Part shown: one piece after another, positions 1-64,000 of the stretch
Numbering within the stretch: the stretch's first letter is position 1
Layout: every line of letters begins with the position of its first letter
From: a virus
Direction: 5' to 3' (one strand)
DNA: 64,000 nucleotides
Virus record (IMG/VR): IMGVR_UViG_3300044971_004534
Notes under the pieces: generated by a model
What the model was told of the DNA's origin: nothing
Seen by the model: only the letters and a program-made list of their open reading frames with translations
Databases searched by the model: none
Translations under genes and position numbers: made by a program

Positions 1-164
1 GGTCGATAGCATATTTCATAAAGGGTAAAGAAGGATATGATTTGATGTTTGTCGGAGATAGGCCGCTTGACTCCCGTGTAGATTGGAATCATTTCAGAGA
101 ACTTGTGGTTCTTGGTCAAAGGCTTGCAGATGAAAAGTGGCAGAATGAAGGAAACTACGAATGA
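1..164 (+). CDS. hypothetical protein, 5'-truncated at window edge (paralog of 4881..5186)
   Basis: Frame 3 open from window start to TGA 162-164; ...GKEGYDLMFVGDRPLDSRVDWNHFRELVVLGQRLADEKW aligns with C-terminus of 4881..5186 product; ATGA overlap with next start. Confidence 0.6.
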   Translation, partial: SIAYFIKGKEGYDLMFVGDRPLDSRVDWNHFRELVVLGQRLADEKWQNEGNYE

Positions 165-778
165 TTGAACCAACAGAAGGTGAAATTGTTGATGTTCTGA
201 ACAACTACCTCAACAGCGGTAACCGAGATACATTTCATCAGATTTTGATTGGTCGTGCCATTGCTGAGATCAAGCATCTCCGCATGCGTGTTGCCGATCT
301 CAAAAATGGATTTGAAGGTTCATGCACTGCATGTGAGCCTGTTGCTGAGATGAATAGAAAGTTGATGGAGGAGCGGGATGAAGCAAGGTGGGAAGTCTGT
401 GGTTTCCATCACCTGACTGGATTCCTTGCAGGAGATTACGCAATCTCCCGTGGTTGGAATTATTTCAATGATGAAAGAAAGTGGCCAAAGTTTCCACAAT
501 CGGTAACTGATTTCAAGCTGTTCCTTGAAGGTCAAGATAAGATTTTTCTTGAAAGTAATGATCGACTCCGCAAGGAACGGGACGAGGCGAGGCGGCTCCT
601 GAAGGCTGTCGTAGACATGATGCGCGACAACATGGCTCCCGATGCCACGCACCCGAAGCATGTGTGCGACTTCATTTACTGCCCCGAAATCGCTACATGC
701 ATGGTGTGCGAGAACTGGACTGACGCACTAGTGATGTGCTACCCCGATGATTTTCAGGACGAGGAGGAAACCAAATGA
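161..778 (+). CDS. ERDEAR/GW-motif family protein (two motif copies)
   Basis: ORF track; MEERDEARWEVC...AISRGWNYF and LRKERDEARRLL; ATGA junctions at both ends. Confidence 0.7.
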   Translation: MIEPTEGEIVDVLNNYLNSGNRDTFHQILIGRAIAEIKHLRMRVADLKNGFEGSCTACEPVAEMNRKLMEERDEARWEVCGFHHLTGFLAGDYAISRGWNYFNDERKWPKFPQSVTDFKLFLEGQDKIFLESNDRLRKERDEARRLLKAVVDMMRDNMAPDATHPKHVCDFIYCPEIATCMVCENWTDALVMCYPDDFQDEEETK

Positions 779-996
779 TTGAATACAAATGGAAAGAACT
801 AAAAGACAAGCGGCTACTGCTGACTGACAGGATCACAAGAATCAAACGCAGCGAATGGACGCTGCTTGAAATCTCTCCAAACAGCAAGGTGGGAAAGTTC
901 CGCAACGAACTTGCCGACACCTGTTTTTGGACTGACCTTGATGATCTCGTCGTGATGGATGTGCTTCACGACATGTACAAGGAGGAAACCAAGTGA
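775..996 (+). CDS. hypothetical protein
   Basis: ORF track; ATG in GGAGGAAACCAAATGA junction, stop overlaps next GTG. Confidence 0.6.
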   Translation: MIEYKWKELKDKRLLLTDRITRIKRSEWTLLEISPNSKVGKFRNELADTCFWTDLDDLVVMDVLHDMYKEETK

Positions 997-1229
997 ACGA
1001 ACACGATGCCATCGCAAGGATCAAGAGACTGTCTCACAGCATCAACTGTGCCGATGAGATCGCAGAAGTGATTGAGCGGCTAATCAAGGAGCGTGATGAG
1101 TTACGCTGCGAGGTTTGTGATTGGGTGGGCAACCACTTCAAGGAGCCACCGCAGGATGTAGCAAAGAGAAACGGCTGGGACTGCTTTGATACGGGTGTTT
1201 GGGATTGCTACAAGGAGAAAAGCAAGTGA
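993..1229 (+). CDS. ERDEAR/GWDCF family protein
   Basis: GTG start in GGAGGAAACCAAGTGA junction; IKERDELRCEVC...AKRNGWDCF. Confidence 0.7.
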   Translation: MNEHDAIARIKRLSHSINCADEIAEVIERLIKERDELRCEVCDWVGNHFKEPPQDVAKRNGWDCFDTGVWDCYKEKSK

Positions 1230-1597
1230 CCCCACACAATCTCAACATCTTGCTTGGACTTTCCACAGTCGGATTCGTCGTGGTGTCCCTGCTCTACATG
1301 ATTCACTTGCATGACACCAAGTGGAAACTCTTGAGCAAGGACAACAAGATTCGTCACCTTGAATCCGAGTTGCGCCACTACAGCAGTCTCTACTTTTCGG
1401 GATGCGCTTGCAAGAAGAGCCACGCACACACCGAGGAAGCGGAGAGCAAGCCCAATGAGAAGCACAGCAGCGGATGGTTCTCGTCCCTATTGAAAATGGG
1501 TATCTTGGCGGCGATTGCCTACCTTGCCTATTTCCTGTACAAGAAGTACAAGCAACGCTCAAAACCCGTTCCCGTCACAACAGAAGTAATCAACTGA
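1226..1597 (+). CDS. membrane protein
   Basis: GTG overlapping previous TGA (same frame as ORF-track 1199..1597); hydrophobic helices LLGLSTVGFVVVSLLYMI and GILAAIAYLAYFLY. Confidence 0.6.
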   Translation: MTPHNLNILLGLSTVGFVVVSLLYMIHLHDTKWKLLSKDNKIRHLESELRHYSSLYFSGCACKKSHAHTEEAESKPNEKHSSGWFSSLLKMGILAAIAYLAYFLYKKYKQRSKPVPVTTEVIN

Positions 1598-1617
1598 AAC
1601 ACAGAAAGGAGAAAGCC

Positions 1618-1719
1618 ATGAATAACTTTTGGAAGTACATCAAAGCCGCAGCCATCGTTGCTGGAGTGTCAATGGTGGCATACTACGGCTACAAAAAGAT
1701 CCGCAAGATGTTTGCTTGA
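1618..1719 (+). CDS. small membrane protein (33 aa)
   Basis: ATG after AAAGGAGAAAGCC; MNNFWKYIKAAAIVAGVSMVAYYGYKKIRKMFA; same frame as ORF-track 1474..1719. Confidence 0.45.
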   Translation: MNNFWKYIKAAAIVAGVSMVAYYGYKKIRKMFA

Positions 1720-1744
1720 CAGCACACCATTTACCTGCTATACT
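1716..1744 (+). promoter_or_regulatory. sigma70-type promoter TTGACA-N17-TATACT
   Basis: TTGACA 1716-1721, 17-nt spacer, TATACT 1739-1744, then AAGGAG and ATG 1766; near-identical twin at 2925. Confidence 0.65.
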
Positions 1745-1765
1745 CTAACAACAAGGAGACTGACA

Positions 1766-2047
1766 ATGACTAAGACTGCAACAAAGAACAAGACCAACAA
1801 GACCGTTACCACAAGTGCATCTGACCTCTACGACATCGCAAAGACGATGGAGGGTCTGTTCGCAAAGATTACTAAACTCAACAATAATGTCTCGTCACGC
1901 TCCATCAGCGGTCGTGATATTGAGAAGGCATGTGATGACATCTCAGAGGAGATGGGTGAGGCATTCGACACCCTGAAGACCATCCTCATTCAGAATGAAG
2001 TTGTCAGCGGACCTTCCTACCCCCTCACTCTGCCCAAGAAGATTTGA
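1766..2047 (+). CDS. hypothetical protein (MxKTATK N-terminus family)
   Basis: ATG 7 nt after AAGGAG, downstream of promoter; MTKTATKNKTNK...; in frame with ORF-track 1658..2047. Confidence 0.7.
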   Translation: MTKTATKNKTNKTVTTSASDLYDIAKTMEGLFAKITKLNNNVSSRSISGRDIEKACDDISEEMGEAFDTLKTILIQNEVVSGPSYPLTLPKKI

Positions 2048-2064
2048 TAACAAGGAGAACAACA

Positions 2065-2238
2065 ATGACTAACACCTGCGCCATGACACTCGCACAGAAG
2101 TCCGACCGCATCCTCGCGCAGACGCGAGGCTTGAGCGGAGCGACACCGAACGCCACGCAACTCATCGAAGAACTGCGGTGGGCGTTGGAGGAAAACATGA
2201 AGGAAGTGCAGCGGCTACGGAAGGAGGAAAGCAAGTGA
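2065..2238 (+). CDS. hypothetical protein
   Basis: ATG in CAAGGAGAACAACAATGACTAA junction (repeated at 3451); in frame with ORF-track 2044..2238. Confidence 0.6.
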   Translation: MTNTCAMTLAQKSDRILAQTRGLSGATPNATQLIEELRWALEENMKEVQRLRKEESK

Positions 2239-2357
2239 GCGACGATTTCGGAATCGGAGTGATTGTCGGCATCGTCCTGACGATGCTGTGTTGCCTCGCA
2301 GGGATCGGGATAAGCGTGCTGTTTCCAAGACGCCCGAAGAAGGAGGACGGCAAGTGA
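2235..2357 (+). CDS. small membrane protein (40 aa)
   Basis: GTGA overlaps at both ends, SD GGAAGGAGGAAAG upstream; VSDDFGIGVIVGIVLTMLCCLAGIGISVLFPRRPKKEDGK; too short for ORF track. Confidence 0.4.
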   Translation: MSDDFGIGVIVGIVLTMLCCLAGIGISVLFPRRPKKEDGK

Positions 2358-2599
2358 AGGACACAGACATCATTGCGGCGATTGCGCCCGATGCGGTATC
2401 GCTGATGGACAAGGCAATTGCGGAGATCAAGCGTCTGCGGCAGGAGAACGCAACCCTCACCGCCGAGCGAGATGAGGCACGACAGGAAGTGTGTTTTCTG
2501 TTGTCTCGTAATGTCACACAGGGATGTGACGGAGACACCCCAGAGTTTCATGCCACCGCCCGTGGGTGGTGCTACCTACTTGAGGAGGACGACGAATGA
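2354..2599 (+). CDS. ERDEAR family protein
   Basis: GTG after GAAGGAGGACGG, overlaps previous TGA; LTAERDEARQEVC...ATARGWCY; frame of ORF-track 2288..2599. Confidence 0.65.
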   Translation: MKDTDIIAAIAPDAVSLMDKAIAEIKRLRQENATLTAERDEARQEVCFLLSRNVTQGCDGDTPEFHATARGWCYLLEEDDE

Positions 2600-2928
2600 G
2601 CAACACCCAAACACCTCGCACCGACGCAGCAGAAACAAACTGGTGGAGTGAGGACGGTCTGCGGTCGGCGTTCATTGTTCGTGCAAATTTTGCCCGTGAA
2701 CTGGAGCGGGAGAACGCAATCCTCACCGCCGAGCGCGACGAGGCGAGGAGATATTCTTGCGATCTAGAAGCACGGATCATCGTGCTTGAGGAGGATCGTC
2801 GTGATACATCAAATAAATTTGGTACGAATCCCTGTTCAGAGATTATTCTGCCAGACTATCCTCTTGCAAGAGAGCCTAAAGAGATCGCAAAGCAAAAGGG
2901 CTGGGACTGCTTCAAAGATAACGCTTGA
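2596..2928 (+). CDS. ERDEAR/GWDCF family protein
   Basis: ORF track; ATGA overlap; LTAERDEARRYSC...AKQKGWDCFKDN. Confidence 0.7.
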   Translation: MSNTQTPRTDAAETNWWSEDGLRSAFIVRANFARELERENAILTAERDEARRYSCDLEARIIVLEEDRRDTSNKFGTNPCSEIILPDYPLAREPKEIAKQKGWDCFKDNA

Positions 2929-2953
2929 CAACACCCATAGACTGTACTATACT
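2925..2953 (+). promoter_or_regulatory. sigma70-type promoter TTGACA-N17-TATACT (twin of 1716)
   Basis: TTGACA 2925-2930 (overlaps stop of 2596..2928), 17-nt spacer, TATACT 2948-2953, AAGGAG, ATG 2975. Confidence 0.65.
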
Positions 2954-2974
2954 ATAACAACAAGGAGATTGACA

Positions 2975-3472
2975 ATGCCTAAGACTGCAACCAAGACCAA
3001 GAACATCACCGTTCATTCCGATGAGATCATTACCGCCTCATCTACCCGCCCCTCTCGCACCATCACCAACACCAACAACGATAGGAAGAACATGAGCATT
3101 GACAAGACCATCACCGTCACGGGCATCAAGTTTTGGAACTGGACGATCACGGCAAAGGTGATTGCAACCTTTGCGTACAATCCCAACACCAACACCTTCT
3201 CTCACACGCAGAACAGCATCGGAACCAACGATGGCGACATCTTTGGTCAGGGCAACGATTCGTCCGTTCCCAACATCTCGTTCAGCAACCATGTCAGCGT
3301 TGACGCTGTTCGTTGGGCAAAGATGAATGCCGATGCAGGAATGAACATCGGGCAGCAAGATGATTGGATTGATGCCATCTACACTTCTGCCGAGTTGAAC
3401 GCTGCTGTGACGGCAGAGTTGGAGTTGCTGAATACCGCTTCCACGATTGTCAAGGAGAACAACAATGACTAA
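2975..3472 (+). CDS. hypothetical protein (MxKTATK N-terminus family)
   Basis: ATG after AAGGAG downstream of promoter; MPKTATKTKNITV...; frame of ORF-track 2786..3472. Confidence 0.7.
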   Translation: MPKTATKTKNITVHSDEIITASSTRPSRTITNTNNDRKNMSIDKTITVTGIKFWNWTITAKVIATFAYNPNTNTFSHTQNSIGTNDGDIFGQGNDSSVPNISFSNHVSVDAVRWAKMNADAGMNIGQQDDWIDAIYTSAELNAAVTAELELLNTASTIVKENNND

Positions 3473-3830
3473 TCACAACAAGATCGCAGCAGATGAGTTT
3501 TGCAACAAGACGCACACTTCACCGATTGAGGCTTATGTCGCCAACAGAATCTATGAGTTGGAGACGCAGGTGAATCGGCTGAAGCAAGAGCGGGATGAAG
3601 CCCGTGCAGCCATTGAAATGCCTGCACAGAAGGCAAGCAAGTTCCGCAACCTGACTCAACAGGCCAACGATGTGCTTGACCTTGCCCGTGGCTATGACCC
3701 CAACTCCCTTGTAGGCAAGTTGGCTTCCCTTTTGGAGCAGACCACTTTCTACAAGGATCTCTACTACAACACGCTGACTCCTGCACAGCGTGAGAATCCG
3801 AATCTCGGTAGCATGGAGGACAGCAAGTGA
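3465..3830 (+). CDS. ERDEAR-motif protein
   Basis: ATG in CAAGGAGAACAACAATGACTAA junction; LKQERDEARAAIE; frame of ORF-track 3447..3830. Confidence 0.65.
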   Translation: MTNHNKIAADEFCNKTHTSPIEAYVANRIYELETQVNRLKQERDEARAAIEMPAQKASKFRNLTQQANDVLDLARGYDPNSLVGKLASLLEQTTFYKDLYYNTLTPAQRENPNLGSMEDSK

Positions 3831-4132
3831 GCAAGACCAAGAAGAAGACCAAGACCACCCGCATCACCAAGACGGAGCGTCTGTGTATTGCAGCAGAGAA
3901 GACCCGTCCAACGGGCATAACCGTTGCTGTGGGAAGACAGTACGAGGTGGAGATCGTCCCGATGTACGACCCCTTTACGCACAAGCGCATGACAGGGGTT
4001 CGTGCGGACCAGTGGGGCGACCCCGATGACACCGCCGCCCCCACCGTCTACATGGAAAGCCCGCATCAGTTGCGAATTCTTGCACAGGCTTTGAATCGGG
4101 CAGCAGATTGGATGGAGGAGGAGATCAAGTGA
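3827..4132 (+). CDS. hypothetical protein (Lys/Thr-rich N-terminus)
   Basis: ORF track; GTG in GGAGGACAGCAAGTGA junction. Confidence 0.6.
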   Translation: MSKTKKKTKTTRITKTERLCIAAEKTRPTGITVAVGRQYEVEIVPMYDPFTHKRMTGVRADQWGDPDDTAAPTVYMESPHQLRILAQALNRAADWMEEEIK

Positions 4133-4353
4133 GCGACATCACAGACATCGTTTCTCGCCTGCGTAGGACTGACGAGAACAGAGGAGTTGCAATCTGTTCA
4201 GAGGCAGCCGACACCATCGAACAACTCCGCAAAGAGCGTGACGAGGCGAGGCGGCTCTACTGCGTGATGCGCGATGGCGATGACGGTGCGAGTTGCGCGG
4301 ATTGGGCAAAGCGCAAGGGATGGGATTGCTTCAAGGAGAACACCAATGACTAA
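4129..4353 (+). CDS. ERDEAR/GWDCF family protein
   Basis: GTG in GGAGGAGGAGATCAAGTGA junction; LRKERDEARRLYC...AKRKGWDCFKEN; frame of ORF-track 4108..4353. Confidence 0.7.
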   Translation: MSDITDIVSRLRRTDENRGVAICSEAADTIEQLRKERDEARRLYCVMRDGDDGASCADWAKRKGWDCFKENTND

Positions 4354-4582
4354 AAATAAAACCATCAAGACTGATACCGAGACAATCACTAAGATTTCTG
4401 ACTTTGTTTGGGAACTCTCTACTGAGATGGATGCCATTAAGGATCAGATGGAGGTTTTGCAACTTCGTATGCTTTCTGTTCGCAAGATGCTACAGATAAT
4501 GGAAGACCCCAAGAACGGAACCGCACAAGACCATGCCACCCGACGCGGCTGGGACTGCTTCAAGGAAAACAACAATGATTGA
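4346..4582 (+). CDS. GWDCF-motif protein
   Basis: ATG after CAAGGAGAACACC; ...ATRRGWDCFKEN; frame of ORF-track 4274..4582. Confidence 0.65.
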   Translation: MTKNKTIKTDTETITKISDFVWELSTEMDAIKDQMEVLQLRMLSVRKMLQIMEDPKNGTAQDHATRRGWDCFKENNND

Positions 4583-4865
4583 CGACGACAAGAACGAAAC
4601 CATTACCTCTCTCCTACACACGATTGCTCTGATACGGGAAGCCGCAGGGGTCGGTGAGAAGCCCATGCTTTCGGAACTGCCCGATGTCATTCGGAAGTTG
4701 CGGAAGGAGCGTGACGAGGCGAGGCGTGAGTTGTGCAGGAATGAGGCAATCATCCGTTTGCAACGGCATCGTGTCCATAGAGACAGCGAAGATGTCGTGG
4801 GTCTGGCAAAGGAGATAGCGGTTGAGCGCGGATGGGACTGCTTCAAGGAGAACGCGGATGTTTGA
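4575..4865 (+). CDS. ERDEAR/GWDCF family protein
   Basis: ATG after CAAGGAAAACAAC; LRKERDEARRELC...AVERGWDCFKEN; frame of ORF-track 4533..4865. Confidence 0.7.
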   Translation: MIDDDKNETITSLLHTIALIREAAGVGEKPMLSELPDVIRKLRKERDEARRELCRNEAIIRLQRHRVHRDSEDVVGLAKEIAVERGWDCFKENADV

Positions 4866-4880
4866 AAGAGGAAACTACGA

Positions 4881-5186
4881 ATGAGCAATCTTTCAAAGCC
4901 TGTTAACACACGTTATTACAAGCCTCTAGAAAATCCAACTAGATACCCCCTTGAATTATGTTCGGATCACCACATCTGTCTTTGGTCAGAGGACGGAAAA
5001 TTTAAGTGGACGATAGCGTATTTCGTAAAGCATAAAGAAGGTTACGATTTGACGTTCATTGGAGATAGACCTCTTGACTCCCGCGTAAACTGGGATCATT
5101 TCAGAGAACTTGTAGTTATTGGTCAACAATTTGCAGATAAAGAGTGGGAAAACGAACACAAGGAAACTAAGAATGAACAATTATAA
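4881..5186 (+). CDS. hypothetical protein (paralog of truncated ORF 1..164)
   Basis: ORF track; start in AGGAAACTACGAATGA junction identical to 149-164. Confidence 0.65.
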   Translation: MSNLSKPVNTRYYKPLENPTRYPLELCSDHHICLWSEDGKFKWTIAYFVKHKEGYDLTFIGDRPLDSRVNWDHFRELVVIGQQFADKEWENEHKETKNEQL

Positions 5187-5367
5187 TAATTCAACGAGCA
5201 AGCAATTCAACTATGTTTTCATTTCAATTACTGTTTTGTTTTTGATGATGTTGGTCAATTGTGTTATTCTTTTTGGCATCATCAATATGTGTGATGGAAT
5301 GAATATGAGAATCAGTGAAATTGAGACACTAAACGGATTTGCAATTGATAAGGATCTTACGCAATGA
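5173..5367 (+). CDS. small membrane protein
   Basis: ATG in AGGAAACTAAGAATGA junction; FNYVFISITVLFLMMLVNCVILFGII helix; frame of ORF-track 5119..5367. Confidence 0.5.
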   Translation: MNNYNNSTSKQFNYVFISITVLFLMMLVNCVILFGIINMCDGMNMRISEIETLNGFAIDKDLTQ

Positions 5368-5543
5368 GTGACGATCAACCAAAGACCATTAAGGAAATGG
5401 TTACGGATGCACTGACAAGCGTTGTCACGGAGATGTGGCGGGAAGAAAACCCGTACCTAGATCCGCAGGATTATGCTTATGACTTTCAGCGATTCTGTGA
5501 GAGGAAGTTGTTTTGTGCCATGGGACTAAGAGGGAAGCAGTGA
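5364..5543 (+). CDS. hypothetical protein (59 aa)
   Basis: ATGA overlap at 5364, TGATG overlap at 5543; MSDDQPKTIKEMVTDALTSVV...; fills a gap left by the 60-aa ORF-track cutoff. Confidence 0.4.
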   Translation: MSDDQPKTIKEMVTDALTSVVTEMWREENPYLDPQDYAYDFQRFCERKLFCAMGLRGKQ

Positions 5544-6130
5544 TGGCATACAAACAGGCATGGCTCATTGGCTGCACCCATTTCGGTCACGATGCCATGT
5601 ATACGTTCAGGAGAAAAAACGGCGAGAAGGTTCGTCCATACCAAAACGCAGCGGAAGGCGATGAGGTGATGGTTGAGAACTGGAATCGTGTGGTAAAACC
5701 CGGTGACAAGGTGTACGTCCTTGGAGATGTCGCTTTCCGTCCTGAGCATCTTGCCGTGATGAATAGCCTGAACGGATCAAAGGTTCTCATCAAGGGAAAC
5801 CACGATGACTTGCAGATGTCTGTCTACGCGAAGTACTTCAGGGACATCCGTGCCACACATCAGTTGGAGAACGAAATACTTTCCCATATCCCGCTGCATC
5901 CGCAGTCTCTTTACAGGCACAAGACTGGCGGCTACTGGCTGAACATCCATGCACATCTTCATGCTGAAGCGGTGATGGAGGGAGATGAAGGATGCCCTGA
6001 TGACCTGATGCGACCGCACATGTCTGAAGATCCCAGGTATTTCTCCGTGTGTGTCGAGCGCATCGGCTACACTCCCATATCCATTGACGAGATCAGGAGC
6101 AGGCTTGACAGGACTGCGAAGGAATCATAA
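5543..6130 (+). CDS. calcineurin-like metallophosphoesterase
   Basis: CTHFGH, VLGDVAF, KGNHD, IPLHP, HAHLH motifs in MPP order; start moved to ATG 5543 within ORF-track 5513..6130. Confidence 0.8.
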   Translation: MAYKQAWLIGCTHFGHDAMYTFRRKNGEKVRPYQNAAEGDEVMVENWNRVVKPGDKVYVLGDVAFRPEHLAVMNSLNGSKVLIKGNHDDLQMSVYAKYFRDIRATHQLENEILSHIPLHPQSLYRHKTGGYWLNIHAHLHAEAVMEGDEGCPDDLMRPHMSEDPRYFSVCVERIGYTPISIDEIRSRLDRTAKES

Positions 6131-6131
6131 A

Positions 6132-6419
6132 ATGAACAGGCTGCAACGGATAGAAAAAGGCATCATCGACAGGATGGTTCCAGATGAGCAGTACGACTAC
6201 AATCAGATCATGTTCGCTGCTTCTGAGTACGTGTATGCTGGAGTCAATTCTGTTGAGGTGGATGAAGTTCTTCTTATCCTCATCAAGAGAGGAGTGATCA
6301 TGCCAGTGTCAAAGAAGGGCGGCAAATCTTCTCTTCGGCAAATACTCCATGACGAGTGCATGTTCGTTCTCAATCCGTTCGGAGAACTCCTTGAAAAGGC
6401 AAAAAGCTACAATGCGTGA
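6132..6419 (+). CDS. small wHTH-like protein (paralog set A)
   Basis: ATG 6132 in frame of ORF-track 6051..6419; C-terminus NPFGELLEKAKSYN shared with 6412 and 7048 products. Confidence 0.6.
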   Translation: MNRLQRIEKGIIDRMVPDEQYDYNQIMFAASEYVYAGVNSVEVDEVLLILIKRGVIMPVSKKGGKSSLRQILHDECMFVLNPFGELLEKAKSYNA

Positions 6420-6684
6420 AGGCAGCAAGAAACTCTGCGTTGTTGAAGAGGACATCTTGTCCAGCATCGTGTCTGCACGAAAGATTGAGTATCACGCCCT
6501 GTACAGGCGTGTGAAGAAAAAACACGGCAATTTCAACCTGAACGACTTCAGCGTTTATCTGTCGAATCTTTTGCGTGAGAACTACATCACGGAAGACAGG
6601 TTCAGGGACGCAATGGGAAGAGTGTCTTTTGTGGAAATTTCACCCACGCCGTTCTACGAATTGCTGAAAGCCGCCAAAAATTGA
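6412..6684 (+). CDS. small wHTH-like protein (paralog set A)
   Basis: ATG 6412 in frame of ORF-track 6349..6684; C-terminus TPFYELLKAAKN. Confidence 0.6.
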   Translation: MREGSKKLCVVEEDILSSIVSARKIEYHALYRRVKKKHGNFNLNDFSVYLSNLLRENYITEDRFRDAMGRVSFVEISPTPFYELLKAAKN

Positions 6685-6726
6685 AGTTTTCGTGGCGATA
6701 CGGCATATGTTCGGTTACTGGTTAGT

Positions 6727-6894
6727 ATGAGCCCTGAATTCGCCATGGTGTTGTCTTTTGTTGCCATTCCTGCCTTCATTGCGTTCCTTGGATACGCCAT
6801 GTACAACGAGGTCTGGCCTTTTGAGCCCAAAGTAAATTACCCCAAAAAGAATTTTGGAGCAAAGAACTATGTCTACCCCCAAAGAAAAGTCTGA
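6727..6894 (+). CDS. small membrane protein (55 aa)
   Basis: Hand-translated: MSPEFAMVLSFVAIPAFIAFLGYAMYNEV...; co-oriented with neighbours, preferred over antisense ORF 6715..7026. Confidence 0.35.
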   Translation: MSPEFAMVLSFVAIPAFIAFLGYAMYNEVWPFEPKVNYPKKNFGAKNYVYPQRKV

Positions 6895-7021
6895 ATACAT
6901 CACCGTTTCCGTTCCTGTCTCTGCGATCAAGTCTGTTGTCATTACTGCATTCACCGCTTGGGGCATCTGGATTCTGTACCTGATGGTGCAGATGATGGCA
7001 AGCATGCCCGTGAAAAAGTAA
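6869..7021 (+). CDS. small membrane protein (50 aa)
   Basis: Hand-translated: MSTPKEKSEYITVSVPVSAIKSVVITAFTAWGIWILYLMVQMMASMPVKK. Confidence 0.35.
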   Translation: MSTPKEKSEYITVSVPVSAIKSVVITAFTAWGIWILYLMVQMMASMPVKK

Positions 7022-7047
7022 TGCATCGTTCAGGAGGTGCGTGAGTA

Positions 7048-7344
7048 TTGAAGCGCTCCGTGAATCCATCCATAAAAGCGCTGGAAGAAAAGATACTTTT
7101 CTTCATCATGCACCATGACAGAACAAGGCCTGTTTCTTTTTTCGATATCTACACACACGCAGAAATTGAGTTCGGCGTTAACGCACTGGACCGCACCAAG
7201 AGGCACATGTTCTCTAACAGGGTGCATAATGCCGTGAACAGGCTTCAGCGCAAGGGTCGCATCTATACGGTGGGCGGAACTTTCACTCTTTTCATGGCGA
7301 ATCCTTTCAGCGAGATCATCGACATCGCCAAGAGCAAGAATTAA
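7048..7344 (+). CDS. small wHTH-like protein (paralog set A)
   Basis: ORF track (TTG start after AGGAGG); C-terminus NPFSEIIDIAKSKN. Confidence 0.6.
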   Translation: MKRSVNPSIKALEEKILFFIMHHDRTRPVSFFDIYTHAEIEFGVNALDRTKRHMFSNRVHNAVNRLQRKGRIYTVGGTFTLFMANPFSEIIDIAKSKN

Positions 7345-7349
7345 CTTAC

Positions 7350-7769
7350 ATGTTTATTCTTCCAGGGACAAAGCTTCGTGTGACCGTCTACCGAAACCTG
7401 CAAAAGCAGTGTTGGTCTGTAAAAGATAGGTACACGGGAAGAGTCATTGCCCATCTGCCTTCTCTTTGTCTTGAAGGTGAAGGGGGCTGCGTTTTCAAGG
7501 TGTCACAGTCAGGGCGCGAGCGCGTTCTTCGTGAGCGGGTAAAGAATGTCCATGCGGGAGTGTGGAGTGAGTGGACGGCAACCGATCACCCTTGGCAGTA
7601 CACGCCACTGAAAAAGGCAGTCAAAGTGTCTTACAATCCGTACAGAGCGCCCCACTTCGTCACTGTCCACAACAAGCCTGTCTTGAGTGCAAAAAGAGTG
7701 GAATTTCGTCCAGACGGGACAGCGTGGGCAGAAGATGTAATCTATGGGAAAGTAGCGTACATTCCTTGA
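7350..7769 (+). CDS. hypothetical protein
   Basis: ORF track, ATG start. Confidence 0.65.
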   Translation: MFILPGTKLRVTVYRNLQKQCWSVKDRYTGRVIAHLPSLCLEGEGGCVFKVSQSGRERVLRERVKNVHAGVWSEWTATDHPWQYTPLKKAVKVSYNPYRAPHFVTVHNKPVLSAKRVEFRPDGTAWAEDVIYGKVAYIP

Positions 7770-7794
7770 CGCGGGGACGCAGGGGGTGTACAAT
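7766..7794 (+). promoter_or_regulatory. sigma70-type promoter TTGACG-N17-TACAAT, probably leaderless
   Basis: TTGACG 7766-7771, 17-nt spacer, TACAAT 7789-7794; ATG 7801 lies 7 nt after the -10 with no SD. Confidence 0.5.
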
Positions 7795-7800
7795 CGTGTC

Positions 7801-7995
7801 ATGGCTACCAAATCCGCTATTCTTATCCCAAAAGAAGATTACAAAAAGTTACGTTCAATCCTGAAGGGCAGGAATCCAGAGGCTATTAGAAACTCTCGCA
7901 AGCGGACTGCGAGACTGTGCAAGTCCATTGCTGCACACCGATCTTCCATTCGTGCCAGTGTGCGCTCCCTCAAGTCTGCAAGAGACAGTCGTTGA
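7801..7995 (+). CDS. small basic protein (64 aa)
   Basis: ATG 7801 in frame of ORF-track 7786..7995; MATKSAILIPKEDYKKLRSILKGRNPEAIRNSRKR... Confidence 0.5.
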   Translation: MATKSAILIPKEDYKKLRSILKGRNPEAIRNSRKRTARLCKSIAAHRSSIRASVRSLKSARDSR

Positions 7996-7997
7996 GC

Positions 7998-8462
7998 ATG
8001 GAGCCGTTTGACTACGGGGTTGATTTCTCTTCCGTTGATTTCAGGAAGAATCCCCATCTGTACAAAGTGGGCAGGGGAGAACAGGGCGTTCTCCTTGTGG
8101 AGCCGTACAAGAGCGAGATTCTTCCCCATTGGCGTTTCAGGAATCCTGCCATTGCACGTGAGTCTGCCCAAAAGATTTACAGAATGTTCCTGTCGTACAT
8201 CTCGCAGGGAGATTTCGTTGGTGCTGACATGGCGAGAAAGTACCTGATGATGGGTTGGACTCGCGCAAGAAGGTACGCAAACTACTCCGGTGGTAAAAAG
8301 TACGGAAGTGACGGAAAGCTCAACGAGCGTCTTCCCGATCACGACACATCGGAAAAGGCTCAATCCGCCGCCGTATTCAAGGAGTACTACGAGATGGCAA
8401 AATCAAACAAAGAATATGGGCAGATGCTCATTTTTTGGGGGAAGACAAATGCTGTCTCCTGA
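7998..8462 (+). CDS. DUF4385-like protein
   Basis: DFRKNPHLYKVGRGEQGVLLVEPYKSEILPHWRF...TRARRYANYSGGKKY matches my memory of DUF4385; ATG 7998 in frame of ORF-track 7917..8462. Confidence 0.6.
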   Translation: MEPFDYGVDFSSVDFRKNPHLYKVGRGEQGVLLVEPYKSEILPHWRFRNPAIARESAQKIYRMFLSYISQGDFVGADMARKYLMMGWTRARRYANYSGGKKYGSDGKLNERLPDHDTSEKAQSAAVFKEYYEMAKSNKEYGQMLIFWGKTNAVS

Positions 8463-8754
8463 AGAAAAGGAAAAGCGTCTCCGAGCAATCCGGGAAGTCT
8501 ACGAGAGGGCGCGTGATGATTGGGAGCGTGAAGGCGGCTTTGAAGGAAGGCGTGGCTGGACTCACAGAGCACGCAGTTGCTATGAACACGCAAAGGCGCG
8601 TTATGAATGGGCTCTCAAGGGGTATTTTCATTGGGAGCCAGGTTACGGCTTGATGACAGAAGAACAGCGTCAAGAGAACGAAACCCGTCAAGAGAAGTGG
8701 ATGCAGAATTTTTTTGCAGAAGTAGACGAGTGGAAGAAGACGCGGGGCTTCTAA
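8449..8754 (+). CDS. hypothetical protein
   Basis: ATG 8449 in frame of ORF-track 8290..8754; 14-nt overlap with previous gene. Confidence 0.55.
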   Translation: MLSPEEKEKRLRAIREVYERARDDWEREGGFEGRRGWTHRARSCYEHAKARYEWALKGYFHWEPGYGLMTEEQRQENETRQEKWMQNFFAEVDEWKKTRGF

Positions 8755-8975
8755 AACTCCAATTCGCTCCTCCATAAGCAAAATCCACTTCATAAGAAAA
8801 TTCGGGGCAAGGAAAGTACACATCAACACTACTTATAGTATTTTTTCATTTACAATCCACTACCTATTGGTATTGCGTCTAAAATGCTACTTCTTTCCTT
8901 CCTTTTTTACACCCCAGTCTTTAAGCTTAAAAAGCTGCAAAATTATTCTTAAAACTTAAAAACCTTTCTCCTTGT

Positions 8976-9281
8976 ATGTCGTGTATGATGGAATACGTGG
9001 ACACAGACCGCCTGACTCCCCTACAGGTGGAGGCGATGAAGAGCGAGATGCTGTCTCTTGTGCATGATATCAGTCACGGAGGGTGGGTAAGCGTACAGTT
9101 GTTGTGGAGTGCGTGTGACACTTCCCTTTCCCCCAAGCAGCAGCAGTATTTCTACAAGGTGATGTACGAGTTGTTTGACGAGGGAAAGATCGAAAGCAGG
9201 AAGTCCACCAATCCCAAGGAGTGGGACATCAGGATCTGCCCCTTGTACTCCCTCCTCCTCTCTTCAAAAACACGTTCTTAA
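8976..9281 (+). CDS. hypothetical protein (possible wHTH)
   Basis: ORF track; stop lies in repeated TTCTTAAGAAAATTCGGG element. Confidence 0.55.
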   Translation: MSCMMEYVDTDRLTPLQVEAMKSEMLSLVHDISHGGWVSVQLLWSACDTSLSPKQQQYFYKVMYELFDEGKIESRKSTNPKEWDIRICPLYSLLLSSKTRS

Positions 9282-9300
9282 GAAAATTCGGGCAAACAAG

Positions 9301-9603
9301 ATGACCACCAATACTACCACGCAGAAACTACTAGAAGACCTGAAAAGCCCTGAACGGAATGTCCGCATGGATGCAGCAAGGAATCCCAATGCCACTCCCG
9401 AAGTACTTCTTATTGCGATGAAAGACGAGTATCAGTATGTCCGCCAAGTAGCAGCAGCCAATTCCAATGCCACTCCCCAAGTGCTTCTTATTGCCCTGAA
9501 AGACGAGGATTATTTTGTCCGCAGAGCAGCAAAATGGGCAATAGAAGAAAATCCCTTCTTAGCACTCCAAATCGCTGCTCTCCAAGGAAAAGCCTCTTCT
9601 TAA
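9301..9603 (+). CDS. HEAT / leucine-rich-repeat-variant (LRV) repeat protein
   Basis: Repeats VRMDAARNPNATPEVLLIAMKDE / VRQVAAANSNATPQVLLIALKDE / VRRAAKWAI; ATG 9301 in frame of ORF-track 9175..9603. Confidence 0.7.
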   Translation: MTTNTTTQKLLEDLKSPERNVRMDAARNPNATPEVLLIAMKDEYQYVRQVAAANSNATPQVLLIALKDEDYFVRRAAKWAIEENPFLALQIAALQGKASS

Positions 9604-9697
9604 GAAAATTCGGGGGAAAGGTATATCACTTCAAAAAAACAGAATATGACCAAAATTTCACCCCTCTTTCCCTCCCTTCCCATCCCGATAAAGCCGT

Positions 9698-10327
9698 ATG
9701 GCAGAAAAGGAAGAAGTACAAGACAGCTTGTTCTCCCATGTAACCCTTTGGGAAGAACTGAGAGCGTGTAGCAAATGCTCCTCCATGCACCCTCTTTCCC
9801 ACTACAAGTGCATAGATAAAAGGGATAAGAAAGGATACTACCTACGAGGGAAGTGCCGTTTGTGCAAAAAGATTGAGTTTGACCAAAAATACGAACGCAA
9901 GTTGGCAGCAAACTTGTTCCCAGACAAAAGGGAATGCATCGTATGCAAGAAGGAAAAGCACCGCAACCAGTTCAATGTTCACAAGAAAGCAAAGAGCGGA
10001 CTGTACGGTGTATGCAAATCATGTTATGTAAAAAAGAATTACTTTTTCCGCCACTCCCAATCCAATCCCACTCAAGAAGATTTTGAGCGCTATTGCAAAG
10101 CCACTTGCTGCGAATGCTGTGGAGAGCCATTCCAAAAACAGGGGAAAAGAAAAAAGTGTCAAGACCATGACCACGACACAAATGCACTCAGAGGCATCAT
10201 TTGCCAGCAATGCAACTGGGGTGAAGGCTTACTGAAGCATGGTTCAAAATGCATTTCTGAACATTCCCGTTCGTGTGTCTTGAAGTACATGGAGAAGTGG
10301 GGAATCACCCCCAAAGATCCCGCATGA
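9698..10327 (+). CDS. recombination endonuclease VII / HNH-type nuclease
   Basis: CQDHDHDTNALRGIICQQCNWGEG matches the Endo VII DHDH-x-TG-x2-RG-x-LC-x2-CN signature; several CxxC pairs upstream. Confidence 0.75.
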   Translation: MAEKEEVQDSLFSHVTLWEELRACSKCSSMHPLSHYKCIDKRDKKGYYLRGKCRLCKKIEFDQKYERKLAANLFPDKRECIVCKKEKHRNQFNVHKKAKSGLYGVCKSCYVKKNYFFRHSQSNPTQEDFERYCKATCCECCGEPFQKQGKRKKCQDHDHDTNALRGIICQQCNWGEGLLKHGSKCISEHSRSCVLKYMEKWGITPKDPA

Positions 10328-10450
10328 ATCCCATGTCCGATCAAGATGTGCCGCCCGAGTATTGGGTGTACTGGTGCGGTCTTCCAATCCTCGTAAGGGC
10401 GTGACAGCGTTTGGCTCAACGCAACTGCAGCAATAACCCTCATTCCGATC

Positions 10451-10590
10451 TCTGTAGCAAAAGGGGTTTATTAGAAATATACCCCCCTCATTTTCACTTC
10501 TGTAGCAAAAGGGGTTTATTAGAAATATACCCCCCTCATTTGGATCTCCGTAGCAAGGTTTATTAGAAATATACCCCCCTCATTTGGATC
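10451..10590 (+). repeat. 3 tandem copies of a 48-bp unit
   Basis: TCTGTAGCAAAAGGGGTTTATTAGAAATATACCCCCCTCATT at 10451-10492 and 10499-10540; third copy 10547-10584 lacks 4 nt; each unit has a GGGGT...ACCCC hairpin. Confidence 0.85.
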
Positions 10591-10733
10591 TCTACTTGCC
10601 GCCCATCTGCGCCATGGAATTTTCTTATATTAGATAATTCGCTGCCCCACTTCCCTCCACACTGCCCCACATTGCAACACACTTCATCACACTTCTTACA
10701 AAATTCACGGCCCACTGGGGGAGGTTTTCCCTC

Positions 10734-11432
10734 ATGTCCGATGAATATAAAATCATGAACTGGTATTCAATTATGAAATTAGCTGATGCTCTTACGGGCG
10801 ATGATGACGAGGCGTTGTGGCGGGAGATAGGGGAAGCTGGCCCTCGCCCGCTGGGTGGGTATGGCCGTGAAGACCTGAGCGGGGAATACTCCAGACGCCA
10901 ACAATTCACCCACCGTTATGGTTGGGCTGTTCCTTCACGTGGAGCACTGAAGAAGATGAAGGAATGGATTGGCGGTGGCAAGGTGATAGAGGTGGGAGGG
11001 GGTAGGGGTCTATGGAGTCGCTTGCTTCGTGGTATGGGGGTAACGGTTGAGGTGTCTGATGCGTATGGGGCAAAGGAGAATTTCTTCCTGAAGGACAGGT
11101 TCAAGGAGAAGGACGAGGGTTCTGACCACACGTGGACGGAGGTTCAGCAGATGAGTGGTGAGGACCATGCTGCTACGGGTGGACCGAACGACGTGTTGAT
11201 GATGATCTGGCCGTACATGGAAGACGAGGGTGCAAAGGGAGACTGGCAGGGTGAGGCACTGAGGCGCTTTGGGGGCAGGAAGTTCATCTACGTTGGGGAG
11301 AGTGAAGGTGGGGCCACTGGATCACCTGGTTTGTGGGCTGAGCTGAACAAGGGATGGCGTGTTGTGGGCGAGGTTGAAATTCCTCGTTGGTGGGGAATGC
11401 ACGACTGGGTGGTTTTTTACGAGAGGAATTGA
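10734..11432 (+). CDS. putative SAM-dependent methyltransferase-like protein
   Basis: ORF track; Rossmann motif-I-like KVIEVGGGRGLW followed by VEVSD; SD GGGGGAGG upstream. Confidence 0.5.
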   Translation: MSDEYKIMNWYSIMKLADALTGDDDEALWREIGEAGPRPLGGYGREDLSGEYSRRQQFTHRYGWAVPSRGALKKMKEWIGGGKVIEVGGGRGLWSRLLRGMGVTVEVSDAYGAKENFFLKDRFKEKDEGSDHTWTEVQQMSGEDHAATGGPNDVLMMIWPYMEDEGAKGDWQGEALRRFGGRKFIYVGESEGGATGSPGLWAELNKGWRVVGEVEIPRWWGMHDWVVFYERN

Positions 11433-11471
11433 TTTTTTTGGTCGTCTAGGTACGATAGATGGATATAGAAG

Positions 11472-11498
11472 TGAGTTCCCTTGGGGAACTCATCTTTG
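11472..11498 (+). terminator. rho-independent terminator
   Basis: GAGTTCCC-ttg-GGGAACTC stem followed by ATCTTT. Confidence 0.55.
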
Positions 11499-11526
11499 GT
11501 GCGGTGTGTGCTAGGATTAAAAAACT

Positions 11527-11601
11527 GGCCCTGTCGTCTAGCCTGGTCTAGGACACCTCCCTTTCACGGAGGTAACAGGGGTTCGAATCCCCTCAGGGTC
11601 A
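11527..11601 (+). tRNA. tRNA-Glu(UUC)
   Basis: Cloverleaf by eye; acceptor GGCCCTG/CAGGGTC, anticodon loop CTTTCAC, T-arm GGGGTTCGAATCCCC. Confidence 0.9.
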
Positions 11602-11620
11602 CTTTCTTAGGATTTTAAAC

Positions 11621-12325
11621 ATGATTAGGCGTCACATGGACGTGAGCAGAGTAACTCACGCAAGCTGGCAGTACGTGGCGTTCCATGAGAGCGCTGATGT
11701 ACGTGACAAGTGGGGGCTGCGCTCTAGTGAATACGGCATGCAGGCTGTGCGTCGTATGCGGTACATCTGGGGCTGGCATTTTCATTTCAAGTCTATGGGT
11801 GACATTGACTTGTTTGATCGGCTGGGAGCTCGCAAGCACCGTGAGTGGATGGAAAAGGGGGTTACGTTGACCCCTCGTGAGGAGTCTTTGCTGTGCCGTT
11901 GGGGTGATGAGGTCTTTGGGAGTTGGTGTGACGAGGAGGTTTGGGGGTGTGGGGCCATGCGGAAGCGGGTGAAGGCAAAGGGTCGTTGTCCTACTCCTGC
12001 GATGGTGTGGGTAACGACTGTTGTGGGGAGTAAATGGTGGACGGACAGAATGGGGGTGTCTGATTTTACTTTGCGCCCCAAAATGGTCCATGTTCCACCT
12101 GGTGCGAAGCGGTTCGTGAGGGTGAAGGACGATGAGTGCGATAAGTTTGTTCCCCCTTGGGGTATGAACGCGGTGGGGTTTGCGTTGGAATTATTGCGGG
12201 AAAAAAAAGACTCTCCCATTCCCGTCAAGCGCTTTGAGGCGTTTGCTCGCAGATTCTGGGGGGCAGAGCTGAGAGGTGGGGGAATTGAGAGAGTCCGTGA
12301 GCTGGGAGGGAAGGGTCTCTTGTAA
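11621..12325 (+). CDS. hypothetical protein (Trp/Arg-rich)
   Basis: ORF track; several antisense ORFs overlap, so strand choice rests on context only. Confidence 0.45.
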   Translation: MIRRHMDVSRVTHASWQYVAFHESADVRDKWGLRSSEYGMQAVRRMRYIWGWHFHFKSMGDIDLFDRLGARKHREWMEKGVTLTPREESLLCRWGDEVFGSWCDEEVWGCGAMRKRVKAKGRCPTPAMVWVTTVVGSKWWTDRMGVSDFTLRPKMVHVPPGAKRFVRVKDDECDKFVPPWGMNAVGFALELLREKKDSPIPVKRFEAFARRFWGAELRGGGIERVRELGGKGLL

Positions 12326-12398
12326 TTCCCTAGCGAGAAGGGAAAGCGCTCGAAAGCGGTGTCCAAGAGACCCTTATCACTCTCAGGGGGGTTTTTAT

Positions 12399-13430
12399 TT
12401 ATCGGCACGGATGGAGAAATTTAAGGAAGTCTTCAGATACTTTTTTCCATGTGTGACCGCTTGCGTGCCTGATTGCTCCTTGAGGGGAGCAGTGGATAAT
12501 GGCTAGCACTGTGGCGAGTTTCAGTGCTGGGAGTGAGCCATCAAAGGCGAGGTATCCGTTCTTCCCGTTCTGGACCCAGTCTTTTGGTCCTGTGACGGGG
12601 TATCCCACAACGGGGAGGCCGCATGCATTTGCTTCCAGCATGACGAGTCCAAAGGTGTCGTTTTTTGATGGGAACACGAAGATGTCGGCATTGCGCAGAG
12701 CTCTCCCCACACCTTCTGGTGGGAGTGGGCCACTGAAATGAACTTTGGGGTATTTCTTTTTAAGTGTATTAAGGTACGAGCCACCGCCTACAAAAGTGCA
12801 GTGGAACCCACTGTTGGAGAGTTCGCAGAAGTCGTCTAAGCCTTTCTCTGGGTGGGCTCTGGACACGCATATAAGGCGCTTGGAGTGAATCTTGAGGGCA
12901 TTACGCTTCCACGCAGGCGGGAAGAAGTAGGACTCGTCTACGCCCCTTCCCCAGACGGCAATGCGGTGGGCTGGTGCGAGTAGGTACGACTCGTTGACGA
13001 GCTCGCCCTTTGTGGAGCGTGTGGGTACGAGAATTTTCTTAGAAAGTTTGTGGAACCACTTGAGGTAGCACTGGGTCAAGGACTGGGGGATGCCGTACCA
13101 GTCGTTTAAGATATCGGGAAATTTAGTGTGGTATCCTGTTGTGAAATGGAGGCGGGAGCTCGAGCATGCTCTCCTAGCACTGAAGCCCAGAGGTCCTTCA
13201 GTGAAAATGTGTATATGATCAGGGTTAAAGTCTTTGATTTTTTTCTTTAGGAAGGGGAAGACGAGTTTGACGCCACCGGTGAATGGCAATTGTATTCCCC
13301 AGAAGAGACCTGGATGAAGAAGCAGCACTTCGTGACCCAGCTGGGTAAGTGCTGAAGCTGTATTTTTAACTGTGGTGTAGACGCCATTGATCTGGGGCTC
13401 CCAGGCGTCTGTGACAAGGATAATCCGCAT
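12399..13430 (-). CDS. GT4-family glycosyltransferase (Agt/SQD2-like)
   Basis: MRIILVTDAWEPQINGVYTTV N-terminus and EANACGLPVVGYPVTGPKDWVQNGKNGYL (EX7E region) are typical of GT4. Confidence 0.85.
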   Translation of the reverse strand: MRIILVTDAWEPQINGVYTTVKNTASALTQLGHEVLLLHPGLFWGIQLPFTGGVKLVFPFLKKKIKDFNPDHIHIFTEGPLGFSARRACSSSRLHFTTGYHTKFPDILNDWYGIPQSLTQCYLKWFHKLSKKILVPTRSTKGELVNESYLLAPAHRIAVWGRGVDESYFFPPAWKRNALKIHSKRLICVSRAHPEKGLDDFCELSNSGFHCTFVGGGSYLNTLKKKYPKVHFSGPLPPEGVGRALRNADIFVFPSKNDTFGLVMLEANACGLPVVGYPVTGPKDWVQNGKNGYLAFDGSLPALKLATVLAIIHCSPQGAIRHASGHTWKKVSEDFLKFLHPCR

Positions 13431-13449
13431 GGGTAAGACCCCTTTCTAA

Positions 13450-13477
13450 AATGAATTTCTATGTATAGAAATTCATT
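13450..13477. promoter_or_regulatory. 28-bp palindrome (operator-like), copy 1
   Basis: AATGAATTTCTAT-gt-ATAGAAATTCATT, perfect 13-nt arms, 19 nt upstream of the GT4 start on the minus strand. Confidence 0.6.
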
Positions 13478-13516
13478 CAAAAACGAGGTGTCTCCTTCTT
13501 ATTTCTGCCCCGATTT

Positions 13517-14269
13517 TTATAATTCTGTCCAGAAGACTAGTTTTATTTCGCCTTCTTCTGTTTCAACGAGGGCACTGAACGACTCAACCCAGTCGCCACA
13601 GTTGTAGTAGGAAATCCCGTTGAGGTCGCGCACTTCAGGCTTATGGATGTGTCCGCACACGACACCGTCGTATCCACGACGCTTTGTATATTCAGAGATG
13701 TGATGCTCAAAATGAAAAACGAAGTTTGTTGCCTGCTTAAAGTTCTGCTTAATGAACTTGGAGAACGACCAGTTCTTCTTGCCGAAAAGACGTAAAGCTT
13801 TTCCTACCAGTCGGTTAGATACAACAAGGAAGTCGTATGCCGTTGATCCCAGAGCACTGATCAGAGGGTTGAGGCGGACAGCAGAGTCAAAAACATCGCC
13901 ATGAAGAACAAGGATCTTCTTACCACCGAGGGTTGTGTGGGAAGCTTCGTTCTTGAACTTGATGTCTCCAAGGGTGATTTTTGTCGGTAGCCATAGACGG
14001 ATGAATTCATCGTGGTTTCCTGGAAGATAGGTAACGTGGGCACCCTGCTTTACCTTCTTCAGTATTTTACGGACAGTAGTGGAATTGGCATTAGGCCAGT
14101 GCCATCGTGATTTGAGGCGCCATCCGTCAATGATATCACCTACAAGATACAGGGAGTCGCAGGTGAATGAATCAAGAAAGTCGTTGACCTTATGAGGGTT
14201 GGCGCAGTCAGCTCCGAGGTGCAGGTCAGAGATCCAGACTGCTCTAAAGTGGTTTTTTGATTTTTTCAT
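13517..14269 (-). CDS. LpxH/YbbF/PlcP-like metallophosphoesterase
   Basis: ISDLHLG, VGDIIDGW, PGNHDEF, VLHGDVFD, CGHIHKPE in LpxH-family order; start moved to MKKSKNHFRAVW within ORF-track 13517..14395. Confidence 0.8.
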   Translation of the reverse strand: MKKSKNHFRAVWISDLHLGADCANPHKVNDFLDSFTCDSLYLVGDIIDGWRLKSRWHWPNANSTTVRKILKKVKQGAHVTYLPGNHDEFIRLWLPTKITLGDIKFKNEASHTTLGGKKILVLHGDVFDSAVRLNPLISALGSTAYDFLVVSNRLVGKALRLFGKKNWSFSKFIKQNFKQATNFVFHFEHHISEYTKRRGYDGVVCGHIHKPEVRDLNGISYYNCGDWVESFSALVETEEGEIKLVFWTEL

Positions 14270-14885
14270 TTGAAATAAGCTCTTGAGTGCGAAGGCCAGA
14301 TCGTCGAGCACTGTTCCATAGAAGATCAGCCCAGAGAGCGCCTGCCTGTATATCGGATGGGAAGTGGAGTCCGCCATCGACTCTGCTCTGGCCAACTAAA
14401 TCGGCCATCTTCATAAACGTACTTTCCTTGTGGGGGAAATTTTCAGCAAGGGCATGAGCCATGATTCGGGCGCATGCCATGTGTCCAGAGGGGTACGAGG
14501 GTGAATGGTCTGTATCTGATGTTGCTGGCTCAAAGTCCATCTGCAGGCGCTTTGCTACTTCTTTCGGCCTGGGACGATTGTGATAGATTTTTTCTTTTAG
14601 AACAAGGGTTTCTGTATCTGATGCGATGAGCTCGAGCAGCGGGCGAAATACTGGGCCTGAACCCTGAGGTAATAATCTTAAAAAGTCATCTACGAATGAA
14701 GTATCGAAGACTTGGACCAAGAGCACCCTTTCTGGGTCGTCTTGAGCATCTCGCATCTGCTGAACAACTTGAAGGAGTTCCGTAGCACTGTCTGGCGGAG
14801 ACGGAAGATGAGGTGGATTTTCCTTCAGTATGACTGTGGGTCTGTGGAGCGCGACGTGATGTTCTGGGGAGAGTGGGCGTGGCAT
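14244..14885 (-). CDS. PAP2-family (type 2 phosphatidic acid/acid) phosphatase
   Basis: Kx6RP (HNRPRPKE), PSGH (SYPSGHMA) and SRx5Hx3D (SRVDGGLHFPSDIQAG) motifs; start taken at MPRPLSPEH, alternative ATG 14921 lies inside the palindrome. Confidence 0.8.
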   Translation of the reverse strand: MPRPLSPEHHVALHRPTVILKENPPHLPSPPDSATELLQVVQQMRDAQDDPERVLLVQVFDTSFVDDFLRLLPQGSGPVFRPLLELIASDTETLVLKEKIYHNRPRPKEVAKRLQMDFEPATSDTDHSPSYPSGHMACARIMAHALAENFPHKESTFMKMADLVGQSRVDGGLHFPSDIQAGALWADLLWNSARRSGLRTQELISNEKIKKPL

Positions 14886-14890
14886 AGTAA

Positions 14891-14918
14891 AATGAATTTC
14901 TATACGTAGAAATTCATT
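14891..14918. promoter_or_regulatory. 28-bp palindrome (operator-like), copy 2
   Basis: AATGAATTTCTA-tacg-TAGAAATTCATT, 12-nt arms identical to copy 1, immediately upstream of the PAP2 gene. Confidence 0.6.
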
Positions 14919-14966
14919 CAAAAAGGGGCCATCTCCTCCCCAAAAAATTGTATTTGAGCGGTTTTT

Positions 14967-15368
14967 TCAACGACCCTGAGGTAAGGTCGTGTGACCGGTC
15001 AAGCGCTGGTACGCGTCAACGTAGGCAATGTTTTCGGTACCCACTGCGATGCGCAGCTTCTCGTACCACATGTCAGTTTCTGCTTTTGTCATCTTCCCTT
15101 CGTGGGAGTAGATAGACAGATCCCGAACAATCCCCTGACGAGCAAGCATGGCTTCTTCTGCGTTGTATCGAAGCTTGTCCGAGTTCATGGAGCACCGAAT
15201 GGACTCCACCAGATCGTCATGGTATTTAAACCACGTGACCATGATCCGCTCTTCACGTGATTGACGCGTCGCACCTGCGTTGGTGGCACTGTTTGGGGTG
15301 GTTTGGCATCCAGAAGAAAAAAGCGACAACGCAACAACTAAGCTCGTAAGGCCAATGCTTTTTTTCAT
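14967..15368 (-). CDS. putative lipoprotein
   Basis: ORF track; MKKSIGLTSLVVALSLFSSGC signal peptide with Cys lipobox-like end. Confidence 0.65.
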   Translation of the reverse strand: MKKSIGLTSLVVALSLFSSGCQTTPNSATNAGATRQSREERIMVTWFKYHDDLVESIRCSMNSDKLRYNAEEAMLARQGIVRDLSIYSHEGKMTKAETDMWYEKLRIAVGTENIAYVDAYQRLTGHTTLPQGR

Positions 15369-15650
15369 TTAGGATGCCCCAATCAGTTCTTGAGTGACGA
15401 CCTCGAGCTCACGAGACCGCACTGAAACGGTTGCGTGAAGATTGAGGTACAGATCGCTTGCGGTGCGGAAGTCATCATCTGACACGTGTCCCTCATGAAC
15501 GAGTGTCGCCATGCGGTCCATCGCAATGGCTCCAGCCCTGAGGATTCCCTCAAGTTCGATAGATGATGTCAGTTCGTCCACCGTATAGATGGCGTAACTG
15601 AAGAATCCAAGAAGTTTGTCGCCGTCAATAGCTTCGTCTTCTGAAAGCAC
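15369..15650 (-). CDS. hypothetical protein
   Basis: ORF track; GTG start 8 nt after AAGGAG; abuts the lipoprotein gene. Confidence 0.5.
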   Translation of the reverse strand: MLSEDEAIDGDKLLGFFSYAIYTVDELTSSIELEGILRAGAIAMDRMATLVHEGHVSDDDFRTASDLYLNLHATVSVRSRELEVVTQELIGAS

Positions 15651-15748
15651 GAGTCTGGTCTCCTTTTTTAATTCAGGGGACCAAACATCGCACTGCGGAC
15701 CCCACTTCGCGCACCGCTTGAAGGCGAGCGATACCTCTTAGTAACCAC

Positions 15749-16468
15749 TCATTCTTCAGACTGACCAACCAAATCCAGCTTTTCGACATTCGGTAGCACT
15801 GCGTCTGGCAAAGGGTGGAAGGGGCCTTTTTTCATCCAAACCTTGGTATACGTCTTCAGGTTCTCCCTCCACGCACCGCGCACCGAGTCGCATCTCCATA
15901 GGGGCATGGACCAACGAAGGCGCACTGCGTTCGTCATAAAGCGGCCTGTCATACCATTCAAATTAAAAAATGGGGAAAACGAGGCGATCCAGAACTGGCT
16001 GTGCCACGCCCAGAGAGCAATCTCCTTTTGGAGGGGGAGTGGAGAGAAGCCCCTTTCCAGATAGTCCAAGGCTTTGGCGTCATGGGCGGCAAACTGGCAT
16101 GCCCATTCCTCTACTAACTTCTCCCCTGGTGTGTGCTCGAAGTAGGTTTTTTTATCTACGATGTGGATAACGGGGTGATCTGGTGGCAGCCCCTCATCTG
16201 TAAGGCCCAGCTCTTCAGCTGCGCCCTTTCGAAGCATCTCGTTTACTTTTTGAGTTGTCTCCCATATCGAGACGGCTCCCTCAGCAGTTACGAAGTTCCA
16301 GATCTCATTGCAGCAGTTTGTCATGGCAAGGGCAAGTTGCCGAGGCGCAGGTGATGTCCTGACTCTGAGGAGCTCGTTCTCGCTCACCAGATAGTTGTCG
16401 ATCTCCGCTGAATTTGCTAAGAAAGATGTCCAATCGGCCATCTCCGGGATATGTATGTGACGGGGCAT
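15749..16468 (-). CDS. hypothetical protein
   Basis: ORF track, ATG start; first gene of the minus-strand block. Confidence 0.55.
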   Translation of the reverse strand: MPRHIHIPEMADWTSFLANSAEIDNYLVSENELLRVRTSPAPRQLALAMTNCCNEIWNFVTAEGAVSIWETTQKVNEMLRKGAAEELGLTDEGLPPDHPVIHIVDKKTYFEHTPGEKLVEEWACQFAAHDAKALDYLERGFSPLPLQKEIALWAWHSQFWIASFSPFFNLNGMTGRFMTNAVRLRWSMPLWRCDSVRGAWRENLKTYTKVWMKKGPFHPLPDAVLPNVEKLDLVGQSEE

Positions 16469-16507
16469 GTCTCTTTATCGGATTGCCATGTCATGGTTGG
16501 AAGTTCC

Positions 16508-16541
16508 CTCTTTTTCCCCCTCCCGAGGGGAGATTGGCGAA
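16508..16541 (+). promoter_or_regulatory. conserved intergenic cassette (candidate phage promoter) copy 1
   Basis: core CTCTTTTTCCCCC 16508-16520; TTG +14..16; A at +21; 57-nt leader to ATG 16598. Confidence 0.55.
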
Positions 16542-16597
16542 AAGCGGCAACGGTCGCTTCCACTACCCAAACTTTGATGTAATCTATCGGCAGTCCC

Positions 16598-17572
16598 ATG
16601 AGCGCAGACTTCAGCCTTCAAGACATCCCCTTTGAGTCACTACCCACGGAGACAGTTCGCAGTCTGTGCGAGATCGCCGTCCGTCACATGGGAAGCAATG
16701 TCCGTTACTACGACCACGGGCTGATTGCTCAGGTTGCCAAGATGGACTATCGCGTTCCTGCGACCATGCGTATCGCTCAGGGGTATGGGTATGGTTCTAC
16801 GAGCGCCGTATGGGGAGCCTTGAGCGAAAACAAGGAAGCGGTTATGACGCTTCTGAACGCTGTGCTTAGTGACCGCAAGGGTGGTTCACAGCGTCATACC
16901 ATGCTTGGCAAGAGCGATATCGCTCCGTCTGTCATCACGAACCCGGACATCTTGTCCTTTGTCTTGAGCGAATCGGACTTTGGCGGTGGTCGCAATGGAA
17001 GCGGCTGCATGGAAAGTCAGGTTTTCGTTCAGGTTACGGACAATCAATGGAACGGGCTTTTTGAGGATCATCCTGCGCTTGTCGCCAAGGCTTTTGCCTC
17101 TCGCCCGTTCCTTCTCAATCGTTTCGTCCGTAATCGTTCTATGCCGAAGGATCGCATCCTGCAAGTTGCAAAGACTGCGCTTGGCTTTACTCATGCGTTC
17201 GACATGGATGCTCCCACCACCCTGAGCCGTGAGGGGCTTTCGGATAGTTCTGTCCGCCCTGACATGGAGGAGATTTACGACGATCTTTTCATGCACATTT
17301 GCACGATCTGCCGCAAGGACAGGGAGAATATGCAGCGCATCAAGGGTGATCTTGACAACCACAGCGTTGGTGGCAAAAAGACCCGCCGCCGTGATGCTGG
17401 CTGGATGACTTCCTACCTGAACGGCAAGTGGGAAGGTGGTCACAAGGATTTCGTGATTCGTACCTGTCGCCTTATTCCGCCTTTTTTCAACCTGATGCAC
17501 AGCAGCGCAAAGGTTTCGGGTGAGATGCGAACCTTGAGGCGGATGTACCAACTAAGTGGAGATGCAAACTGA
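16598..17572 (+). CDS. hypothetical protein
   Basis: ORF track, ATG start. Confidence 0.6.
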   Translation: MSADFSLQDIPFESLPTETVRSLCEIAVRHMGSNVRYYDHGLIAQVAKMDYRVPATMRIAQGYGYGSTSAVWGALSENKEAVMTLLNAVLSDRKGGSQRHTMLGKSDIAPSVITNPDILSFVLSESDFGGGRNGSGCMESQVFVQVTDNQWNGLFEDHPALVAKAFASRPFLLNRFVRNRSMPKDRILQVAKTALGFTHAFDMDAPTTLSREGLSDSSVRPDMEEIYDDLFMHICTICRKDRENMQRIKGDLDNHSVGGKKTRRRDAGWMTSYLNGKWEGGHKDFVIRTCRLIPPFFNLMHSSAKVSGEMRTLRRMYQLSGDAN

Positions 17573-17611
17573 AAAAAGTTTGTAATCTATCAAAAAGCGG
17601 CAAGAATATGC

Positions 17612-17639
17612 TTGCACGATAGCATACACAGGCTATAAT
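17612..17639 (+). promoter_or_regulatory. sigma70-type promoter TTGCAC-N16-TATAAT
   Basis: TTGCAC 17612-17617, TATAAT 17634-17639, 17 nt before ATG 17657. Confidence 0.45.
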
Positions 17640-17656
17640 CACAGGTTGCACTTTTT

Positions 17657-18601
17657 ATGCCACGAACATCAATCCCAGTCGAAGGAATGCTTGGAAGCCT
17701 GAGTCTCAACCGTGAAGTTGAGTTCATGGTCCAAATGCTTGGTTGGAGTGAATCTCAGATTGTAAGCGCAGTCTTGAGCGCACACCCTGAACTGAAGTCA
17801 GATCAACAGTCCCTTATCAACCATATTCGCGTATGCCGTTCACGGTATCGCACAGATCAGAAAGAGAATGCAGAAGTGAGCGCACTTATTGGCGGTGGAA
17901 CGGTCACCTCACTTGACAAGATTGCAGACAAGAAACTTGTCCGCTTTGCTTGTGGTATCGACCACATTGATATGCTGTGGGGTTTTTCAGAAGATGGGAA
18001 GATCAAGGGATTTCCTCGCGGGCAAATCAGCCTGATTGCGGGAAGCCCCGGCGTGGGCAAGACTCGCGCCATGATCGCTGTCTGCGGCAAGATCAGCGCA
18101 CCGGACTATCGACCTGCACTCAAGGCACTTTATTGGCAAAATGAGTTTGCACTTGAGCAGTTCAAGACTGTATCAAAGTCTCAAATCAAGTCAGGCGCAC
18201 GGTTTAGGTGCGGAGACATCCGCTCTTTGAAGGAGCAGTTGAAGGTCGTTGACAAGGAGAAGCCCGATCTTGTCGTGGTTGACTCTATTCAGATGCTTGA
18301 AGAAGCAAAGAACAAGACAGGCATGGAACGCTGCATCGCGGCTTACAAGGCTGCTGCCGTGGAACACAACATCCATGTCGTTCTTGTCGGTCAGTTGAAC
18401 AAGCGCGAACAAGTCGCAGGAAGTCGTGTGTTGGAACATCTTGTGGACTCTGTATTTACGGCAGTTCGTGACCGTGATACGGGAGGATTCGCCATCCGTT
18501 GTACGAAAAACAGATGGGGAATGTCAGGTATCCAAGGTTGCTTCAAGCACACAGCAACGGGCATTGAGCCTGTCGGAGACATCACCCAATCGGAGGATTG
18601 A
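17657..18601 (+). CDS. RadA/Sms-like RecA-superfamily ATPase (no Zn-finger or Lon domain)
   Basis: Walker A GSPGVGKT, Walker B DLVVVDSIQ, RadA-type KNRWG (KNRFG) motif. Confidence 0.75.
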   Translation: MPRTSIPVEGMLGSLSLNREVEFMVQMLGWSESQIVSAVLSAHPELKSDQQSLINHIRVCRSRYRTDQKENAEVSALIGGGTVTSLDKIADKKLVRFACGIDHIDMLWGFSEDGKIKGFPRGQISLIAGSPGVGKTRAMIAVCGKISAPDYRPALKALYWQNEFALEQFKTVSKSQIKSGARFRCGDIRSLKEQLKVVDKEKPDLVVVDSIQMLEEAKNKTGMERCIAAYKAAAVEHNIHVVLVGQLNKREQVAGSRVLEHLVDSVFTAVRDRDTGGFAIRCTKNRWGMSGIQGCFKHTATGIEPVGDITQSED

Positions 18602-18603
18602 AC

Positions 18604-18882
18604 ATGAATAACGAAACAAGTTTGGTAAACAACAAGCCCACATTCAAGCCGCTTCCCATGTACAAGGTGATTGTTCACAACGATGATGTGAACACCTACA
18701 ATCACGTTATTGGGACTTTCATGGAAATCATCAAAATGGACAAGCAGACCGCCCTCCTCAAGACTGTTGAAGTCGATAAGGAAGGGATGTCCGTGGTGTC
18801 CGTGACGCACAAGGAACACGCTGAACTGTTACAGGATCAGTTGAAGTCCAAGGCTCTCACGGTCACTATTGAGCCGGATTGA
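18604..18882 (+). CDS. clpS: ClpS, ATP-dependent Clp protease adaptor
   Basis: PMYKVIVHNDDVNTYNHVIGTFMEI...AELLQDQL is the ClpS core; ATG 18604 6 nt after GGAGGA (ORF track lists TTG 18598). Confidence 0.85.
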   Translation: MNNETSLVNNKPTFKPLPMYKVIVHNDDVNTYNHVIGTFMEIIKMDKQTALLKTVEVDKEGMSVVSVTHKEHAELLQDQLKSKALTVTIEPD

Positions 18883-18894
18883 TTACAAAAGACT

Positions 18895-18966
18895 GCGGTT
18901 GTCGTATAATGGCTATTACGCGGGTTTTCCAAACCCGTCATGGGAGTTCGATCCTCCCCTACCGCA
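18895..18966 (+). tRNA. tRNA-Gly(UCC)
   Basis: Acceptor GCGGTTG/CTACCGC (one mismatch), anticodon stem CGGGT/ACCCG, loop TTTCCAA, T-arm GGGAGTTCGATCCTCCC. Confidence 0.8.
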
Positions 18967-18970
18967 TTCC

Positions 18971-19004
18971 CTCTTTTTCCCCCTCCGGTGGGGGATTTGA
19001 GGGC
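18971..19004 (+). promoter_or_regulatory. conserved intergenic cassette copy 2
   Basis: core CTCTTTTTCCCCC 18971-18983 directly after tRNA-Gly; TTG +14..16; leader with GGAG to ATG 19063. Confidence 0.55.
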
Positions 19005-19062
19005 GTTGGGACTCCAGCGGGGAGAACCATACAATCGTTTCTAAAGTTTGGAGCAATAACAA

Positions 19063-20085
19063 ATGAATCTCGTTGAGAAGATCAAGCGCAACCGCAAGAC
19101 GGGTGTTCCCACCTTCATCTTTGGTGCGCCCGGTGTTGGCAAGTCGCAGATGGTTCATCAGGCAGCGGACGGGGACACCGTGATTGATGTCCGTCTGTCC
19201 ATGCTTGATCCGGTTGACCTGCGTGGTCTGCCGACCGTCAAGCAGAACGGCGATGGTGAGTCCGTGGTTGAGTGGGCGCGTCCTGAGTTCATCCCGGCTG
19301 AAGGCAAGGGCATCATCTTCTTTGATGAGTTGAACACCGCCCCCGCTGCCGTGCAGAACGCTGCGCTTCAGATCATCCTTGATCGCAAGTGTGGTCCGCA
19401 TAAGTTGGGCGATGGTTGGTACATCGTGGCTGCGGGAAACAAGGCTTCCCACAAGGCTCATGTCAACCCGCTCTCCGCACCGCTCCGCAACCGCTTTGCC
19501 GTGGTTGAGTACGAGCCGTCCGTTGAGGCTTGGTCTGCGTGGGCGATGGGTGCGGGAGTTCACGACCATGTGATCGGCTTCCTCAACTTCCGCCCCGGTC
19601 TGCTCACGACCGATCCGAAGGACGAGTACGCCAACTTTGCCTCCCCCCGTTCGTGGGATCGCGTGTCGAAGTTCCTTCAGGCGGGTCTTGACGAGCAGGA
19701 GGACATGGAGCCTCTTGTCGGCAAGGGTGCTGCTGCGGAGTTCACGGCGTATCGGACGGAGATTCGGGATATGCCCGACATTGACGCTCTGATTGCGAAG
19801 AAGGCTGAGTTCAAGGAGAACCCCAAGAAGATCAGCATTTCCTACGCTGTGGCGATGGCTCTCGCTTCCCGCCTGTCCCGTGGTGACAAGAAGTTCGTGA
19901 CCACGAACGCGGATCGGTGCTGTGAGATCGTGTCTGCCCTGTCCCCGGAGATCGCGTGTCTGTTCTTTGTCCGTACTCTCACCTCCGATCCTCATGTCAA
20001 GACCGCTGTGTGTGAGAGCAAGTCTGCTCACAAGTGGGTGCTGACCCATGAGAAGTTGCTGACGAAGTACGGGATCAAGAAGTAA
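19063..20085 (+). CDS. MoxR/CbbQ-like AAA+ ATPase (AAA_5)
   Basis: Walker A GAPGVGKS, Walker B IIFFDELN, TAPAAVQNAALQIILDRK sensor region. Confidence 0.9.
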   Translation: MNLVEKIKRNRKTGVPTFIFGAPGVGKSQMVHQAADGDTVIDVRLSMLDPVDLRGLPTVKQNGDGESVVEWARPEFIPAEGKGIIFFDELNTAPAAVQNAALQIILDRKCGPHKLGDGWYIVAAGNKASHKAHVNPLSAPLRNRFAVVEYEPSVEAWSAWAMGAGVHDHVIGFLNFRPGLLTTDPKDEYANFASPRSWDRVSKFLQAGLDEQEDMEPLVGKGAAAEFTAYRTEIRDMPDIDALIAKKAEFKENPKKISISYAVAMALASRLSRGDKKFVTTNADRCCEIVSALSPEIACLFFVRTLTSDPHVKTAVCESKSAHKWVLTHEKLLTKYGIKK

Positions 20086-20132
20086 TCCCCCCGCAGGAGT
20101 GGGGGGAGGGCGGCAACGCTCTCCCCCTCTCC

Positions 20133-20166
20133 CTCTTTTTCCCCCTTCCCCGAAGGACTTGGGACA
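20133..20166 (+). promoter_or_regulatory. conserved intergenic cassette copy 3 (leaderless class)
   Basis: core 20133-20145; TTG +14..16; ATG 20166 at +21. Confidence 0.55.
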
Positions 20167-21416
20167 TGGCAAAGAAGAAGAACAACTCCACCGCAACCGC
20201 CGCTCCTGCTGCCGACAACGCTCAGGATGTCGGACTCACGCCTTCTGAACTCAACGAACTCCGTGAGCGCATGAAGGGCATCGTGTTCCGTATGTACCGC
20301 TTCTTTCCCTTTTGGGGACTGCTTGCGGAGAACTGCAAGGTGTCGATCAAGTCCGACAAGGATGTTCCGACCGCCTGTGTTGACCGATACGGCAACATCA
20401 GTTTCGGAGCAAAGTTCTTCAAGGACTTGACCGAAGATCAGGCGTTGTTCGTCCTCGCGCATGAGATCGGTCACGCTGCGTTCAGTCACATTGATCGCCG
20501 TCAGAGCCGTGATCCGCTGCTTTGGAATGTTGCGATTGACTACGCCATCAACCTCCTCCTGTCGGACAACTTCAACGATTCCAAGTATCTGCCGAAGGGT
20601 GTCCTGCTTGACAAGAAGTACGCGGGGATGTCCGCTGAGGAGATTTACGAAGATGTCATCCGCAACGCCAAGACCGTGAAGGTCTACACGCTTTCGGGCG
20701 ATGTTGACTACAGCGACAAGGGCGAGGATGGCGATGGCGATGGCGATGGCATCGTGATCCGTGATCGCCGTGCCGAAAAGAAGGGCAACGAGCAGGGTTG
20801 GGATCAGGCAATCGCCTTGAGCCATGCCCGTGCAAAGATGCAGGGCGATATGCCTGAGTCTCTTGATCGTGCCGTGTCGGAGAAGTTGGGCAGCAAGATT
20901 GATTGGCGCGAAGCACTCAAGCAGTACCTCCGCTTTGGCGTGACTCGCATCCTGCGGGATCACTACACCTTCATGCCCCCGAACCGCCGCTTTGTCCATC
21001 AGGGTCTTTACTTGCCGTCCATGTACGGCAACGATGCCCCGAAGATCGGCTTTGCCGTGGACACCTCCGGTTCGATTGGTGAGTCAGAGATGGCTCAGGC
21101 AATCGCTGAGATTGATGAGATTCGCCGTCAGTTCAACTGCCCTCTTTACCTTGTGGAGTGTGATGCGGAAGTCCATGACGGGCGTTGGATCAGTCCCGAT
21201 CAGTCCTGCCCAACGGCGTTCAAGGGCGGCGGCGGAACCGATTTCCGTCCCGTGTTTGACCACCTCAAGGAGCAGAAAGTCCCCGTGGACATTATGGTGT
21301 ACCTCACCGATGGCTACGGCGAGTTTGGAGATCAGCCCGAAGTCGATGTCCTTTGGGTCACGACCACGAATGTCAAGCCGCCTTATGGCGACCACATTCA
21401 AGTGGGTGTGGGCTAA
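20166..21416 (+). CDS. VWA-domain protein with N-terminal zincin-like domain (MoxR partner, DUF2201-like)
   Basis: HEIGHAAFSH (HExxH) and MIDAS DTSGSIG; immediately downstream of the MoxR ATPase. Confidence 0.85.
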   Translation: MAKKKNNSTATAAPAADNAQDVGLTPSELNELRERMKGIVFRMYRFFPFWGLLAENCKVSIKSDKDVPTACVDRYGNISFGAKFFKDLTEDQALFVLAHEIGHAAFSHIDRRQSRDPLLWNVAIDYAINLLLSDNFNDSKYLPKGVLLDKKYAGMSAEEIYEDVIRNAKTVKVYTLSGDVDYSDKGEDGDGDGDGIVIRDRRAEKKGNEQGWDQAIALSHARAKMQGDMPESLDRAVSEKLGSKIDWREALKQYLRFGVTRILRDHYTFMPPNRRFVHQGLYLPSMYGNDAPKIGFAVDTSGSIGESEMAQAIAEIDEIRRQFNCPLYLVECDAEVHDGRWISPDQSCPTAFKGGGGTDFRPVFDHLKEQKVPVDIMVYLTDGYGEFGDQPEVDVLWVTTTNVKPPYGDHIQVGVG

Positions 21417-21446
21417 TATGGGGGACAGGGGCGAAAGCCCCTCTCC

Positions 21447-21480
21447 CTCTTTTTCCCCCTCCGTGGGGGAAGTTGGAGAG
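21447..21480 (+). promoter_or_regulatory. conserved intergenic cassette copy 4
   Basis: core 21447-21459 after hairpin 21427-21442; TTG +14..16; leader with AAGGAG to ATG 21563. Confidence 0.55.
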
Positions 21481-21562
21481 TCAGCCGGATGTTCCGGTTG
21501 ACAGTAGCACTTGAGAGCCACAAACCAAGTCGCATGACTTGTTTAGGTGGCAAGGAGAAAAG

Positions 21563-22213
21563 ATGGCTAACACCATCAGCAACGCATCGGTCGTCGTCAG
21601 CAACGCTCAGGCTCACGCCCTGATCCGTACCTCCCTCGCTAAGAGCGGTTCGTGCAAGACGATGAAGGGTAACTCCACGGCTGACACCATGTTGGTGGAC
21701 AAGTCGCGTGGTGAGAAGTACGCCATTGACGCGACCGTTCGCATGACGGGAACGATCAGCGTGGAGCAGAACGGCACGATCAAGAAGCGTCTTGATCGGT
21801 TCAAGTTGTTCACTCAGGCTGTCATCAATCTGACTCGTCAGGGTGCGCCCATCAACAAGGCTCTCATCATCGGTGAGATGGATCGCCTGTGGACGCTTCA
21901 CAAGGACAACCGTGACCTCAAGCAGATCGACAGCGAGACTTTCGATTCTGTCCTTGGGGAACTCTTTGGACGGGATTTCTGCGACCGGATGTACGCTCCG
22001 GTTGACGAGTCCGCTCCGAAGGCGGGTGACTTCAGCGTGAGCGACCTCAGCATCGACATCCTCAACTCCATCGTTGGGGCTGTCGGGTCGGAGAATCCCG
22101 CTGTGTGGAACATCACTCCCACTCCGGTTGCAGCCGTCACTCATGCTGCGGGTGGACCGCAGAATGATGCGGATGCTAAGAACAGCAAGCCTGTTCGCAG
22201 GAAGCGGAAGTGA
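21563..22213 (+). CDS. hypothetical protein
   Basis: ATG 21563 after CAAGGAGAAAAG, frame of ORF-track 21539..22213. Confidence 0.6.
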   Translation: MANTISNASVVVSNAQAHALIRTSLAKSGSCKTMKGNSTADTMLVDKSRGEKYAIDATVRMTGTISVEQNGTIKKRLDRFKLFTQAVINLTRQGAPINKALIIGEMDRLWTLHKDNRDLKQIDSETFDSVLGELFGRDFCDRMYAPVDESAPKAGDFSVSDLSIDILNSIVGAVGSENPAVWNITPTPVAAVTHAAGGPQNDADAKNSKPVRRKRK

Positions 22214-22263
22214 CCAATAATCGGGCGGGGAGTGGGGGTAAAACCCCCTCCCCGTTCGATACG

Positions 22264-22297
22264 CTCGTTTTCCCCCTTCCCTCTTTAGGTTGGGGTA
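22264..22297 (+). promoter_or_regulatory. conserved intergenic cassette copy 5
   Basis: core CTCGTTTTCCCCC 22264-22276; TTG +14..16; A at +21. Confidence 0.5.
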
Positions 22298-22340
22298 TAA
22301 GAAAAATCAAGAATCTTCTTACATTTGTTACTAACATCAC

Positions 22341-22368
22341 TTGACACAAATAAGAAGCGTTCTATGAT
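22341..22368 (+). promoter_or_regulatory. sigma70-type promoter TTGACA-N16-TATGAT
   Basis: TTGACA 22341-22346, TATGAT 22363-22368, upstream of 22450. Confidence 0.45.
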
Positions 22369-22449
22369 TTGCTCATATTGATCCATCGCTGCCGAGGGTC
22401 AATCTGATTCATCCAATCGGCAGTTCTTACTAACAGGAGTTTCTTCAAA

Positions 22450-23121
22450 ATGAAGAACAGCAACACGGGCATGGTTCTTGCCCCGAACCCGGCTGACATC
22501 ATCAGCCGTCAGTTGAAGTTGGACCGCAACACTTTCCTTCAGGCTGTCAACCTCTACAACTCGCTGACGCAGTTGGATCAGTCAGCGACGGTTGCCGCCC
22601 CGAACGAAGGTGGCGAGGAGGACACGGGCAAGCGTGGTCCCGGTCGCCCGAAGGGGTCGAAGAACCGGAAGCCCGGTCGCCCGAAGGCGAAGCGTGGTCC
22701 CGGTCGCCCGAAGAAGAAGCGTGGTCCGGGTCGCCCCAAGGCGAAGAAGGGTCCGGGTCGCCCCGCTGCCAAGCGTGGTCCCGGTCGCCCGAAGGGGTCG
22801 GTTGCCAAGCGCAAGACGGTGAAGGGTGGCGCAACCGCCTCTCGCCGTGGTCGCAAGGCGAAGAACCCGAACGGCATGACCATGCGCGATGCGGTCACTA
22901 ACGCTCTCCGCAACGCCAATGGTCCGGTGAAGGCTCCTGCCATCGCTGAAACCCTCAAGGGTCAGGGCTTTACGAGCAAGTCGCTCAACACTCAGGTGGC
23001 TCAGGAGTTGAGCCGCATGGTGACTGATGGACTTGCCAGCCGCCCTGAGCGTGGTTCGTATGCTTGGTCGGGCAGCAACGCCCCGGCAGAGCAGACGGCT
23101 GAAGTCGCTCAGACCGCCTGA
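22450..23121 (+). CDS. AT-hook repeat DNA-binding protein with C-terminal H1/winged-helix-like domain
   Basis: Seven GRP cores: KRGPGRPKG, KPGRPKA, KRGPGRPKK, KRGPGRPKA, KKGPGRPAA, KRGPGRPKG...; nucleotide repeat GGTCCCGGTCGCCCGAAG. Confidence 0.8.
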   Translation: MKNSNTGMVLAPNPADIISRQLKLDRNTFLQAVNLYNSLTQLDQSATVAAPNEGGEEDTGKRGPGRPKGSKNRKPGRPKAKRGPGRPKKKRGPGRPKAKKGPGRPAAKRGPGRPKGSVAKRKTVKGGATASRRGRKAKNPNGMTMRDAVTNALRNANGPVKAPAIAETLKGQGFTSKSLNTQVAQELSRMVTDGLASRPERGSYAWSGSNAPAEQTAEVAQTA

Positions 23122-23140
23122 GTCTGATTGAAAAAGTTCC

Positions 23141-23184
23141 AACGGCGGGTCGCCCTAAAAAAGCGACTCGCCGTTGTGCTTTTG
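23141..23184 (+). terminator. rho-independent terminator
   Basis: AACGGCGGGTCGC / GCGACTCGCCGTT 13-bp stem (one mismatch) then TGCTTTTG. Confidence 0.7.
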
Positions 23185-23221
23185 TATCACTTGCGAGAAA
23201 TCTTGGATAGTACCCAATGAG

Positions 23222-23470
23222 ATGCCCGAACCTCGTATCAATCAGGCTACGCAAACCATTGGGAACGGAATCGCTTGGGACTCCATCAAGGGTCTTATCA
23301 CGCATTTTATTTCTAGTGACGGCAAGACCGTGTGTGGCAAAGATGTGAGTGGCGGCGCCTCTTACGGATGGTATCCAAGCAAGAAGGATGAAAAAACCAG
23401 GATTTGTCCTGACTGCGCTAAACGCAAAACTGTTCCCGTAGCTCAACTGGATAGAGCAGCCGCCTTCTAA
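23222..23470 (+). CDS. hypothetical Zn-ribbon-like protein (uncertain)
   Basis: ATG 23222 in frame of ORF-track 23174..23470; C...CPDC; last 39 nt overlap tRNA-Arg, which lowers confidence. Confidence 0.35.
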   Translation: MPEPRINQATQTIGNGIAWDSIKGLITHFISSDGKTVCGKDVSGGASYGWYPSKKDEKTRICPDCAKRKTVPVAQLDRAAAF

Positions 23471-23505
23471 GCGGCAGGTTACTGGTTCGAGCCCAGTCGG
23501 GAACG
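23432..23505 (+). tRNA. tRNA-Arg(UCU)
   Basis: Acceptor GTTCCCG/CGGGAAC, anticodon stem GCCGC/GCGGC, loop CTTCTAA, T-arm CTGGTTCGAGCCCAG. Confidence 0.9.
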
Positions 23506-23538
23506 CTTAGTCTCATAATAAAAGTGGACAGAATGGAC

Positions 23539-23567
23539 TTGACACTCCATTGAACCAACGCTATACT
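23539..23567 (+). promoter_or_regulatory. sigma70-type promoter TTGACA-N17-TATACT
   Basis: TTGACA 23539-23544, TATACT 23562-23567; AAAGGAG before ATG 23619. Confidence 0.6.
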
Positions 23568-23618
23568 ATGTATGTCTGAGTTTTATTCTTCATTTACCTT
23601 TTACAAAAGGAGTTCAAC

Positions 23619-23909
23619 ATGAGTCACATTTCTGTTCGCAGTTCGTCTATTCGTCTGACTGAAGAAAATGCAACACCTCGTCAGAGGCTTCATGGATGGG
23701 TGTTCCCTCCAAGTCCTGTCACGCAGGGAGTTCTTGTGGGCATGAACGATGCTCTTGCTGAGGAGATCATCGGCATGATCCGTGACTGCTGCTCTGATGA
23801 CAATGGCAACATGATTCTTGATGGATCAAATGCCGATCTGCTGACTTTTGCTAGCCGTCTTGAGCAGAACATTGCTCAGAAGGCGATGCGGAAAACAGAT
23901 CGTGAGTAA
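23619..23909 (+). CDS. hypothetical protein
   Basis: ORF track; SD AAAGGAG 7 nt upstream. Confidence 0.6.
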   Translation: MSHISVRSSSIRLTEENATPRQRLHGWVFPPSPVTQGVLVGMNDALAEEIIGMIRDCCSDDNGNMILDGSNADLLTFASRLEQNIAQKAMRKTDRE

Positions 23910-23947
23910 AGGACTTTTCCCAGTTCCATAGAAATATGGGCTGTGAA

Positions 23948-24302
23948 GGGGCTGAACTGGTTTCGATTGCTGAAGGACTATTCGATACTGCACGACGAGG
24001 CTGATGGGCAACTCGTAAAAAGCCGATCAAACAACAACCGCCAACGAATCGTTGATGGCTGTCGCTGCTTGATGCAGCAAAGTTCTTAGAAGTTGGACAC
24101 TTGCTTCTAAGAACTGTCTGAAGTGTCGATCAGCGTACTGCGAAGTTCCAACGCATAAGGCGCTGAAGTTAATATTATATGATTTGGAACTTTCAAAGGA
24201 CTCATGGTACGAGGACTCCTTTGATCGACGGACTCGTACCTAGCGTGGAGAAGGTGCGATAGGACTTTTGCCAACACAGGGGTTCGACTCCCCTCGGCTC
24301 CA
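23948..24302 (+). ncRNA. ssrA: tmRNA (SsrA), tag ADQTTTANESLMAVAA
   Basis: 5' GGGGCTGAACTGGTTTCGA; 3' T-arm GGGGTTCGACTCCCC plus acceptor CGGCTCC-A pairing with the 5' end incl. G3:U; tag ORF GCC 24022 to TGA 24072 after an A-rich tract; no encoded CCA. Confidence 0.8.
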
Positions 24303-24311
24303 TTCAGCAAG

Positions 24312-24345
24312 CCCTCGTTCAGAGAAATCTGGGCGAGGGATTTTC
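24312..24345 (+). terminator. rho-independent terminator after tmRNA
   Basis: CCCTCG ... CGAGGG stem followed by ATTTT. Confidence 0.5.
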
Positions 24346-24368
24346 TACTAAATACAGAAAGGGATTCA

Positions 24369-24611
24369 ATGGAAATGGTTTACGGGATCGGTATCGCTAT
24401 TTGCTCTGTGGCTTCCGCTTACTTTGGCTGGAAGTTCGGTTACGCTCAGGGAAACAAAGACGGACACAAAACCGGGTACGATCATGGGGTGACTGCTGCC
24501 ATTCACGCTAACAAAAACGCTATTTTCCGTCAGAGTAAGCCAAGGCTTATGTATGGCGCAAAAAAGATCGTGAATGAAAAAAGCAAGCAAGAAGAAGTCT
24601 GGATTGGTTGA
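24369..24611 (+). CDS. small membrane protein
   Basis: ORF track; N-terminal helix VYGIGIAICSVASAYFGW. Confidence 0.55.
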   Translation: MEMVYGIGIAICSVASAYFGWKFGYAQGNKDGHKTGYDHGVTAAIHANKNAIFRQSKPRLMYGAKKIVNEKSKQEEVWIG

Positions 24612-24651
24612 GATTCCGTATCACTTCTCTATCTGTTGGATATTACTAGGT

Positions 24652-24725
24652 GGGAGATTAGCTCAGCGGTCAAGAGCAGGCGACTCATAATCGCTTGGTC
24701 GTGGGTTCGAACCCCACATCTCCCA
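24652..24725 (+). tRNA. tRNA-Met(CAU) elongator or tRNA-Ile2(CAU, lysidine type)
   Basis: Acceptor GGGAGAT/ATCTCCC, anticodon loop CTCATAA, T-arm GTGGGTTCGAACCCCAC; lacks initiator GGG/CCC anticodon stem. Confidence 0.85.
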
Positions 24726-24799
24726 TTATGCCTAGACGGATAAAGCTTTTACCGTGGCGTATGCCTAGTCACTTTTACGAATATCAAGGAGAAGAAAAA

Positions 24800-25132
24800 A
24801 TGAACGAAAGAAACAAGACCTCTGTGATCCTTTTCAGCATCGGTGCAGGAATGCTGTTTGGTTCTGCTGCCACCATGAGTGCGCCGCAGTATTCCATGTA
24901 TTTTCTGTTTGGTTCGCAGTTCTTCATCATTGCTGGTGCAATCGCCAGTTCCGCTCACTTCACTCGTCGTTTTGATGAGATGAATGTTGAAACTGACAAC
25001 AATCGGCGTGATATGTACAATCACGTTAGTTCCGTTGAAGACAGCATCCAGAGAGATGTTGATGGAGTGCGCCGTGAACTGGCTCAGGTTGAGAGTCGCA
25101 TCTGCACGAACAAACAGAAAGACGCTCGCTGA
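24800..25132 (+). CDS. membrane protein
   Basis: ATG 24800 after CAAGGAGAAG; two helices (VILFSIGAGMLFGSAA, FLFGSQFFIIAGAIA); ORF-track 24695 start would overlap the tRNA. Confidence 0.6.
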   Translation: MNERNKTSVILFSIGAGMLFGSAATMSAPQYSMYFLFGSQFFIIAGAIASSAHFTRRFDEMNVETDNNRRDMYNHVSSVEDSIQRDVDGVRRELAQVESRICTNKQKDAR

Positions 25133-25449
25133 TGTCGCGCCGCCCAAGTAACTCCAAAGGTGGTCTTGACCGCCTTGCGGTTTTGAACGGAGATAGTGCA
25201 GGACAGTATGTTCGCGTTTGCGAAGATGCCGTCAGCACCGTTGAGTTCAAGCCAGGTGTCTACGCTCGCTCAGTCAACGACAACGGATGGGCTTGCCCCC
25301 GTGGTCTTGAGGAAGTGAAGACGCAGGGACTCATCAAGAGCGCTGCGTGGGCGATTCGGGCAATCAAGAGGCGCGCTGAGTCTGGCGATGCTGAAGCGCA
25401 GATCATCATTCAGAACTTGAACGAGATTATCGGACAAGCTTCTGCGTAA
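25132..25449 (+). CDS. hypothetical protein
   Basis: ORF track; TGATG overlap with previous gene. Confidence 0.6.
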   Translation: MSRRPSNSKGGLDRLAVLNGDSAGQYVRVCEDAVSTVEFKPGVYARSVNDNGWACPRGLEEVKTQGLIKSAAWAIRAIKRRAESGDAEAQIIIQNLNEIIGQASA

Positions 25450-25472
25450 GAGCCAAGGAGAGAGGGATGGGG

Positions 25473-25509
25473 TAGCCCCGATTGTCGGAGATCGGGGCTA
25501 TCTTTTTTT
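25473..25509 (+). terminator. rho-independent terminator
   Basis: TAGCCCCGAT / ATCGGGGCTA 10-bp stem followed by TCTTTTTTT. Confidence 0.8.
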
Positions 25510-25573
25510 AATCTACGATGGTCAACTTTCTTGGGAAAAATGGAGAGATTTCGTACCAAGAAGAATGTAGACT

Positions 25574-25582
25574 TGTATACTA
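25574..25582 (+). promoter_or_regulatory. possible extended -10 (TGTATACTA), leaderless
   Basis: -10-like element ends 6-7 nt before ATG 25589; weak -35. Confidence 0.3.
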
Positions 25583-25588
25583 ATAGAC

Positions 25589-25855
25589 ATGGAGCGCAAT
25601 CCTCTATACAGTAAGAGTCGAAAGACAAGCCGTATCATCAATCAGGTTGATAATACGCCGTCTTTGCCTCAGCCAATCCTCAGTCCGATGGTGCGAGTTG
25701 GACTGTACAACTTGGTAACTGGAAGGAATGCGAGTCCTGTTGCGGGTAGCGGTGCTTCATTGAACCAGTATTATGATTCTTTGGACGCTCAGGGTATTGC
25801 GTATCCTGAGTTCGGACCCAATCTTGTGAAACTCAATAAGCCCCCGGAAGGGTGA
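25589..25855 (+). CDS. hypothetical protein
   Basis: ORF track; followed by a strong hairpin. Confidence 0.45.
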   Translation: MERNPLYSKSRKTSRIINQVDNTPSLPQPILSPMVRVGLYNLVTGRNASPVAGSGASLNQYYDSLDAQGIAYPEFGPNLVKLNKPPEG

Positions 25856-25889
25856 GGGGTTGAGGGTTCGCCCTCCCCCTCACCTTTTT
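25851..25889 (+). terminator. rho-independent terminator fused to cassette copy 6
   Basis: GGTGAGGGG / CCCCTCACC 9-bp stem followed by TTTTT. Confidence 0.7.
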
Positions 25890-25923
25890 CTCTTTTTCCC
25901 CCACGATGGGGAAGGTTGTGGCA
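25890..25923 (+). promoter_or_regulatory. conserved intergenic cassette copy 6
   Basis: core 25890-25902; TTG +14..16; A 25923 at +21; 13-nt leader with AAGGA to ATG 25936. Confidence 0.55.
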
Positions 25924-25935
25924 GCAAGGACGATC

Positions 25936-26853
25936 ATGCCCATCCGACACCTCGGTTATGCCTGTCAGAATATGACCCTCGGGGAGACTAAGCCAGTCTC
26001 CAAGCGTGTCTTTACGGACAGAACGCTTCGGATGGACGGGTTTAGTCTGCGGCGAGTAAATGAACTTGCCCTGTCGAACTCCCGTGATCTGCTCAAGATC
26101 ATGTGGTGGAATGTTGAAAATAAAATCAACTTCTTCCGCATTGGTTCAGGGATGTTTCCGTTCATGGATCATCCCGAACTGAAGTACGGTCTTGATGACC
26201 TCGCTACTGCGTTCACGATCAAGGGCGTGTTTCAGAATGTCGGCAACCTTGCCCGTGAGCATGGTATCCGGCTGTCAATGCACCCCGGTCCATACACCTG
26301 TCTTGCATCCCCTGATGAGGCAGTTGTCGCTAAGTCCTTGCTGTGCGTGGAGATGCACTCAATGGTTGGCGATCTTCTTGGAATGGATGACTTCCCAATC
26401 AACATCCACATTGGTGGTGTGTATGACGGCAAGGAAGGGTGTGCAGAGCGGTTTGTCCACAACTTCTCCCGACTTTCTCCACGCGCTCAATCAAGGCTGA
26501 CGCTTGAAAACGATGACAAGGAGGGAATGTGGACGATTCGTGACCTTCTTCCGGTGCATGAAAAGACAGGTATTCCACTTGTTCTTGACATTCATCACCA
26601 CTCGCTCAACACAGGTGGAGATGAACTGACAGCCGTAGCAGACATCGCTCTTTCCACTTGGAACGGAAAAACTCCAAAAGTTCATTATAGTGAACCTAAA
26701 GAGGGTTGCCGTCCCCAAGCACATTCCGACTACATCGTGAATGAGATTCCCGAACTTTGTCCAGTCAGACAATACGATGTGATGATTGAGGCAAAGGCAA
26801 AGGAACTCGCTCTCCTCAAATACAGAAACCTCTTTTTCCCCCTCTCTCGGTGA
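25936..26853 (+). CDS. uvdE: UV damage endonuclease UvdE
   Basis: RHLGYACQN..., FFRIGSGMFPF, RLSMHPGPY, HIGGVY, RLTLENDD, LVLDIHHH, VMIEAKAKE are the UvdE TIM-barrel signature; start set by cassette geometry and SD. Confidence 0.9.
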   Translation: MPIRHLGYACQNMTLGETKPVSKRVFTDRTLRMDGFSLRRVNELALSNSRDLLKIMWWNVENKINFFRIGSGMFPFMDHPELKYGLDDLATAFTIKGVFQNVGNLAREHGIRLSMHPGPYTCLASPDEAVVAKSLLCVEMHSMVGDLLGMDDFPINIHIGGVYDGKEGCAERFVHNFSRLSPRAQSRLTLENDDKEGMWTIRDLLPVHEKTGIPLVLDIHHHSLNTGGDELTAVADIALSTWNGKTPKVHYSEPKEGCRPQAHSDYIVNEIPELCPVRQYDVMIEAKAKELALLKYRNLFFPLSR

Positions 26854-26863
26854 ACTTACGATA
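26830..26863 (+). promoter_or_regulatory. conserved intergenic cassette copy 7 (leaderless class)
   Basis: core 26830-26842 inside the uvdE 3' end; TTA +14..16; ATG 26863 at +21. Confidence 0.55.
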
Positions 26864-27975
26864 TGCCCGCACGCATCTACGACAATCTCTCTGTTGATTC
26901 GGTCAGCGTCAGCAACTCTCACTCTGCTGCCCTTATTGGTGACAGCATCCTTGGGTGGGGTAGCCGCGCCAAGAGCAAGTTGGACTTCCCGGTTGGCAAG
27001 TTCGTGAGCGCAGCCTGTGGCTTCTCTCACTCTGCCGCCGTTGACTCCAACGGCAGTCTTTTCACCATTGGCAACGCGCTTGGTGGCAAGTTGAACAGCG
27101 GCAATCTGAACAGTCGTGGCAAGTTCAAGACCGTTCGCTGCTCTCGCAACTACACCGCTGCGACCATTGAGTACGGTGACGGAAAGCATCGGATTGCCGT
27201 GTTTGGCGATCAGAAGCCGTACAGCGTTCTCCCGTCCACGATTTACTCCAAGACGGCTAAGGATGAAGGTGTGTTCACCTTTGACTCCAACATCGGAGAC
27301 TTTGACATTGATGACAACGGGACTCTCGTTGTTGATGATCTCAAGGGTTCGATCTCCGTCATTCGTGGCAGCATTTGCAGCCTGAGCGGACTTCCCGGTA
27401 AAGTTACCAAGGTTCGTTGCGGCGACCCCAACACCACGACCATTGCAATCGCCCATGTGAATGACAGGGCATATCTGCTCACCCGCACCCACACGGGAAC
27501 TCAGCAGATTGCGGAGATTGCGGGTGATGTCACCGATGTGATCTGTGCAAACAAGTTCTATGGATATGTTGTTTCCAAGCGTGAACTCGTTGTCGTTGGA
27601 GAGCATTTCGGAAACATTCGCCTTCCCGATGGTTGGTCGATTGAGAGCGCCGATGGCGGCAATAATGGTTATGCAATCTGTGTGAGCGACAATGAAGGCA
27701 GTCGCCATCTTGTCCTTGTTGGAGACAACACCAAGAACAAGGAACTTGTGATCGAAGGTCACGATCATCGTGAATGCCCCCGCAAGGACGGCATGATCTA
27801 TGAGATTCGTGAGGACAAGACCGCCAAGGCGAAGCCGATTGTCGTTGCCGCTGTCAGCGCGATCACCGATGATTGCGATGATTCCGACTACGAGTGTGAG
27901 CCGTGCAAGTTCCGCTTTGTCGCAAAGTCCCCTGTTTGCCCGATGTGTAAGGGCGAGGTGGCGGTCAATGTTTGA
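26863..27975 (+). CDS. RCC1-like beta-propeller repeat protein with C-terminal Zn-ribbon
   Basis: HSAALIGDSILGWGS, SHSAAVDSNGSLFTIGN repeats; C-terminal CEPC...CPMC; repeat assignment is weak. Confidence 0.55.
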   Translation: MPARIYDNLSVDSVSVSNSHSAALIGDSILGWGSRAKSKLDFPVGKFVSAACGFSHSAAVDSNGSLFTIGNALGGKLNSGNLNSRGKFKTVRCSRNYTAATIEYGDGKHRIAVFGDQKPYSVLPSTIYSKTAKDEGVFTFDSNIGDFDIDDNGTLVVDDLKGSISVIRGSICSLSGLPGKVTKVRCGDPNTTTIAIAHVNDRAYLLTRTHTGTQQIAEIAGDVTDVICANKFYGYVVSKRELVVVGEHFGNIRLPDGWSIESADGGNNGYAICVSDNEGSRHLVLVGDNTKNKELVIEGHDHRECPRKDGMIYEIREDKTAKAKPIVVAAVSAITDDCDDSDYECEPCKFRFVAKSPVCPMCKGEVAVNV

Positions 27976-28096
27976 ACGCAAGTGGTATTCCAACATTGAA
28001 CCGATCATGGATTGGTGGATCAGCAATACTCCAAAGTGGATGCAGCCTCATTTTGTTTGGACTGCCTACTTTTTTGCCATCGACCGATTTCCTTGA
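27968..28096 (+). CDS. small hypothetical protein (42 aa)
   Basis: ATG 27968 overlaps previous stop; frame of ORF-track 27800..28096; Trp-rich. Confidence 0.3.
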   Translation: MFERKWYSNIEPIMDWWISNTPKWMQPHFVWTAYFFAIDRFP

Positions 28097-28113
28097 ACCG
28101 ATAAATCGTTGAA

Positions 28114-28197
28114 GGCTCTGTGGCGGAACTGGCAGACGCAGCGGACTCAAAATCCGCCGCCGTAAAAAGCGTGTGGGTTCGACCCCCACCGGAGCCA
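28114..28197 (+). tRNA. tRNA-Leu(CAA)
   Basis: Acceptor GGCTCTG/CGGAGCC, anticodon stem GCGGA/TCCGC, loop CTCAAAA, long variable arm, T-arm GTGGGTTCGACCCCCAC. Confidence 0.85.
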
Positions 28198-28200
28198 TTC

Positions 28201-28285
28201 GGGACTGTGGCGGAATCGGCATACGCAGCAGACTTAAAATCTGCCGACCTCAAAAGTCTTGTGGGTTCAAGTCCCACCAGTCCCA
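28201..28285 (+). tRNA. tRNA-Leu(UAA)
   Basis: Acceptor GGGACTG/CAGTCCC, anticodon stem GCAGA/TCTGC, loop CTTAAAA, long variable arm, T-arm GTGGGTTCAAGTCCCAC. Confidence 0.9.
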
Positions 28286-28319
28286 CTCTTTTTCCCCCTC
28301 TCCCGGTAGGATTGCGGCA
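28286..28319 (+). promoter_or_regulatory. conserved intergenic cassette copy 8 (leaderless class)
   Basis: core 28286-28298 abuts tRNA-Leu 3' end; TTG +14..16; ATG 28319 at +21. Confidence 0.55.
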
Positions 28320-29029
28320 TGACCAAGGTTTTGGACAACGCATCCGTAGTGAAGGCTTACCGATCACTCCTCAAGGAGTCAAAGGATTGGGGGCATCGTT
28401 TCTCAACTCCCGCCGTTCGTGGCGTACTGAATCGACTTTTTGGTCTTGATGCACTGAGGCTTGATTATTCCAACGAGGAATATGCACTTGCCTTGATTCG
28501 CAGCGATCCCAACTCAATCTCTTGCATTCCTGAGCAAGTTTGGGAAAAGATCAAGGATGACGCAGACAACATCCTCACGCTTCAGCGTGTGGGTGGAGCG
28601 ATGCCTCACAACACGGAGGGTATTCAGTTTTGCCTTGTTGTTGACGAAGGATGGGAGTTGCTTGGGTGGCAACCTCTTGCCTTGATTCTCGCTGCCGGGG
28701 CAATCAAGATGGACATTTACACCATCGGCTCAGGCATTGATGGTGATGATTCCATTGACATCACCTTCTTCAAGGATGTGAACAAGCCGATTGATCTTGA
28801 CTACGAGACTTGGACTTGGGACATCAATGATTGGCTCATCAACTCGTATGCGTACAGGAATGTGGCAATCACCATCCATGTTGACATTCTCAAGTTGAAT
28901 GTCACCTGCGAGGGAGAGATGGCAGTTCGCAGAAGTTTCGCGGAAAAAATGAGTATTTCCAACAAGAACAATCTTGTTCAGTCAGTTGATGACATCTTGG
29001 TGTCAGTTGGCAAAAAACTGACTACTTGA
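28319..29029 (+). CDS. hypothetical protein
   Basis: ORF track. Confidence 0.6.
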   Translation: MTKVLDNASVVKAYRSLLKESKDWGHRFSTPAVRGVLNRLFGLDALRLDYSNEEYALALIRSDPNSISCIPEQVWEKIKDDADNILTLQRVGGAMPHNTEGIQFCLVVDEGWELLGWQPLALILAAGAIKMDIYTIGSGIDGDDSIDITFFKDVNKPIDLDYETWTWDINDWLINSYAYRNVAITIHVDILKLNVTCEGEMAVRRSFAEKMSISNKNNLVQSVDDILVSVGKKLTT

Positions 29030-29034
29030 CCCTT

Positions 29035-29068
29035 CTCGTTTTCCCCCTCTAGCCGTGGGTTTGAGGTA
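29035..29068 (+). promoter_or_regulatory. conserved intergenic cassette copy 9 (leaderless class)
   Basis: core 29035-29047; TTG +14..16; ATG 29068 at +21. Confidence 0.55.
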
Positions 29069-30270
29069 TGAGCATCAAGGTCGATTCTTTCTTCAGCGGA
29101 CACAGCGCCGCCGCATTCACCCTGAGTGATGGCAGCATTCGCATGGTCGGAGAAGCGGGTCGTGAGGGAGCCTTTGGCTTCTACTCCAAGGGGTGTCACT
29201 CGTACACGAAGATTTCTCCCAACGGAGTGATTGTCGGCAGCATCAGCAACAAGTATTTCCACGCTCCTCCTCAGCACATCGGTCACATCGTGAAGTGCGT
29301 GACCATGTGGGGAATGACTTTCGCCATTGATAACACGGGCAGACTGTACGCTTGGGGTACATTCAAGAAGCGTCAATGGGACTCTATCCCATTTGACCGT
29401 ACTTTCAAGAACATCATGTGCGTTGGATGGGGGACCATTCTCTTTACTCAAACGGATGGAACGAGCGTTCCCATGTTCTTGCGTGAAGAAGGTCCGTCAA
29501 CGACCATGTTCTTCCAACACGCTAAGTCATTTCCTGCAATCAAGTCTGCTGCGATTGCGCGAGACAGCGGGTACATGATGGGTGAAGATGGCAGTCTCCT
29601 TTACTATTGGGACAAGAACGGTTCAGATAGCGACAAGAGTTGTGACTGGAAGTGCAAGACCGTAAGTGATTGCATTTGGGCTTCATTCAGCGATGGAAGC
29701 CTGATCTATAGGGACGGAAGGGGTGTGCATATTGCCATGAGGGGCAACAACAAGTGGAGTACCTCCATGAGTATCGCTGCCGTTGAGGACAAGGAAAGCC
29801 CTATTCATCGTGCAGTTGCATCAGCGGATCATTTCACTAACGACAATCAGGCATTCTTGCTTGACGATAACTCCATTCTGCGTTGCATCAACGGCAGATT
29901 CCGTGGAGACAAGTGCGAAGGCAGCATCACTCCTGTGTTTGAGGATGGAGTGAAGCAGTTTGACTGCAACTTTGTCCTTACGAACAAAGGTGTAATCATC
30001 CCGATTTCTGATGAGGCTTGGAGTCGTACTGACATGGTTCTGTCAGCCTTTGACGAATGGGCTGATGACGAGGACATCGTGTACGGAATGTGCAAGATTG
30101 CCCCTCGCAACTTCCTGTGTGCCTCTAATCGTCTACGCAAGGATGTTGACTTCTGCAAGAAGATTGCACAACTTGGACCCCATGCGTATCAGTACATTGA
30201 TGGCATGGTCAGAAGGAATCGTGAACTGCGTCCATACAAGCATATGTATGCGATGGCAGGAGATCGGTAG
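29068..30270 (+). CDS. RCC1-like beta-propeller repeat protein
   Basis: GHSAAAFTLSDGSIRMVGE, TFAIDNTGRLYAWGTF repeats; weak. Confidence 0.55.
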   Translation: MSIKVDSFFSGHSAAAFTLSDGSIRMVGEAGREGAFGFYSKGCHSYTKISPNGVIVGSISNKYFHAPPQHIGHIVKCVTMWGMTFAIDNTGRLYAWGTFKKRQWDSIPFDRTFKNIMCVGWGTILFTQTDGTSVPMFLREEGPSTTMFFQHAKSFPAIKSAAIARDSGYMMGEDGSLLYYWDKNGSDSDKSCDWKCKTVSDCIWASFSDGSLIYRDGRGVHIAMRGNNKWSTSMSIAAVEDKESPIHRAVASADHFTNDNQAFLLDDNSILRCINGRFRGDKCEGSITPVFEDGVKQFDCNFVLTNKGVIIPISDEAWSRTDMVLSAFDEWADDEDIVYGMCKIAPRNFLCASNRLRKDVDFCKKIAQLGPHAYQYIDGMVRRNRELRPYKHMYAMAGDR

Positions 30271-30273
30271 ACC

Positions 30274-30307
30274 CTCGTTTTCCCCCACCGCACCGGAACT
30301 TACGACA
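30274..30307 (+). promoter_or_regulatory. conserved intergenic cassette copy 10 (leaderless class)
   Basis: core 30274-30286; TTA +14..16; ATG 30307 at +21. Confidence 0.55.
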
Positions 30308-30726
30308 TGAGCCACCCTTACTACCACGCCAAGAGTTCCGCCAAGAAGTTTGGTGGTCAGCCGGAAGATTACATCGCTCTACATGAATGGTTCGATCAGA
30401 CGAAGGCTCATCTTCCCGATGCGCGTCACCGCTCTGTTCTCCATTCGTCTTTCGGCATCTACATGGCGCAGCAAGTCTTTGGTGAGGTGATCGTTCGCAA
30501 GTCAGACGGCAAGCCTGTCCCCACCCGAATGCTTGGCGAACAGCACGTTCTTGAGGACATGGGTATGATTCCCACGCTTCAAGATTGGCTCAAGGAACTC
30601 CCCCTGCGTTCGTGGATGATCCGTGGCGCAAAGGCTTTGAGCAAGGAGCAAGACTCTGCTGAAGGCGGTATGTGTGAGCCGAATCAGCACGAAGTTATTG
30701 GACAGCCTGTGACTACAGAAAGTTGA
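30307..30726 (+). CDS. hypothetical protein
   Basis: ORF track; HAKSSAKKFGGQPEDYIALHEWFDQTK N-terminus recalls a widespread phage family I cannot name. Confidence 0.65.
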   Translation: MSHPYYHAKSSAKKFGGQPEDYIALHEWFDQTKAHLPDARHRSVLHSSFGIYMAQQVFGEVIVRKSDGKPVPTRMLGEQHVLEDMGMIPTLQDWLKELPLRSWMIRGAKALSKEQDSAEGGMCEPNQHEVIGQPVTTES

Positions 30727-30782
30727 CCTAAAAGTTGATATCCCGTATCAGATGAGTTTTGAAAGGGATATCAATAGGTAAC

Positions 30783-30855
30783 GAGACTGTAGCTCAGTTG
30801 GTAGAGCAATCGGCTTTTAACCGATTGGTCATGGGTTCAAGTCCCATCAGTCTCA
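30783..30855 (+). tRNA. tRNA-Lys(UUU)
   Basis: Acceptor GAGACTG/CAGTCTC, anticodon stem ATCGG/CCGAT, loop CTTTTAA, T-arm ATGGGTTCAAGTCCCAT. Confidence 0.9.
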
Positions 30856-30860
30856 TTCAA

Positions 30861-31106
30861 ATGAAAAAAGAACGATCCAACACCTTTGCTGTGGTGGATG
30901 GCGTTCTGTTCTTGGGCAAAAACGGTGATATTGTCGGGGTGGATAAATCGGGCAAGGAAACACAGCGGATTCCGCTAGACAACATTGCTGAATGTTGTAG
31001 ACTAGTATCCGCACATCCCGGCATATACAACATACTTCCGAAATCGCTTAGAAATAACAAAGAGATAAAGTCAACCTACCTGATAGCAAAGTTAGGTAAG
31101 GGCTGA
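30861..31106 (+). CDS. hypothetical protein
   Basis: ATG 30861 just after the tRNA; frame of ORF-track 30759..31106, whose N-terminus is tRNA sequence. Confidence 0.5.
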   Translation: MKKERSNTFAVVDGVLFLGKNGDIVGVDKSGKETQRIPLDNIAECCRLVSAHPGIYNILPKSLRNNKEIKSTYLIAKLGKG

Positions 31107-31140
31107 CTCGTTTTCCCCCTCCACGGCAGGACTTGAGACA
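31107..31140 (+). promoter_or_regulatory. conserved intergenic cassette copy 11 (leaderless class)
   Basis: core 31107-31119; TTG +14..16; ATG 31140 at +21. Confidence 0.55.
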
Positions 31141-31850
31141 TGGCAAAGAAGAAGGCTACCAAGACCGTCAAGACCGCATCCGAGTCCAAGTTTGATTGGC
31201 TTGCTCATTTCAACAAGCCGCAGACTCGCAAGACCATTGTTCGACTCATTAGCATTTGCTCTGATGAGGAAGTCAAGATTGACACGAACGCGAAGCCCGA
31301 GCAGTTCGCAGAGCAGATCATCTCGTACTCTCCGAACTCTTGGAAGTTCATGCCCAAGTCTCTTATTCCTGATACGGAGCGGCGCAAGGTTCTTGAGACT
31401 TTGAACAAGTTGGCTTCACCCGAAGGGGAAAAGTCTTGGTATCGCCGCGACAACGCGGCTATTCCTCCCGCGATCCTCGCTCTTATGTCGCGTGGCGTGA
31501 AGTCTCTTGACTTCCAATACAGCGGTGGTTGGGATGAAACTTCCTATGACGAAGGCGCTCCTACGGTCGATTTCTTCCCTGATGCCCTGTCGAAGGCTGA
31601 TGAAAAGCGACTCAACAGCAACAAGTGGGATACTTTGCAGAAGTTCTACGGTGAACTTTTTGATTGGCTGAAGAACGAAACGGGAGTCGAAGCACGGGAC
31701 ATTCTGTACGCTTTCCTTGATGACTCCGGCGCAGGAGATGGGAACACCTACTCGCAGATGATGAAGATTGACCTTGAGAAGTGGTCAGTTCACCTTCACG
31801 ACTACGAGCAGGATGAGTACGAAGATGACGAGGAGGAGAGCGAGGAGTGA
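31140..31850 (+). CDS. hypothetical protein with acidic C-terminal tail
   Basis: ORF track; ends YEQDEYEDDEEESEE. Confidence 0.65.
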   Translation: MAKKKATKTVKTASESKFDWLAHFNKPQTRKTIVRLISICSDEEVKIDTNAKPEQFAEQIISYSPNSWKFMPKSLIPDTERRKVLETLNKLASPEGEKSWYRRDNAAIPPAILALMSRGVKSLDFQYSGGWDETSYDEGAPTVDFFPDALSKADEKRLNSNKWDTLQKFYGELFDWLKNETGVEARDILYAFLDDSGAGDGNTYSQMMKIDLEKWSVHLHDYEQDEYEDDEEESEE

Positions 31851-31854
31851 TGTC

Positions 31855-31888
31855 CTCGTTTTCCCCCTACAAGCAAGAGGTTGCAGCA
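31855..31888 (+). promoter_or_regulatory. conserved intergenic cassette copy 12 (leaderless class)
   Basis: core 31855-31867; TTG +14..16; ATG 31888 at +21. Confidence 0.55.
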
Positions 31889-32217
31889 TGAAAGAGCCAG
31901 CGACAATCCAACATTCTCTTGATAAGGCAAAGGAAGCGTTCCTTGAGTGGCATCAGATCGCCACAGGAGAGTTTCCCGACATCAAGGATCGTGAGGAAAA
32001 GGCGGTTACCGCTGTCATGGCTCTATCTGATGTCATCAGTAGGGCTTCAATGAAGTCCTTTGGTGATCTCCTTACGGCTCCCGAACTGAAGGCTGTTCAT
32101 CAGTCGATGATGATGATTCGCACAAAGGAATCAGACGATGTATTCAAGAAGTCGCTCCACCATGCCGTGCAGCGTTTGCTTGAGAACTTCACGCAATCTT
32201 TGACAGACGAGAAATAA
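31888..32217 (+). CDS. hypothetical protein
   Basis: ATG 31888 in frame of ORF-track 31768..32217. Confidence 0.6.
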   Translation: MKEPATIQHSLDKAKEAFLEWHQIATGEFPDIKDREEKAVTAVMALSDVISRASMKSFGDLLTAPELKAVHQSMMMIRTKESDDVFKKSLHHAVQRLLENFTQSLTDEK

Positions 32218-32218
32218 A

Positions 32219-32506
32219 ATGCCACGATTTGAAAAGGTCGGATACATCGGTGTCGATAGCGGTCAAGTCATGCTCATCGACCCCTGCTACATCAAGAAGG
32301 ACTTTGAGAGTGAGTTTGGGGCAAAGCCTGACCTGAACTATGCGGGTGCTTGTGAAGTCACGCTTTCGCAGGATGGTTGCGGCAACTTTGGTGGCGATGG
32401 CATGGCTTTCGCAACGCGCACCGCTTTCGGAGATGGCACATATCCCGTCTATGTGAAGCGCGATTCACACGGCGCTATCATTGAAATGAAAATCAAGTTC
32501 GTATGA
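32219..32506 (+). CDS. hypothetical protein
   Basis: ORF track; GVDSGQVMLIDP...GDGTYPVY pattern. Confidence 0.6.
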   Translation: MPRFEKVGYIGVDSGQVMLIDPCYIKKDFESEFGAKPDLNYAGACEVTLSQDGCGNFGGDGMAFATRTAFGDGTYPVYVKRDSHGAIIEMKIKFV

Positions 32507-32805
32507 AAGCAGACATTGACAGGATCGCTGTCATCTCAACGGCGCACATCACGCCTGATGACAACGTTCTTTTCAAGAAAGTAACCACTTATCCGCTGAC
32601 CACCTTCCATTACGAAGGTGGGATTATCCTGCCACTTCTTGCTACCGAAGTGCTTACAGCAAGACAGCGGACTGAAGTGCTTGATTGGGGTTTCAGTCAG
32701 AGCGTAGTTGAGATCATTATGTGGGCGCATCACAACCGTTTTGCGGGTGTGCGTCTTGATCGTGATGGTCCGATTGTTTCTGAACTTGCCTCATACGATT
32801 GGTAA
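32503..32805 (+). CDS. hypothetical protein
   Basis: ORF track; ATGA overlap. Confidence 0.6.
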   Translation: MKADIDRIAVISTAHITPDDNVLFKKVTTYPLTTFHYEGGIILPLLATEVLTARQRTEVLDWGFSQSVVEIIMWAHHNRFAGVRLDRDGPIVSELASYDW

Positions 32806-32808
32806 AGC

Positions 32809-32842
32809 CTCGTTTTCCCCCACCGCACCGGGGTTTGAGCCA
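32809..32842 (+). promoter_or_regulatory. conserved intergenic cassette copy 13 (leaderless class)
   Basis: core 32809-32821; TTG +14..16; ATG 32842 at +21. Confidence 0.55.
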
Positions 32843-33090
32843 TGTCGCGGCGAAAGCAAGAAAAGGAAGCACAATGGCGTCTGAGATATGGCGATGCAGT
32901 TGATTCGGATGCAACCATTGAATGCTCAGAGTGCGGCGAGGTGTTACTTGGTGATGGACCGATCATCGAAGTGGTCTGCCTTACCTGTTGGATGAGGCAA
33001 GACCCGCTTGAAGAACTACTTGAGATTGCAGAGGATAAGGATGAGCAGCAGCGAAGAACTACTCAACAAGATGGCAACTGCCCATCTTGA
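32842..33090 (+). CDS. Zn-ribbon-like small protein
   Basis: ORF track; CSEC...CLTC. Confidence 0.55.
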   Translation: MSRRKQEKEAQWRLRYGDAVDSDATIECSECGEVLLGDGPIIEVVCLTCWMRQDPLEELLEIAEDKDEQQRRTTQQDGNCPS

Positions 33091-33337
33091 GCCTCACATC
33101 AAGTCCGAGGTTTACGACTTCCTCAAGCGTGAGGAGCGCGAACTTTGCATCGACATTGATGATGCTGTAGAGTCTGCTCGTCAGGCACTCATTCCCATTG
33201 TGCATGAGGCGAAGGTGTCTTTTGAGGACTGTCACCTGATGCGGCTGCTTATCAAACAGGCAGTTCAGGAAGTCGGCTACGATGCAAGTGAGCCGTTTTT
33301 TGAACGAGAAGAATCGGGGTACTACAACGATGAATAG
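33041..33337 (+). CDS. hypothetical protein
   Basis: ATG 33041 (alt. 33071) in frame of ORF-track 33008..33337; overlaps previous gene by 50 (or 20) nt. Confidence 0.5.
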   Translation: MSSSEELLNKMATAHLEPHIKSEVYDFLKREERELCIDIDDAVESARQALIPIVHEAKVSFEDCHLMRLLIKQAVQEVGYDASEPFFEREESGYYNDE

Positions 33338-33527
33338 CGAAATCAGGAACCGGTTGAAGGAACTGATCGAAGGCGAAAGCAACTCAGAGATCAAGGAACT
33401 GTCTGCCATGCTGTTCTTCTCCATGACTTGCATGGAGTATGTGGGGCAAGTCGATCCTGAACTGCACAAGCGAGCCACCGCATTCGCAGCAGAGACTCAC
33501 GGGCTTGAAGGAGTTGACTTCTCCTGA
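33330..33527 (+). CDS. hypothetical protein
   Basis: ATG 33330 in frame of ORF-track 33282..33527; 8-nt overlap. Confidence 0.5.
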   Translation: MNSEIRNRLKELIEGESNSEIKELSAMLFFSMTCMEYVGQVDPELHKRATAFAAETHGLEGVDFS

Positions 33528-33559
33528 CTTTTTCCCCCTTGCCGGGGGAGGTTGTGGCA
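33526..33559 (+). promoter_or_regulatory. conserved intergenic cassette copy 14 (leaderless class)
   Basis: core GACTTTTTCCCCC 33526-33538; TTG +14..16; ATG 33559 at +21. Confidence 0.55.
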
Positions 33560-34086
33560 TGGCACGGTACGGCTATCAAACGCCCGCGCAAAAGAAAATC
33601 CGCGCAAAGGCAAGTCGCATCCTCAGGAACAAGGTTCCTGATGGGTGGCGTTTGCGCTTGTCCTTCAAGCGTGCAGCAAACCCACGAATGTTCCGCAAGG
33701 GCTTGCCCATTGTCATAGACAAGTACGACAAGTACTGGGTGACTGCGACAAAGTACCTTGGACCAACAAAGTCGCACAAGGGGTATCCATACCTCAAGTT
33801 GTTCCTGTACCCAAACGGTGACCGTGTGTGGAGCCTGAGCAACTGGGCTGACCAAGGCACCGCATCTCATGTCAGCACTCAACTGGCACTGCTTGCTGCC
33901 ACCGAAATGGATCGTGTGTTTCAATGCCTTGAAGCACTCTACGCCATGTGCGACACCGACAATGGTGGAATGAACTTCCTGATTGGAGTAAGCAAGGTCA
34001 AGACTCTCTCTGACTGGGCAGACTCTTTTTCCCCCGCCAAGGAAGATGTTGCATCATGGACGACAACACCATCATCTCCGTCTTGA
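33559..34086 (+). CDS. hypothetical protein (paralog of 35995..36465)
   Basis: ATG 33559 in frame of ORF-track 33439..34086; IRAKASRILRNKVPDGWRLRL resembles AKRKVAKKLKGRLPKGWSYKI. Confidence 0.6.
   Translation: MARYGYQTPAQKKIRAKASRILRNKVPDGWRLRLSFKRAANPRMFRKGLPIVIDKYDKYWVTATKYLGPTKSHKGYPYLKLFLYPNGDRVWSLSNWADQGTASHVSTQLALLAATEMDRVFQCLEALYAMCDTDNGGMNFLIGVSKVKTLSDWADSFSPAKEDVASWTTTPSSPS
34023..34056 (+). promoter_or_regulatory. conserved intergenic cassette copy 15 (leaderless class, inside upstream CDS)
   Basis: core 34023-34035; TTG +14..16; ATG 34056 at +21. Confidence 0.55.
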
Positions 34087-34766
34087 ATCAGAACGGCAGC
34101 GACTTTGCCAAGTCTCTCGTTGCTTCTCACGGCAAGTGGGGGCGTTGGACTCCCAAGCAGAGAGCGTGTGCTGAGGAGATCGTTCGTGTCACTCAGGCAC
34201 CGAAGCAGGAGGTTGCTTCTGCGGCACTGAAGGGCATTGTTGATCTGTTTGCCCGTCCGATTTCTCGCGGTATGAAGCGACCGAAGTTGTCCTTCATCTT
34301 GGATACAAAGAAGTTGACCATCAGCATGGCTCCTGCCATGAAGGGCAGCAGTCCTCACCCCAACGCAGGGTGCTTCTACGTCAAGTACGAAGGCTTGTAT
34401 TGCGGCAAGATCACTCCAAGTGGACTCTTTCAGGGTCGCCACGGGTTCGTTCCTCAGAACGTCATGGACTTCATGGAAGTGTTTGCCAAGGACCCCCTGA
34501 CGGTTGGCTCTGAGTACGGCAGAAAGAGCGGCTGCTGCTGCTTCTGCGGGATGGGTCTGAGCGATGGCAGGTCGCTCATCAAGGGCTACGGACCCGTCTG
34601 CGCCAATCATTGGGAACTTCCTTGGGGCGATGAGAAGGAGGAGAACATGAAGCGGTCTGAGCAGTCAGACATCGCTCCCGATGTCCCGATTATTCAACTC
34701 AGACAGGCTGCTCATGGGATGTCTGAGGGCTGCCGTGAAGATGTCGTAGACATTCATCCTGATTGA
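34056..34766 (+). CDS. protein with DUF6011-like C-terminal Cys motif
   Basis: CCFCGMGLSDGRSLIKGYGPVC resembles the CxxCGRxLTDxxSxxxGxGPxC motif as I remember it. Confidence 0.55.
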   Translation: MDDNTIISVLNQNGSDFAKSLVASHGKWGRWTPKQRACAEEIVRVTQAPKQEVASAALKGIVDLFARPISRGMKRPKLSFILDTKKLTISMAPAMKGSSPHPNAGCFYVKYEGLYCGKITPSGLFQGRHGFVPQNVMDFMEVFAKDPLTVGSEYGRKSGCCCFCGMGLSDGRSLIKGYGPVCANHWELPWGDEKEENMKRSEQSDIAPDVPIIQLRQAAHGMSEGCREDVVDIHPD

Positions 34767-34825
34767 AAGAATCTGATATACTCTGTCTTGACAGTTTCGA
34801 GACAGGGGCTAAACTGCCTAGCCGC

Positions 34826-34859
34826 CTCGTTTTCCCCCTTCCCCGGTGGGGTTAGGGCA
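34826..34859 (+). promoter_or_regulatory. conserved intergenic cassette copy 16
   Basis: core 34826-34838; TTA +14..16; A 34859 at +21; 49-nt leader with AAAGGA to ATG 34908. Confidence 0.55.
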
Positions 34860-34907
34860 GACGGCTTGAATGGCAAGCCTGAACAAAAGTCATAACAAAG
34901 GACGAAT

Positions 34908-35927
34908 ATGGCACACAACATCGTGACTGACGGCGCTCTCCGCGACCGGATGCTGATTGAGGGCGACAAGGGTTGGCACGGGCTGGGCGAGGATCGCAAG
35001 TCGATCTCCGCGAAGGATGTCCGTGAGGCGTTCCCGTGGGATTGGCAGATGGACGATCTCCTGCTGCCCAACGGCAACAAGGTGGACGGCTTCAAGGCTG
35101 TGACGAGCGAGGGCAACGCCGTGGGCGTTGTCGGTGACTCCTACACCATGATCGGCATTGACGATGTGGTGTCTCTCGCGGAGGACATCATCCTTCAGCA
35201 CGGCACGGGTCGCATCGTGTCGGCAGGTACGCTTCACGGTCGGCAGGACTTCTTCCTTGACCTTGAGTTGGGCAAGGAGTTCCGCAACGGCGATGATGTG
35301 AACAAGCCGTACATCGGTCTGTCCAACAACGCGGTCGGGTCGCGTCACTTCATCGGTGGAGCGCATATGCACCGCATCGTCTGTGCGAACACGCTCAACC
35401 TGATGATCGGTGAGGCAAAGACTTCTCCGCGCTGCCTCAAGGTGCGCCACACGAAGTCCGCTTTCAACCGCCTGTCGGAAGCGAAGCGCATCCTTGGTAT
35501 CGCTTGTGCGGCGTTCGACAAGGCTGACGCAGAGATGCAGGCGATGATCGCCAAGTCTCTGACCGATGCAGAGGTCGAAGCGTACTACAACACGATCATG
35601 CCCGTGCAGGCAGTCCCCGGACTCTCTGCGGGCGAGAACGCGGAGCAGTACGAGGCGAAGGTCGAGAAGATCGAACGCGCTAACCGCAAGACGGAGCGTG
35701 TCCGCGATGTGTGGTGGGACACGCTGAACACGGAGCGTCAGATTCTCAAGTCTGCGTCGCCCAACCTGTGGCTCGCTATGAACAGCGTGACCAAGTGGGC
35801 GCAGCACGACCGCTCTGTGCGCGGCGAGTCCGATGATCCGATGATGCGCCTGTGGAGCAATCGGTTCAGCGATGGGTTCGACCGGACGAACGAGGCTCAC
35901 GATATCGCGGTGGCGATGCTCAAGTGA
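34908..35927 (+). CDS. DUF932 (phage/plasmid-like protein, TIGR03299-type)
   Basis: GWHGLG..., DSYTMIG, RIVCANTLN, LKVRHTKS motifs match my memory of DUF932. Confidence 0.8.
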   Translation: MAHNIVTDGALRDRMLIEGDKGWHGLGEDRKSISAKDVREAFPWDWQMDDLLLPNGNKVDGFKAVTSEGNAVGVVGDSYTMIGIDDVVSLAEDIILQHGTGRIVSAGTLHGRQDFFLDLELGKEFRNGDDVNKPYIGLSNNAVGSRHFIGGAHMHRIVCANTLNLMIGEAKTSPRCLKVRHTKSAFNRLSEAKRILGIACAAFDKADAEMQAMIAKSLTDAEVEAYYNTIMPVQAVPGLSAGENAEQYEAKVEKIERANRKTERVRDVWWDTLNTERQILKSASPNLWLAMNSVTKWAQHDRSVRGESDDPMMRLWSNRFSDGFDRTNEAHDIAVAMLK

Positions 35928-35934
35928 CCGGGAT

Positions 35935-35969
35935 GGGGAGGGGCGCAAGCCCCTCCCCTCTCTCGTTTT
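35935..35969 (+). terminator. rho-independent terminator fused to cassette copy 17
   Basis: GGGGAGGGGC-gcaa-GCCCCTCCCC stem, then TCTCTCGTTTT. Confidence 0.75.
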
Positions 35970-35995
35970 CCCCCTCAACCGGAGTGTTTGAGATA
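35962..35995 (+). promoter_or_regulatory. conserved intergenic cassette copy 17 (leaderless class)
   Basis: core 35962-35974; TTG +14..16; ATG 35995 at +21. Confidence 0.55.
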
Positions 35996-36465
35996 TGTCG
36001 CTAGTCAACTATCGAACGATGACCCCATACGAGTGGACCCCGGAGCAGGCGCGTAATGGGAAGTTTGAGACTGCCAAGCGCAAGGTCGCCAAGAAGTTGA
36101 AGGGCAGGCTTCCAAAGGGATGGTCTTACAAGATCATCGCTCCATACAACCACGGCAAGGTGCGGTGGGAGATCAAGATGGATTATGGTCCGCACCCGTG
36201 GATCACGATTCGTTGGCGTCCGTGCATGGCTGAAAAGGATTCCGTGCTTCACTATTGGATGGAAGTGAATGAGTCCAATCAAGGTTGTCCTGAGTTTGAC
36301 CCTTTGAGTGGTGCAAATGCGGTCATGCGTGATCTGCCGATCATCCTTGATGTGGTGCAGGACATCTTTGACGGACTGAATCCTGATCCGCTCATGCAAC
36401 TCCACGCGATGGCAAAGAAGGCAACTGCCTCGTTTTCCCCCTCATCCGTGCAGGTTGAGGCATGA
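35995..36465 (+). CDS. hypothetical protein (paralog of 33559..34086)
   Basis: ORF track. Confidence 0.6.
   Translation: MSLVNYRTMTPYEWTPEQARNGKFETAKRKVAKKLKGRLPKGWSYKIIAPYNHGKVRWEIKMDYGPHPWITIRWRPCMAEKDSVLHYWMEVNESNQGCPEFDPLSGANAVMRDLPIILDVVQDIFDGLNPDPLMQLHAMAKKATASFSPSSVQVEA
36429..36462 (+). promoter_or_regulatory. conserved intergenic cassette copy 18
   Basis: core 36429-36441; TTG +14..16; ATG 36462 at +21 opens only a doubtful 58-aa ORF. Confidence 0.45.
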
Positions 36466-36507
36466 GGAGCCTTTATTCCAAGTCGATAAAGACGAGCAGG
36501 CTGAAGT

Positions 36508-36541
36508 CTCTTTTTCCCCCTCCAACGGTACACCTGGTAAC
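36508..36541 (+). promoter_or_regulatory. conserved intergenic cassette copy 19
   Basis: core 36508-36520; CTG at +14..16 (variant); leader with GAAAGG to ATG 36589. Confidence 0.45.
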
Positions 36542-36588
36542 ACCAACGAGTCCGGTTTTTTCAACCACAACGCAGAAAGGCAAGAACA

Positions 36589-36981
36589 ATGGCGTACAAG
36601 TGCGTGGCTCATCTGGGCGGCAACGAGGGCGAAGGTAGTCACAGTTGGGAGTTCGACCTTCCCACCGTGGAGGAGTGTCTGGATCAGTTGTTCTACAACA
36701 TGAACCACGAGGAAACGACTCCTCTCAATGCTCGTTCCATGTCCGTTGGCGATTGCGCCAGCGTGTCAAACATGAGCAAGCATGTCTCTCTTACCCGTCA
36801 CTTCATCTGCCTTTCGGTGGGTTGGTGCGAGGTGACGGAGCATGTCCTGCACAAGTGGATGCGGCATGACTGGAACCGCAGGATGCTGCACCCGCTTGTT
36901 GGCGTGACCGATCCTCTACTGGCACTGCTTCATGTGCAGAAGATGGATGCGGGATTCATGCGGATGGGCGAGAAGGTTTAG
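36589..36981 (+). CDS. hypothetical protein
   Basis: ORF track; SD GAAAGG upstream. Confidence 0.6.
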   Translation: MAYKCVAHLGGNEGEGSHSWEFDLPTVEECLDQLFYNMNHEETTPLNARSMSVGDCASVSNMSKHVSLTRHFICLSVGWCEVTEHVLHKWMRHDWNRRMLHPLVGVTDPLLALLHVQKMDAGFMRMGEKV

Positions 36982-36989
36982 TCAGTCGC

Positions 36990-37023
36990 CTCGTTTTCCC
37001 CCTTAGATGGGGAGGTTGCAGCA
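36990..37023 (+). promoter_or_regulatory. conserved intergenic cassette copy 20 (leaderless class)
   Basis: core 36990-37002; TTG +14..16; ATG 37023 at +21. Confidence 0.55.
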
Positions 37024-37508
37024 TGGCTACACGAAGCATGATCGGAATGACCCTGACCAACGGCGAGATCAAGGCGATCTATTGCCATTGGGACGGGTAC
37101 ATCAGCAACAACGGCATGATTCTTTACAACTGCTACAACACGGTTGAGCAAGTTGAAGCCCTCATGTCTCTTGGCGACCTGTCAAGCCTCCGCGAAAAGT
37201 TGGGCGAGAAGCATGACATGACCGATCCTCTCAATAAGGTCGGAAGCGACAATGGATGGTGTACGGCTTTCGGGCGTGACCGTGGCGACGAGGGTTGTGA
37301 AGCGCGAATCCTCAAGGACAACCGGAAACTCAAGTCACTTGCCCAAAGTGTTTGGGCTGAATGGATTTACCTGTACGACTGCCACAACAAGGAGTGGCTT
37401 GTAAAGCCCACATCAGAAGGTCGTTACAGGAAGTTGTACGATGTTCTTCTTGAGGATGGGTTGATTGATCCCATTGATGAACTTCTAAATACGGCAAAGC
37501 AGGACTAA
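37023..37508 (+). CDS. hypothetical protein
   Basis: ORF track; SMIGMTLTNGEIKAIYCHWDGY N-terminus recalls a common phage family I cannot name. Confidence 0.65.
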   Translation: MATRSMIGMTLTNGEIKAIYCHWDGYISNNGMILYNCYNTVEQVEALMSLGDLSSLREKLGEKHDMTDPLNKVGSDNGWCTAFGRDRGDEGCEARILKDNRKLKSLAQSVWAEWIYLYDCHNKEWLVKPTSEGRYRKLYDVLLEDGLIDPIDELLNTAKQD

Positions 37509-37516
37509 GCAACTCC

Positions 37517-37550
37517 CTCGTTTTCCCCCTCCCCTGCCGGGTTTGGGGCA
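37517..37550 (+). promoter_or_regulatory. conserved intergenic cassette copy 21
   Basis: core 37517-37529; TTG +14..16; A 37550 at +21; leader with AAAGGA to ATG 37581. Confidence 0.55.
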
Positions 37551-37580
37551 GCACAGGTCATCAACACAAAGGAACTCACT

Positions 37581-37961
37581 ATGGGCGCATGGGGATACAA
37601 GGCATTCGACAACGATCACGCTCTTGATTGGGCTGGCATCGTGATCGACGACGCTTTTTGGGGCAAGGTCAAGAAGGGTCTTGAAGGCAATAATCACGAT
37701 GAGATTCGTGCTGCTGCCGGAATCACCATCGCGGTTCTCTCCGGTTGCCGTGGAGTTACTCCCTACGGCTTCAACATCCTGAAGATTGCATACGATGCGC
37801 TGAAGCGTGTCTTGAATGACAGCGAGTGGCTTGATTCGTGGGACAACCCCGAAGCGGTCAGAAAAGAAATCAAGCAGCAGATGAATGATCTAGCAAAGAT
37901 CAACCCTGCTACGACTCTTTCCGAAGTTCTTGCCGAATGTGACACGGAACTGTCACAGTAA
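37581..37961 (+). CDS. DUF4259-like protein
   Basis: MGAWGYKAFDNDHALDW N-terminus matches my memory of DUF4259. Confidence 0.65.
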   Translation: MGAWGYKAFDNDHALDWAGIVIDDAFWGKVKKGLEGNNHDEIRAAAGITIAVLSGCRGVTPYGFNILKIAYDALKRVLNDSEWLDSWDNPEAVRKEIKQQMNDLAKINPATTLSEVLAECDTELSQ

Positions 37962-37975
37962 ACGAAAGGAAACAC

Positions 37976-38332
37976 ATGAAGCCCAATGTCCCTGAGCGTC
38001 TTGCCATCGCTACCGTCCTGATCGGATGCGGGAGCCTCCGTGCTGCCCTCATCAAGATGAACGAGAAGGATCGCAAGTGGTGCAACTCTATCCGTACTCA
38101 CTTTGACAACATTCAGCAGTCCCTCACGGGTTCAGACATCTCCATGCGCGCTGCCGTCAATGCGTGGGACGAAGTGAAGCAGATTCTTGACGATGGTTTC
38201 AACGGAACCCCCTACAGCGCGGACGAGATTGACGATGTGATGTACCTGTTCGGTGCCGTGGACGAGACTTTCTACGCCATGCTTGACAAGGCTGGCGTTC
38301 CGTTTGAACCCGAAATCAATATGCAGGACTAA
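37976..38332 (+). CDS. hypothetical protein
   Basis: ORF track; SD GAAAGGAAACAC. Confidence 0.6.
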   Translation: MKPNVPERLAIATVLIGCGSLRAALIKMNEKDRKWCNSIRTHFDNIQQSLTGSDISMRAAVNAWDEVKQILDDGFNGTPYSADEIDDVMYLFGAVDETFYAMLDKAGVPFEPEINMQD

Positions 38333-38334
38333 CC

Positions 38335-38499
38335 ATGAACGACCCCTATTCCAACTTCCCGCTTCAGCAGAAGCAGATCACCTACTGCATGGCTTGCCCC
38401 GAAGGTAGGTATGTCGCCCATTCGTGGATCAGTCTTGGATGGGCAATCCTGCGGCACCGCATTTGGCACCTGTTCAAGCATGGCAGGTGGATGGACTGA
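38335..38499 (+). CDS. small hypothetical protein (54 aa)
   Basis: Hand-translated MNDPYSNFPLQQKQITYCMACPEGRYVAHSW...; fills the gap before cassette copy 22. Confidence 0.4.
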   Translation: MNDPYSNFPLQQKQITYCMACPEGRYVAHSWISLGWAILRHRIWHLFKHGRWMD

Positions 38500-38531
38500 C
38501 TTTTTCCCCCTGCCCGAAAGGACTTGAGGCA
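38498..38531 (+). promoter_or_regulatory. conserved intergenic cassette copy 22 (leaderless class)
   Basis: core GACTTTTTCCCCC 38498-38510; TTG +14..16; ATG 38531 at +21. Confidence 0.55.
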
Positions 38532-39118
38532 TGGCACACCGCACCCGAAGATTCGTCATTGATTGCGAAACTAACGCCATCAACTTTGATGCTTGGCACA
38601 AGGGTGACTTCAGTTCCCTGAAGTCCGTTCATTGTCTTGTCGCCATTGACGCAGACACGAACAAGGTGTATCGGTTCCGTGAGGAGCGAGTCCGTGACGG
38701 CATCATTTGGATCTTCAACCAAGCGAACGAAGTCATCGCTCATTACGCGAAGTTCGATGTGCAGGTGATTGAGTCCTACATTGGGGCAAAGTTCCCCAAA
38801 GAAGTTGTCATCACCTGTACGCAGAAGATGGCAAAGGAACTGTTCCCCAACGGGTACCGTGAGGATCGGGTTCCCGAAGGTCAGCGTGGTCGGCACAAGT
38901 TGGAGACTTGGGGATTCCGTTTGGGCATCCACAAGGGTTTGTTCAACAAGAAGACCAATCCGTTCTCGCAGTATTCCGATGAAATGATGGAGTATTGCGT
39001 CCGTGACTGCACCGTGACTCTTGCGCTGCACCGATTCTTGTCGCGCCGCAAGCGTTGGGGCAAGTTGGCTTCAATCTTTGACTACTTCTCTCCCATTGAG
39101 GAGCCGCAAGTGGCGTAA
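38531..39118 (+). CDS. DnaQ/DEDD-type 3'-5' exonuclease (Pol A exonuclease-domain-like)
   Basis: ExoI VIDCETN, ExoII HYAKFDVQVI, ExoIII EYCVRD in canonical order. Confidence 0.75.
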   Translation: MAHRTRRFVIDCETNAINFDAWHKGDFSSLKSVHCLVAIDADTNKVYRFREERVRDGIIWIFNQANEVIAHYAKFDVQVIESYIGAKFPKEVVITCTQKMAKELFPNGYREDRVPEGQRGRHKLETWGFRLGIHKGLFNKKTNPFSQYSDEMMEYCVRDCTVTLALHRFLSRRKRWGKLASIFDYFSPIEEPQVA

Positions 39119-39131
39119 AGAAGGCAACTGC

Positions 39132-39165
39132 CTCGTTTTCCCCCACCGCCCACCGCTTTGAGGCA
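39132..39165 (+). promoter_or_regulatory. conserved intergenic cassette copy 23
   Basis: core 39132-39144; TTG +14..16; A 39165 at +21; 13-nt leader GAAAGGAAACTC to ATG 39178. Confidence 0.55.
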
Positions 39166-39177
39166 GAAAGGAAACTC

Positions 39178-39723
39178 ATGCCAAACTGGTGTCTGAACAA
39201 GGTTCGTATCAAGGCAAAGCCCGCAACTCTCGCAGCGATCAAGGAAACGCTGAAGGGCAAGGAGTATGTTCGCCCCTTCAACTTTGAGAAGCGAGAGGAT
39301 GGCGAACTCACCTGTGTGGACAGCATCTTCTGCTTCCACAGCATCATTCCGCAGCCTGACGAGATTCTCGACCCGGAAGATCCGCGCCGCAAGGCAAAGA
39401 TGTCATCTGCGGAGATTCTTGAGCGTCTGTCCAAGAAGGAAGAGAAGGGTATGCCAGAGTGGTGGAACTGGCGTGTCAACAACTGGGGCACGAAGTGGTC
39501 GGTGAACGGAGAGGACATCGGATTTGAGGAGAAGAAGGGTTCAATGATCTACTCCTTTGATACCGCATGGGCACCTCCTGAACCCGTGATCCAAAAACTG
39601 TCGGAGATGTTCCCCGATGCGAACATCCTGCTCTCGTTTTACGAGCCGGGGTGTATCGGTCGCGGAAGCGTCACCTACAAGGATGGCGAAATCATCAAGA
39701 CAACCGGAGTGGGCGTTGACTGA
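39178..39723 (+). CDS. DUF1281 / Api92-like ferredoxin-fold protein
   Basis: MPNWCLNKVRI start and NNWGTKW motif match my memory of DUF1281. Confidence 0.6.
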   Translation: MPNWCLNKVRIKAKPATLAAIKETLKGKEYVRPFNFEKREDGELTCVDSIFCFHSIIPQPDEILDPEDPRRKAKMSSAEILERLSKKEEKGMPEWWNWRVNNWGTKWSVNGEDIGFEEKKGSMIYSFDTAWAPPEPVIQKLSEMFPDANILLSFYEPGCIGRGSVTYKDGEIIKTTGVGVD

Positions 39724-39761
39724 CGACGGAATGGGGTGGCGGGATGAAATACTCCCGCCGC

Positions 39762-39795
39762 CTCGTTTTCCCCCTGCCCGAAAGGACTTGGAGCA
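39762..39795 (+). promoter_or_regulatory. conserved intergenic cassette copy 24 (leaderless class)
   Basis: core 39762-39774 after hairpin 39738-39759; TTG +14..16; ATG 39795 at +21. Confidence 0.55.
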
Positions 39796-40229
39796 TGAGC
39801 AACTCAACCTACGAGCGCGAAACGGACATCATCCTCAACGGTATCTCCCTGAAGTCCGCACCGGGCTGGAAGATCGACCTGACCCTGAAGGTCAAGTACG
39901 AGTGGGTGCGTGGCGGCATCGGAGCCTACGAGTTCTGGGGAGCGCGTGGTGTGGACATCGGTGGCGGATGGGAGTGGGTGGAGTACGGCGTTGAAGGCAT
40001 CAAGGCTTCCAACGACAGCGGAACCGTACTGACCGCTACCAACAGCCAACAGTTCAACCCGGATTTCGTCAGCGGTGTTCTCTCTGACTACGGGATCAAC
40101 CTGTACGAATGGCTGAACGAGATCAACGACAGCGAGATCATCCAAGACATGATTATCGACAAGTGTCCTGATTGGACTGACCCCCGCTATGACGGGATGC
40201 CCGATGACAACTCACCTGATGGAGACTGA
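39795..40229 (+). CDS. hypothetical protein
   Basis: ATG 39795 in frame of ORF-track 39744..40229. Confidence 0.6.
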   Translation: MSNSTYERETDIILNGISLKSAPGWKIDLTLKVKYEWVRGGIGAYEFWGARGVDIGGGWEWVEYGVEGIKASNDSGTVLTATNSQQFNPDFVSGVLSDYGINLYEWLNEINDSEIIQDMIIDKCPDWTDPRYDGMPDDNSPDGD

Positions 40230-40230
40230 T

Positions 40231-40431
40231 ATGGAACCCAAGTACCCAAACATCACCGTGCAACTGGTTGGACAGGACGGCAACGCTTTCGCCATTCTTG
40301 GTCGCGTTCAGAGGGAAATGAAGCGTGGCGGCGTTCCTCGCAACGAGATCGACAACTTCATGTCAGAGGCAACGAAGGGCAACTACGATGAACTTCTTGT
40401 CACCGTTATGAAGTGGGTGGAAGTGGAGTAA
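40231..40431 (+). CDS. small hypothetical protein (66 aa)
   Basis: ATG 40231 after GGAG, abuts previous stop; frame of ORF-track 40189..40431. Confidence 0.6.
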   Translation: MEPKYPNITVQLVGQDGNAFAILGRVQREMKRGGVPRNEIDNFMSEATKGNYDELLVTVMKWVEVE

Positions 40432-40440
40432 GGCAACTGC

Positions 40441-40474
40441 CTCGTTTTCCCCCACCGAAGGAGGTGTTGCATCG
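40441..40474 (+). promoter_or_regulatory. conserved intergenic cassette copy 25 (leaderless class, GTG)
   Basis: core 40441-40453; TTG +14..16; GTG 40474 at +21. Confidence 0.5.
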
Positions 40475-40872
40475 TGGACGCAAAGCACCCGATCAGAAAC
40501 TTGGTATACGAACGCATGACAACTCTCGCATCGTGCACCGTAGGAACGATTGATGTCCTCAACGAGATGCTCCCATCTCTTGAGAATGACGAGATCGACC
40601 CAAACGCGATTGCGTTTCAGACGGATGAGTTCCGTGCGATGATGAAGGAGACCTACAGCGGTCAGCACATTGCTATGGTTCTGTATCCGAACGGACAGAC
40701 CATGCACCGCAGGTTCTACTGTTGGTATGTCAGCACCGAACACAACAAGAGCGGAAATGCGTGGATGATCCTCACCCACCGACATCCCGACTTGTTCACG
40801 AAGGGCAAGATCATGCGACCTGATGACTTCACAAAGAGCATGGCACTGCTTCAGACGATGGAAACCAAGTGA
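40474..40872 (+). CDS. hypothetical protein
   Basis: ORF track (GTG start). Confidence 0.55.
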   Translation: MDAKHPIRNLVYERMTTLASCTVGTIDVLNEMLPSLENDEIDPNAIAFQTDEFRAMMKETYSGQHIAMVLYPNGQTMHRRFYCWYVSTEHNKSGNAWMILTHRHPDLFTKGKIMRPDDFTKSMALLQTMETK

Positions 40873-40881
40873 GGCACCGCA

Positions 40882-41187
40882 ATGAAGATCAAGAAGGCAA
40901 TCGCTGAACTCAAGCGTTTGGAGAAGGAGTTTGGAGGAGATCAGCACATCTGCTGCTTCTATGTGTGTCCAAACTTTGTAATCGACTCTGCAAGTCATCA
41001 AGACAAGTCCATTACCGCAGAAATCGCGGGAAAGATTCTGAAGGAAGTGATGGCAGAGGAGGAGCGCGAAGGACATATGTTCCGCGTGTTCTCCGATCTT
41101 GTCGATGCCTACATCGCTGATTACGACCCTGACCCCCTTGACGATCTCGTAGACGCAGCAAAGTCCAAGAAGAAAGGCAAGAAATGA
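40882..41187 (+). CDS. hypothetical protein
   Basis: ORF track. Confidence 0.6.
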   Translation: MKIKKAIAELKRLEKEFGGDQHICCFYVCPNFVIDSASHQDKSITAEIAGKILKEVMAEEEREGHMFRVFSDLVDAYIADYDPDPLDDLVDAAKSKKKGKK

Positions 41188-41447
41188 CGCATCCTGCAAA
41201 CAAGCAAACCGCTGATTTCCTCCTCAAGCAGCAGCGGCGTGTGTTCACCATCGACCTAACTGCCCTTGATGTCGCTGACCATCTTGGTTGCAGCGAGGAG
41301 CGCGCAGAGCGTGTCATTGAAGATATGTCTCACAACTGCGATGCTCTGTTTGACTACATCTGGAACCTTGTTGACGAGTGTGCAACGGGGATTCCTGAAG
41401 ATCCAATCGCTGACCTGATGGATGCGGCGAAGAAGGACGAGAAGTAA
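41184..41447 (+). CDS. hypothetical protein
   Basis: ORF track; ATGA overlap; C-terminus DPIADLMDAAKK resembles DPLDDLVDAAKSKK of the previous product. Confidence 0.6.
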   Translation: MTHPANKQTADFLLKQQRRVFTIDLTALDVADHLGCSEERAERVIEDMSHNCDALFDYIWNLVDECATGIPEDPIADLMDAAKKDEK

Positions 41448-41455
41448 GCAGCCGC

Positions 41456-41489
41456 CTCGTTTTCCCCCTTCCCCGGTGGGGTTGCGGTG
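41456..41489 (+). promoter_or_regulatory. conserved intergenic cassette copy 26
   Basis: core 41456-41468; TTG +14..16; leader with GAAAGGA to ATG 41532. Confidence 0.55.
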
Positions 41490-41531
41490 TTGCCCGCCGT
41501 GGGCAGCAGACGCAACAAGAAAGGACGAACG

Positions 41532-41960
41532 ATGACGATGACGAAGATCAGCCTCGATGTGAAGTCGAAGGGTGCTGCGGAGATCGTGAAGGAACTCCTC
41601 AACCTCCCCGAAGGCTTCACCTCCGGTCGCGTGGAAGTGGCGTTCAACTTCACCGCCGACAAGGGTGCGGACGAGACTTACACCGCCGTGCAGGAACTCT
41701 GCCCGTGGACGCTCGTGGCGGTTCTCATGTCCAAGATCAACGGGGTTACGCAGGATGCCGTGATCGACTGCATCCCCACGATCATGGAGATGAACGACAA
41801 GCAGCGCAAGGTGCTGCGCGAGTCGCTGAAGGAGTCCACCACGAAGCGGCTTGAGGAGATGGGCGCATTCGTGCAGAAGGTGCGCTCCGGCAAGACGCGC
41901 ATCGAAGTGGCGGGCGATGCCACCGTGACGGGGGATAACCTCCCGGTCGCAACCGCCTAA
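41532..41960 (+). CDS. hypothetical protein
   Basis: ATG 41532 in frame of ORF-track 41487..41960. Confidence 0.6.
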   Translation: MTMTKISLDVKSKGAAEIVKELLNLPEGFTSGRVEVAFNFTADKGADETYTAVQELCPWTLVAVLMSKINGVTQDAVIDCIPTIMEMNDKQRKVLRESLKESTTKRLEEMGAFVQKVRSGKTRIEVAGDATVTGDNLPVATA

Positions 41961-42001
41961 CAGACCCCCGGAACGGAGGGGAGGCAAGTAGTGCGCCTCC
42001 C

Positions 42002-42035
42002 CTCTTTTTCCCCCTCAACCGGAGTATTTGCGGCA
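42002..42035 (+). promoter_or_regulatory. conserved intergenic cassette copy 27 (leaderless class)
   Basis: core 42002-42014 overlapping hairpin 41976-42004; TTG +14..16; ATG 42035 at +21. Confidence 0.55.
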
Positions 42036-42148
42036 TGGACACAATCATCCTCATGCTCATCGGATCGAACCTTGCCTTGATTGGCTACCTGTGCCACAAG
42101 GACATGAAGGGCAAGCGCAGCAAGTCGCGCAGGAAGGCAACGGCGTGA
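42035..42148 (+). CDS. small membrane protein (37 aa)
   Basis: Hand-translated MDTIILMLIGSNLALIGYLCHKDMKGKRSKSRRKATA; start fixed by cassette geometry; GTGA overlap with next gene. Confidence 0.4.
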   Translation: MDTIILMLIGSNLALIGYLCHKDMKGKRSKSRRKATA

Positions 42149-42456
42149 AGTCGAACCCTTACATTCAGATGCTTGAACCTCTCATCGGTGGAACGATCAC
42201 GAAGATCATCTACGATGAAAGCGACCCGCATGGTGATCCGTTCTGCGGCTTCATCGTGACGCGACCCGAAGCCGTGTATCAGGTGATTGCCTTGCGTGAT
42301 CCCGAAGGCAACGGAGCCGGGTTCGTGGAAGTGACGAAGGTAAGAACTTGGCTGAAGGACACTTGCGACAAGTGTGGCGGACTGATCAACGGGATTGACA
42401 AGTTCCCCGCAGTTGGTACAATGGGCGTACCGATCTGCACAGATTGCGACAACTAA
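42145..42456 (+). CDS. hypothetical protein
   Basis: GTG 42145 after AGGAAGG, frame of ORF-track 42028..42456. Confidence 0.5.
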   Translation: MKSNPYIQMLEPLIGGTITKIIYDESDPHGDPFCGFIVTRPEAVYQVIALRDPEGNGAGFVEVTKVRTWLKDTCDKCGGLINGIDKFPAVGTMGVPICTDCDN

Positions 42457-42502
42457 TCCTTTCTGCGAAGGGAGTGCGTTCCGAAGTGAATGCGCTCCCT
42501 TC

Positions 42503-42536
42503 CTCTTTTTCCCCCTGTTCCCCGCCTCTTGGGTTG
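42503..42536 (+). promoter_or_regulatory. conserved intergenic cassette copy 28
   Basis: core 42503-42515 after hairpin 42467-42502; TTG +14..16; leader with AAAGGAG to ATG 42554. Confidence 0.55.
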
Positions 42537-42553
42537 TCGAAAGGAGACAACGA

Positions 42554-42805
42554 ATGGGTTACAAGCAGATTGGTCGCCTCATCGTTTCGCAAGATGAGAG
42601 CGAGTGGATTGACATCAAGCGTCCGTGTGTCGTGACGGGTGAACCGTACAGCGTCAGCGTTCGCCGCACCGATTGGGATGCGTGGAAGGGCGGCAAGTTG
42701 GCGCAACTTGCGTTCCCTTACCTCTCCCGCGAGGATCGTGAGTTCATCATCAGCGGAACCAGCCCGCAAGGTTGGGAGGAGTTGTTTGGAGGTAACGATG
42801 AGTGA
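42554..42805 (+). CDS. hypothetical protein
   Basis: ATG 42554 in frame of ORF-track 42395..42805. Confidence 0.6.
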   Translation: MGYKQIGRLIVSQDESEWIDIKRPCVVTGEPYSVSVRRTDWDAWKGGKLAQLAFPYLSREDREFIISGTSPQGWEELFGGNDE

Positions 42806-42938
42806 TCCATCGCTAGACCCCTCTGACGAGGACAACTACGACGGCGGCGAGTTCTTCTACGAGGAGCCGTCTGACGAGCCAATGTGGGAGCCAAACGAGT
42901 TCTACACCGATCCCATGTACGGGTCGGAAACTTTCTAA
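42798..42938 (+). CDS. small acidic protein (46 aa)
   Basis: ATG 42798, 8-nt overlap; MSDPSLDPSDEDNYDGGEFFYEEPSDEP...; frame of ORF-track 42639..42938. Confidence 0.4.
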   Translation: MSDPSLDPSDEDNYDGGEFFYEEPSDEPMWEPNEFYTDPMYGSETF

Positions 42939-42986
42939 TCTTCTTGCGTCCTGCGGGGCGGGGTACTTCCTTTCCCCCGCCCCGCT

Positions 42987-43020
42987 ATCTTTTTCCCCCT
43001 TTGCCGACAAACTTCTAGCA
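42987..43020 (+). promoter_or_regulatory. conserved intergenic cassette copy 29 (leaderless class)
   Basis: core ATCTTTTTCCCCC 42987-42999 after hairpin 42953-42985; TTC at +14..16 (variant); ATG 43020 at +21. Confidence 0.5.
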
Positions 43021-43244
43021 TGGACAAGAGAACTTCCCCCATCAACGGTCTGTACCTCCACGATGTCTACACCGATGCTGCCCGCATCAAGTCGTGCTTC
43101 CCGTGGGCTGATGTGAAGCCCGGAATGGAGATGGAGTGCTGGTCTACTCCGTTCAACTTCCCGTCGCCCACCGATTTCAACATCCTCATGCTGCGAGACA
43201 TGAACGGCGAACTGATCGCCACGAAGCGCGAGGAGGGTTACTAA
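43020..43244 (+). CDS. hypothetical protein
   Basis: ORF track. Confidence 0.55.
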   Translation: MDKRTSPINGLYLHDVYTDAARIKSCFPWADVKPGMEMECWSTPFNFPSPTDFNILMLRDMNGELIATKREEGY

Positions 43245-43247
43245 ACC

Positions 43248-43281
43248 CTCTTTTTCCCCCACCGTGGTAGACTTTTGGGCA
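43248..43281 (+). promoter_or_regulatory. conserved intergenic cassette copy 30
   Basis: core 43248-43260 after hairpin 43233-43250; TTG +15..17; A 43281 at +21; GAAAGGA leader to ATG 43299. Confidence 0.5.
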
Positions 43282-43298
43282 GAAAGGAACTTCCCCCA

Positions 43299-43487
43299 AT
43301 GGCTGAACTGCGAGTCACGATCAACCTGAACAACGACGCCTTCCATGTGGACGAGTTCAACGAGGTGTCCCGCGTCTTTGAGAGTCTTGCGCGCAAGGTG
43401 GCGCGAGGCGACATGAGGAACCACGCCATCATGGACTCCAACGGCAACACGGTCGGTTCGTTCACCGTGATTGACGAGGATGCGTGA
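43299..43487 (+). CDS. hypothetical protein
   Basis: ATG 43299 in frame of ORF-track 43275..43487. Confidence 0.55.
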   Translation: MAELRVTINLNNDAFHVDEFNEVSRVFESLARKVARGDMRNHAIMDSNGNTVGSFTVIDEDA

Positions 43488-43708
43488 TGGAGTATCCCAA
43501 CAAGTGCATCAAGTGCGGAGAGGTTCACCAAGACCCCAACGCAGGACGATGGACGGAATGCAGGGAGTGCGAGGCTCGTAGCCCAAGAGTCATCACCCCT
43601 TCCTACTTCCATTTCGTGACGGGAATGACAGACGAACAACTGGAGGCAACCTATGAAGCCCAACGACAACTCGTCCTCAACCACAAGCGGAACAAAGTGC
43701 GGATGTGA
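43487..43708 (+). CDS. Zn-ribbon small protein
   Basis: ATG 43487 (TGATG overlap; ORF track lists GTG 43484); CIKC...CREC. Confidence 0.55.
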   Translation: MEYPNKCIKCGEVHQDPNAGRWTECRECEARSPRVITPSYFHFVTGMTDEQLEATYEAQRQLVLNHKRNKVRM

Positions 43709-43826
43709 CGGGTGTGACGGGTCATTCGATCCCGATGCCCTCACGGAGTGCAGGTACGACTATCCCGATGAATCGTGGGAGTGGTTCAAGTTCTGCCCCG
43801 ATTGCCTCAAGGCTGACGCATTCTAG
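43653..43826 (+). CDS. Zn-ribbon small protein (57 aa), overlaps previous gene by 56 nt
   Basis: Hand-translated MKPNDNSSSTTSGTKCGCDGCDGSFDPDALTECRYDYPDESWEWFKFCPDCLKADAF; GGAGG 6 nt before the ATG. Confidence 0.4.
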   Translation: MKPNDNSSSTTSGTKCGCDGCDGSFDPDALTECRYDYPDESWEWFKFCPDCLKADAF

Positions 43827-43834
43827 GCAGCCGC

Positions 43835-43868
43835 CTCGTTTTCCCCCTGCCTCGCACCGCTTGGGGCA
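43835..43868 (+). promoter_or_regulatory. conserved intergenic cassette copy 31
   Basis: core 43835-43847; TTG +14..16; A 43868 at +21; leader GAAAGGAAACTC to ATG 43881. Confidence 0.55.
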
Positions 43869-43880
43869 GAAAGGAAACTC

Positions 43881-44198
43881 ATGCAGCCCAAGTATGTGAA
43901 CCTCACCGACAAGCCCGCTGACTACTCCGACAACAACGGTCACGGTCAGCCCACCCACCTCCAGTCGCGTAGCACCGGAAGGTGGATCAAGACTCCCGAT
44001 GGCTACTGCCGTCGTGACGATGGCATCATCTCCCACAAGTACCTCAAGAACGAGGAAGGCGAGTGGGAGTGGTTCCCCGTCCCGTCTACGGAGGAACTCA
44101 ACTTCATGGCGTTCGACTCCGTGTGCCAAACGCCGTGGGGCGACGATGTGGAACCCGATCACCCCAAGTCGTGGCTCCGCATCTTGGGAATGATCTGA
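43881..44198 (+). CDS. hypothetical protein
   Basis: ORF track. Confidence 0.6.
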   Translation: MQPKYVNLTDKPADYSDNNGHGQPTHLQSRSTGRWIKTPDGYCRRDDGIISHKYLKNEEGEWEWFPVPSTEELNFMAFDSVCQTPWGDDVEPDHPKSWLRILGMI

Positions 44199-44250
44199 AC
44201 CCCCGGAAGGGATGGGGGAGTTGATGGCAACATCCTCCCCTGTCCTTCCT

Positions 44251-44284
44251 CTCGTTTTCCCCCAGTCGGGTAGTTTTTCGGGCA
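44251..44284 (+). promoter_or_regulatory. conserved intergenic cassette copy 32
   Basis: core 44251-44263; TTC at +14..16 (variant); A 44284 at +21; GAAAGG leader to ATG 44302. Confidence 0.5.
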
Positions 44285-44301
44285 ACAAGAAAGGTACTTC
44301 A

Positions 44302-44523
44302 ATGAACGACACCCTCCTCAGCATCTTCATGGCTTGCGACACGATCAAGGCGACCATCCTTGAGAACGCTCAACTCAAGGAGGAGAATGCTCAACTCCGT
44401 GAGCGCATCAAGGCGGCTGACGCTGCGCGTGATGAGGGATTCCGTTCTGCGGAGCGGTATCACGAGGAGATGGTGAAGTCCCTGCTCAGCGGGGAACTCA
44501 TCGTCAACAGGGGAGGAAACTAG
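44302..44523 (+). CDS. hypothetical coiled-coil protein
   Basis: ATG 44302 in frame of ORF-track 44212..44523. Confidence 0.55.
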   Translation: MNDTLLSIFMACDTIKATILENAQLKEENAQLRERIKAADAARDEGFRSAERYHEEMVKSLLSGELIVNRGGN

Positions 44524-44531
44524 GCAACCGC

Positions 44532-44565
44532 CTCGTTTTCCCCCTTCCCCGCTCCCGTTAGGACA
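44532..44565 (+). promoter_or_regulatory. conserved intergenic cassette copy 33
   Basis: core 44532-44544; TTA +14..16; A 44565 at +21; leader hairpin GCCCC-aaa-GGGGC plus GAAAGGA to ATG 44596. Confidence 0.55.
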
Positions 44566-44595
44566 CAGCCCCAAAGGGGCAGAAAGGATCGCAAG

Positions 44596-44958
44596 ATGAA
44601 GAAGATGCTCGTTATCAAGATGAACGGTCAGGTGGAGGAGCGCGAGAACACGGGTCTGGAGTCCCTCCAGTCGGGTGTCGGTGGCTGGATCGAAGGCATC
44701 GACTTGGGCAACGGCGCGATGATGTACTGCAACGAGGAGGGCAAGTGCAACGGTCTGCCCGCTAACCTCGTCGCTACGCGCCTCTACGAGAACGCATTCG
44801 GCAAGGGCATCGACATCGTCGTGGGCGATGTGGTCATCGTCGGCTACATCTCCCCCTCCGGTGAGAACGACGGCGAGGACTACGACTACCCCGCGTGGGT
44901 GTCGGACGCAGCACGCAAGGAAGCGGAAGCGTTCGCACCGCGCTGCACGGTGTCGTGA
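44596..44958 (+). CDS. DUF3846-like protein
   Basis: LQSGVGGWIEGIDL...YCNEEGKCNGLPAN matches my memory of DUF3846. Confidence 0.65.
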   Translation: MKKMLVIKMNGQVEERENTGLESLQSGVGGWIEGIDLGNGAMMYCNEEGKCNGLPANLVATRLYENAFGKGIDIVVGDVVIVGYISPSGENDGEDYDYPAWVSDAARKEAEAFAPRCTVS

Positions 44959-44995
44959 ACAAGAGAAGGGGAGGGAGTCGAAAGGCTCCCTCCCT

Positions 44996-45029
44996 CTCTT
45001 TTTCCCCTCGCACCGCACTGCTTGGGGCA
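44996..45029 (+). promoter_or_regulatory. conserved intergenic cassette copy 34
   Basis: core CTCTTTTTCCCCT 44996-45008 after hairpin 44968-44995; TTG +14..16; A 45029 at +21; GAAAGGA leader to ATG 45047. Confidence 0.55.
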
Positions 45030-45046
45030 GAAAGGAAAGCAACAGA

Positions 45047-45217
45047 ATGGGTAAGGGAATGATTCGAATCGCCGTAGTGATCTGTGTGGCGTTCACCGTG
45101 TCTGCCGCCATCATGTGGGCATTCATCAACTGGCTAGACGCCAATCCCGTAGTGGTGGCTGGGTTCCTTGGAATGGGCTACGCAAGCAACCATTTCTTCA
45201 ACCCACCGCGCCGCTAG
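45047..45217 (+). CDS. small membrane protein (56 aa)
   Basis: ATG 45047 in frame of ORF-track 44828..45217; IRIAVVICVAFTVSAAIMWAF helix. Confidence 0.45.
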   Translation: MGKGMIRIAVVICVAFTVSAAIMWAFINWLDANPVVVAGFLGMGYASNHFFNPPRR

Positions 45218-45277
45218 CACCGAAGCACCGCACCGCGCACCGCTTTTCGCGGGGAAGGGAATCTAGGGGAACAAATC

Positions 45278-45311
45278 CTCTTTTTCCCCTCCCCGCCAAG
45301 CCGTTGGAACA
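45278..45311 (+). promoter_or_regulatory. conserved intergenic cassette copy 35
   Basis: core CTCTTTTTCCCCT 45278-45290; TTG +14..16; A 45311 at +21; GAAAGGA leader to ATG 45325. Confidence 0.55.
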
Positions 45312-45324
45312 GAAAGGAACCCCC

Positions 45325-45552
45325 ATGAACGAAGAATGGTGGAAGAACACCAAGCCAGACCCGGTCAGGAGTGGCTACAGCGTGGTCGATACGGTCACGC
45401 TGGAGGAACGCGAACTCTCCGTACATGACGCAAACCACCGCTTGCAGCAGGAATGCAACTCCCTGCGGGCGAAACTGCGAAACATGGAGGAGCAGATCAA
45501 GAAGTTGCAGATCGAACGCGACCTGCTCATGCAGATCGTTCTCAAGAAGTAA
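45325..45552 (+). CDS. hypothetical coiled-coil protein
   Basis: ATG 45325 in frame of ORF-track 45115..45552. Confidence 0.55.
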   Translation: MNEEWWKNTKPDPVRSGYSVVDTVTLEERELSVHDANHRLQQECNSLRAKLRNMEEQIKKLQIERDLLMQIVLKK

Positions 45553-45580
45553 GCCACATACGGCTCACTTCCACCTGTGG

Positions 45581-45614
45581 CTCGTTTTCCCCCTCTCCCT
45601 CCCCTCTTGGGGAG
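45581..45614 (+). promoter_or_regulatory. conserved intergenic cassette copy 36
   Basis: core 45581-45593 after hairpin 45553-45581; TTG +14..16; GAAAGGA leader to ATG 45633. Confidence 0.55.
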
Positions 45615-45632
45615 CAGAAAGGAAGAAACGCC

Positions 45633-45791
45633 ATGAAGTCAGTCGTAGACATCGCTCGCAAGATCGCGTGGGAGACTCGCAGGGACGAGATCGCTGCGGG
45701 TCGTCGCGTCCGCTCCAAGACTTGGGGCAAGAAGTCGCGTGATCCCCGCAAGGCACGACGCGAAAGCAGGCGCGAACTCTCGCGTATGTAG
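45633..45791 (+). CDS. small basic protein (52 aa)
   Basis: ATG 45633 in frame of ORF-track 45453..45791. Confidence 0.45.
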   Translation: MKSVVDIARKIAWETRRDEIAAGRRVRSKTWGKKSRDPRKARRESRRELSRM

Positions 45792-45810
45792 AGCGCGCCC
45801 AAGCAGCCGC

Positions 45811-45844
45811 CTCGTTTTCCCCCTGCCCCGCTCCCGTTGGGTCA
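45811..45844 (+). promoter_or_regulatory. conserved intergenic cassette copy 37
   Basis: core 45811-45823; TTG +14..16; A 45844 at +21; leader hairpin plus GAAAGGA to ATG 45875. Confidence 0.55.
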
Positions 45845-45874
45845 GCCCCAAAGGGGCAGAAAGGACGCTGCAAC

Positions 45875-46078
45875 ATGAAGAAGCAGCACGACGCGGGTTT
45901 CGGGTGCATGGGGGACACGGTGGAGGTGGAGGCGCGTGTGACCGGCAAGGGCGGGCGGTCGTGGACGAGCCTCGACCGCAAGGTGGAGGCGGAGGGGCAG
46001 AGCCTCGCCTACATGGGTCGCCTGTGGTTCTGCGGCAAGGTCTGGGAATGCCCGACCCCTGAAACCGCCCTCGCCTGA
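45875..46078 (+). CDS. hypothetical protein
   Basis: ORF track. Confidence 0.55.
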   Translation: MKKQHDAGFGCMGDTVEVEARVTGKGGRSWTSLDRKVEAEGQSLAYMGRLWFCGKVWECPTPETALA

Positions 46079-46149
46079 AGCGGCGGAACCGTCCCCGAAG
46101 GGGAGCCGAAAGCGGCTCCCCTTCCTCATTTGGTGAACTAGGCAGCCGT

Positions 46150-46183
46150 ATCGTTTTCCCCCTGCCTCGCTCCCGTTGTGGTG
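46150..46183 (+). promoter_or_regulatory. conserved intergenic cassette copy 38
   Basis: core ATCGTTTTCCCCC 46150-46162; TTG +14..16; leader hairpin GCCCC-aac-GGGGC plus GAAAGGA to ATG 46216. Confidence 0.55.
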
Positions 46184-46215
46184 TAGCCCCAACGGGGCAG
46201 AAAGGATACGCAAGA

Positions 46216-46698
46216 ATGGACAAGCAGCAGAAGATGTCGGCTCTCGCGCAGATCATCGGGAGCAACCCGCAGAAGGCGGAGTTCGCGGCGAGCCTCCTGG
46301 GTGCGCTGGCGAAGGGCAACCCGACCCCCAAGCAGGCGGAGTGGATCGACCGCCTCATCAACGAGGAAGCGAACCCCGTCCCGTCGCTCACGCTCGCCCC
46401 GCTCGTGGAGGCGTTCCGCGCAGCGGCGCAGGCGGTCAAGTTCCCGAAGGTCGTCGTGGAGGCTGACGGCGTGGAGTGGACGCTCTCGTACACTCGCCCC
46501 GACTCCGACAAGGCGAAGCCCGAGAACAAGGACACGGTGGGCATCGCATCGGGCAAGTGGGGCGACCCCGCCGCGAAGTGGGCAGGGCGCATCCTCGCGG
46601 ATGGCACGGTGAAGTGGGGCAAGGACGCGACCCCCGCTCTCGCGGACGCCATCGCCGCCATCCCGACCGCTCCGCTCCCCCTCAAGACGCGGAAGTGA
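46216..46698 (+). CDS. hypothetical protein
   Basis: ORF track. Confidence 0.6.
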   Translation: MDKQQKMSALAQIIGSNPQKAEFAASLLGALAKGNPTPKQAEWIDRLINEEANPVPSLTLAPLVEAFRAAAQAVKFPKVVVEADGVEWTLSYTRPDSDKAKPENKDTVGIASGKWGDPAAKWAGRILADGTVKWGKDATPALADAIAAIPTAPLPLKTRK

Positions 46699-46733
46699 AC
46701 AGCGGAGGGGCGGGAGTCGAAAGGCTCCCGCCC

Positions 46734-46767
46734 CTCGTTTTCCCCCTGCACCGCACCCGTTGTGGTG
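46734..46767 (+). promoter_or_regulatory. conserved intergenic cassette copy 39
   Basis: core 46734-46746 after hairpin 46707-46734; TTG +14..16; same leader as copy 38 to ATG 46798. Confidence 0.55.
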
Positions 46768-46797
46768 TAGCCCCAACGGGGCAGAAAGGATCGAACG

Positions 46798-47061
46798 ATG
46801 CCCAAGTGGATCGTCGGAACGCAGTACATGGAGAACTACGGCGACAGCGAGAAGCCGTACTGGAAGGCGAAGGGCGGCAGCGACTACGCCGTGGAAGCCG
46901 CAACCGCCGCCGATGCGGAGCGCGTGGTGCAGGAGAAGAAGTGCCACAAGACCGACTACTCCGAGGAGTACATCATCGGCACCACGATCCCCTACGAGCA
47001 GTTCGTGCAGGAGTGCCGCGACCACCCGTGGATGATCGAAGGGGTCGAAACAGTCGCCTAA
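46798..47061 (+). CDS. hypothetical protein
   Basis: ORF track; last gene of the GC-rich block. Confidence 0.6.
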   Translation: MPKWIVGTQYMENYGDSEKPYWKAKGGSDYAVEAATAADAERVVQEKKCHKTDYSEEYIIGTTIPYEQFVQECRDHPWMIEGVETVA

Positions 47062-47066
47062 TCAAC

Positions 47067-47133
47067 GGGAGCCACACGGCTCCCCATCCTTTCCGCCCTG
47101 TCCCCCTAAAGGAGGACGGGGCGTGTTTCTTTG
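47067..47133 (+). terminator. two tandem hairpins, second with U-tract
   Basis: GGGAGCC-acac-GGCTCCC (47067-47084), then CGCCCTGTCC...GGACGGGGCG (47094-47123) followed by TGTTTCTTT. Confidence 0.65.
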
Positions 47134-47144
47134 CATAGGCAGAA

Positions 47145-47258
47145 AGCCGGTATGGAAGAAAGCAGCGAACAGAGACAGCCGGTATCGAAAGAGTTTGCAG
47201 AATCGGACAGCCGGTATGGAAGCATCCAAACCAACGGTCTGAATCCATCCAAACCAAC
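47145..47258 (+). repeat. short direct repeats in a non-coding junction
   Basis: AGCCGGTATGGAAG 47145 and 47209, AGCCGGTATCGAAA 47177 (about 32-nt period); CATCCAAACCAAC at 47223 and 47246. Confidence 0.8.
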
Positions 47259-47341
47259 TGGGCAGCATGGCAGGTAGCCAAAGGGTCGTACACTATACCC
47301 CCCACCCGGGGGTGCTTATATAGGGGTGATTTGGCTGGAGG

Positions 47342-47377
47342 GGGATACCTTAGCCCCTCTTCTCTTTTTTGTAATAA
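47342..47377 (+). promoter_or_regulatory. GGGATACCTTAG motif plus TGTAATAA (-10-like), copy 1
   Basis: motif 47342-47353; TAATAA 47372-47377, 18 nt after CCTTAG. Confidence 0.35.
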
Positions 47378-47434
47378 ATCCTGGTTTAAAAAATAGGGGC
47401 ATAAAAATATAAGATTTATGATTTTGAAAAAAGG

Positions 47435-47469
47435 GGGATACCTTAGCGGGAGTGTATGAATGGTAATAT
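47435..47469 (+). promoter_or_regulatory. GGGATACCTTAG motif plus TGGTAATAT (extended -10), copy 2
   Basis: motif 47435-47446; TAATAT 47464-47469, 17 nt after CCTTAG; ATG 47494 downstream. Confidence 0.4.
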
Positions 47470-47493
47470 TTTATTTTTACGGGGGGTGTGTAA

Positions 47494-47856
47494 ATGCAGG
47501 AACAGACTGATGTTATACACAAGCAGCTTGTGGGTTACGGGATAGAGATAGGGCTTCTTATTTCAGGTTTCTTTGGGGCTTTGCTCCTTGTTTCGAAGAA
47601 CGCATCGCAGCGCATGGGGGCAACGGTTGCGTCGCTTCTTGCGGGAACTGCGTGTGCAAACTACCTGACGCCTGTGGTCCTGAACTTTCTTCCTGAATCC
47701 ATCAGGGCTCAAGGAAAGTACGCTGCTGCCTTCATGATGGGATTCATGGGGTTAAAGGGCTTGGAGCTGATGATAGACAAATTTGTTAAAAAGGAAGAGG
47801 AGGGCGGGAAGAAGAATCGTTCCCGTTCATCCACTAAGAGAAAGGGCAAGTCATGA
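47494..47856 (+). CDS. membrane protein, holin-like (3 predicted helices, basic tail)
   Basis: ORF track; helices GIEIGLLISGFFGALLLV, ATVASLLAGTACANYL, AAFMMGFMGLKGL; tail KKNRSRSSTKRKGKS; the function is a guess. Confidence 0.5.
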   Translation: MQEQTDVIHKQLVGYGIEIGLLISGFFGALLLVSKNASQRMGATVASLLAGTACANYLTPVVLNFLPESIRAQGKYAAAFMMGFMGLKGLELMIDKFVKKEEEGGKKNRSRSSTKRKGKS

Positions 47857-48179
47857 ACGTGATTTCTGTGATAAACGCTGTTGTCAACGGGGTAATGGCG
47901 CTTGGTTTTAGTGCATTTCTGGTGTTCCTGTTTGGAAGAGAGAATTCCCTTATTCATAAATTGGGTAATATGAATGTTATTTTCGTGAAGATCATCCTGA
48001 GCATGTGTGCTTCTGGGGCTCTTTACAATGCGTGCATACTCCACGAGCCAGCGCCTTCGGAGCTGTTGCTTAATGCGGGTGTTGCCGCGCTGTTTTGCTG
48101 GGCTTCCGTATTCCATTACATGCGATTCGTGAAGCCAATTAAGAAAAAAGCGGCAAAGAAAAAAAGACGCACAAAGTGA
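47853..48179 (+). CDS. membrane protein (3 predicted helices, basic tail)
   Basis: ORF track; ATGA overlap; tail KKKAAKKKRRTK. Confidence 0.5.
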   Translation: MNVISVINAVVNGVMALGFSAFLVFLFGRENSLIHKLGNMNVIFVKIILSMCASGALYNACILHEPAPSELLLNAGVAALFCWASVFHYMRFVKPIKKKAAKKKRRTK

Positions 48180-48228
48180 TTACTTAAACAAGGAATGCTA
48201 GCGCAGACAGTTCACTTTTTTGTAAAAA

Positions 48229-48262
48229 GGGATACCTTAGTGAATTGGGGCAATAGTAAGAT
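48229..48262 (+). promoter_or_regulatory. GGGATACCTTAG motif plus TAAGAT, copy 3
   Basis: motif 48229-48240; TAAGAT 48257-48262, 16 nt after CCTTAG; ATG 48281 downstream. Confidence 0.35.
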
Positions 48263-48280
48263 TTGGAGGAAGTATTACGC

Positions 48281-49102
48281 ATGCATACGATTATCAATAC
48301 GCTAAGGGGTCGCTTCGTGCACGGGAAGGACGAGAGCGAGTACTACGAATCAATCATAAAAAACGTCCATACGGGAATGGATCACACGTTCTGCTTTTCC
48401 GTATGCAACACTGAATTGCCAGAGATTCCTCCGGGAACAATTGTATTTTCTACATCTGACGAACACCACAGGCAGCCCATACCGAACCACTTGCAGGAAA
48501 ACGTTGGGATACTTTTGAAGACTTTTTTCCCCAAGGAAGGGGTGACTGACCATCGTGTGCTGCCGTTTCCTCTGGGTTATTTCACGGATTTTGGGGGCCA
48601 TGCGCTTACTCCTATTGCGGAGAGAGGTCTTGACTACTCGTTCTACGGTGCTCACAACGACAATGGTCGTGACAAGCTGCACGGATGGCTAAGGAAGCGA
48701 AAGGGGGACGGATGCAAGAAGGAGTGGGGTTTTTACGAAGGTTGGGGCAAGGGAAAGGGGATGTGGGACTACGGTTCGCTGCTGACGAAGACAAAGATCG
48801 CTCTTTGTCCTCCTGGATACGTGAGTCCTGAATGCGCAAGGCTTCCAGAAGCTGCTCGCTGCGGTTGCGTCCTTCTAGTCCCGAATGACTTGCCCACGCA
48901 TCTATGGTATTTCCAGGGGTTTCCTGGGATAAAGATTGAAGACTGGTCGAACCTGAAGATTGTTGACGAACTGCTTGCAGATCCTAAAAGGATGCAGGAC
49001 ATCAGCGACGAAACAGTGAAATGGTACAACAGGTGCATTGATCCAAAAGCCGTGGGTGCATGGCTTACGGAAAGGATCAAGGAAAGAATCCAAAAGGCAT
49101 AA
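48281..49102 (+). CDS. exostosin (GT47)-like glycosyltransferase
   Basis: ALCPPGYVSPECARLPEAARCGCVLLV resembles the exostosin C-terminal motif; ATG 48281 10 nt after GGAGGA (ORF track lists TTG 48263). Confidence 0.5.
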   Translation: MHTIINTLRGRFVHGKDESEYYESIIKNVHTGMDHTFCFSVCNTELPEIPPGTIVFSTSDEHHRQPIPNHLQENVGILLKTFFPKEGVTDHRVLPFPLGYFTDFGGHALTPIAERGLDYSFYGAHNDNGRDKLHGWLRKRKGDGCKKEWGFYEGWGKGKGMWDYGSLLTKTKIALCPPGYVSPECARLPEAARCGCVLLVPNDLPTHLWYFQGFPGIKIEDWSNLKIVDELLADPKRMQDISDETVKWYNRCIDPKAVGAWLTERIKERIQKA

Positions 49103-49105
49103 ACT

Positions 49106-49591
49106 ATGCAGTACAAATTATCTAAAAGCGAATGGCTCAAAATAGGCGAACAAGCTGGATGGCTGAGGATCAGCGGGGAACAGGCAGTCCTGACGAAGCA
49201 GGGGAAATCAAATGTTGCTGGTGCGGTCTTTCAGGTGATGCGTAAACCCGAGATAGCAAAGAGGATCATTGAACTTTCTAAAATCTGGAATTCCAATTCA
49301 AGCGAGTTTAGCAAGAAGCTTCAAGATCTGGAGCAAGAGATCGTTGTTGACTATCATAATTTTTTGGACACAGGAGCATCAGAAGATTTGTTCATTGACC
49401 GAATCGAGTTACGGAGTATCATTGAAAAAATCATCTATAAAATGCTTGAAGTTGGCGACTTGGGAGTTCGGGAAGCAGGCGAACAAGCTGGATGGCTGAA
49501 GGAAGCCAAGTGCTGGAAGGGCTACAAAGCCGTTGGCATGAAGAAGAAAAAGGGCAAGACCGTTCCCAATTGCGTCCGCAAGGAGAGCTGA
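49106..49591 (+). CDS. QYKLSK-domain protein (module 1, gene A)
   Basis: MQYKLSKSEWLKIGEQAGWLRI N-terminus; C-terminus GEQAGWLKEAKCWKGYKAVGMKKKKGKTVPNCV; internal 22-nt exact repeat 49145/49478. Confidence 0.65.
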   Translation: MQYKLSKSEWLKIGEQAGWLRISGEQAVLTKQGKSNVAGAVFQVMRKPEIAKRIIELSKIWNSNSSEFSKKLQDLEQEIVVDYHNFLDTGASEDLFIDRIELRSIIEKIIYKMLEVGDLGVREAGEQAGWLKEAKCWKGYKAVGMKKKKGKTVPNCVRKES

Positions 49592-50437
49592 ATGGGTTGG
49601 CTCAAGGCGGCGCAGACAAGTGCATGGGGCCAGAACACGAGCAGGGGTGCAAGGGAAATCTACACCGCATTGCGTGAACGTGCCAATCCCCACAGGAGCA
49701 GCGCTGAGCTGAATAAAAAATGGGGGGAGGAAATAGTGAAGATACCGGGTTACGTGTCCCGTTGGTCCGGTGGCAGCTGGGCATACGTGGACTACGACCC
49801 CCAGAAGCGAAAGAACACCGACAGGATGAATCCACTTGCCCACAAGGGAATGGAGTGGAAGCTGTACTTTACCGTCAATCCAAAGGACGGGGGCGCGGAG
49901 AGCATGGGAAACACCCTTGAGGCGTTGAAAGACCTTCCGAGACAGCTGGAGGCAAACCTTGGTCCTCATGGCGTCGCCCTTCTCTACAAGATCCCTGGAA
50001 CCTGGAGTGGATTTTTGCGGGAGAACGACACAGTCGTGATGTATCACCCGTTCGAGCCTCGCAGCAGGTGGACGGACTTCATCTCTTCCGTTGTTCGTGG
50101 CTGGATGGGCAAATGGGGACTGGAGGAAGGGAAGCGTTCGTACAACGAGGGCTTTGACTGGCACGAGCAGACGGAGTACAGGGACGGAACGCAGGTGGAG
50201 CACAAGGAGATGACGGACAGGCTGGGATGGCTGAAGCCAGAGGGATTCATTGCCATGGGGCTGGAAAGGGGTGGTGGATCATTTGGCACTACATTGGCCC
50301 GCTTCATGGAACTTGTTGGCAAGAACCCTGATGACCCGCGCTGGAAGGGCTTGGTGAAGGGGGGAGAGATCAGTATGAAGGAAGCAGCAGACTGGCTTAT
50401 TGGGCACGGCAAAGAGGTAGCACAGGAACTGATGTGA
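49592..50437 (+). CDS. GW-K N-terminus protein (module 1, gene B)
   Basis: MGWLKAAQ start; AAGGAG SD; noticeably more GC-rich than its neighbours. Confidence 0.65.
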   Translation: MGWLKAAQTSAWGQNTSRGAREIYTALRERANPHRSSAELNKKWGEEIVKIPGYVSRWSGGSWAYVDYDPQKRKNTDRMNPLAHKGMEWKLYFTVNPKDGGAESMGNTLEALKDLPRQLEANLGPHGVALLYKIPGTWSGFLRENDTVVMYHPFEPRSRWTDFISSVVRGWMGKWGLEEGKRSYNEGFDWHEQTEYRDGTQVEHKEMTDRLGWLKPEGFIAMGLERGGGSFGTTLARFMELVGKNPDDPRWKGLVKGGEISMKEAADWLIGHGKEVAQELM

Positions 50438-50460
50438 CGAACACCTGTTTTGTTTTTTGT

Positions 50461-50492
50461 ATCCCCCGAAAAATTATGGAGGGGGATTTTTA
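50461..50492 (+). terminator. rho-independent terminator
   Basis: ATCCCCC ... GGGGGAT stem followed by TTTTTATT. Confidence 0.6.
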
Positions 50493-50662
50493 TTATATTG
50501 TTCTGGTTGAAAAAACATCGACCTGTTGAGATGCCCCTAAAAAAATTTTTGGCGCGTTAATACTGGGTTACTGATGGAGGGGGCGGAAATTTTTATAATC
50601 ATCATAAGACCAAAAGGGAAAGACTATTAATCAAAGCAATATAATAAATAGGGAGACTCAAT

Positions 50663-51181
50663 ATGCAATACAAACTATCTAAAGAACAGTGGTTGGAGAT
50701 CGGGCAAAAGGCTGGTTGGTTCAAAATTGCACAGCAAGAAGAGAAAGGACGTGCATTCTTCGTCACTGCTTCAGAAGAAGAAATAAAAAAATATATAGAC
50801 AGCATAGAAGAGTCGTCTGCGCAGGATCTTGCCGACAACCTTGCGGGCGAAAGAGACATGATGAGGGAGAGTGCAAATGGGGCTCGTAGGGCTGCGATGT
50901 CAGCTGATGCAGGCGGAGACGCTGATGACTACAGATTCCAGCTCAAGTTAGAAAAGCAAAAAATTGAAGTTGCAGACAAGTTTGCAAAAGCACTGGCAAT
51001 GCTTACGGTAAGATTTCCGAATGTAAAAACTCCAGAACCAGCCAAGCTCATGGACATGGCAGATTCAATGGAGACACTTTCTCAAAAAGAACATGAGCAA
51101 TCCCGAAGCCAAAGCACCTTACAGGGAGATGCAGAAAAAAGACTGAGACTACCTGGCCTGGGAGCAAACACCCCAAGATAA
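50663..51181 (+). CDS. QYKLSK-domain protein (module 2, gene A)
   Basis: MQYKLSKEQWLEIGQKAGWFKIAQQ; GGGAG SD. Confidence 0.65.
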   Translation: MQYKLSKEQWLEIGQKAGWFKIAQQEEKGRAFFVTASEEEIKKYIDSIEESSAQDLADNLAGERDMMRESANGARRAAMSADAGGDADDYRFQLKLEKQKIEVADKFAKALAMLTVRFPNVKTPEPAKLMDMADSMETLSQKEHEQSRSQSTLQGDAEKRLRLPGLGANTPR

Positions 51182-51199
51182 AAATTATAAGGAAAACAC

Positions 51200-51514
51200 A
51201 TGAACTGGTACAAAAGCGCAAGAAAAAGATACGGATCATTCCATTATGACTTTGACGGAATAGAGCTTATTAATCCCATTTGCTTTTGCTCTGGAACTGC
51301 AAATGTGGAATTTTCAATAGAAAGAGATCCAGGTGACAGATATGAGCCTCCGACCACAGATGTTGATCTCAATGTGACAGTTGAGTCACTTTACTGCACA
51401 GACGCAGAGGGTGAAGAAATTCCAGTCACGAATGAAATGGTTAGGGAGGTTGAGGCCATACTCAGAGATGAAGAACATTTGCGAGAAAAAGCCTTTGACC
51501 ACGAATTTGATTAA
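51200..51514 (+). CDS. NWYK N-terminus protein (module 2, gene B)
   Basis: MNWYKSARKRYG start; ORF track. Confidence 0.6.
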   Translation: MNWYKSARKRYGSFHYDFDGIELINPICFCSGTANVEFSIERDPGDRYEPPTTDVDLNVTVESLYCTDAEGEEIPVTNEMVREVEAILRDEEHLREKAFDHEFD

Positions 51515-51601
51515 TTTGAAATAATTTTTAAAAATTACAGAACATTTTAAATTCATAATCGTACAAATGATGACATCATTTATCACAGGAGATTATGTCC
51601 A

Positions 51602-53059
51602 ATGAAAATACTACTCGCAATTTTAGTAAGTGCTCTTATCGTAAACGGTTCTGAATTTAAGAAAAATACAACAAACAAGAACGTCGTAACCGCCACGGAA
51701 ACCCAGGTGAATACGGCGTTTGTCGGTTTTAATGACGGCGTTTCTCTGGAGGACAAACAGAGGACTATTGCATCTCTTGGGAACATGATTGAGTCTGCAC
51801 ATTATTATGAAAATATCCCCAATTTGGCACTTGTCGTTGTTTCGAGTAACTTTATAACTAACATAGCAGACGTGTCAAGTGCACTTGAAGGAAATGAGAC
51901 TGTTTCATTCTTTGAAATGGACAGAAGATTTACCGCAACATACAGCGAAGTGATTCCAAACGATGCCGGATTCTCACAATGCTGGGGTCACAGAAATACC
52001 GGAGCTTCTGGTGGACTGGTAAACTTTGATATGAATACAACAAATGCATGGTCTATTACTCAAGGACAGCCAACGGTAAAAATACTTGTCTTTGAGACAG
52101 GAATACAGCAAGATCATCCAGATATAAATCAACTGCCAGGAAGAGACTTCACAACAGGTGCAGTGAACGGAGTAAGCGGCGGTGGACCAAGCAACTCTTG
52201 TGACAATCACGGGACTGCCGTTGCAGGATGCATTACAGGCATTATCAACAATTCAATAGGAACCGTGGGAACTGCACCAAATTGCAAAGTCATTTCCGCA
52301 AAAGTTGGCACAGCAATCACTCCATGCAATGGGTCGTGGCAGGGGCAAACATCATGGACTGTAAATGCTATTAACTGGGCAATCGGCAATGGAGTAAGGG
52401 TAACAAACAACAGCAATGATTACGGCACAGCTTCTACGGCAATGTCAAATGCATATTCTGCCGCAAAAAATGCTGGAATAGTTAATTTTGCAAGTTCTGG
52501 AAATTCTGGAAACACTTCTATTGGTTTCCCAGCAAGTGCTTCTGCGGTGAACGCAGTTGGTGCAAGCAGCAGAAACGGACAGAAAGCTTCTTTTTCGTCA
52601 TACGGCACAAAGCTCGCTTTTGTTGCTGCTGGCCAATCGGTTTACACCACAGACAGGACGGGATCAAATGGATACTCTTCAGGTGACTATTCACTTATTG
52701 ACGGAACTTCTTTTTCTTCCCCATATGCCGCTGGTGTCGCAGCACTTATCATTTCAGTGAACCCATCACTTTCTGCAGCACAGGTTGAGTCCATTATGCA
52801 AACAACATGCAAGGACATGGGAGCAGTAGGATTTGACACTCTTACTGGATGGGGAATGCTGAATGCAGAAGCTGCCGTGCTTCTTGCTCGCCCTGTTCCA
52901 TGCCCAGCAGATTTAAATGGAGACAGGTCTGTCAATGGAAGCGATCTTGGTCAATTGTTGTCTTCATGGGGTTCATCTGGATCTGACCTTACTGGAGATT
53001 CAGTCGTCAATGGCGAAGATTTAGGCGTTCTTCTTTCTGCATGGGGGCCTTGTCCGTAA
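51602..53059 (+). CDS. secreted subtilisin-like (S8) serine protease with C-terminal dockerin-like repeats
   Basis: Signal peptide MKILLAILVSALIVNG; catalytic D (VFETGIQQDHPD), H (NHGTAVAG), S (GTSFSSPYAAG); tail DLNGDRSVNGSDLGQLLSSWG / DLTGDSVVNGEDLGVLLSAWG. Confidence 0.9.
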   Translation: MKILLAILVSALIVNGSEFKKNTTNKNVVTATETQVNTAFVGFNDGVSLEDKQRTIASLGNMIESAHYYENIPNLALVVVSSNFITNIADVSSALEGNETVSFFEMDRRFTATYSEVIPNDAGFSQCWGHRNTGASGGLVNFDMNTTNAWSITQGQPTVKILVFETGIQQDHPDINQLPGRDFTTGAVNGVSGGGPSNSCDNHGTAVAGCITGIINNSIGTVGTAPNCKVISAKVGTAITPCNGSWQGQTSWTVNAINWAIGNGVRVTNNSNDYGTASTAMSNAYSAAKNAGIVNFASSGNSGNTSIGFPASASAVNAVGASSRNGQKASFSSYGTKLAFVAAGQSVYTTDRTGSNGYSSGDYSLIDGTSFSSPYAAGVAALIISVNPSLSAAQVESIMQTTCKDMGAVGFDTLTGWGMLNAEAAVLLARPVPCPADLNGDRSVNGSDLGQLLSSWGSSGSDLTGDSVVNGEDLGVLLSAWGPCP

Positions 53060-53068
53060 GGTTGCTGT

Positions 53069-53587
53069 ATGAAAGAACATCCGTATACTCCATTTGATGA
53101 TTTTTTTGCAGAGTTTAGATGGTATCAGAAAAGAGGGATAGCTCCTGATATATCAAAAAGTCAGCTTAAAAAAATATGGAATGAATCTCCTGTAGTATTG
53201 CTTGAACCAAAGAATTTTGATTCATTCAGAAACTTCTCTCCATATCGTGAAAAGCTGAATGGCACAATGGAGAACAGAATAAGAAAACTGCTTGAGATAT
53301 CTGCAACGGAAGATAGAGATGAAGTGTTTGACACCAAGTGGGAATTGAAAAGAAAAAAGAATCCACAAAAATACATTATCAATTTAGCTCAACTTGTGTG
53401 GAACAAAGATGGATACGATCCAGTAAATGTAGTGGACATAAATGGTAAAAGACAATTTATCACAGGTGGCAGAACTCGTGCAGCAATCGGAAAAGCACTG
53501 GGAGTTCCCGTGCTGACTCGCATTGTTTGCCTGGAACATAAGGGAAAATGGTCTAAGCGAGCTCGTGAGCTTATGAATGGAAAATGA
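53069..53587 (+). CDS. hypothetical protein, possible ParB/Srx-like nuclease fold
   Basis: VVDINGKRQFITGGRTRAAIGKALGVPVL resembles the ParB N-terminal GxRRxxAA..LG box; weak. Confidence 0.45.
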   Translation: MKEHPYTPFDDFFAEFRWYQKRGIAPDISKSQLKKIWNESPVVLLEPKNFDSFRNFSPYREKLNGTMENRIRKLLEISATEDRDEVFDTKWELKRKKNPQKYIINLAQLVWNKDGYDPVNVVDINGKRQFITGGRTRAAIGKALGVPVLTRIVCLEHKGKWSKRARELMNGK

Positions 53588-53640
53588 CGCGTTGCAGGTA
53601 ATCATCTGTTAGCGTTGAATATATTTCAATGGAGAATTAT

Positions 53641-54096
53641 ATGCAATATAAATTATCAAAGTCAGAGTGGGAATCTATAGGCGTCAATGCTGGGTGGATG
53701 AAAATTGCTGGACCTGGCGGAAGATTTCAGGCTTCCATGAGTGCAGCAGAGCAAAAGTTGTGGGCAAGCCTAAATCAGCAACAAAAAAATAATTATGCAA
53801 CATTGGATGCTGCCAATAGAGCAAGGGTTGCAGCACTGCCATTGCAGCAAGCACAACAATACCTGAACAGCATAATGCCACCAGCTGGAGGTAAAGTCCC
53901 AACAGCTTCATTTGATAATGAAATAAAGACGGCTCTTAAATTAAATGACAAAACTGATGAAAAAACACCAGAGCAGTATAAGGAAGAGTTTATAGAAAGA
54001 ATGAAGTCCATCGGGATGACAGATGAAGAAATCGAGCGTGCACTAAAATCTGGATATTTAGAAAGAATCATGAAAGGCAGAAAGAATAAAGAATGA
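53641..54096 (+). CDS. QYKLSK-domain protein (module 3, gene A)
   Basis: MQYKLSKSEWESIGVNAGWMKIAG; ATG 53641 6 nt after GGAG (ORF track lists 53629). Confidence 0.65.
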   Translation: MQYKLSKSEWESIGVNAGWMKIAGPGGRFQASMSAAEQKLWASLNQQQKNNYATLDAANRARVAALPLQQAQQYLNSIMPPAGGKVPTASFDNEIKTALKLNDKTDEKTPEQYKEEFIERMKSIGMTDEEIERALKSGYLERIMKGRKNKE

Positions 54097-54860
54097 ACTG
54101 GTATAAGCTGGCTCAAAATAGGTCTTTTTCTTGGGCCAATGTAGAGGGTATTTTATACACACCAGAGGCCATGAGAGACTTGAAAGATTTTAAGAAGTCT
54201 CAGGAAGGAAGAAGTGCTAAGGAAATTAGCATGCTTATTAAAGACGTTATTGATAGAAGACAAATTAATTTACGGAATGTAGAATCCAGGTCTGCTGCAA
54301 ATCCTTACATTCCAAACGGACCAAAAGAAAAAATAAAGATTCACGTATTTGAGCCAAGAGGTGTTGGACTCGCTGAAGGTCCCGGAAAGGCTTACAGAAT
54401 AGGAGCACAACTATGTTCTTTAGGAGGAGAAACTTCAGAATCATCAGACAAATACATTCGAGAGCAAGAATTTGAAAGAACTGGACGTAAATTTTTAATT
54501 ATCAAGAGAGTATTTGAAAATCATGATGAAGATTATTTGCCATGGATTAGTCTATATAATTCTTCTCACGTAGATGATTGTCCAAAATACACATTTCAAA
54601 TTCAAAGAAAAGAAAACCAAGAAAAAATAGTAGATCTCAATCCTCAAAACCCTTTTGACTGGTTAGTAAATTCTGTAAAGATGATACGCGATAGAAATAT
54701 TGAAGGCATCAGCATTCATAAAAGAATGCTTGAAGGAAAATCAGAAGAAGAAATTTTTAGTATTTTAGAATTTATGACAAAAAATCAGGCTAGATTCCCA
54801 TCTAATATATTAAAAGATATAGGCAGGTGGATCGAGGAATACGTGGACAGAACAGGGTAA
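54093..54860 (+). CDS. NWYK N-terminus protein (module 3, gene B)
   Basis: MNWYKLAQNRSF start; ATGA overlap. Confidence 0.6.
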   Translation: MNWYKLAQNRSFSWANVEGILYTPEAMRDLKDFKKSQEGRSAKEISMLIKDVIDRRQINLRNVESRSAANPYIPNGPKEKIKIHVFEPRGVGLAEGPGKAYRIGAQLCSLGGETSESSDKYIREQEFERTGRKFLIIKRVFENHDEDYLPWISLYNSSHVDDCPKYTFQIQRKENQEKIVDLNPQNPFDWLVNSVKMIRDRNIEGISIHKRMLEGKSEEEIFSILEFMTKNQARFPSNILKDIGRWIEEYVDRTG

Positions 54861-54880
54861 TACATCTTTGGAAAACACAC

Positions 54881-55336
54881 ATGAACTATTCTGAATTTTA
54901 TGGAACTGGAGATGACGCAAAAAGGCTTAAGCTTATTCTTATGTCTTACGATGAAGAGTATGCACGTCAAATGAAAACATATCCAGAGCAAAAAAATGCT
55001 TTAACAACTCAGTTTAAGTCATATTCAAATCTAGTTATTAATCAACTTAATAGCTACACAGAATCAGGAGAAAGCGCTCCAAGTGGAGTCAGAATGCTTG
55101 GAATTGTTTTCAAAAAGAATTTAAATGTTGCCGCTAAGTACGAGCTTATTAATCCTGTAGAATTTTCTACATATACTGACGCAGCAAAATCTTTCTATGT
55201 CAGTCAAAACTTAGACGTAAGTGAATACTTTGATAATTCAGAAAATTCAACAGAACTGTTTAATAGAATTAATACTAGTCAGGATAATCCTACAGGTATA
55301 ACATACTTAGATTCATCAGGTTCATTAGTGAGGTAA
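54881..55336 (+). CDS. hypothetical protein
   Basis: ATG 54881 in frame of ORF-track 54827..55336. Confidence 0.55.
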   Translation: MNYSEFYGTGDDAKRLKLILMSYDEEYARQMKTYPEQKNALTTQFKSYSNLVINQLNSYTESGESAPSGVRMLGIVFKKNLNVAAKYELINPVEFSTYTDAAKSFYVSQNLDVSEYFDNSENSTELFNRINTSQDNPTGITYLDSSGSLVR

Positions 55337-55341
55337 TAAAG

Positions 55342-55620
55342 ATGTCTTTTAGAGAAAAAATCGGATTTGAAAAACAAGGCGACCAATGGGTTCGCACCCA
55401 GGCAGCGCTAAACGCTGCTGCTCCTAAAGCTATAAGTAGAATTGAAAAACTTATATATTCTGCTGATACTGCTGCAGGTATTGGAGACATGAACGGAGCT
55501 GCGTTTCATGCGAATTGGGCCAGAATTGTCATACAGAGTGCACTAGACAATGGTTTTATTACTCAAAATCAGCACTCAACATACATGTCTCAAATTAACG
55601 CTATTTCTCCGCCAGAATAA
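55342..55620 (+). CDS. hypothetical protein
   Basis: ORF track; SD GTGAGG. Confidence 0.55.
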   Translation: MSFREKIGFEKQGDQWVRTQAALNAAAPKAISRIEKLIYSADTAAGIGDMNGAAFHANWARIVIQSALDNGFITQNQHSTYMSQINAISPPE

Positions 55621-55639
55621 TAGAGATATTAGATACAAC

Positions 55640-55663
55640 AAAGGGGAGCTTTTGGCTCCCCTT
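55640..55663. terminator. bidirectional rho-independent terminator
   Basis: AAAGGGGAGC-tttt-GCTCCCCTTT between convergent genes. Confidence 0.8.
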
Positions 55664-55689
55664 TGTTGTATTATAAAATGTAAAAATAA

Positions 55690-56328
55690 TTATTTACGCT
55701 TACGTTGACTAAAGCTGCAAAGACCTGCAATACCAATAAGAGATACTGCTCCTGGTGCAGGAATTGCGTTTACTCCAAAGCCACAGTAGTCAATAAAGTT
55801 TCCCTGAGTAGATCCGCCTGTGGCGCTAACTGCCTGAAATGCGAATCTTGTCAGATTTCCTATACTAACTATAGATCCTGAATGAAATTGCCAAGCAGTT
55901 TCATCTGCAGTAAAGTTGCCCTGATACAGAACAGTGTCATCTCCGTTGCCATACAGCTGATCTGCGCCAAGATCAATTATTGAAAGCTGCATGACATCAA
56001 CTCCGTATCTGCCTCTGTGAGCAAAATGCCAATTAATTGTATTGAAATCTCCTAAGCCATTGACGTGCTGATACAAAGTAGAATCGTAGTTTGCATTGAG
56101 TTCAGCGAATGAACTTCCCTCATATGCAGGCACTCCAAGAAATCCATCTGACCAAATCTCCAAATTGTTGTCTGGTGCTGTGGTTGCCCAGTTCAAAGTT
56201 GGGTCAGAACCAGAAAAGAAACCATAACCCCAGGTCTGAAAATCTTCAAAACCACCGTTTACAAGATCTGCCATACAACTTGTAGAAATAACTAAAGTAG
56301 ACAAAAATGCACAAGCGTATTTAACCAT
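55690..56328 (-). CDS. secreted PEP-CTERM protein with DUF642-like domain
   Basis: Signal peptide, then DLVNGGFE; C-terminus IPAPGAVSLIGIAGLCSFSQRKRK (PEP-CTERM variant: PxPG, helix, basic cluster); SD AAGGAGGG. Confidence 0.75.
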   Translation of the reverse strand: MVKYACAFLSTLVISTSCMADLVNGGFEDFQTWGYGFFSGSDPTLNWATTAPDNNLEIWSDGFLGVPAYEGSSFAELNANYDSTLYQHVNGLGDFNTINWHFAHRGRYGVDVMQLSIIDLGADQLYGNGDDTVLYQGNFTADETAWQFHSGSIVSIGNLTRFAFQAVSATGGSTQGNFIDYCGFGVNAIPAPGAVSLIGIAGLCSFSQRKRK

Positions 56329-56369
56329 TTAATAAACCCTCCTTATTAAAATTGGTAATGGTGTAAAAA

Positions 56370-57164
56370 TTATATTCTTTTACGATTATGAAAAAATTGA
56401 CTAAAAGCAACTACAGTAAAAGCTCCAGGTGATGGAACGGACGGTGGCACATAGTATCCACCAGTGTCTATACCATAGTACTCTCCAAATCCATAGTTAG
56501 TTCCAAGAGCAAGTGTAGTGCTATAGACATCAAATGGCAGCAAACTAGGAGTAAAAAAGGCTGCGTATGGATCTGCAAATCCTGTTTGAGCTGCCAAAGA
56601 GGTAACCGGGGCTAAATTAATATCTGTCGCCAAAGCTGCCTGCACAATTTGCTTTGTCAATTTATTTTGCTCATTAGTAACAACAAGTGGAGCTTCAACT
56701 GGCTTATCTCCACCAATTTTATTTTCTTTGGGAAATCTAGCAAGTTCATCTGAGATCTGATAGCCACGAGTCTGTTCTTTGTTGTCAATTTTGAATGGTT
56801 TCTGCCAGTGCCCTTGATAAGGTTGGCCAAACAAAGCGGAATTTGACTGCTTATTACTATTATTGTCTTTTTGTTCTTGATTTTTTGGAGCGTCTGCTTT
56901 CCCAATATCAGAAGCTGCAGTTATGGCAGAATTCATGCCATTAATCGCTGACATAAGAGACTGTACTCCACGTTCACCAAGCAATGTGATTGCAGAAGTA
57001 CATACGATGGTCATAACGTAAACTTTTTTCTCTAAGCTTTTAACCTTAGATTTTGCTTCTTCACACATTCTGGCACATGAAGAGCATCCCCCAGAAATGC
57101 TCTCAACATGCGAGTGTGAAACTGGCGTAGGCGCAGGCTGCTGAATGTCTTTTTTAATCCCCAT
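56370..57164 (-). CDS. PEP-CTERM-like membrane/secreted protein
   Basis: C-terminus VPSPGAFTVVAFSQFFHNRKRI; internal helix VYVMTIVCTSAITLL. Confidence 0.55.
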   Translation of the reverse strand: MGIKKDIQQPAPTPVSHSHVESISGGCSSCARMCEEAKSKVKSLEKKVYVMTIVCTSAITLLGERGVQSLMSAINGMNSAITAASDIGKADAPKNQEQKDNNSNKQSNSALFGQPYQGHWQKPFKIDNKEQTRGYQISDELARFPKENKIGGDKPVEAPLVVTNEQNKLTKQIVQAALATDINLAPVTSLAAQTGFADPYAAFFTPSLLPFDVYSTTLALGTNYGFGEYYGIDTGGYYVPPSVPSPGAFTVVAFSQFFHNRKRI

Positions 57165-57304
57165 TTGTACCCCCCGATACTTTGAAGTTGCGAATATACT
57201 TAATTTAAAAATACGATATATTATTTCATTTTCCTTTTGTAATAAGCACTCATCTTATTTGATAATAGTCAGAAAGGTAATGGATTTATTTTTAGTAATA
57301 TTTT

Positions 57305-60004
57305 ATGTATTTAAAGTATTTTATGAATATAGAAAAAACTGCACAACTTAATTGGTTTCGAGGAATAAGGGATCGCATTCGTGGCAACAAGCCAGATGAA
57401 AGCGGTCAAGAATTGTCATTTAATGAACAAGAACTGCGTGGGCTTGAAGAAATAGAAAGAAGAAAGACTGAAGAAGAAAGAAAAAGAGTTGATAAGCTGG
57501 TCCAAGAATCAAAAGAAAGAGCTGAAAGCTTTGGTAGACCTGACAATATTCCCGGAAAATTTGAATTAAGTAGATCTAGTATTCAAAATATATTGTCTAT
57601 GGACAGAGATACTTTATGGCATAAGCTTTGTGCATCTTTTGAGAATTGTTCTCCTTATGTTTCTGAAACTACGGCACAAAGGGGAAGAATAATAAGATAT
57701 CTTGTAGACACTAGGCAAGGCGATTATCGAGGTGGCTGGGGAAGTGTGCTTAGGAGCATAGATTTTCTACTGCAAGGATTAGAATTAGATATACGTAATG
57801 CAGGCAATAATAGTAAAGCGGCAATATCTCATAATAATATGCAAGAAATTTTTACCAATAGAGATTGGCTCATGGCAAATAAAGATGGAATTCAACGAGC
57901 CTATGCACAAGCATCTCCAGACTCTATTAATAAAGAAGTTTTAAATAAATTTTTAACAAATAAACAATCGTATTATGCTCGACGTGATGCAGCTATAGAA
58001 GTATGGGCATCATTTTTAAAAAATAAATATCAATATTACTATGGAAATACATTAAGTGATCAGTATTTTTATAATATTCATCTGTATGCGGATAGGTTAT
58101 GGGAAGATTTTAAATTATATTTTCGATTGATGTCAGGTAATCTATTCCACAACATAGGCATTCAATTAGGTAAAAAATACTTACCAGAAGATATGCAATC
58201 AATTTCTGATGGTGTTCATGCAATAGATGTAAGTATGTTCGACATAGCAAAGCCAGCTAATTTAATGCAATCACGCAGTAATGCAAGGGGTGAAAATGAT
58301 ATCTTTTATAATTGGACCGTGAATAAATGGAAAGAATTTGTAGAAGATACACATTTAATGCTAAGCGTCTTTGGATTTAATTTAAAAGGTGTGTCAAATA
58401 TTAATAATATAAATGGAGAAAATTTATATTACAATATGATGCAAAAAATAATTATGATAGAAAATATTGTTAATAGAGATCCTTTTATAAGTCATATTTT
58501 TAATAACAGTAGATTAGATTTAGGAGATAGCTATTATATATATGCACAAATTAAAGACAAAATGAGTGCTGATCATAATCCAAATAGAGAAGAATATTTA
58601 GTTTCTATATTAAATCAAATTTATGTTAATCAGCATGGAGGGTACTCAAGAGCAATATCTGAAGCTTCAGATGAAAGTTTGAGATCGGCGGCAGATAGGG
58701 TGCCATTTGCAGTAGAACATATTTTATTGCATTTAGAATTTGGTGAAAATATGTATAATGTTATTAATAATTTTGACCAATATCAATCTGCTCTAAATTC
58801 ATACAGAGAAAAACAGCATTCAGCATTAAAAAAAGTAAGAAACGTTCTAGCCAATCCTGATTTAACACAGATGTCTCCCGAAGAGGCAAGACAGTATTTT
58901 GTAGAAAAACTTAATAGACTAGCGAATAGGGAGTTTGAAGGTAGCAATATCGAAAAGGCAAAGCAAGAGCAAATTCTTGATTCTCCATTTGAGCACACAT
59001 CAGTGATAAGACCGTCTACCTTTCCTGGTCAAGCAGCATTTAATAGCAACTCCTTGCCTGAATTGCAAGGAACTCCAATTTCTTTTAATATAGCAATTTA
59101 TCCAAAAAAGAAAGAAAATGACCCGGAAAACTTTGCACAAGTTCTTGCTCCAGGTGGGCACGCACAAGATGGACTAAACTTTCATCATCAGAATATTCCG
59201 TCATTAGAAAATAAGAAATATTATAGTCATATACTTGGCTGGATAGGTGGATGGGTTGACGTAGTAGGCTCGAACATGTATATAGCAGAAATTCAAAGCG
59301 ACGTTATGCAACATACGTCTTACATGAAAGATCCAGAAAAGTCAAAAACAAAATTGAACGAAGAACTTAAAAAGCAAATGCAAGAATTGCAAAAAGAAAA
59401 AGACAATCTTGCTAAACAATCTACAGAAGGTATAGAAAAATTCTATGATAAAAGAATTGAAGAGTTAGAAAAAAAGAGAGATAGCGCAAATAATGAGGCA
59501 ATGAAGCAGCAAATGGATACTGCAATAAAAAAATTAACAGAACAAAAAAACGCTAAAGAAGATCCGTGGGTTAAACTAAGAAAAAAAATAAAAGACATAG
59601 AAAATGTTATTGTTGAAATTAAAAATCAAATTCAAGAGCTTATTGATTATGAAAGAAACACTAACGATCAATGGAGAAAAAGGCCGCAGTTTGCTGATGT
59701 AAAGTCAAAAATAGAAAATAGATTTTCTGAATATGTCGATGTTTTTTATAATGAAGCAATTTACTATTGTGCTCAACTCAAAATTAAAGGTTTATGGATA
59801 GTGCATTCAGATCTTTTAGCTGCAGTCTGGCGACATTTTGCAACGGCTGATACCGTAGAAATGTATAAGAAAATATACGACAAACGAGCGATGGAGATGG
59901 GAGCAGAAAAGAAGGGCAACTGGTGGCACTTAGATCTTACCAAGAAAATGCCTAAGTATGCAAGCACAAATTGGTATCAAAGGACTAAAAATGGGATGGT
60001 ATAA
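57305..60004 (+). CDS. large hypothetical protein (899 aa), paralog 1
   Basis: ORF track (alt. start ATG 57323, MNIEKTAQLNWFRG); C-terminal ~350 aa colinear with the next gene incl. IAEIQSDVMQ and ENRF motifs; ends STNWYQRTKNGMV. Confidence 0.7.
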   Translation: MYLKYFMNIEKTAQLNWFRGIRDRIRGNKPDESGQELSFNEQELRGLEEIERRKTEEERKRVDKLVQESKERAESFGRPDNIPGKFELSRSSIQNILSMDRDTLWHKLCASFENCSPYVSETTAQRGRIIRYLVDTRQGDYRGGWGSVLRSIDFLLQGLELDIRNAGNNSKAAISHNNMQEIFTNRDWLMANKDGIQRAYAQASPDSINKEVLNKFLTNKQSYYARRDAAIEVWASFLKNKYQYYYGNTLSDQYFYNIHLYADRLWEDFKLYFRLMSGNLFHNIGIQLGKKYLPEDMQSISDGVHAIDVSMFDIAKPANLMQSRSNARGENDIFYNWTVNKWKEFVEDTHLMLSVFGFNLKGVSNINNINGENLYYNMMQKIIMIENIVNRDPFISHIFNNSRLDLGDSYYIYAQIKDKMSADHNPNREEYLVSILNQIYVNQHGGYSRAISEASDESLRSAADRVPFAVEHILLHLEFGENMYNVINNFDQYQSALNSYREKQHSALKKVRNVLANPDLTQMSPEEARQYFVEKLNRLANREFEGSNIEKAKQEQILDSPFEHTSVIRPSTFPGQAAFNSNSLPELQGTPISFNIAIYPKKKENDPENFAQVLAPGGHAQDGLNFHHQNIPSLENKKYYSHILGWIGGWVDVVGSNMYIAEIQSDVMQHTSYMKDPEKSKTKLNEELKKQMQELQKEKDNLAKQSTEGIEKFYDKRIEELEKKRDSANNEAMKQQMDTAIKKLTEQKNAKEDPWVKLRKKIKDIENVIVEIKNQIQELIDYERNTNDQWRKRPQFADVKSKIENRFSEYVDVFYNEAIYYCAQLKIKGLWIVHSDLLAAVWRHFATADTVEMYKKIYDKRAMEMGAEKKGNWWHLDLTKKMPKYASTNWYQRTKNGMV

Positions 60005-63000
60005 GTTTGCACAACTTCATGCAATGAAGTGCTCTCCAGTAAACTTGAAAAAGTTACTGCAATTTGCACACACTCCAGGACAGGCTTATTTGTTCGAGAT
60101 GGGCGAAGAACATTCTGCTATGCAAAAACACATAGAAAGACTTGGCGGAAAAAGATATAAAATTCAATTTTTACTCAACACGTTTGATGCAATGCTTACC
60201 GATCTAGATAACACAAAATTAGATTTTGAAGTAGATCAAGATAGGATTGCAAATCGCATAGATTCCGACTATGTAGAAGAATCATATGGTTATATTTTTG
60301 ATGAAGATGACACTAAGTTTTGGGAAAACATAGATGGCATAAATGATCAAGTTTTAGAATTTATTGAAGAATCTTGGGATGTTTCTGAAGATGACTTTGA
60401 GAGTCGCTTATTTCATTATCCAGTAAGTAGTCGTGAACCAAATAATTCAAAAGAACTCGTTAGTCTCAAAGACATTTCAGAAGAACTGTCTAGTTTTGCG
60501 TATTTTGGAGATATGATTTCTTGCATAGGCAATTTGAAACATGATAAATATGTAGCTCGTGATATCATGAGAGAAATAGCGGATATAGATATTGATTTAA
60601 GGTCAATGGGAGAATCAGCAACCGGCATTCATGTTCATACGTGGGCTAAAAATAAAGGCATTGATCTGACGCTTGCTGTGGTTCAAAAAGCAGCAGGTGG
60701 AGAACAAAATGTTGAGATCGCAAAATACGATCCAGATTCAGCAAAACAAATAGCACAAAAAGCTTACTCTAATGTTGCAAATTCTTGGGTTGACAGTATA
60801 GAAAAATTACCACATTCTAAAACAGATTTAGAAGAAGCAATTGAAGAAGCATTCAGAGATCAGGTAAAAGAATCATGGTGGGAGTCTAACAAACAACGCT
60901 TTATGGAAGATGCAGTTGATAATGAAATTGAAAGTACTGCGGATTCATTTAATTATGATGATAGAAGATGGGCTAAAAACACATTGCCCGCAGAATCAGT
61001 AGACCCAAACGTCAGACATCATGTAAGTAAAACTTTTACGGAAGCATTAAAGGAGCACAGCTGGCTAGATAGAGACGAAGATTCTGGTCATGTACAGGTT
61101 GAAGCTAGTAGCTATTTTGCAAACTTAGGAGTTAAAGATTGGAGTAAAATAGCGGATGATATACAGGAAATGGCGGATGACCACGCAATGACTGGTTACG
61201 AAGATTATGTAAAAGAAATAAGATCATATACATCTATGATTAATTGGATTGTAGCAAGTGATCCAGACTTGTCTGCAATCTTTTCTGATGAAGACGCAGA
61301 CCCGACAACACTTACGCAGACTGCTACGGATTTGGGGCAAATAGTTAAAACTTCATATGAGGTTATATCTCTTATGCCTCAGGACGATGCAAGACGCATG
61401 GAGCAAAGCATAACTGCAGAAAATCCAGAGATTGAAGACTGGATTAAAGCCTTAAGAGAAAGAGAAGAAGTAGAAAGACAGGCGAGAGAAACTCAAGCTG
61501 CCATGCTTGCGGAAGAAGAGGCAAGAAAAGCTATACAAAGATCAAATAGAGAAAGAATTGAAAAAGAAGTTTCTGAAGAGTCTAAAAAAATTAATGATCC
61601 AAATATCGGCTCAAGGTCTTTCACAGAAGAGCAAAAGCAGCAGGCAAAAACTCAAAACATTATTGGTAAACCATTTGAGCACATGTCAACATTGCGGGTT
61701 GATCAAAAATACCCTGGAGTGAGCGCCTTTGTGTTAAAGCCAGTACCTATGGAAAGTGAAGTTCCTTATAAGACTTTCCATATTGCTATATATCCAAAAA
61801 AGGAGCAAAGCGATCCGACAAGACTGCATGATGTCTTTGATAGAAGTGCGGGTTTAAATTTTCATGGATTTAGTTTTCCTGAACATGTGAATGAAAATTA
61901 TTACGATCTTATTGGATGGGTTGGCGGCACTATTGACCTTTATAATAAGATAATGTACGTCACAGAAATACAAAGTGATGTAATGCAAAATACCCCTCGC
62001 ATGAAAGATGTTTCCAAGAGCATTGTTGCTTTGAACGAGGGAAAAAATAGCTTATTAGCTGAAGCTGAAAAAATAAAAACATATATTACCACAAATGATA
62101 TCAATGCATATTATGACAAGAGAATACAAGATTTAAAATTAAAAATTCAATCCATGAGTGACAGTCCTGCTGCAATGCAAATGCAGCAAGCTGTTTTAAA
62201 ATTAGAAGAGTTAAAGAATAAGGGTGTAGACCCTTTTGAAAAAGAAAGACAAAAACTACACGATATTGACAATAAACTTAAAGAGATTAATAGGCAAATA
62301 AATGATATAGAAGAATTTGATAAGAAACCTTCTGCCAAACTAAATAAACCTCATCTTTCAGAATTAAGATCTCGAATAGAAAATAGATTTACTGATTGGG
62401 TAGATACCTTCTATAATGAAATATTTATGTATTGTTCTCGCTTAGGAATAAAACATTTATATATAGCAGCTTCTTCTTATTTGTATCTAACATGGAGACA
62501 GTATGCCAAGGCATCTACACTAGAATTGTATAAAAAGATATATGATACAAAGGCTGAGAAGTACGGAATGCGTAAAGTACATTATAAGGGTGTCACGTAT
62601 TGGCATTTAGATCTATCAGAAAACATGCCAAAGTTTGCGAGCAAAGAAAGGTTACAAATGTCTAAAAATAATTGGTATAGGCAAATTAAAACTGCAATGG
62701 ATTTTAGCAGTATTTACATTGATGATATAAAAAGAAAATTTTCTAATGGAGAGATTACGGAAGAGCAAATGCAAGCGCAGATACGTGAAAGATATATGGA
62801 ACACACACAAGATCCAACTACTCGTGACCCAAAACTGTTTATTATAGAAGCAAAAACTTTCTTTGATACGATTAAGCATATTGAAGGCAGAGAAAGGGGT
62901 GGAGAAGATTCTGAGTTTTCAAAAGCTCAATTTATGAGGGAAGCATTGGGTCAGTTTTTAGAATTTAATGGTAAGAAATATACAGACAGAGACGGCAAGC

Positions 63001-63086
63001 TAGAAGAGCCATTTAAATCAATACTTCAAAGATTGCTTATACAGAAATTTAATTACGACATGGATTTAGATGAAATGGTAGAGTGA
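59991..63086 (+). CDS. large hypothetical protein (1031 aa), paralog 2
   Basis: ATG 59991 (MGWYKFAQL) in frame of ORF-track 59958..63086; VTEIQSDVMQ, ENRF, NNWYRQIK motifs. Confidence 0.7.
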   Translation: MGWYKFAQLHAMKCSPVNLKKLLQFAHTPGQAYLFEMGEEHSAMQKHIERLGGKRYKIQFLLNTFDAMLTDLDNTKLDFEVDQDRIANRIDSDYVEESYGYIFDEDDTKFWENIDGINDQVLEFIEESWDVSEDDFESRLFHYPVSSREPNNSKELVSLKDISEELSSFAYFGDMISCIGNLKHDKYVARDIMREIADIDIDLRSMGESATGIHVHTWAKNKGIDLTLAVVQKAAGGEQNVEIAKYDPDSAKQIAQKAYSNVANSWVDSIEKLPHSKTDLEEAIEEAFRDQVKESWWESNKQRFMEDAVDNEIESTADSFNYDDRRWAKNTLPAESVDPNVRHHVSKTFTEALKEHSWLDRDEDSGHVQVEASSYFANLGVKDWSKIADDIQEMADDHAMTGYEDYVKEIRSYTSMINWIVASDPDLSAIFSDEDADPTTLTQTATDLGQIVKTSYEVISLMPQDDARRMEQSITAENPEIEDWIKALREREEVERQARETQAAMLAEEEARKAIQRSNRERIEKEVSEESKKINDPNIGSRSFTEEQKQQAKTQNIIGKPFEHMSTLRVDQKYPGVSAFVLKPVPMESEVPYKTFHIAIYPKKEQSDPTRLHDVFDRSAGLNFHGFSFPEHVNENYYDLIGWVGGTIDLYNKIMYVTEIQSDVMQNTPRMKDVSKSIVALNEGKNSLLAEAEKIKTYITTNDINAYYDKRIQDLKLKIQSMSDSPAAMQMQQAVLKLEELKNKGVDPFEKERQKLHDIDNKLKEINRQINDIEEFDKKPSAKLNKPHLSELRSRIENRFTDWVDTFYNEIFMYCSRLGIKHLYIAASSYLYLTWRQYAKASTLELYKKIYDTKAEKYGMRKVHYKGVTYWHLDLSENMPKFASKERLQMSKNNWYRQIKTAMDFSSIYIDDIKRKFSNGEITEEQMQAQIRERYMEHTQDPTTRDPKLFIIEAKTFFDTIKHIEGRERGGEDSEFSKAQFMREALGQFLEFNGKKYTDRDGKLEEPFKSILQRLLIQKFNYDMDLDEMVE

Positions 63087-63130
63087 TTTCTACGACAAAT
63101 AAGTAAAAGCTCTATCATAGGAGAACTTAC

Positions 63131-63274
63131 ATGGGAAAAAATGTTAGAAATAATTACAGCGACAATGGCATGACTAGAAGAAACTGGAAGGCAAAAATGA
63201 TGAAGAAAAAGCATGACCGAATAAGAAATCTTGAAGGCTGCAATGCAAGAAAGCAAGCCGAAAACCCTCAGTAA
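63131..63274 (+). CDS. small basic protein (47 aa)
   Basis: Hand-translated MGKNVRNNYSDNGMTRRNWKAKMMKKKHDRIRNLEGCNARKQAENPQ; AGGAG upstream; terminator overlaps the stop. Confidence 0.4.
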   Translation: MGKNVRNNYSDNGMTRRNWKAKMMKKKHDRIRNLEGCNARKQAENPQ

Positions 63275-63286
63275 TGAGGGTTTTTT
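63261..63286 (+). terminator. rho-independent terminator
   Basis: AAAACCCTCA-gtaa-TGAGGGTTTT followed by TT. Confidence 0.8.
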
Positions 63287-63309
63287 AATTAAAGCTTGTA
63301 ATATATTAC

Positions 63310-63762
63310 ATGTTTAAAGTAAATGATATTAAAATATCAAAATATGACTGGATCAATATCGGCATACATGCTGGTTGGATCAAGACATCTCATATGGGGC
63401 ACGCTCCAAATGTCTACGATATGACTGCGCATATGTTGCATTACAGAAGCTTGTACGAAGAACACATCAGTCCTGTTATAAAAAAATTGGCAGTTCATTT
63501 GCAAAAAGGTCTTTTTAATAAAGAAATGGCTTTGGCTTCTTTTGAAAGAATTGCTCATAAAGGAATAGAAATGTATATTAAGGAGCATGGTGAAATAGAC
63601 GTGACTCCAATGATTGTAAGATCTATAGCTGAAAACTTATTAGACAACTACATGGAAGAGATAACAGATGAGCTTTTGACTATAAGTGACGAAAATATTG
63701 TGTCGAAAAATAAGGATGAGAAGAAAAAAGCTCCCAATAAACGCAGAGACCGTAATCCATAG
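63310..63762 (+). CDS. QYKLSK-domain-related protein (divergent)
   Basis: MFKVNDIKISKYDWINIGIHAGWIKTSH N-terminus. Confidence 0.6.
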   Translation: MFKVNDIKISKYDWINIGIHAGWIKTSHMGHAPNVYDMTAHMLHYRSLYEEHISPVIKKLAVHLQKGLFNKEMALASFERIAHKGIEMYIKEHGEIDVTPMIVRSIAENLLDNYMEEITDELLTISDENIVSKNKDEKKKAPNKRRDRNP

Positions 63763-64000
63763 CAGATACGGTCAACCTAGATACATAACAAGAGTTTCTA
63801 AAAAAGAATACCTCATACGTGGGGTGTCTAGTTTTATTAGAATGGGATACTCTGATGACTTAAAAGCTGAGTATGAATTTGTGGACTTTGACGGCGGACC
63901 TTTCCTTCAGGTTGGCGACATACTGCTTATGAATGTGCAGTATCAAGAAAATAAAAAAATAGTATCGCTTAAGCCAAGTGATAGCCCTCAAGAAGGCGAT
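63716..64000 (+). CDS. hypothetical protein, 3'-truncated at window edge
   Basis: Frame open from ATG 63716 to the window end; MRRKKLPINAETVIHSRYGQPRYITRVSKKEYLIRGV...; 47-nt overlap with previous gene. Confidence 0.45.
   Translation, partial: MRRKKLPINAETVIHSRYGQPRYITRVSKKEYLIRGVSSFIRMGYSDDLKAEYEFVDFDGGPFLQVGDILLMNVQYQENKKIVSLKPSDSPQEGD

What the first reader, a model, noticed from the sequence alone, without database searches (positions are those of the whole stretch)
49106..63400. Recurrent short peptide motif [NG]-W-[YLFMI]-K-x-A at protein termini across the AT-rich block
Seen: there are at least 12 occurrences of the motif or close variants, some with R/Q in place of K. They are AGWLRISG and AGWLKEAK (49106 product, N- and C-terminal, encoded by an exact 22-nt repeat at 49145 and 49478), MGWLKAAQ (49592), AGWFKIAQ (50663), MNWYKSAR (51200), AGWMKIAG (53641), MNWYKLAQ (54093), AQLNWFRG (57305 product N-terminus), STNWYQRTK (its C-terminus), MGWYKFAQ (59991), NNWYRQIKTA (near residue 900 of the 59991 product) and AGWIKTSH (63310). 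Five of them are the first residues of the protein. I do not recognise the motif. Inference: it is a short linear motif used as a common handle, for example a targeting or packaging signal, a docking peptide for a shared partner, or a processing site. In the 57305/59991 pair the motif marks the point where one paralog stops and the other continues.
Basis: partly seen in the sequence, partly recalled or inferred. Interest (0 to 1): 0.75.

Follow-up and report, generated by a model that had tools for sequence, protein, structure and literature searches.

The report
Portable N-terminal tag on huge-phage proteins
Many unrelated accessory proteins of this huge bacteriophage and hundreds of uncultivated relatives start with the same short peptide (MNWYKxAQ, or a 24-35 residue longer form), which looks like an address label and cutting site for loading proteins into the virus head, though no experiment has tested this.

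Summary
The strict motif occurs 7 times in the block against 0.014 expected, and nowhere else in six frames of the window. The peptide is conserved while its codons vary.

The motif has two forms:
- A stand-alone 8-residue N-terminal tag, M-[NGS]-W-[YLF]-K-x-A-Q.
- The tail of a 24-35 residue module with consensus MKIKLSKSQWEEIGKKAGWMKTAQ.

Both forms are confined to viral DNA. Neither is in Pfam, NCBIfam, PHROGs, the PDB or the searched literature. They are widespread: 738 protein clusters carry the long form, and 46 IMG/VR sites match the short form against 2 for a scrambled control.

Tagged genes form dense, hypervariable arrays. Their cargo is diverse and includes ADP-ribosyltransferases, GNATs, kinases, and anti-Thoeris and anti-CBASS proteins. 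Genomes about 98% identical to the window differ by in-frame indels that begin exactly after the tag.

In one large phage clade the arrays sit beside the head-assembly genes. There the head maturation protease-scaffold polyprotein begins with a tag-like peptide (MAMYKKAT). It also carries the core motif hydrophobic-hydrophobic-K-x-A-[S/Q] at 12.7 times the shuffled expectation.

Best reading (confidence about 0.45): a capsid-targeting and processing propeptide like the T4 CTS. The window's own phage (at least 406 kb) could not be tied to that head module.

The parts
49106..49177 (+). Long-form N-terminal module of the 49106 protein (MQYKLSKSEWLKIGEQAGWLRISG)
   Evidence: Matches the 738-cluster profile. 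AF2 of the paralogous module predicts a confident helix at residues 7-17 followed by coil through GW..AQ.
49144..49166 (+). First copy of the exact 23-nt direct repeat (encodes GEQAGWL)
49170..49476 (+). In-frame insert between the two repeat copies. It is absent in relative L039 and in P0006, and replaced by a different 217-bp insert in L040.
49477..49499 (+). Second copy of the 23-nt direct repeat
49478..49510 (+). Second, partial motif copy (GEQAGWLKEAK) at the junction with the C-terminal tail
49511..49588 (+). Basic C-terminal CWxGY...VPNCV tail of the 49106 protein, a separate portable module
   Evidence: Hits to six PHROGs of unknown function at varied profile positions. No literature found.
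49592..49615 (+). Short N-terminal tag MGWLKAAQ
50663..50734 (+). Long-form module MQYKLSKEQWLEIGQKAGWFKIAQ
50750..51111 (+). Segment directly after the tag that is absent in the 98%-identical relative L039
51200..51223 (+). Short tag MNWYKSAR. The homologue in L006 carries the same tag.
53641..53712 (+). Long-form module MQYKLSKSEWESIGVNAGWMKIAG. The true start is probably 53641, not 53629.
53710..53931 (+). 74-codon in-frame insert directly after GWMKIA, absent in relatives L039-L043
54093..54116 (+). Short tag MNWYKLAQ. The body of this gene (54163-54734) is replaced by divergent sequence in relatives, while the first 23 codons are kept.
55342..55404 (+).
   Evidence: the homologue in L035 has the same form.
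57323..57367 (+). Degenerate N-terminal copy in the 57305 protein (MNIEKTAQLNWFRGI)
59969..59989 (+). NWYQRTK at the C-terminus of the 57305 protein. It is homologous to the internal copy in its paralogue.
59991..60014 (+). Short tag MGWYKFAQ. This is the probable true start of the '59958' ORF, with AAAGGA 8 nt upstream.
62670..62699 (+). Internal copy NWYRQIKTAM at a module junction in the 59991 protein
63328..63393 (+). Diverged long-form module IKISKYDWINIGIHAGWIKTSH
   Evidence: P0009.

Best explanation
The motif is a portable N-terminal address tag that acts as a peptide, not as DNA or RNA. It has two forms. The minimal form is M-[NSG]-W-[YFL]-K-x-A-[QST] at the very start of a protein. 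The extended form is a 24-35 residue module made of a short extended segment, one helix (SKSEWxxIGKKA), and then G-W-[MIL]-K-x-A-Q.

Huge phages attach this tag to many unrelated accessory proteins encoded in hypervariable gene arrays.

The most likely mechanism is inferred by analogy with the T4 capsid targeting sequence:
- The tag docks the cargo into the assembling prohead core.
- Its conserved end, hydrophobic-K-x-A-[Q/S], is the recognition site of the head maturation protease.
- The protease removes the tag, and the cargo stays in the capsid to be injected with the DNA.

Because the tag is an independent unit, the position just after it tolerates in-frame insertion and cargo replacement. 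That is why it marks the indel and mosaic boundaries between near-identical genomes.

Shown here:
- peptide-level conservation and portability;
- restriction to viruses;
- the array organisation and the indel boundaries;
- in one clade, adjacency to head genes and sharing of the motif with the protease-scaffold polyprotein.

Inferred only: docking, cleavage, packaging and injection.
For: **Not chance**
- 7 strict hits against 0.013 expected.
- The MNWYKxAQ DNA pattern has 46 matches in IMG/VR, against 2 for a scrambled control.
- It has only 12 matches in 596 Gb of cellular genomes. Those at true ORF starts lie on two contigs binned into MAGs, one of which (L047) has a phage head gene and a tag array.

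**Selection acts on the peptide**
- Identical residues use different codons in 7/15, 9/17 and 8/16 positions between the window's long forms. One serine is AGC in one copy and TCA in another.
- Substitutions are conservative: Y/F/L/M/I, K/R, A/S.
- The 30 nt upstream of tagged starts are not conserved.

**The tag is portable**
- 73 tagged ORFs include GNAT, ART-PolyVal, AAA_33 kinase, G6PD, Tad6, Acb1/2H, SLT and zeta toxin domains.
- The window's 53069 protein is untagged but its L006 homologue is tagged.
- The kinase downstream of the window is untagged, while homologues in L004 and L027 are tagged.

**The long module is widespread**
- 738 clusters at E<=1e-3. Of 177 modules, 146 are N-terminal.
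- AF2 gives one confident helix followed by a coil tail, which fits a docking peptide rather than a globular domain.

**The tag marks cassette boundaries**
- Genomes about 98% identical differ by clean in-frame indels that start right after the tag. There are three alleles at one site.

**Link to the phage head**
- In at least five contigs the arrays adjoin the major head protein gene (phrog_2522, E 1.8e-72). That gene lies downstream of a head maturation protease (phrog_18299) and a scaffold-position protein.
- 11 of the 27 tag-bearing IMG/VR contigs reappear among 74 loci found independently with the protease.
- In those loci, 24 of 28 tags or modules lie just downstream of the capsid gene.
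- 46 of 64 protease-scaffold N-termini read M-x(1-2)-x-K-x-A. Twenty are in the tag's own register, for example MAMYKKAT against MNWYKKAT. A second element, hydrophobic-hydrophobic-K-T-A-S-G, matches the start of the extended tag. hhalign gives P 6e-4 for that match.
- The core motif is 12.7 times enriched in 54 polyproteins and 7.8 times in other large head-locus ORFs. The background in array loci is 0.37 per 1000 aa.
- Portal-position proteins carry the motif 30-55 residues from the N-terminus.

**T4 precedent**
- A 10-residue CTS sits on otherwise unrelated internal proteins and ends in the gp21 cleavage site.
- Scaffold proteins are cut many times at that site.
- gp21 has its own site near its N-terminus (PMC9026906; PMC3012670).
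Against: - No head gene lies in the window or within 10 kb on either side. The window's phage could not be shown to encode the protease family.
- In the window the array is flanked by glycosyltransferase-like, kinase and helicase genes, not head genes.
- The W at position 3 and N at position 2 that define the array tags are not found in the head proteins. These have [AS]-[FMIL] there, and S or T more often than Q at the end.
- The generalised motif was defined after seeing the data. hhalign probability is only 28%.
- Some tagged cargo is hard to picture as capsid cargo: G6PD, a 2-hydroxyacid dehydrogenase, and two proteins with a transmembrane helix right after the tag.
- The residue after Q is not conserved.
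- AAC and GCA are over-used in the tag relative to gene bodies, which hints at some nucleic-acid-level constraint or recent copying.
- The region downstream of a capsid gene is a common site for accessory genes, so adjacency alone is weak evidence.
- There is no proteomic, structural or genetic evidence.
Confidence: 0.45

Rival explanations
1. The tag is a docking peptide for some other shared partner inside the infected cell. Candidates are a chaperone, a protease adaptor or degron reader that times removal of early effectors, or a scaffold of a phage replication compartment or membrane site. On this view the head-gene link is coincidental.
For: - Peptide-level conservation and portability.
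- The module is predicted as a helix plus coil, which suits a docking peptide.
- Cargo includes metabolic enzymes and membrane-anchored proteins that would act in the cell.
- The window's array is not next to head genes.
- From memory only: N-W-Y-K-hydrophobic loosely fits the ClpX N-terminal recognition class 'polar-hydrophobic-hydrophobic-basic-hydrophobic'.
Against: - No candidate partner was found.
- The only family recurrently next to the arrays is the major head protein.
- This view does not explain why the core motif is enriched in the protease-scaffold polyprotein and sits at its N-terminus.
Confidence: 0.2
2. The long module is a small functional domain in its own right, for example a basic nucleic-acid-binding or oligomerising unit of small phage proteins. 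On this view it is not an address label, and the 8-residue tag is only its evolutionary remnant.
For: - Most long-form proteins are small (median 129 aa) and have no recognisable cargo domain.
- The module is strongly basic and is often followed by acidic or low-complexity tails.
- Some proteins carry two or three copies.
Against: - AF2 predicts a single helix, not a fold.
- The 8-residue form is kept at the exact N-terminus of enzymes of many families. A remnant would not be maintained in that way.
- Insertions are tolerated immediately after the module.
Confidence: 0.1
3. The conserved sequence serves gene capture or expression rather than a peptide partner. It could be a shared 5' coding segment that provides homology for cassette exchange, as the VENN junction does in CdiA toxins. 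Or it could be an efficient translation-initiation ramp copied from gene to gene.
For: - Indel and replacement boundaries fall exactly at the tag, one of them flanked by a 23-nt repeat.
- AAC and GCA codons are over-used in the tag.
- Codons are more alike within a locus than between loci, 78% against 67%.
- The tag DNA is AU-rich and unstructured.
Against: - Synonymous sites are close to saturated while residues are conserved, and substitutions are conservative.
- Upstream regions share nothing.
- The long form places the motif 18-36 residues into the protein, where initiation effects do not reach.
- Two of the three insertions use only 3-8 nt of microhomology.
Confidence: 0.1
4. The motif is a chance product of AT-rich composition.
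For: None beyond the low G+C content of the block.
Against: - Shuffles give 0.013 expected against 7 observed.
- The scrambled control scan gives 2 matches against 46.
- 738 clusters match the long profile.
Confidence: 0.01

Closest known systems
Capsid targeting sequence (CTS) of bacteriophage T4 internal proteins IPI/IPII/IPIII and Alt
   Same: - A tag of about 8-10 residues at the extreme N-terminus of otherwise unrelated, fast-evolving proteins.
- Many of those proteins are counter-defence or host-modifying enzymes, including an ADP-ribosyltransferase.
- In T4 the tag ends in the head protease's cleavage motif. That motif also recurs many times in scaffold proteins and near the protease's own N-terminus (PMC9026906; PMC3012670).
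- Here the same pattern is seen by sequence statistics in one clade.
   Different: - There is no sequence similarity. T4 sites are L/I-X-E, whereas here the conserved end is K-x-A-Q/S with no glutamate.
- Tagged genes appear more numerous per genome than T4's few internal proteins: up to about 10 within a 14-kb stretch. They form long arrays.
- An extended 24-35 residue form exists.
- Cleavage and packaging are untested, and the window's array is not near head genes.
Polyvalent proteins of phages and conjugative elements (Iyer, Burroughs, Anand, de Souza, Aravind 2017; PMC5512222)
   Same: - Overlapping effector repertoire: ART-PolyVal, 2H phosphoesterase, lysozyme/SLT, zeta toxin, GNAT and methylase domains (paper).
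- Both are predicted to be delivered with the DNA.
- Occasional fusions give multi-module proteins with the tag at each junction.
   Different: - Most tagged proteins here are single-domain, separate genes rather than one polypeptide with 2-15 domains.
- No MuF or portal fusion and no MPTase domain was seen.
Junction motifs of polymorphic toxins (e.g. VENN in CdiA-CT)
   Same: A short conserved peptide marks the boundary where variable cargo is swapped between close relatives.
   Different: - Here the conserved part is only the tag itself at the N-terminus, not a large delivery domain.
- No immunity genes were identified.
- The comparison rests on my own knowledge of CdiA.
Encapsulin cargo-loading peptides
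   Same: A short terminal peptide that docks diverse cargo to the inside of an HK97-fold shell. The shell gene here is small (287-290 aa) and next to the cargo genes.
   Different: - The adjacent shell gene is a phage major head protein (phrog_2522) lying in a portal-protease-scaffold module, not an encapsulin operon.
- There is no sequence similarity to known targeting peptides, judged from my own knowledge.

Membership tests
T4-type capsid targeting sequence / internal protein system | A short (about 10 aa) conserved peptide at the extreme N-terminus of otherwise unrelated proteins | tested here: met
   - 46 IMG/VR matches, nearly all at true ORF starts with unrelated downstream sequence.
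- In 73 aligned tagged ORFs only M1 and W3 are invariant, and Y4 and K5 are conserved in over 90%.
T4-type capsid targeting sequence / internal protein system | The tag ends in the T4 gp21 cleavage motif L/I-X-E | tested here: not met
   The tags end in K-x-A-Q/S/T and contain no glutamate. The gp21 motif is taken from PMC9026906.
T4-type capsid targeting sequence / internal protein system | The same short motif recurs in scaffold/core proteins and near the protease N-terminus, i.e. it is the maturation protease's site | tested here: inconclusive
   - The core motif is 12.7 times enriched in 54 protease-scaffold polyproteins.
- 46 of 64 polyprotein N-termini are tag-like.
- These are sequence statistics only. 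The motif was defined after the fact, and the window's own phage was not tested.
T4-type capsid targeting sequence / internal protein system | Tagged proteins are incorporated into the prohead, processed, and injected | not testable with these tools
   - No cultivated relative was found. tblastn of the long-module consensus found no match in GenBank phages.
- No proteomics is available.
T4-type capsid targeting sequence / internal protein system | Cargo is hypervariable between close relatives while the tag is kept | tested here: met
   Genomes 98% identical differ by indels or replacements that begin right after the tag. The syntenic array in L002 has different cargo.
Polyvalent proteins (PMC5512222) | 2-15 effector domains in one polypeptide | tested here: not met
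   Median tagged ORF length is 164 aa, and most have one or no recognised domain.
Polyvalent proteins (PMC5512222) | Characteristic effector domain repertoire | tested here: met
   ART-PolyVal, 2_5_RNA_ligase2/Acb1, SLT, zeta toxin, GNAT and methyltransferase domains occur among the tagged ORFs.
Sec / Tat signal peptides | A hydrophobic h-region of 10-20 residues, plus a twin arginine for Tat, after a basic N-terminus | tested here: not met
   The tag is 8 polar or aromatic residues, followed by polar or acidic linkers or directly by enzyme domains. Only 2 of about 73 have a transmembrane helix after it.
Encapsulin cargo-loading system | An encapsulin shell gene with adjacent cargo, without a phage portal, protease or scaffold | tested here: not met
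   The adjacent HK97-fold gene matches 'major head protein' at full length (E 1.8e-72). It lies behind portal-like, protease and scaffold-position genes.
Any curated protein family (Pfam, NCBIfam, PHROGs, PDB) | A significant profile match covering the tag or module | tested here: not met
   No hit covers the tag in Pfam, NCBIfam, PHROGs or PDB sequences at E<=10.

The most novel reading that the evidence does not exclude
Huge phages have a general protein-sorting code. An 8-35 residue N-terminal tag loads many interchangeable effectors into the capsid, and the head protease trims the tag off. The effectors include ADP-ribosyltransferases, acetyltransferases, kinases, anti-CBASS and anti-Thoeris enzymes, and even metabolic enzymes. 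The virion would then deliver a whole 'effector secretome' together with the DNA. New cargo would be acquired by in-frame swapping at the tag boundary.
Probability: 0.35. Interest if true: 0.9.

Novelty: new variant of a known kind. Interest (0 to 1): 0.78.

Why it matters
If the tag is a capsid-loading and processing signal, three things follow.

- It would show how uncultivated huge phages equip their particles with counter-defence and host-takeover enzymes.
- It would give a simple sequence rule for picking out injected effectors from metagenomes. At least 738 long-form clusters, most of unknown function, would be candidates.
- It would offer a very short handle for loading foreign proteins into large phage capsids, as the T4 CTS does for T4.

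Even if the partner turns out to be something else, this is a widespread, virus-specific N-terminal tag. It is absent from Pfam, NCBIfam, PHROGs, the PDB and the searched literature.

It also has a practical use in annotation. The tag marks true start codons and module boundaries in hypervariable phage islands.

Tried and rejected
- **Literature.** Searches for MNWYK, NWYKKAQ, IGKKAGW, KTASGK, CWKGY and related strings found nothing relevant. A keyword search for N-terminal signals in jumbo phages also found nothing.
- **Family libraries.** Pfam and PHROGs on the window's motif proteins gave no hit covering the tag; only the CWxGY tail matched PHROGs. NCBIfam gave nothing. PDB sequence search with the module profile gave nothing at E<=10.
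- **GenBank phages.** No match to the 54093 protein, the window DNA (tRNA only) or the long-module consensus.
- **Word-indexed protein search.**
  - The long-form profile found only 8 close relatives. The exhaustive search was needed to reach 738 clusters.
  - The conserved domain of the 59991 protein found 2 uninformative hits.
  - A search with the short-tag profile was not run, because E<=10 is the ceiling and an 8-residue motif cannot reach it.
- **Promoter and terminator scan** of the block showed no enrichment.
- **Encapsulin reading** of the 287-aa shell gene was rejected after the PHROG and neighbourhood results.
- **Linking the window's phage to the protease clade** failed:
  - no head genes in the window or within 10 kb on either side;
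  - the window's phage is not in IMG/VR;
  - a contig of suggestive length (L136) proved unrelated.
- **Other ideas noted and not adopted.**
  - The DNA of W-Y-K (TGGTATAAA) resembles an extended -10 element. The long form and the variants do not share it.
  - Similarity to the AbrB looped-hinge, to the LIR motif and to the GW 'Ago-hook' was considered from memory and not pursued.

Full report
**Setting**

The window is part of a huge, uncultivated phage.
- It carries seven tRNA genes and a tmRNA. It also encodes UvdE, a DUF2201 metallopeptidase, a DnaB-like ATPase and DUF932.
- It has no close DNA relative among GenBank phages.
- The same genome occurs in many metagenomes on contigs of up to 406 kb.
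- G+C is 47-60% up to about 48 kb and 32-44% from 50 kb onward. The finding lies in this AT-rich part.

**Checking the observation**

All twelve listed occurrences are present.
- The strict pattern [NG]W[YLFMI]K.A occurs seven times in the six-frame translation of the window. All seven are on the + strand between 49490 and 59994.
- Residue shuffles of the 13 + strand proteins of the block expect 0.013 strict hits against 7 observed, and 0.44 loose hits against 13 observed.
- The repeat in the 49106 gene is 23 nt, exact, with a spacing of 333 nt.
- The 57305 and 59991 products are paralogues over about 360 residues. The first stops just after its NWYQRTK and the second continues about 140 residues past NNWYRQIKTA.

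The motif is not a by-product of conserved DNA. The three long forms in the window share 62-71% of residues. Yet 7/15, 9/17 and 8/16 of the identical residues use different codons, and one serine is AGC in one copy and TCA in another.

**Anatomy of the motif**

The motif comes in two forms.
- **Short form.** Four genes (49592, 51200, 54093, 59991) begin with M-[NG]-W-[YL]-K-x-A-[QR].
- **Long form.** Four genes (49106, 50663, 53641, 63310) begin with a longer module, MQYKLSKSEWxxIGxxAGW[LFMI]K[IT][AS].
- The 55342 and 57305 products have degenerate copies.

In total, ten of the thirteen + strand genes of the block carry some version. The tags suggest corrected start codons at 53641 and 59991.

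**Distribution elsewhere**

*Short form*
- A DNA pattern for MNWYKxAQ has 46 matches on 27 IMG/VR contigs. Many contigs have several matches, and several are 170-548 kb long. A scrambled pattern has 2 matches.
- Nearly every match is a true ORF start followed by unrelated sequence.
- In 596 Gb of cellular genomes there are only 12 matches. The genuine ones lie on two contigs binned into MAGs. One of them, L047, carries a phage head gene and a five-gene tag array.

*Long form*
- An exhaustive HMMER search against 1.84 billion representatives found 738 clusters at E<=1e-3.
- The consensus is MKIKLSKSQWEEIGKKAGWMKTAQ, often preceded by MKIIKTASGKKT.
- Of 177 modules, 146 are N-terminal. Many internal copies keep a methionine in front, as expected from fused neighbouring genes.

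*Absence from curated resources*
- Nothing covers the tag in Pfam, NCBIfam, PHROGs or PDB sequences. tblastn of the long-module consensus found nothing in GenBank phages.
- No paper in the searchable library contains the strings.

*Structure*
- AlphaFold2 with a 50-sequence alignment predicts residues 1-20 with pLDDT 84-88.
- It gives one helix at residues 7-17 and coil through GW..AQ. This looks like a docking peptide rather than a domain.

**What carries the tag**

Tagged genes come in dense arrays. There are seven in 3 kb in L004 and about ten in L030, and roughly 70% of array genes are tagged. Variants such as MSWYK, MTWYK and MNWFK also occur.

The cargo is extremely diverse.
- After masking the first 30 residues, few cargo families are shared between contigs.
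- Pfam recognises four GNATs and two each of ART-PolyVal, cREC_REC, AAA_33 kinase, DUF5661 and methyltransferase. Single cases are G6PD, 2-hydroxyacid dehydrogenase, Tad6, Acb1/2H, PolyA_pol, SLT and zeta toxin.
- Most other tagged proteins are unknown.

The tag is optional for a given family. The window's 53069 protein lacks it, but its L006 homologue has it. The kinase just beyond the window starts MANSKTLYIMRG, while homologues in L004 and L027 start MNWYKKAQNKKTLYIMRG.

**The tag as a boundary**

Contigs about 98% identical to the window differ from it by clean in-frame indels that begin immediately after the tag.
- The 49106 gene has three alleles. One has no insert: a 50-residue protein made of the tag plus a basic CWxGY tail. 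One has a 72-residue insert. The window's allele has a 111-residue insert flanked by the 23-nt repeat.
- The 53641 gene has a 74-residue insert after GWMKIA that the relatives lack.
- 362 bp after the 50663 tag are missing in L039.
- The body of the 54093 gene is replaced by divergent sequence, while its first 23 codons are kept.
- A more distant relative (L002) has the array at the same genomic position, but with different cargo.

The junction after the tag therefore behaves like a linker between independent units.

**Link to head assembly**

This is the most informative lead. The only family shared by five tag-bearing contigs is an untagged protein of about 290 residues next to the arrays.
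- It is a major head protein (phrog_2522, E 1.8e-72).
- Upstream of it lie a protein with a head maturation protease domain (phrog_18299, E 1.9e-19), an acidic protein in the scaffold position, and a small protein in the usual position of a decoration protein (no family match).
- In L010/L021 and L047 the tagged genes follow in the same direction. In L047 a homing endonuclease gene lies between the head protein gene and the first tagged gene.

Starting independently from the protease gave further support.
- 74 IMG/VR loci were recovered. 11 of the 27 tag-bearing contigs are among them.
- In these loci, 24 of 28 tags or modules lie 7-10.7 kb downstream of the protease start. That is just past the capsid gene and at the edge of the fetched flank.

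The protease is usually fused to the scaffold in a polyprotein of 1600-2400 residues.
- 46 of 64 distinct N-termini read M-x(1-2)-x-K-x-A. Twenty are in the register of the tag, for example MAMYKKAT, MSLYKKAK and MAIYKTAT against MNWYKKAT.
- A second element 30-40 residues in, hydrophobic-hydrophobic-K-T-A-S-G, matches the start of the extended tag, MKIIKTASGK. hhalign aligns 9 columns with P 6e-4 and probability 28%.

The core motif, hydrophobic-hydrophobic-[KR]-x-A-[QS], is enriched across head-locus proteins.
- It occurs 123 times in 54 polyproteins, against 9.7 in shuffles.
- It is 7.8 times enriched in other large ORFs of the same head loci.
- Its background in the tag-array loci is 0.37 per 1000 residues.
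- Portal-position proteins carry it 30-55 residues from the N-terminus, for example PLTKAAQ.
- The capsid protein N-terminus has LIAQA and ALAQA.

**Interpretation**

This layout parallels T4 (PMC9026906; PMC3012670).
- In T4 a 10-residue capsid targeting sequence heads otherwise unrelated internal proteins and Alt.
- It ends in the gp21 cleavage motif L/I-X-E.
- The same motif cuts the scaffold proteins many times.
- gp21 has a site near its own N-terminus that may target it to the prohead.
- The internal proteins are diverse counter-defence factors.

I therefore propose that the tag docks cargo into the prohead core, and that K-x-A-[Q/S] is the maturation protease's site. The cargo list overlaps with the domains of 'polyvalent proteins' that are predicted to be packaged and injected (PMC5512222).

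**Cautions**

- Cleavage, docking and packaging are inferred, not shown.
- The generalised motif was defined after seeing the data.
- Head proteins lack the N-W signature of the array tags.
- The window and 10 kb on either side contain no head genes. I could not show that this phage has the protease family.
- Tagged G6PD, a tagged dehydrogenase and two membrane-anchored proteins fit capsid loading poorly.
- AAC and GCA codon over-use in the tag is unexplained.
- Accessory genes often accumulate downstream of capsid genes for unrelated reasons.

**Rivals**

The rivals are:
- a docking tag for a different partner;
- an autonomous function of the long module;
- a DNA- or RNA-level role in cassette capture or translation;
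- chance.

Chance is excluded. The nucleic-acid explanations are weakened by the codon evidence. The remaining two cannot be excluded.

**Verdict**

The tag is real, virus-specific, widespread and, as far as I could find, undescribed. Its function is best explained as a new variant of a capsid-targeting and processing propeptide, with moderate confidence.

Noticed in passing
window 49511-49588: The 49106 protein ends in a basic tail, CWKGYKAVGMKKKKGKTVPNCVRKES. It matches six PHROG families of unknown function at very different profile positions, so it is a second portable module. In relatives the whole protein is just tag plus this tail (50 aa). No literature was found on CWxGY strings.
   Followed up: partly
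window 11527-30855: Seven tRNA genes (Glu, Gly, Arg, Met, Leu x2, Lys) and a tmRNA with tag peptide ANESLMAVAA are encoded by the phage.
   Followed up: no
window 51602-53059 (+), 55690-56328 (-), 56370-57164 (-): Inside the tag array sit three genes for untagged proteins that appear to be exported: an S8 subtilase with a signal peptide and dockerin-like C-terminal repeats, and two minus-strand proteins ending in PEP-CTERM-like anchors. They suggest a Gram-negative host with an exosortase.
   Followed up: no
window 48000-50500: G+C drops from about 57% to about 35-44% at the start of the array and stays low for at least 10 kb beyond the window end (seen in L055).
   Followed up: partly
L004 3306-4292 (-), L047 881-2713 (+), L136 3227-4036 (+): LAGLIDADG homing endonuclease genes are inserted in or next to the head module. 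In L004 and L047 they lie exactly between the major head protein gene and the tag array.
   Followed up: no
L047 (CAZYRX010000043.1, 'Halanaerobium' MAG) and L049 ('Flavobacteriales' MAG): These contigs, binned into bacterial MAGs, carry tagged genes. L047 carries a phage major head protein gene followed by five tagged genes, so it is phage DNA rather than host genome. L049 is a 3.5-kb contig with one tagged gene homologous to one on an IMG/VR viral contig (L029), so it is probably phage too.
   Followed up: partly
L009 72-1337, L012 150-1886, L026 3-1520, L036 7349-9136: PcfJ-like domain proteins in three huge-phage contigs lie at the edge of tag arrays. Two of them continue through an internal NWYK motif into a further module, apparently as fusions with a tagged neighbour.
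   Followed up: partly
L059-L132 (protease-anchored loci): This phage clade encodes a 1600-2400 residue head protease-scaffold polyprotein and a capsid protein of only about 290 residues. Contig sizes range from about 4 kb to 548 kb. Capsid proteins are 65-90% identical between contigs whose arrays share no cargo.
   Followed up: partly
short tags in L001-L036: Codon 2 of the tag is AAC in 23 of 39 cases, although AAT makes up 81% of Asn codons in the same genes. GCA is likewise over-used for Ala7. The W-Y-K codons (TGGTATAAA) resemble an extended -10 promoter element. No explanation was found.
   Followed up: partly
window 20166-21416: A DUF2201 metallopeptidase plus VWA-like protein is encoded in the GC-rich part of the window. 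I did not test whether it relates to tag processing.
   Followed up: no

Follow-up and report, generated by a model that had tools for sequence, protein, structure and literature searches.

The 64,000-nt stretch of viral DNA analysed here (IMG/VR record IMGVR_UViG_3300044971_004534; hereafter the window) contains three gene pairs in which the first gene (A) and the second gene (B) each open with a short conserved peptide and continue with a body that differs from copy to copy. In the initial annotation, A and B were proposed to form a two-gene unit, such as an effector/immunity, cargo/chaperone or adaptor pair. This raises the questions of what the shared protein starts represent and whether the pairing itself is meaningful.

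Tagged genes in the window

The A and B genes, the repeat within A1, the two giant paralogs and the ORF at 10734 were located on the plus strand. The first three A proteins started with MQYKLSK(S/E)(E/Q)W..IG..AGW.(K/R). In A1 (49106..49591, 161 aa), this short A-type tag comprised aa 1–25 (nt 49106–49180). A2 (50663..51181, 172 aa) had the tag MQYKLSKEQWLEIGQKAGWFKIAQ and a body unrelated to those of the other A proteins, and A3 (53641..54096, 151 aa) likewise consisted of a short A-type tag and a body. The corresponding B genes were B1 (49592..50437; 281 aa, tag MGWLKAAQ, body without assigned function), B2 (51200..51514; 104 aa, MNWYKSAR) and B3 (54093..54860; 255 aa, MNWYKLAQ). B1 followed A1 at 0 nt and B2 followed A2 at 18 nt, and B3 overlapped A3 by ATGA, as originally described. 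A4 (63310..63762) carried a divergent, longer A-type tag, MFKVNDIKISKYDWINIGIHAGWIKT. Its AlphaFold2 (AF2) model (mean pLDDT 76) placed the tag in a separate short helix (residues 11–20), followed by a linker of lower confidence (residues 21–40) and a predicted body of three long helices.

All coordinates and sequences of the initial annotation, including the divergent fourth A-type N-terminus, were verified. The DNA pattern encoding W-x2-I-G-x3-G-W occurred four times in the window versus 0.01 expected from shuffles, and that encoding M-[NG]-W-[YL]-K four times versus 0.08 expected. Once the tags were removed, no pair of A or B bodies matched in BLASTP at E < 1, in agreement with the earlier view that the bodies are unrelated.

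The fourth B-type start, overlooked in the initial annotation, belonged to the larger of two giant paralogs (59991..63086), which was 1031 aa long from its Met1 tag MGWYKFAQ. The other paralog (57305..60004, 899 aa) contained LNWFRGIRD close to its N-terminus (nt 57350) and a conserved C-terminal domain of ~370 aa ending in the tag-like ...TNWYQRTKNGMV (nt 59969–60001), which formed a terminal helix in the AF2 model. At the position equivalent to the end of this protein, the 1031-aa paralog had an internal NNWYRQIKTAM (nt 62670). An ORF at 10734..11432 with a weak methyltransferase match contained a possible degenerate B-type tag (MNWYSIMKLADAL/MSDEYKIMNWYSIMKLADAL); its status as a tag bearer is uncertain. 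A first impression of the ORF at 53069 as ParB-like had no Pfam support. A secreted S8 peptidase encoded in the same gene cluster was untagged.

A probable single tag in two forms

Collected copies defined a full A domain of ~35 aa, MK(I/L)(V/I)KTASGKQTIK(I/M)SK(K/S)EWxxIGKKAGW(M/L/I)KxAQ, of which the MQYKLSK copies in the window lacked the first ten residues. The minimal form, M-N-W-Y-K-x-(A/I)-(Q/K), was the counterpart of the eight C-terminal residues of the full-length domain. The A domain ended in GW-x-K-x-A-(Q/E); among ~165 copies, 134 had the K and 116 the A. The consensus of the 109 distinct proteins starting with M-[NG]-W-[YLF]-[KRQ] in the fetched loci and the window was N-W-Y-K-x-A-Q. 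Both forms co-occurred in single clusters (loci L012, L026 and L001). Orthologous glucose-6-phosphate dehydrogenases (G6PDs; 46% identity) carried the B tag in L012 and the A tag in L064. Since one enzyme can bear either form, the A and B starts are, on sequence comparison, very probably versions of one tag.

The A tags in the window shared just 75–78% DNA identity without long identical runs, which indicates conservation at the protein level. All eight synonymous codon combinations for ATGAAYTGGTAYAAR were used among the collected tags, and the amino-acid motif was maintained across regions of the window ranging from ~32% to 50% G+C. The invariant W/G/G/W residues point to selection on the peptide.

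No fewer than 2014 protein clusters contained the A domain. Of the 139 best new matches, 127 had the domain starting no more than 25 residues from the N-terminus, which bears out the initial description of a conserved N-terminal element on variable bodies. The tag was located 3–8 aa ahead of the beta-1 strand in G6PD and P-loop proteins, consistent with an appended element. Copies beyond the N-terminus were internal or C-terminal (both giants; L040 6623), and 24 of the 139 matches had two to three copies. These internal, C-terminal and multiple occurrences argue against an initiation signal or N-degron, and the repetition in [tag-body]n proteins fits a binding module better than a simple terminal signal.

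Strict DNA searches gave 46 matches in IMG/VR, mostly on contigs of 43–548 kb and several per contig. In 596 Gb of cellular genomes, 12 matches versus ~17 expected by our own arithmetic represented chance level, and true tag clusters were confined to two short phage-like contigs. The tag had no match in Pfam (tag peptides searched to E = 10), NCBIfam, the PDB or the full-text literature. The A domain, the C-terminal domain of the giants and the L029 family had no tblastn match in 50,697 GenBank phage records. Judged from its distribution, the tag is viral and belongs to a lineage of uncultivated huge phages, and the very large protein set that bears it is apparently undescribed.

Cargo and possible destination

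The Pfam domains behind the tag included GNAT (four), AAA_33 (three), cREC_REC and methyltransferase (two each), ART-PolyVal, PolyA_pol nucleotidyltransferase, SLT, Zeta toxin, HicA and Tad6, and also the metabolic enzymes G6PD and 2-hydroxyacid dehydrogenase. PHROG assignments comprised polynucleotide kinase, toxin, endolysin, DNA methyltransferase and a T7 gp0.7-like kinase; none of the tagged proteins in this census fell into the structural category. Many further cargos were small proteins without assigned function. The large neighbours of tagged clusters that were compared had no match in GenBank phages. In a sequence comparison of three of them with the PDB, two had weak matches of the CCA/polyA-polymerase type and the third had none. 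Tagged clusters were not found to be linked to head genes.

The tag probably serves some sort of docking or address function. We tentatively propose that it is portable and that its likeliest role in docking is to direct proteins into the virion; the virion as the destination is less certain still. The tag, which is directly at Met1 and a few residues ahead of the cargo's first structural element, would be recognised by one conserved and probably phage-encoded receptor. The cargo is a huge, fast-turnover collection of unrelated proteins whose genes form dense clusters on one strand, and the likeliest destination would be the inside of the assembling head. Enzymes for counter-defence, host takeover, RNA repair and wall cutting, together with small unassigned proteins, would then be packaged and delivered along with the DNA. 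If so, one common partner would dock many accessory and counter-defence proteins. The heads of giant phages are described as having room for ~50 different proteins, with ejection proteins exceeding 40 MDa (PMC7411985). However, G6PD and 2-hydroxyacid dehydrogenase would be odd virion contents, and the tagged genes of a single genome may be numerous for capsid cargo. The results on head genes, the structural PHROG category and multi-copy proteins given above likewise count against the virion.

The T4 capsid-targeting sequence (CTS; approximately MKTYQEFIAE) leads to such packaging and delivery of the hypervariable internal proteins IPI–III and of Alt. The tag resembles it in being a short N-terminal peptide that is the sole conserved part of clustered hypervariable proteins. 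T4 internal proteins include counter-defence factors and an ADP-ribosyltransferase, and the cargo here includes an ART domain, Tad6 and small unassigned proteins. CTS-bearing loci show hyperplasticity when related phages are compared (PMC3012670), akin to the indels right behind the tag described below. On inspection, however, the two peptides had no sequence likeness, and neither the T4 (L/I-x-E) nor the phiKZ (S/A/G-x-E) type of protease site was conserved in the residues following the tag. Unlike the CTS, the tag occurs in two nested forms (8 and ~35 aa) and in internal, C-terminal and multi-copy positions; its cargo set is far larger and includes metabolic enzymes.

The cargo repertoire also overlaps with that of polyvalent proteins, whose effectors are predicted to be packaged and injected by phages (Iyer, Burroughs, Anand, de Souza, Aravind 2017; PMC5512222). 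The overlap comprised ART-PolyVal, Pol-beta-type nucleotidyltransferase, methyltransferases and peptidoglycan hydrolase; the ParB-like domain, which is also typical of injected proteins, had no Pfam support in the ORF at 53069. Large proteins of 900–1200 aa occurred in the same clusters. The C-terminal domain of the giants had weak Foldseek matches (E 3e-3 to 4.5e-3, TM 0.23–0.27) to proteins whose annotation includes a 'large polyvalent protein associated domain'. Polyvalent proteins fuse 2–15 effector domains in one polypeptide, whereas the tagged genes were mostly separate and small (median length of B-tagged proteins 167 aa, mostly with at most one Pfam domain), and no MuF or portal linkage of the tagged clusters was found.

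A short terminal helix with a flexible linker, at either terminus, also suffices to direct unrelated enzymes into a single proteinaceous container in the case of the cargo-loading peptides of bacterial microcompartments and encapsulins and the N-terminal packaging signals of extracellular contractile injection systems (eCIS). In contrast, none of the genes identified near the tagged ones encoded a shell, encapsulin or eCIS component, and the tag has no known sequence relationship to those peptides. Two further candidates were rejected. A Sec-type or KxYKxGKxW/YSIRK signal peptide did not fit, as on inspection most tagged N-termini had no hydrophobic stretch after the tag; a transmembrane helix followed it in two proteins (L019 5325 and L036 2670). 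Choline or cell-wall-binding repeats (CW_binding_1; GWxK...WYY) had no support in Pfam: the tag peptides matched no family at thresholds up to E = 10, nor did the window proteins.

Alternatively, the tag could bring its cargo to nucleic acid or to a universally conserved host hub inside the infected cell (such as ribosome or tRNA, RNA polymerase, nucleoid or inner membrane), and its enzymes thereby to their substrate, without packaging. Strongly basic and aromatic, the full tag has nine Lys, a net charge of ~+6 over 35 aa and two invariant Trp, and it is often fused straight to a very basic CWxGY...VPNCV motif. This Cys-flanked motif forms the C-terminal end of A1 (CWKGYKAVGMKKKKGKTVPNCV, nt 49511–49576), where it matched six PHROGs (9737, 4359, 727, 28131, 22379 and 38880), none with an assigned function. 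Cultured phages encode proteins with the same motif (CWxGYxxxGxKxxxGKxVPNCV) which, unlike A1, lack the A and B tags. Examples were hypothetical proteins of cyanophages S-RIM14 and S-CREM1 and a protein of Actinomycetia phage DSL-LC01, encoded by the third gene downstream of the portal and adjoining, on the upstream side, the gene for a 3289-aa protein. Cargos related to RNA and translation (polynucleotide-kinase-like AAA_33, cREC_REC, CCA/polyA-polymerase-type nucleotidyltransferase, HicA and GNAT) would also suit such a role. Multi-copy proteins fit multivalent binding, and the conservation of the tag sequence in phages of widely differing G+C would suit a universal target. Yet the tag was unlike any nucleic-acid- or membrane-binding domain in Pfam, NCBIfam or the PDB, eight residues would be very short for autonomous nucleic-acid binding, and G6PD and 2-hydroxyacid dehydrogenase have no evident reason to be located at RNA or DNA. 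We consider localisation without packaging unlikely.

Recognition by a protease, unfoldase or chaperone is improbable; the tag would then be a degron or a handle for activation, timing or restricting what early and potentially toxic proteins do. The ClpX N-motif-1 described by Flynn and colleagues in 2003 is reportedly polar, hydrophobic, hydrophobic, basic and hydrophobic; N-W-Y-K-(hydrophobic) loosely matches this pattern, and Zeta, HicA and ART toxins are among the cargo. However, the non-N-terminal and multiple copies, the A form, which sets the motif ~28 residues from the N-terminus, and the tagging of stable metabolic enzymes do not fit, and the tag is far more strictly conserved than known degrons.

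Plasticity behind the tag and gene order

Within A1, the tag was followed by a 111-codon in-frame insert and a second GEQAGWLK near the C-terminus. Exact copies of a 23-nt direct repeat in the tag-coding sequence, AGGCGAACAAGCTGGATGGCTGA (49144..49166 and 49477–49499), bracketed a 333-nt segment that was missing from relative L078. Other A1 alleles were P0036 (50 aa; tag and CWKGY only) and P0141 (124 aa, with another insert), and the A3 variants P0031 and P0004 lacked aa 24–98. Thus, at least three A1 and two A3 alleles differed by indels directly after the tag. The conserved ends might accordingly be homology arms for cassette exchange, with the peptide a by-product that docks to nothing. 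The low DNA identity among the tags, their full use of synonymous codons, their persistence across G+C and their invariant residues argue against such handles, and this reading is improbable; recombination at this site more probably results from the tag than explains it.

The gene order around the tags was surveyed in the non-redundant fetched loci and the window, with genes called from ATG starts only. The gene after A was another A in 7 cases, untagged in 13, a B in 3, and replaced by a locus end or strand switch in 7. All three A-to-B cases came from the window; none of the 27 A genes outside it preceded a B gene, with a GTG-start B gene after A (L012 10078) as the single exception. The pairing claimed in the initial annotation was thus not conserved. 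Within the window, a B gene closely followed three of the four A genes and an untagged gene followed A4. Mini-A1 adjoined B1 on the upstream side in a near-identical relative alone. In the closest related phage (L001), the homologs of B2 (3870) and B3 (7000) were both tagged, but the order differed: the B2 homolog was preceded by another B gene, and an S8 peptidase gene was located directly after the A3 homolog and directly before the B3 homolog. Given this order and the G6PDs that bear either tag, a functional module of A and the following B is very improbable, and we conclude with high confidence that the A–B pairs are not two-gene modules. Their alternation is better read as a local arrangement within a dense same-strand tagged cluster. 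The predecessor of a B gene was in most cases another B (44 of 108) or an untagged gene (47), and in L029, 16 consecutive genes had a B-type start.

A single peptide tag in two forms

Four A genes in the window (A1 49106-49591, A2 50663-51181, A3 53641-54096 and A4 63310-63762; all +) carried an N-terminal A-type tag, and three B genes (B1 49592-50437, B2 51200-51514 and B3 54093-54860; all +) started with the B-type tag, M(N/G)W(Y/L)K. The coordinates, lengths and motifs given in the initial annotation were all correct. Its description of a conserved N-terminal adaptor joined to variable cargo also held, and no similar pair of A or B bodies was found once the tags were removed. The DNA pattern for W-x2-I-G-x3-G-W occurred four times in the window (0.01 expected), and that for M-[NG]-W-[YL]-K also four times (0.08 expected). 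The tag DNA was only 75-78% identical between window copies, indicating conservation of the peptide rather than a DNA repeat. A DNA repeat or mobile element behind the shared starts was ruled out by this identity together with synonymous variation; for the B tag, every one of its eight synonymous codon combinations was present.

The fourth MxWYK start, absent from the initial annotation, belonged to the second of two giant genes (giant 1, 57305-60004, 899 aa; giant 2, 59991-63086, 1031 aa, starting MGWYKFAQ at 59991; both +). The giants shared a C-terminal domain of approximately 370 aa with 40% identity. Giant 1 ended in ...TNWYQRTKNGMV and contained LNWFRGIRD near its start, and giant 2 had an internal NNWYRQIKTAM exactly at the position where giant 1 ends. 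The two genes overlapped by 14 nt, and within 59969-60005 the NWYQRTKNGMV that closes giant 1 was encoded 22 nt from the initial MGWYKFAQ of giant 2, in a different frame. A1 contained a second GEQAGWLK. All tag copies were on the + strand at 48.6-63.4 kb, and under the strict pattern neither the first 48 kb nor 10 kb of downstream sequence contained any. An ORF at 10734 had a degenerate MNWYSIMKLA.

A and B are one tag. Alignment of the 37 matches from an A motif scan of IMG/VR yielded a full domain, MK(I/L)(V/I)KTASGKQTIK(I/M)SK(K/S)EWxxIGKKAGW(M/L/I)KxAQ, in which W, G, G and W did not vary; the A copies of the window begin ten residues into it. The tail of this domain, GW-x-K-x-A-Q, matches the B consensus, M-N-W-Y-K-x-A/I-Q/K. 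Both forms were found in the same clusters, and among loci fetched from other contigs, G6PD orthologs with 46% identity carried the B tag in one (L012) and an A-like tag in another (L064). Mini-proteins consisting of the tag in either form and a CWxGY...VPNCV motif, and nothing else, were also detected (L016 3738, P0032, P0036 and P0038). This Cys-flanked, basic motif (CWxGYxxxGxKxxxGKxVPNCV) formed the C-terminus of A1 (49511-49576), where it matched six PHROGs, all of unannotated function. Outside the window (L080 2501-2575; L081 2501-2581), the motif recurred in hypothetical proteins of two cyanophages, S-RIM14 and S-CREM1, and in a protein of Actinomycetia phage DSL-LC01, whose gene lay three genes 3' of the portal gene and immediately 5' of the gene for a 3289-aa protein.

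The region directly behind the tag was an indel hot spot, which shows how such repertoires turn over. Three alleles of A1 were found: 50 aa with tag and CWKGY motif and no insert (P0036/L078), 161 aa with a 333-nt in-frame insert (the window), and 124 aa with a different insert (P0141). The 333-nt insert was flanked by an exact 23-nt direct repeat (49144-49166 / 49477-49499) inside the tag-coding sequence. Variants of A3 (P0031, P0004) lacked residues 24-98, directly after the tag.

Gene order, distribution and cargo

The initial annotation had read A and B as a two-gene module, such as an effector/immunity, cargo/chaperone or structural adaptor pair. This pairing was not conserved. In a survey of the non-redundant fetched loci and the window (30 A genes and 108 B genes, called with a crude ATG-only gene caller), the gene after A was untagged in 13 cases, another A in seven and a B in three, with a locus end or strand switch in the remaining seven. 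The three A-then-B adjacencies were all within the window; one GTG-start B gene directly followed an A gene in L012. The gene before B was another B in 44 cases and untagged in 47. The gene 3' of A4 was untagged, and a mini-A1 stood next to B1 only in a near-identical relative. In L001, a related phage from a JGI freshwater metagenome, the cluster was rearranged: MNWLK/MNWYK starts were carried by a 2-hydroxyacid dehydrogenase, a 181-aa protein, the B2 homolog, a 178-aa protein and the B3 homolog. The A3 homolog was followed by an S8 peptidase and the B3 homolog came directly after this peptidase.

The strict MNWYKxAQ DNA pattern gave 46 matches in 36 stretches of IMG/VR, mainly on contigs of 43-548 kb and often several per contig. 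From the loci, 109 distinct B-tagged proteins were read, including 16 consecutive genes in L029 and seven in L014. The same pattern in 596 Gb of cellular genomes gave 12 matches vs approximately 17 expected by our own arithmetic, and the only real clusters in this set were on two short MAG contigs that looked phage-like. Exhaustive HMMER searching with the A-domain profile (E ≤ 1e-3) recovered at least 2014 clusters at 50% identity; a word-indexed search with this profile gave only proteins of ≤79 aa and was not used as a census. Among the 139 best new matches, the domain started within 25 residues of the N-terminus in 127, and 24 had two or three tag copies, [tag-body]n. The 16 consecutive paralogs in L029 (387-8307) all started MNW(Y)(K/R)x(I/A)Kx(A)(L/V)P, and most had a second motif, Y-x-(D/N)-(I/V)-G-H, 15-30 residues further on. 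The IGH motif also followed the tag in the unrelated contigs L018, L030, L041, L044 and L046.

The tag is a real feature, apparently without an earlier description. Except for the A1 C-terminal motif in PHROGs, the window A and B proteins, the giants and the tag peptides had no match in Pfam, PHROGs or NCBIfam. A profile search of the A domain against the PDB gave chance-level matches only (E > 0.6), and tblastn queries with the A domain, the giant C-domain, a member of the L029 family and two large neighbours matched no GenBank phage. A query with one short motif likewise gave no match, probably owing to low-complexity filtering. No relevant paper on the tag peptide strings was found in the searchable literature.

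The cargo was diverse. A Pfam census of 96 tagged proteins detected GNAT (4), AAA_33 (3), cREC_REC (2), DUF5661 (2) and methyltransferase (2) domains, and single cases of G6PD, 2-hydroxyacid dehydrogenase, Tad6 (Thoeris inhibitor), ART-PolyVal, PolyA_pol nucleotidyltransferase, HATPase_c, SLT, Zeta toxin and HicA. The PHROG census detected polynucleotide kinase, ATPase, dehydrogenase, endolysin, toxin, DNA methyltransferase and a T7 gp0.7-like kinase, with no tagged protein in the structural category. A-tagged proteins were mostly small (median 131 aa) and unannotated. Large proteins beside or within tagged clusters (L058 3315-5174, L063 1707-4145 and L025 611-4315, the last itself tagged MNWYKKAQ) had a C-terminal CCA-adding/polyA-polymerase-like nucleotidyltransferase domain, with weak PDB matches (E 1e-4 to 3e-3).

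In proteins of known fold, 3-8 residues separated the tag from the first strand. The AF2 model of A4 showed it as a short confident helix (residues 11-20, pLDDT 80-85), followed by a dip to pLDDT 61-71 and a three-helix body without a significant fold match. The AF2 model of a giant paralog (pLDDT 74) matched no fold in the PDB and gave weak BFVD matches only. A PD-(D/E)xK-like motif in the giants (GW.GG.VD...MY.xEIQSD) was an unsupported guess, and resemblances of the A domain to a ubiquitin hairpin, LysM, HTH or Sso7d were by eye only and found no search support.

Possible function and destination

Given its strict conservation, its simple appending to cargo, its N-terminal, C-terminal and internal positions, its presence on thousands of unrelated proteins, and its confinement to one viral lineage, we infer that the tag is probably an address or docking peptide for one conserved receptor. 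These properties are hard to reconcile with a role as initiation signal, N-degron or Sec signal. The nearest known parallel to the tag is the T4 capsid targeting sequence (CTS), the sole conserved part of hypervariable internal proteins, which are counter-defence factors (PMC3012670). On this model, the tagged cargo would be packaged into the virion. This destination was favoured, albeit tentatively, based on the CTS precedent, the overlap of tagged cargo with the effector domains of polyvalent proteins, for which packaging and injection have been predicted (PMC5512222), the weak fold matches of the giant C-domain to polyvalent-type proteins, and the capacity of giant phage heads, which can contain approximately 50 protein species (PMC7411985). 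Against packaging stand the metabolic enzymes among the cargo, the absence of a protease site after the tag, and the occurrence of multi-copy tagged proteins; no linkage of tagged clusters to head genes was found.

A wider and rather doubtful reading is a clade-wide addressing system, in which one tag of 8-35 aa (MNWYKxAQ / MKIVKTASGK...GWMKxAQ) would direct dozens of proteins per genome, and thousands overall, to one phage-built destination, either the capsid interior (co-injection) or an intracellular compartment or scaffold. The cargo of such a system would range from anti-Thoeris and ADP-ribosyltransferase effectors to G6PD. Less likely than packaging, the tag may act as a nucleic-acid or host-hub localisation module, as a protease or chaperone handle, or its copies as recombination handles.

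Knowledge of huge phages comes almost entirely from metagenomes, and no function has been assigned to the majority of their genes. A short, strict tag on thousands of unrelated proteins would be a rare handle on this gene content: it would place its carriers in one functional class, predict one common partner, and mark out a pool in which counter-defence and host-takeover enzymes are abundant (Tad6, ART, GNAT, kinases, RNA-repair domains). Should the virion be the destination, sequence alone would suffice to list the injected effectors of uncultivated phages, and the tag would offer a small loading peptide for protein delivery. If there is a clade-wide addressing system, the tag would be a signature for the injected or compartmentalised huge-phage proteome, readable straight from metagenomes, and a portable loading signal for engineering.

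Genomic setting of the tagged cluster

The window resembles a section of a huge phage genome. Seven tRNA genes (Glu, Gly, Arg, Met, Leu x2, Lys) and a tmRNA (23948-24305; tag peptide ANESLMAVAA) were located among protein-coding genes at 11527-30855, an interspersion typical of huge phages. Phage-type accessory genes encoded endonuclease VII, a DnaB-like helicase, a DUF2201 metallopeptidase/VWA protein, DUF932 and a phosphoesterase. Megablast against 50,697 GenBank phage records found no close relative of the 47-64 kb part. The 280-kb NCBI contig JBFDDZ010001906.1 carried the same sequence as the window, and locus L009 was identical to the window from 53310 on. Across the last 17 kb of this one contig, the G+C content dropped from approximately 55-60% to 32-37%, with 57-60% at 44-48 kb and 32-37% at 54-64 kb, and the tagged cluster sat in the low-G+C part of this gradient (46000-64000).

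Several further features were observed in and around the cluster. The gene at 51602-53059 encoded a subtilisin-like S8 peptidase; its N-terminus had a signal peptide and its C-terminus, by eye, two dockerin-like repeats (DLNGDRSVNGSDLGQLLSSWG...). It was untagged, and the related phage L001 kept it at another position in the cluster. Two minus-strand ORFs (55690-56328, which also had a signal peptide, and 56370-57164) ended in PEP-CTERM-like tails (PAPGAVSLIGIAGLCSFSQRKRK; PSPGAFTVVAFSQFFHNRKRI), which, if real, would hint at an exosortase-bearing host. Pfam confirmed neither this impression nor that of a ParB-like neighbouring gene. The intergenic region at 47130-47250 contained three copies of AGAAAGCCGGTATGGAA with 32-nt spacing (47141, 47173, 47205), and that at 47339-48241 contained two copies of AGGGGGATACCTTAGC (47339, 47432) and a variant of it (48226). 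A perfect 17-nt inverted repeat with a 5-nt loop (ATACAACAAAGGGGAGC / GCTCCCCTTTGTTGTAT; 55633-55671), placed between the end of the gene at 55342-55620 and the convergent minus-strand genes, is probably a bidirectional terminator.
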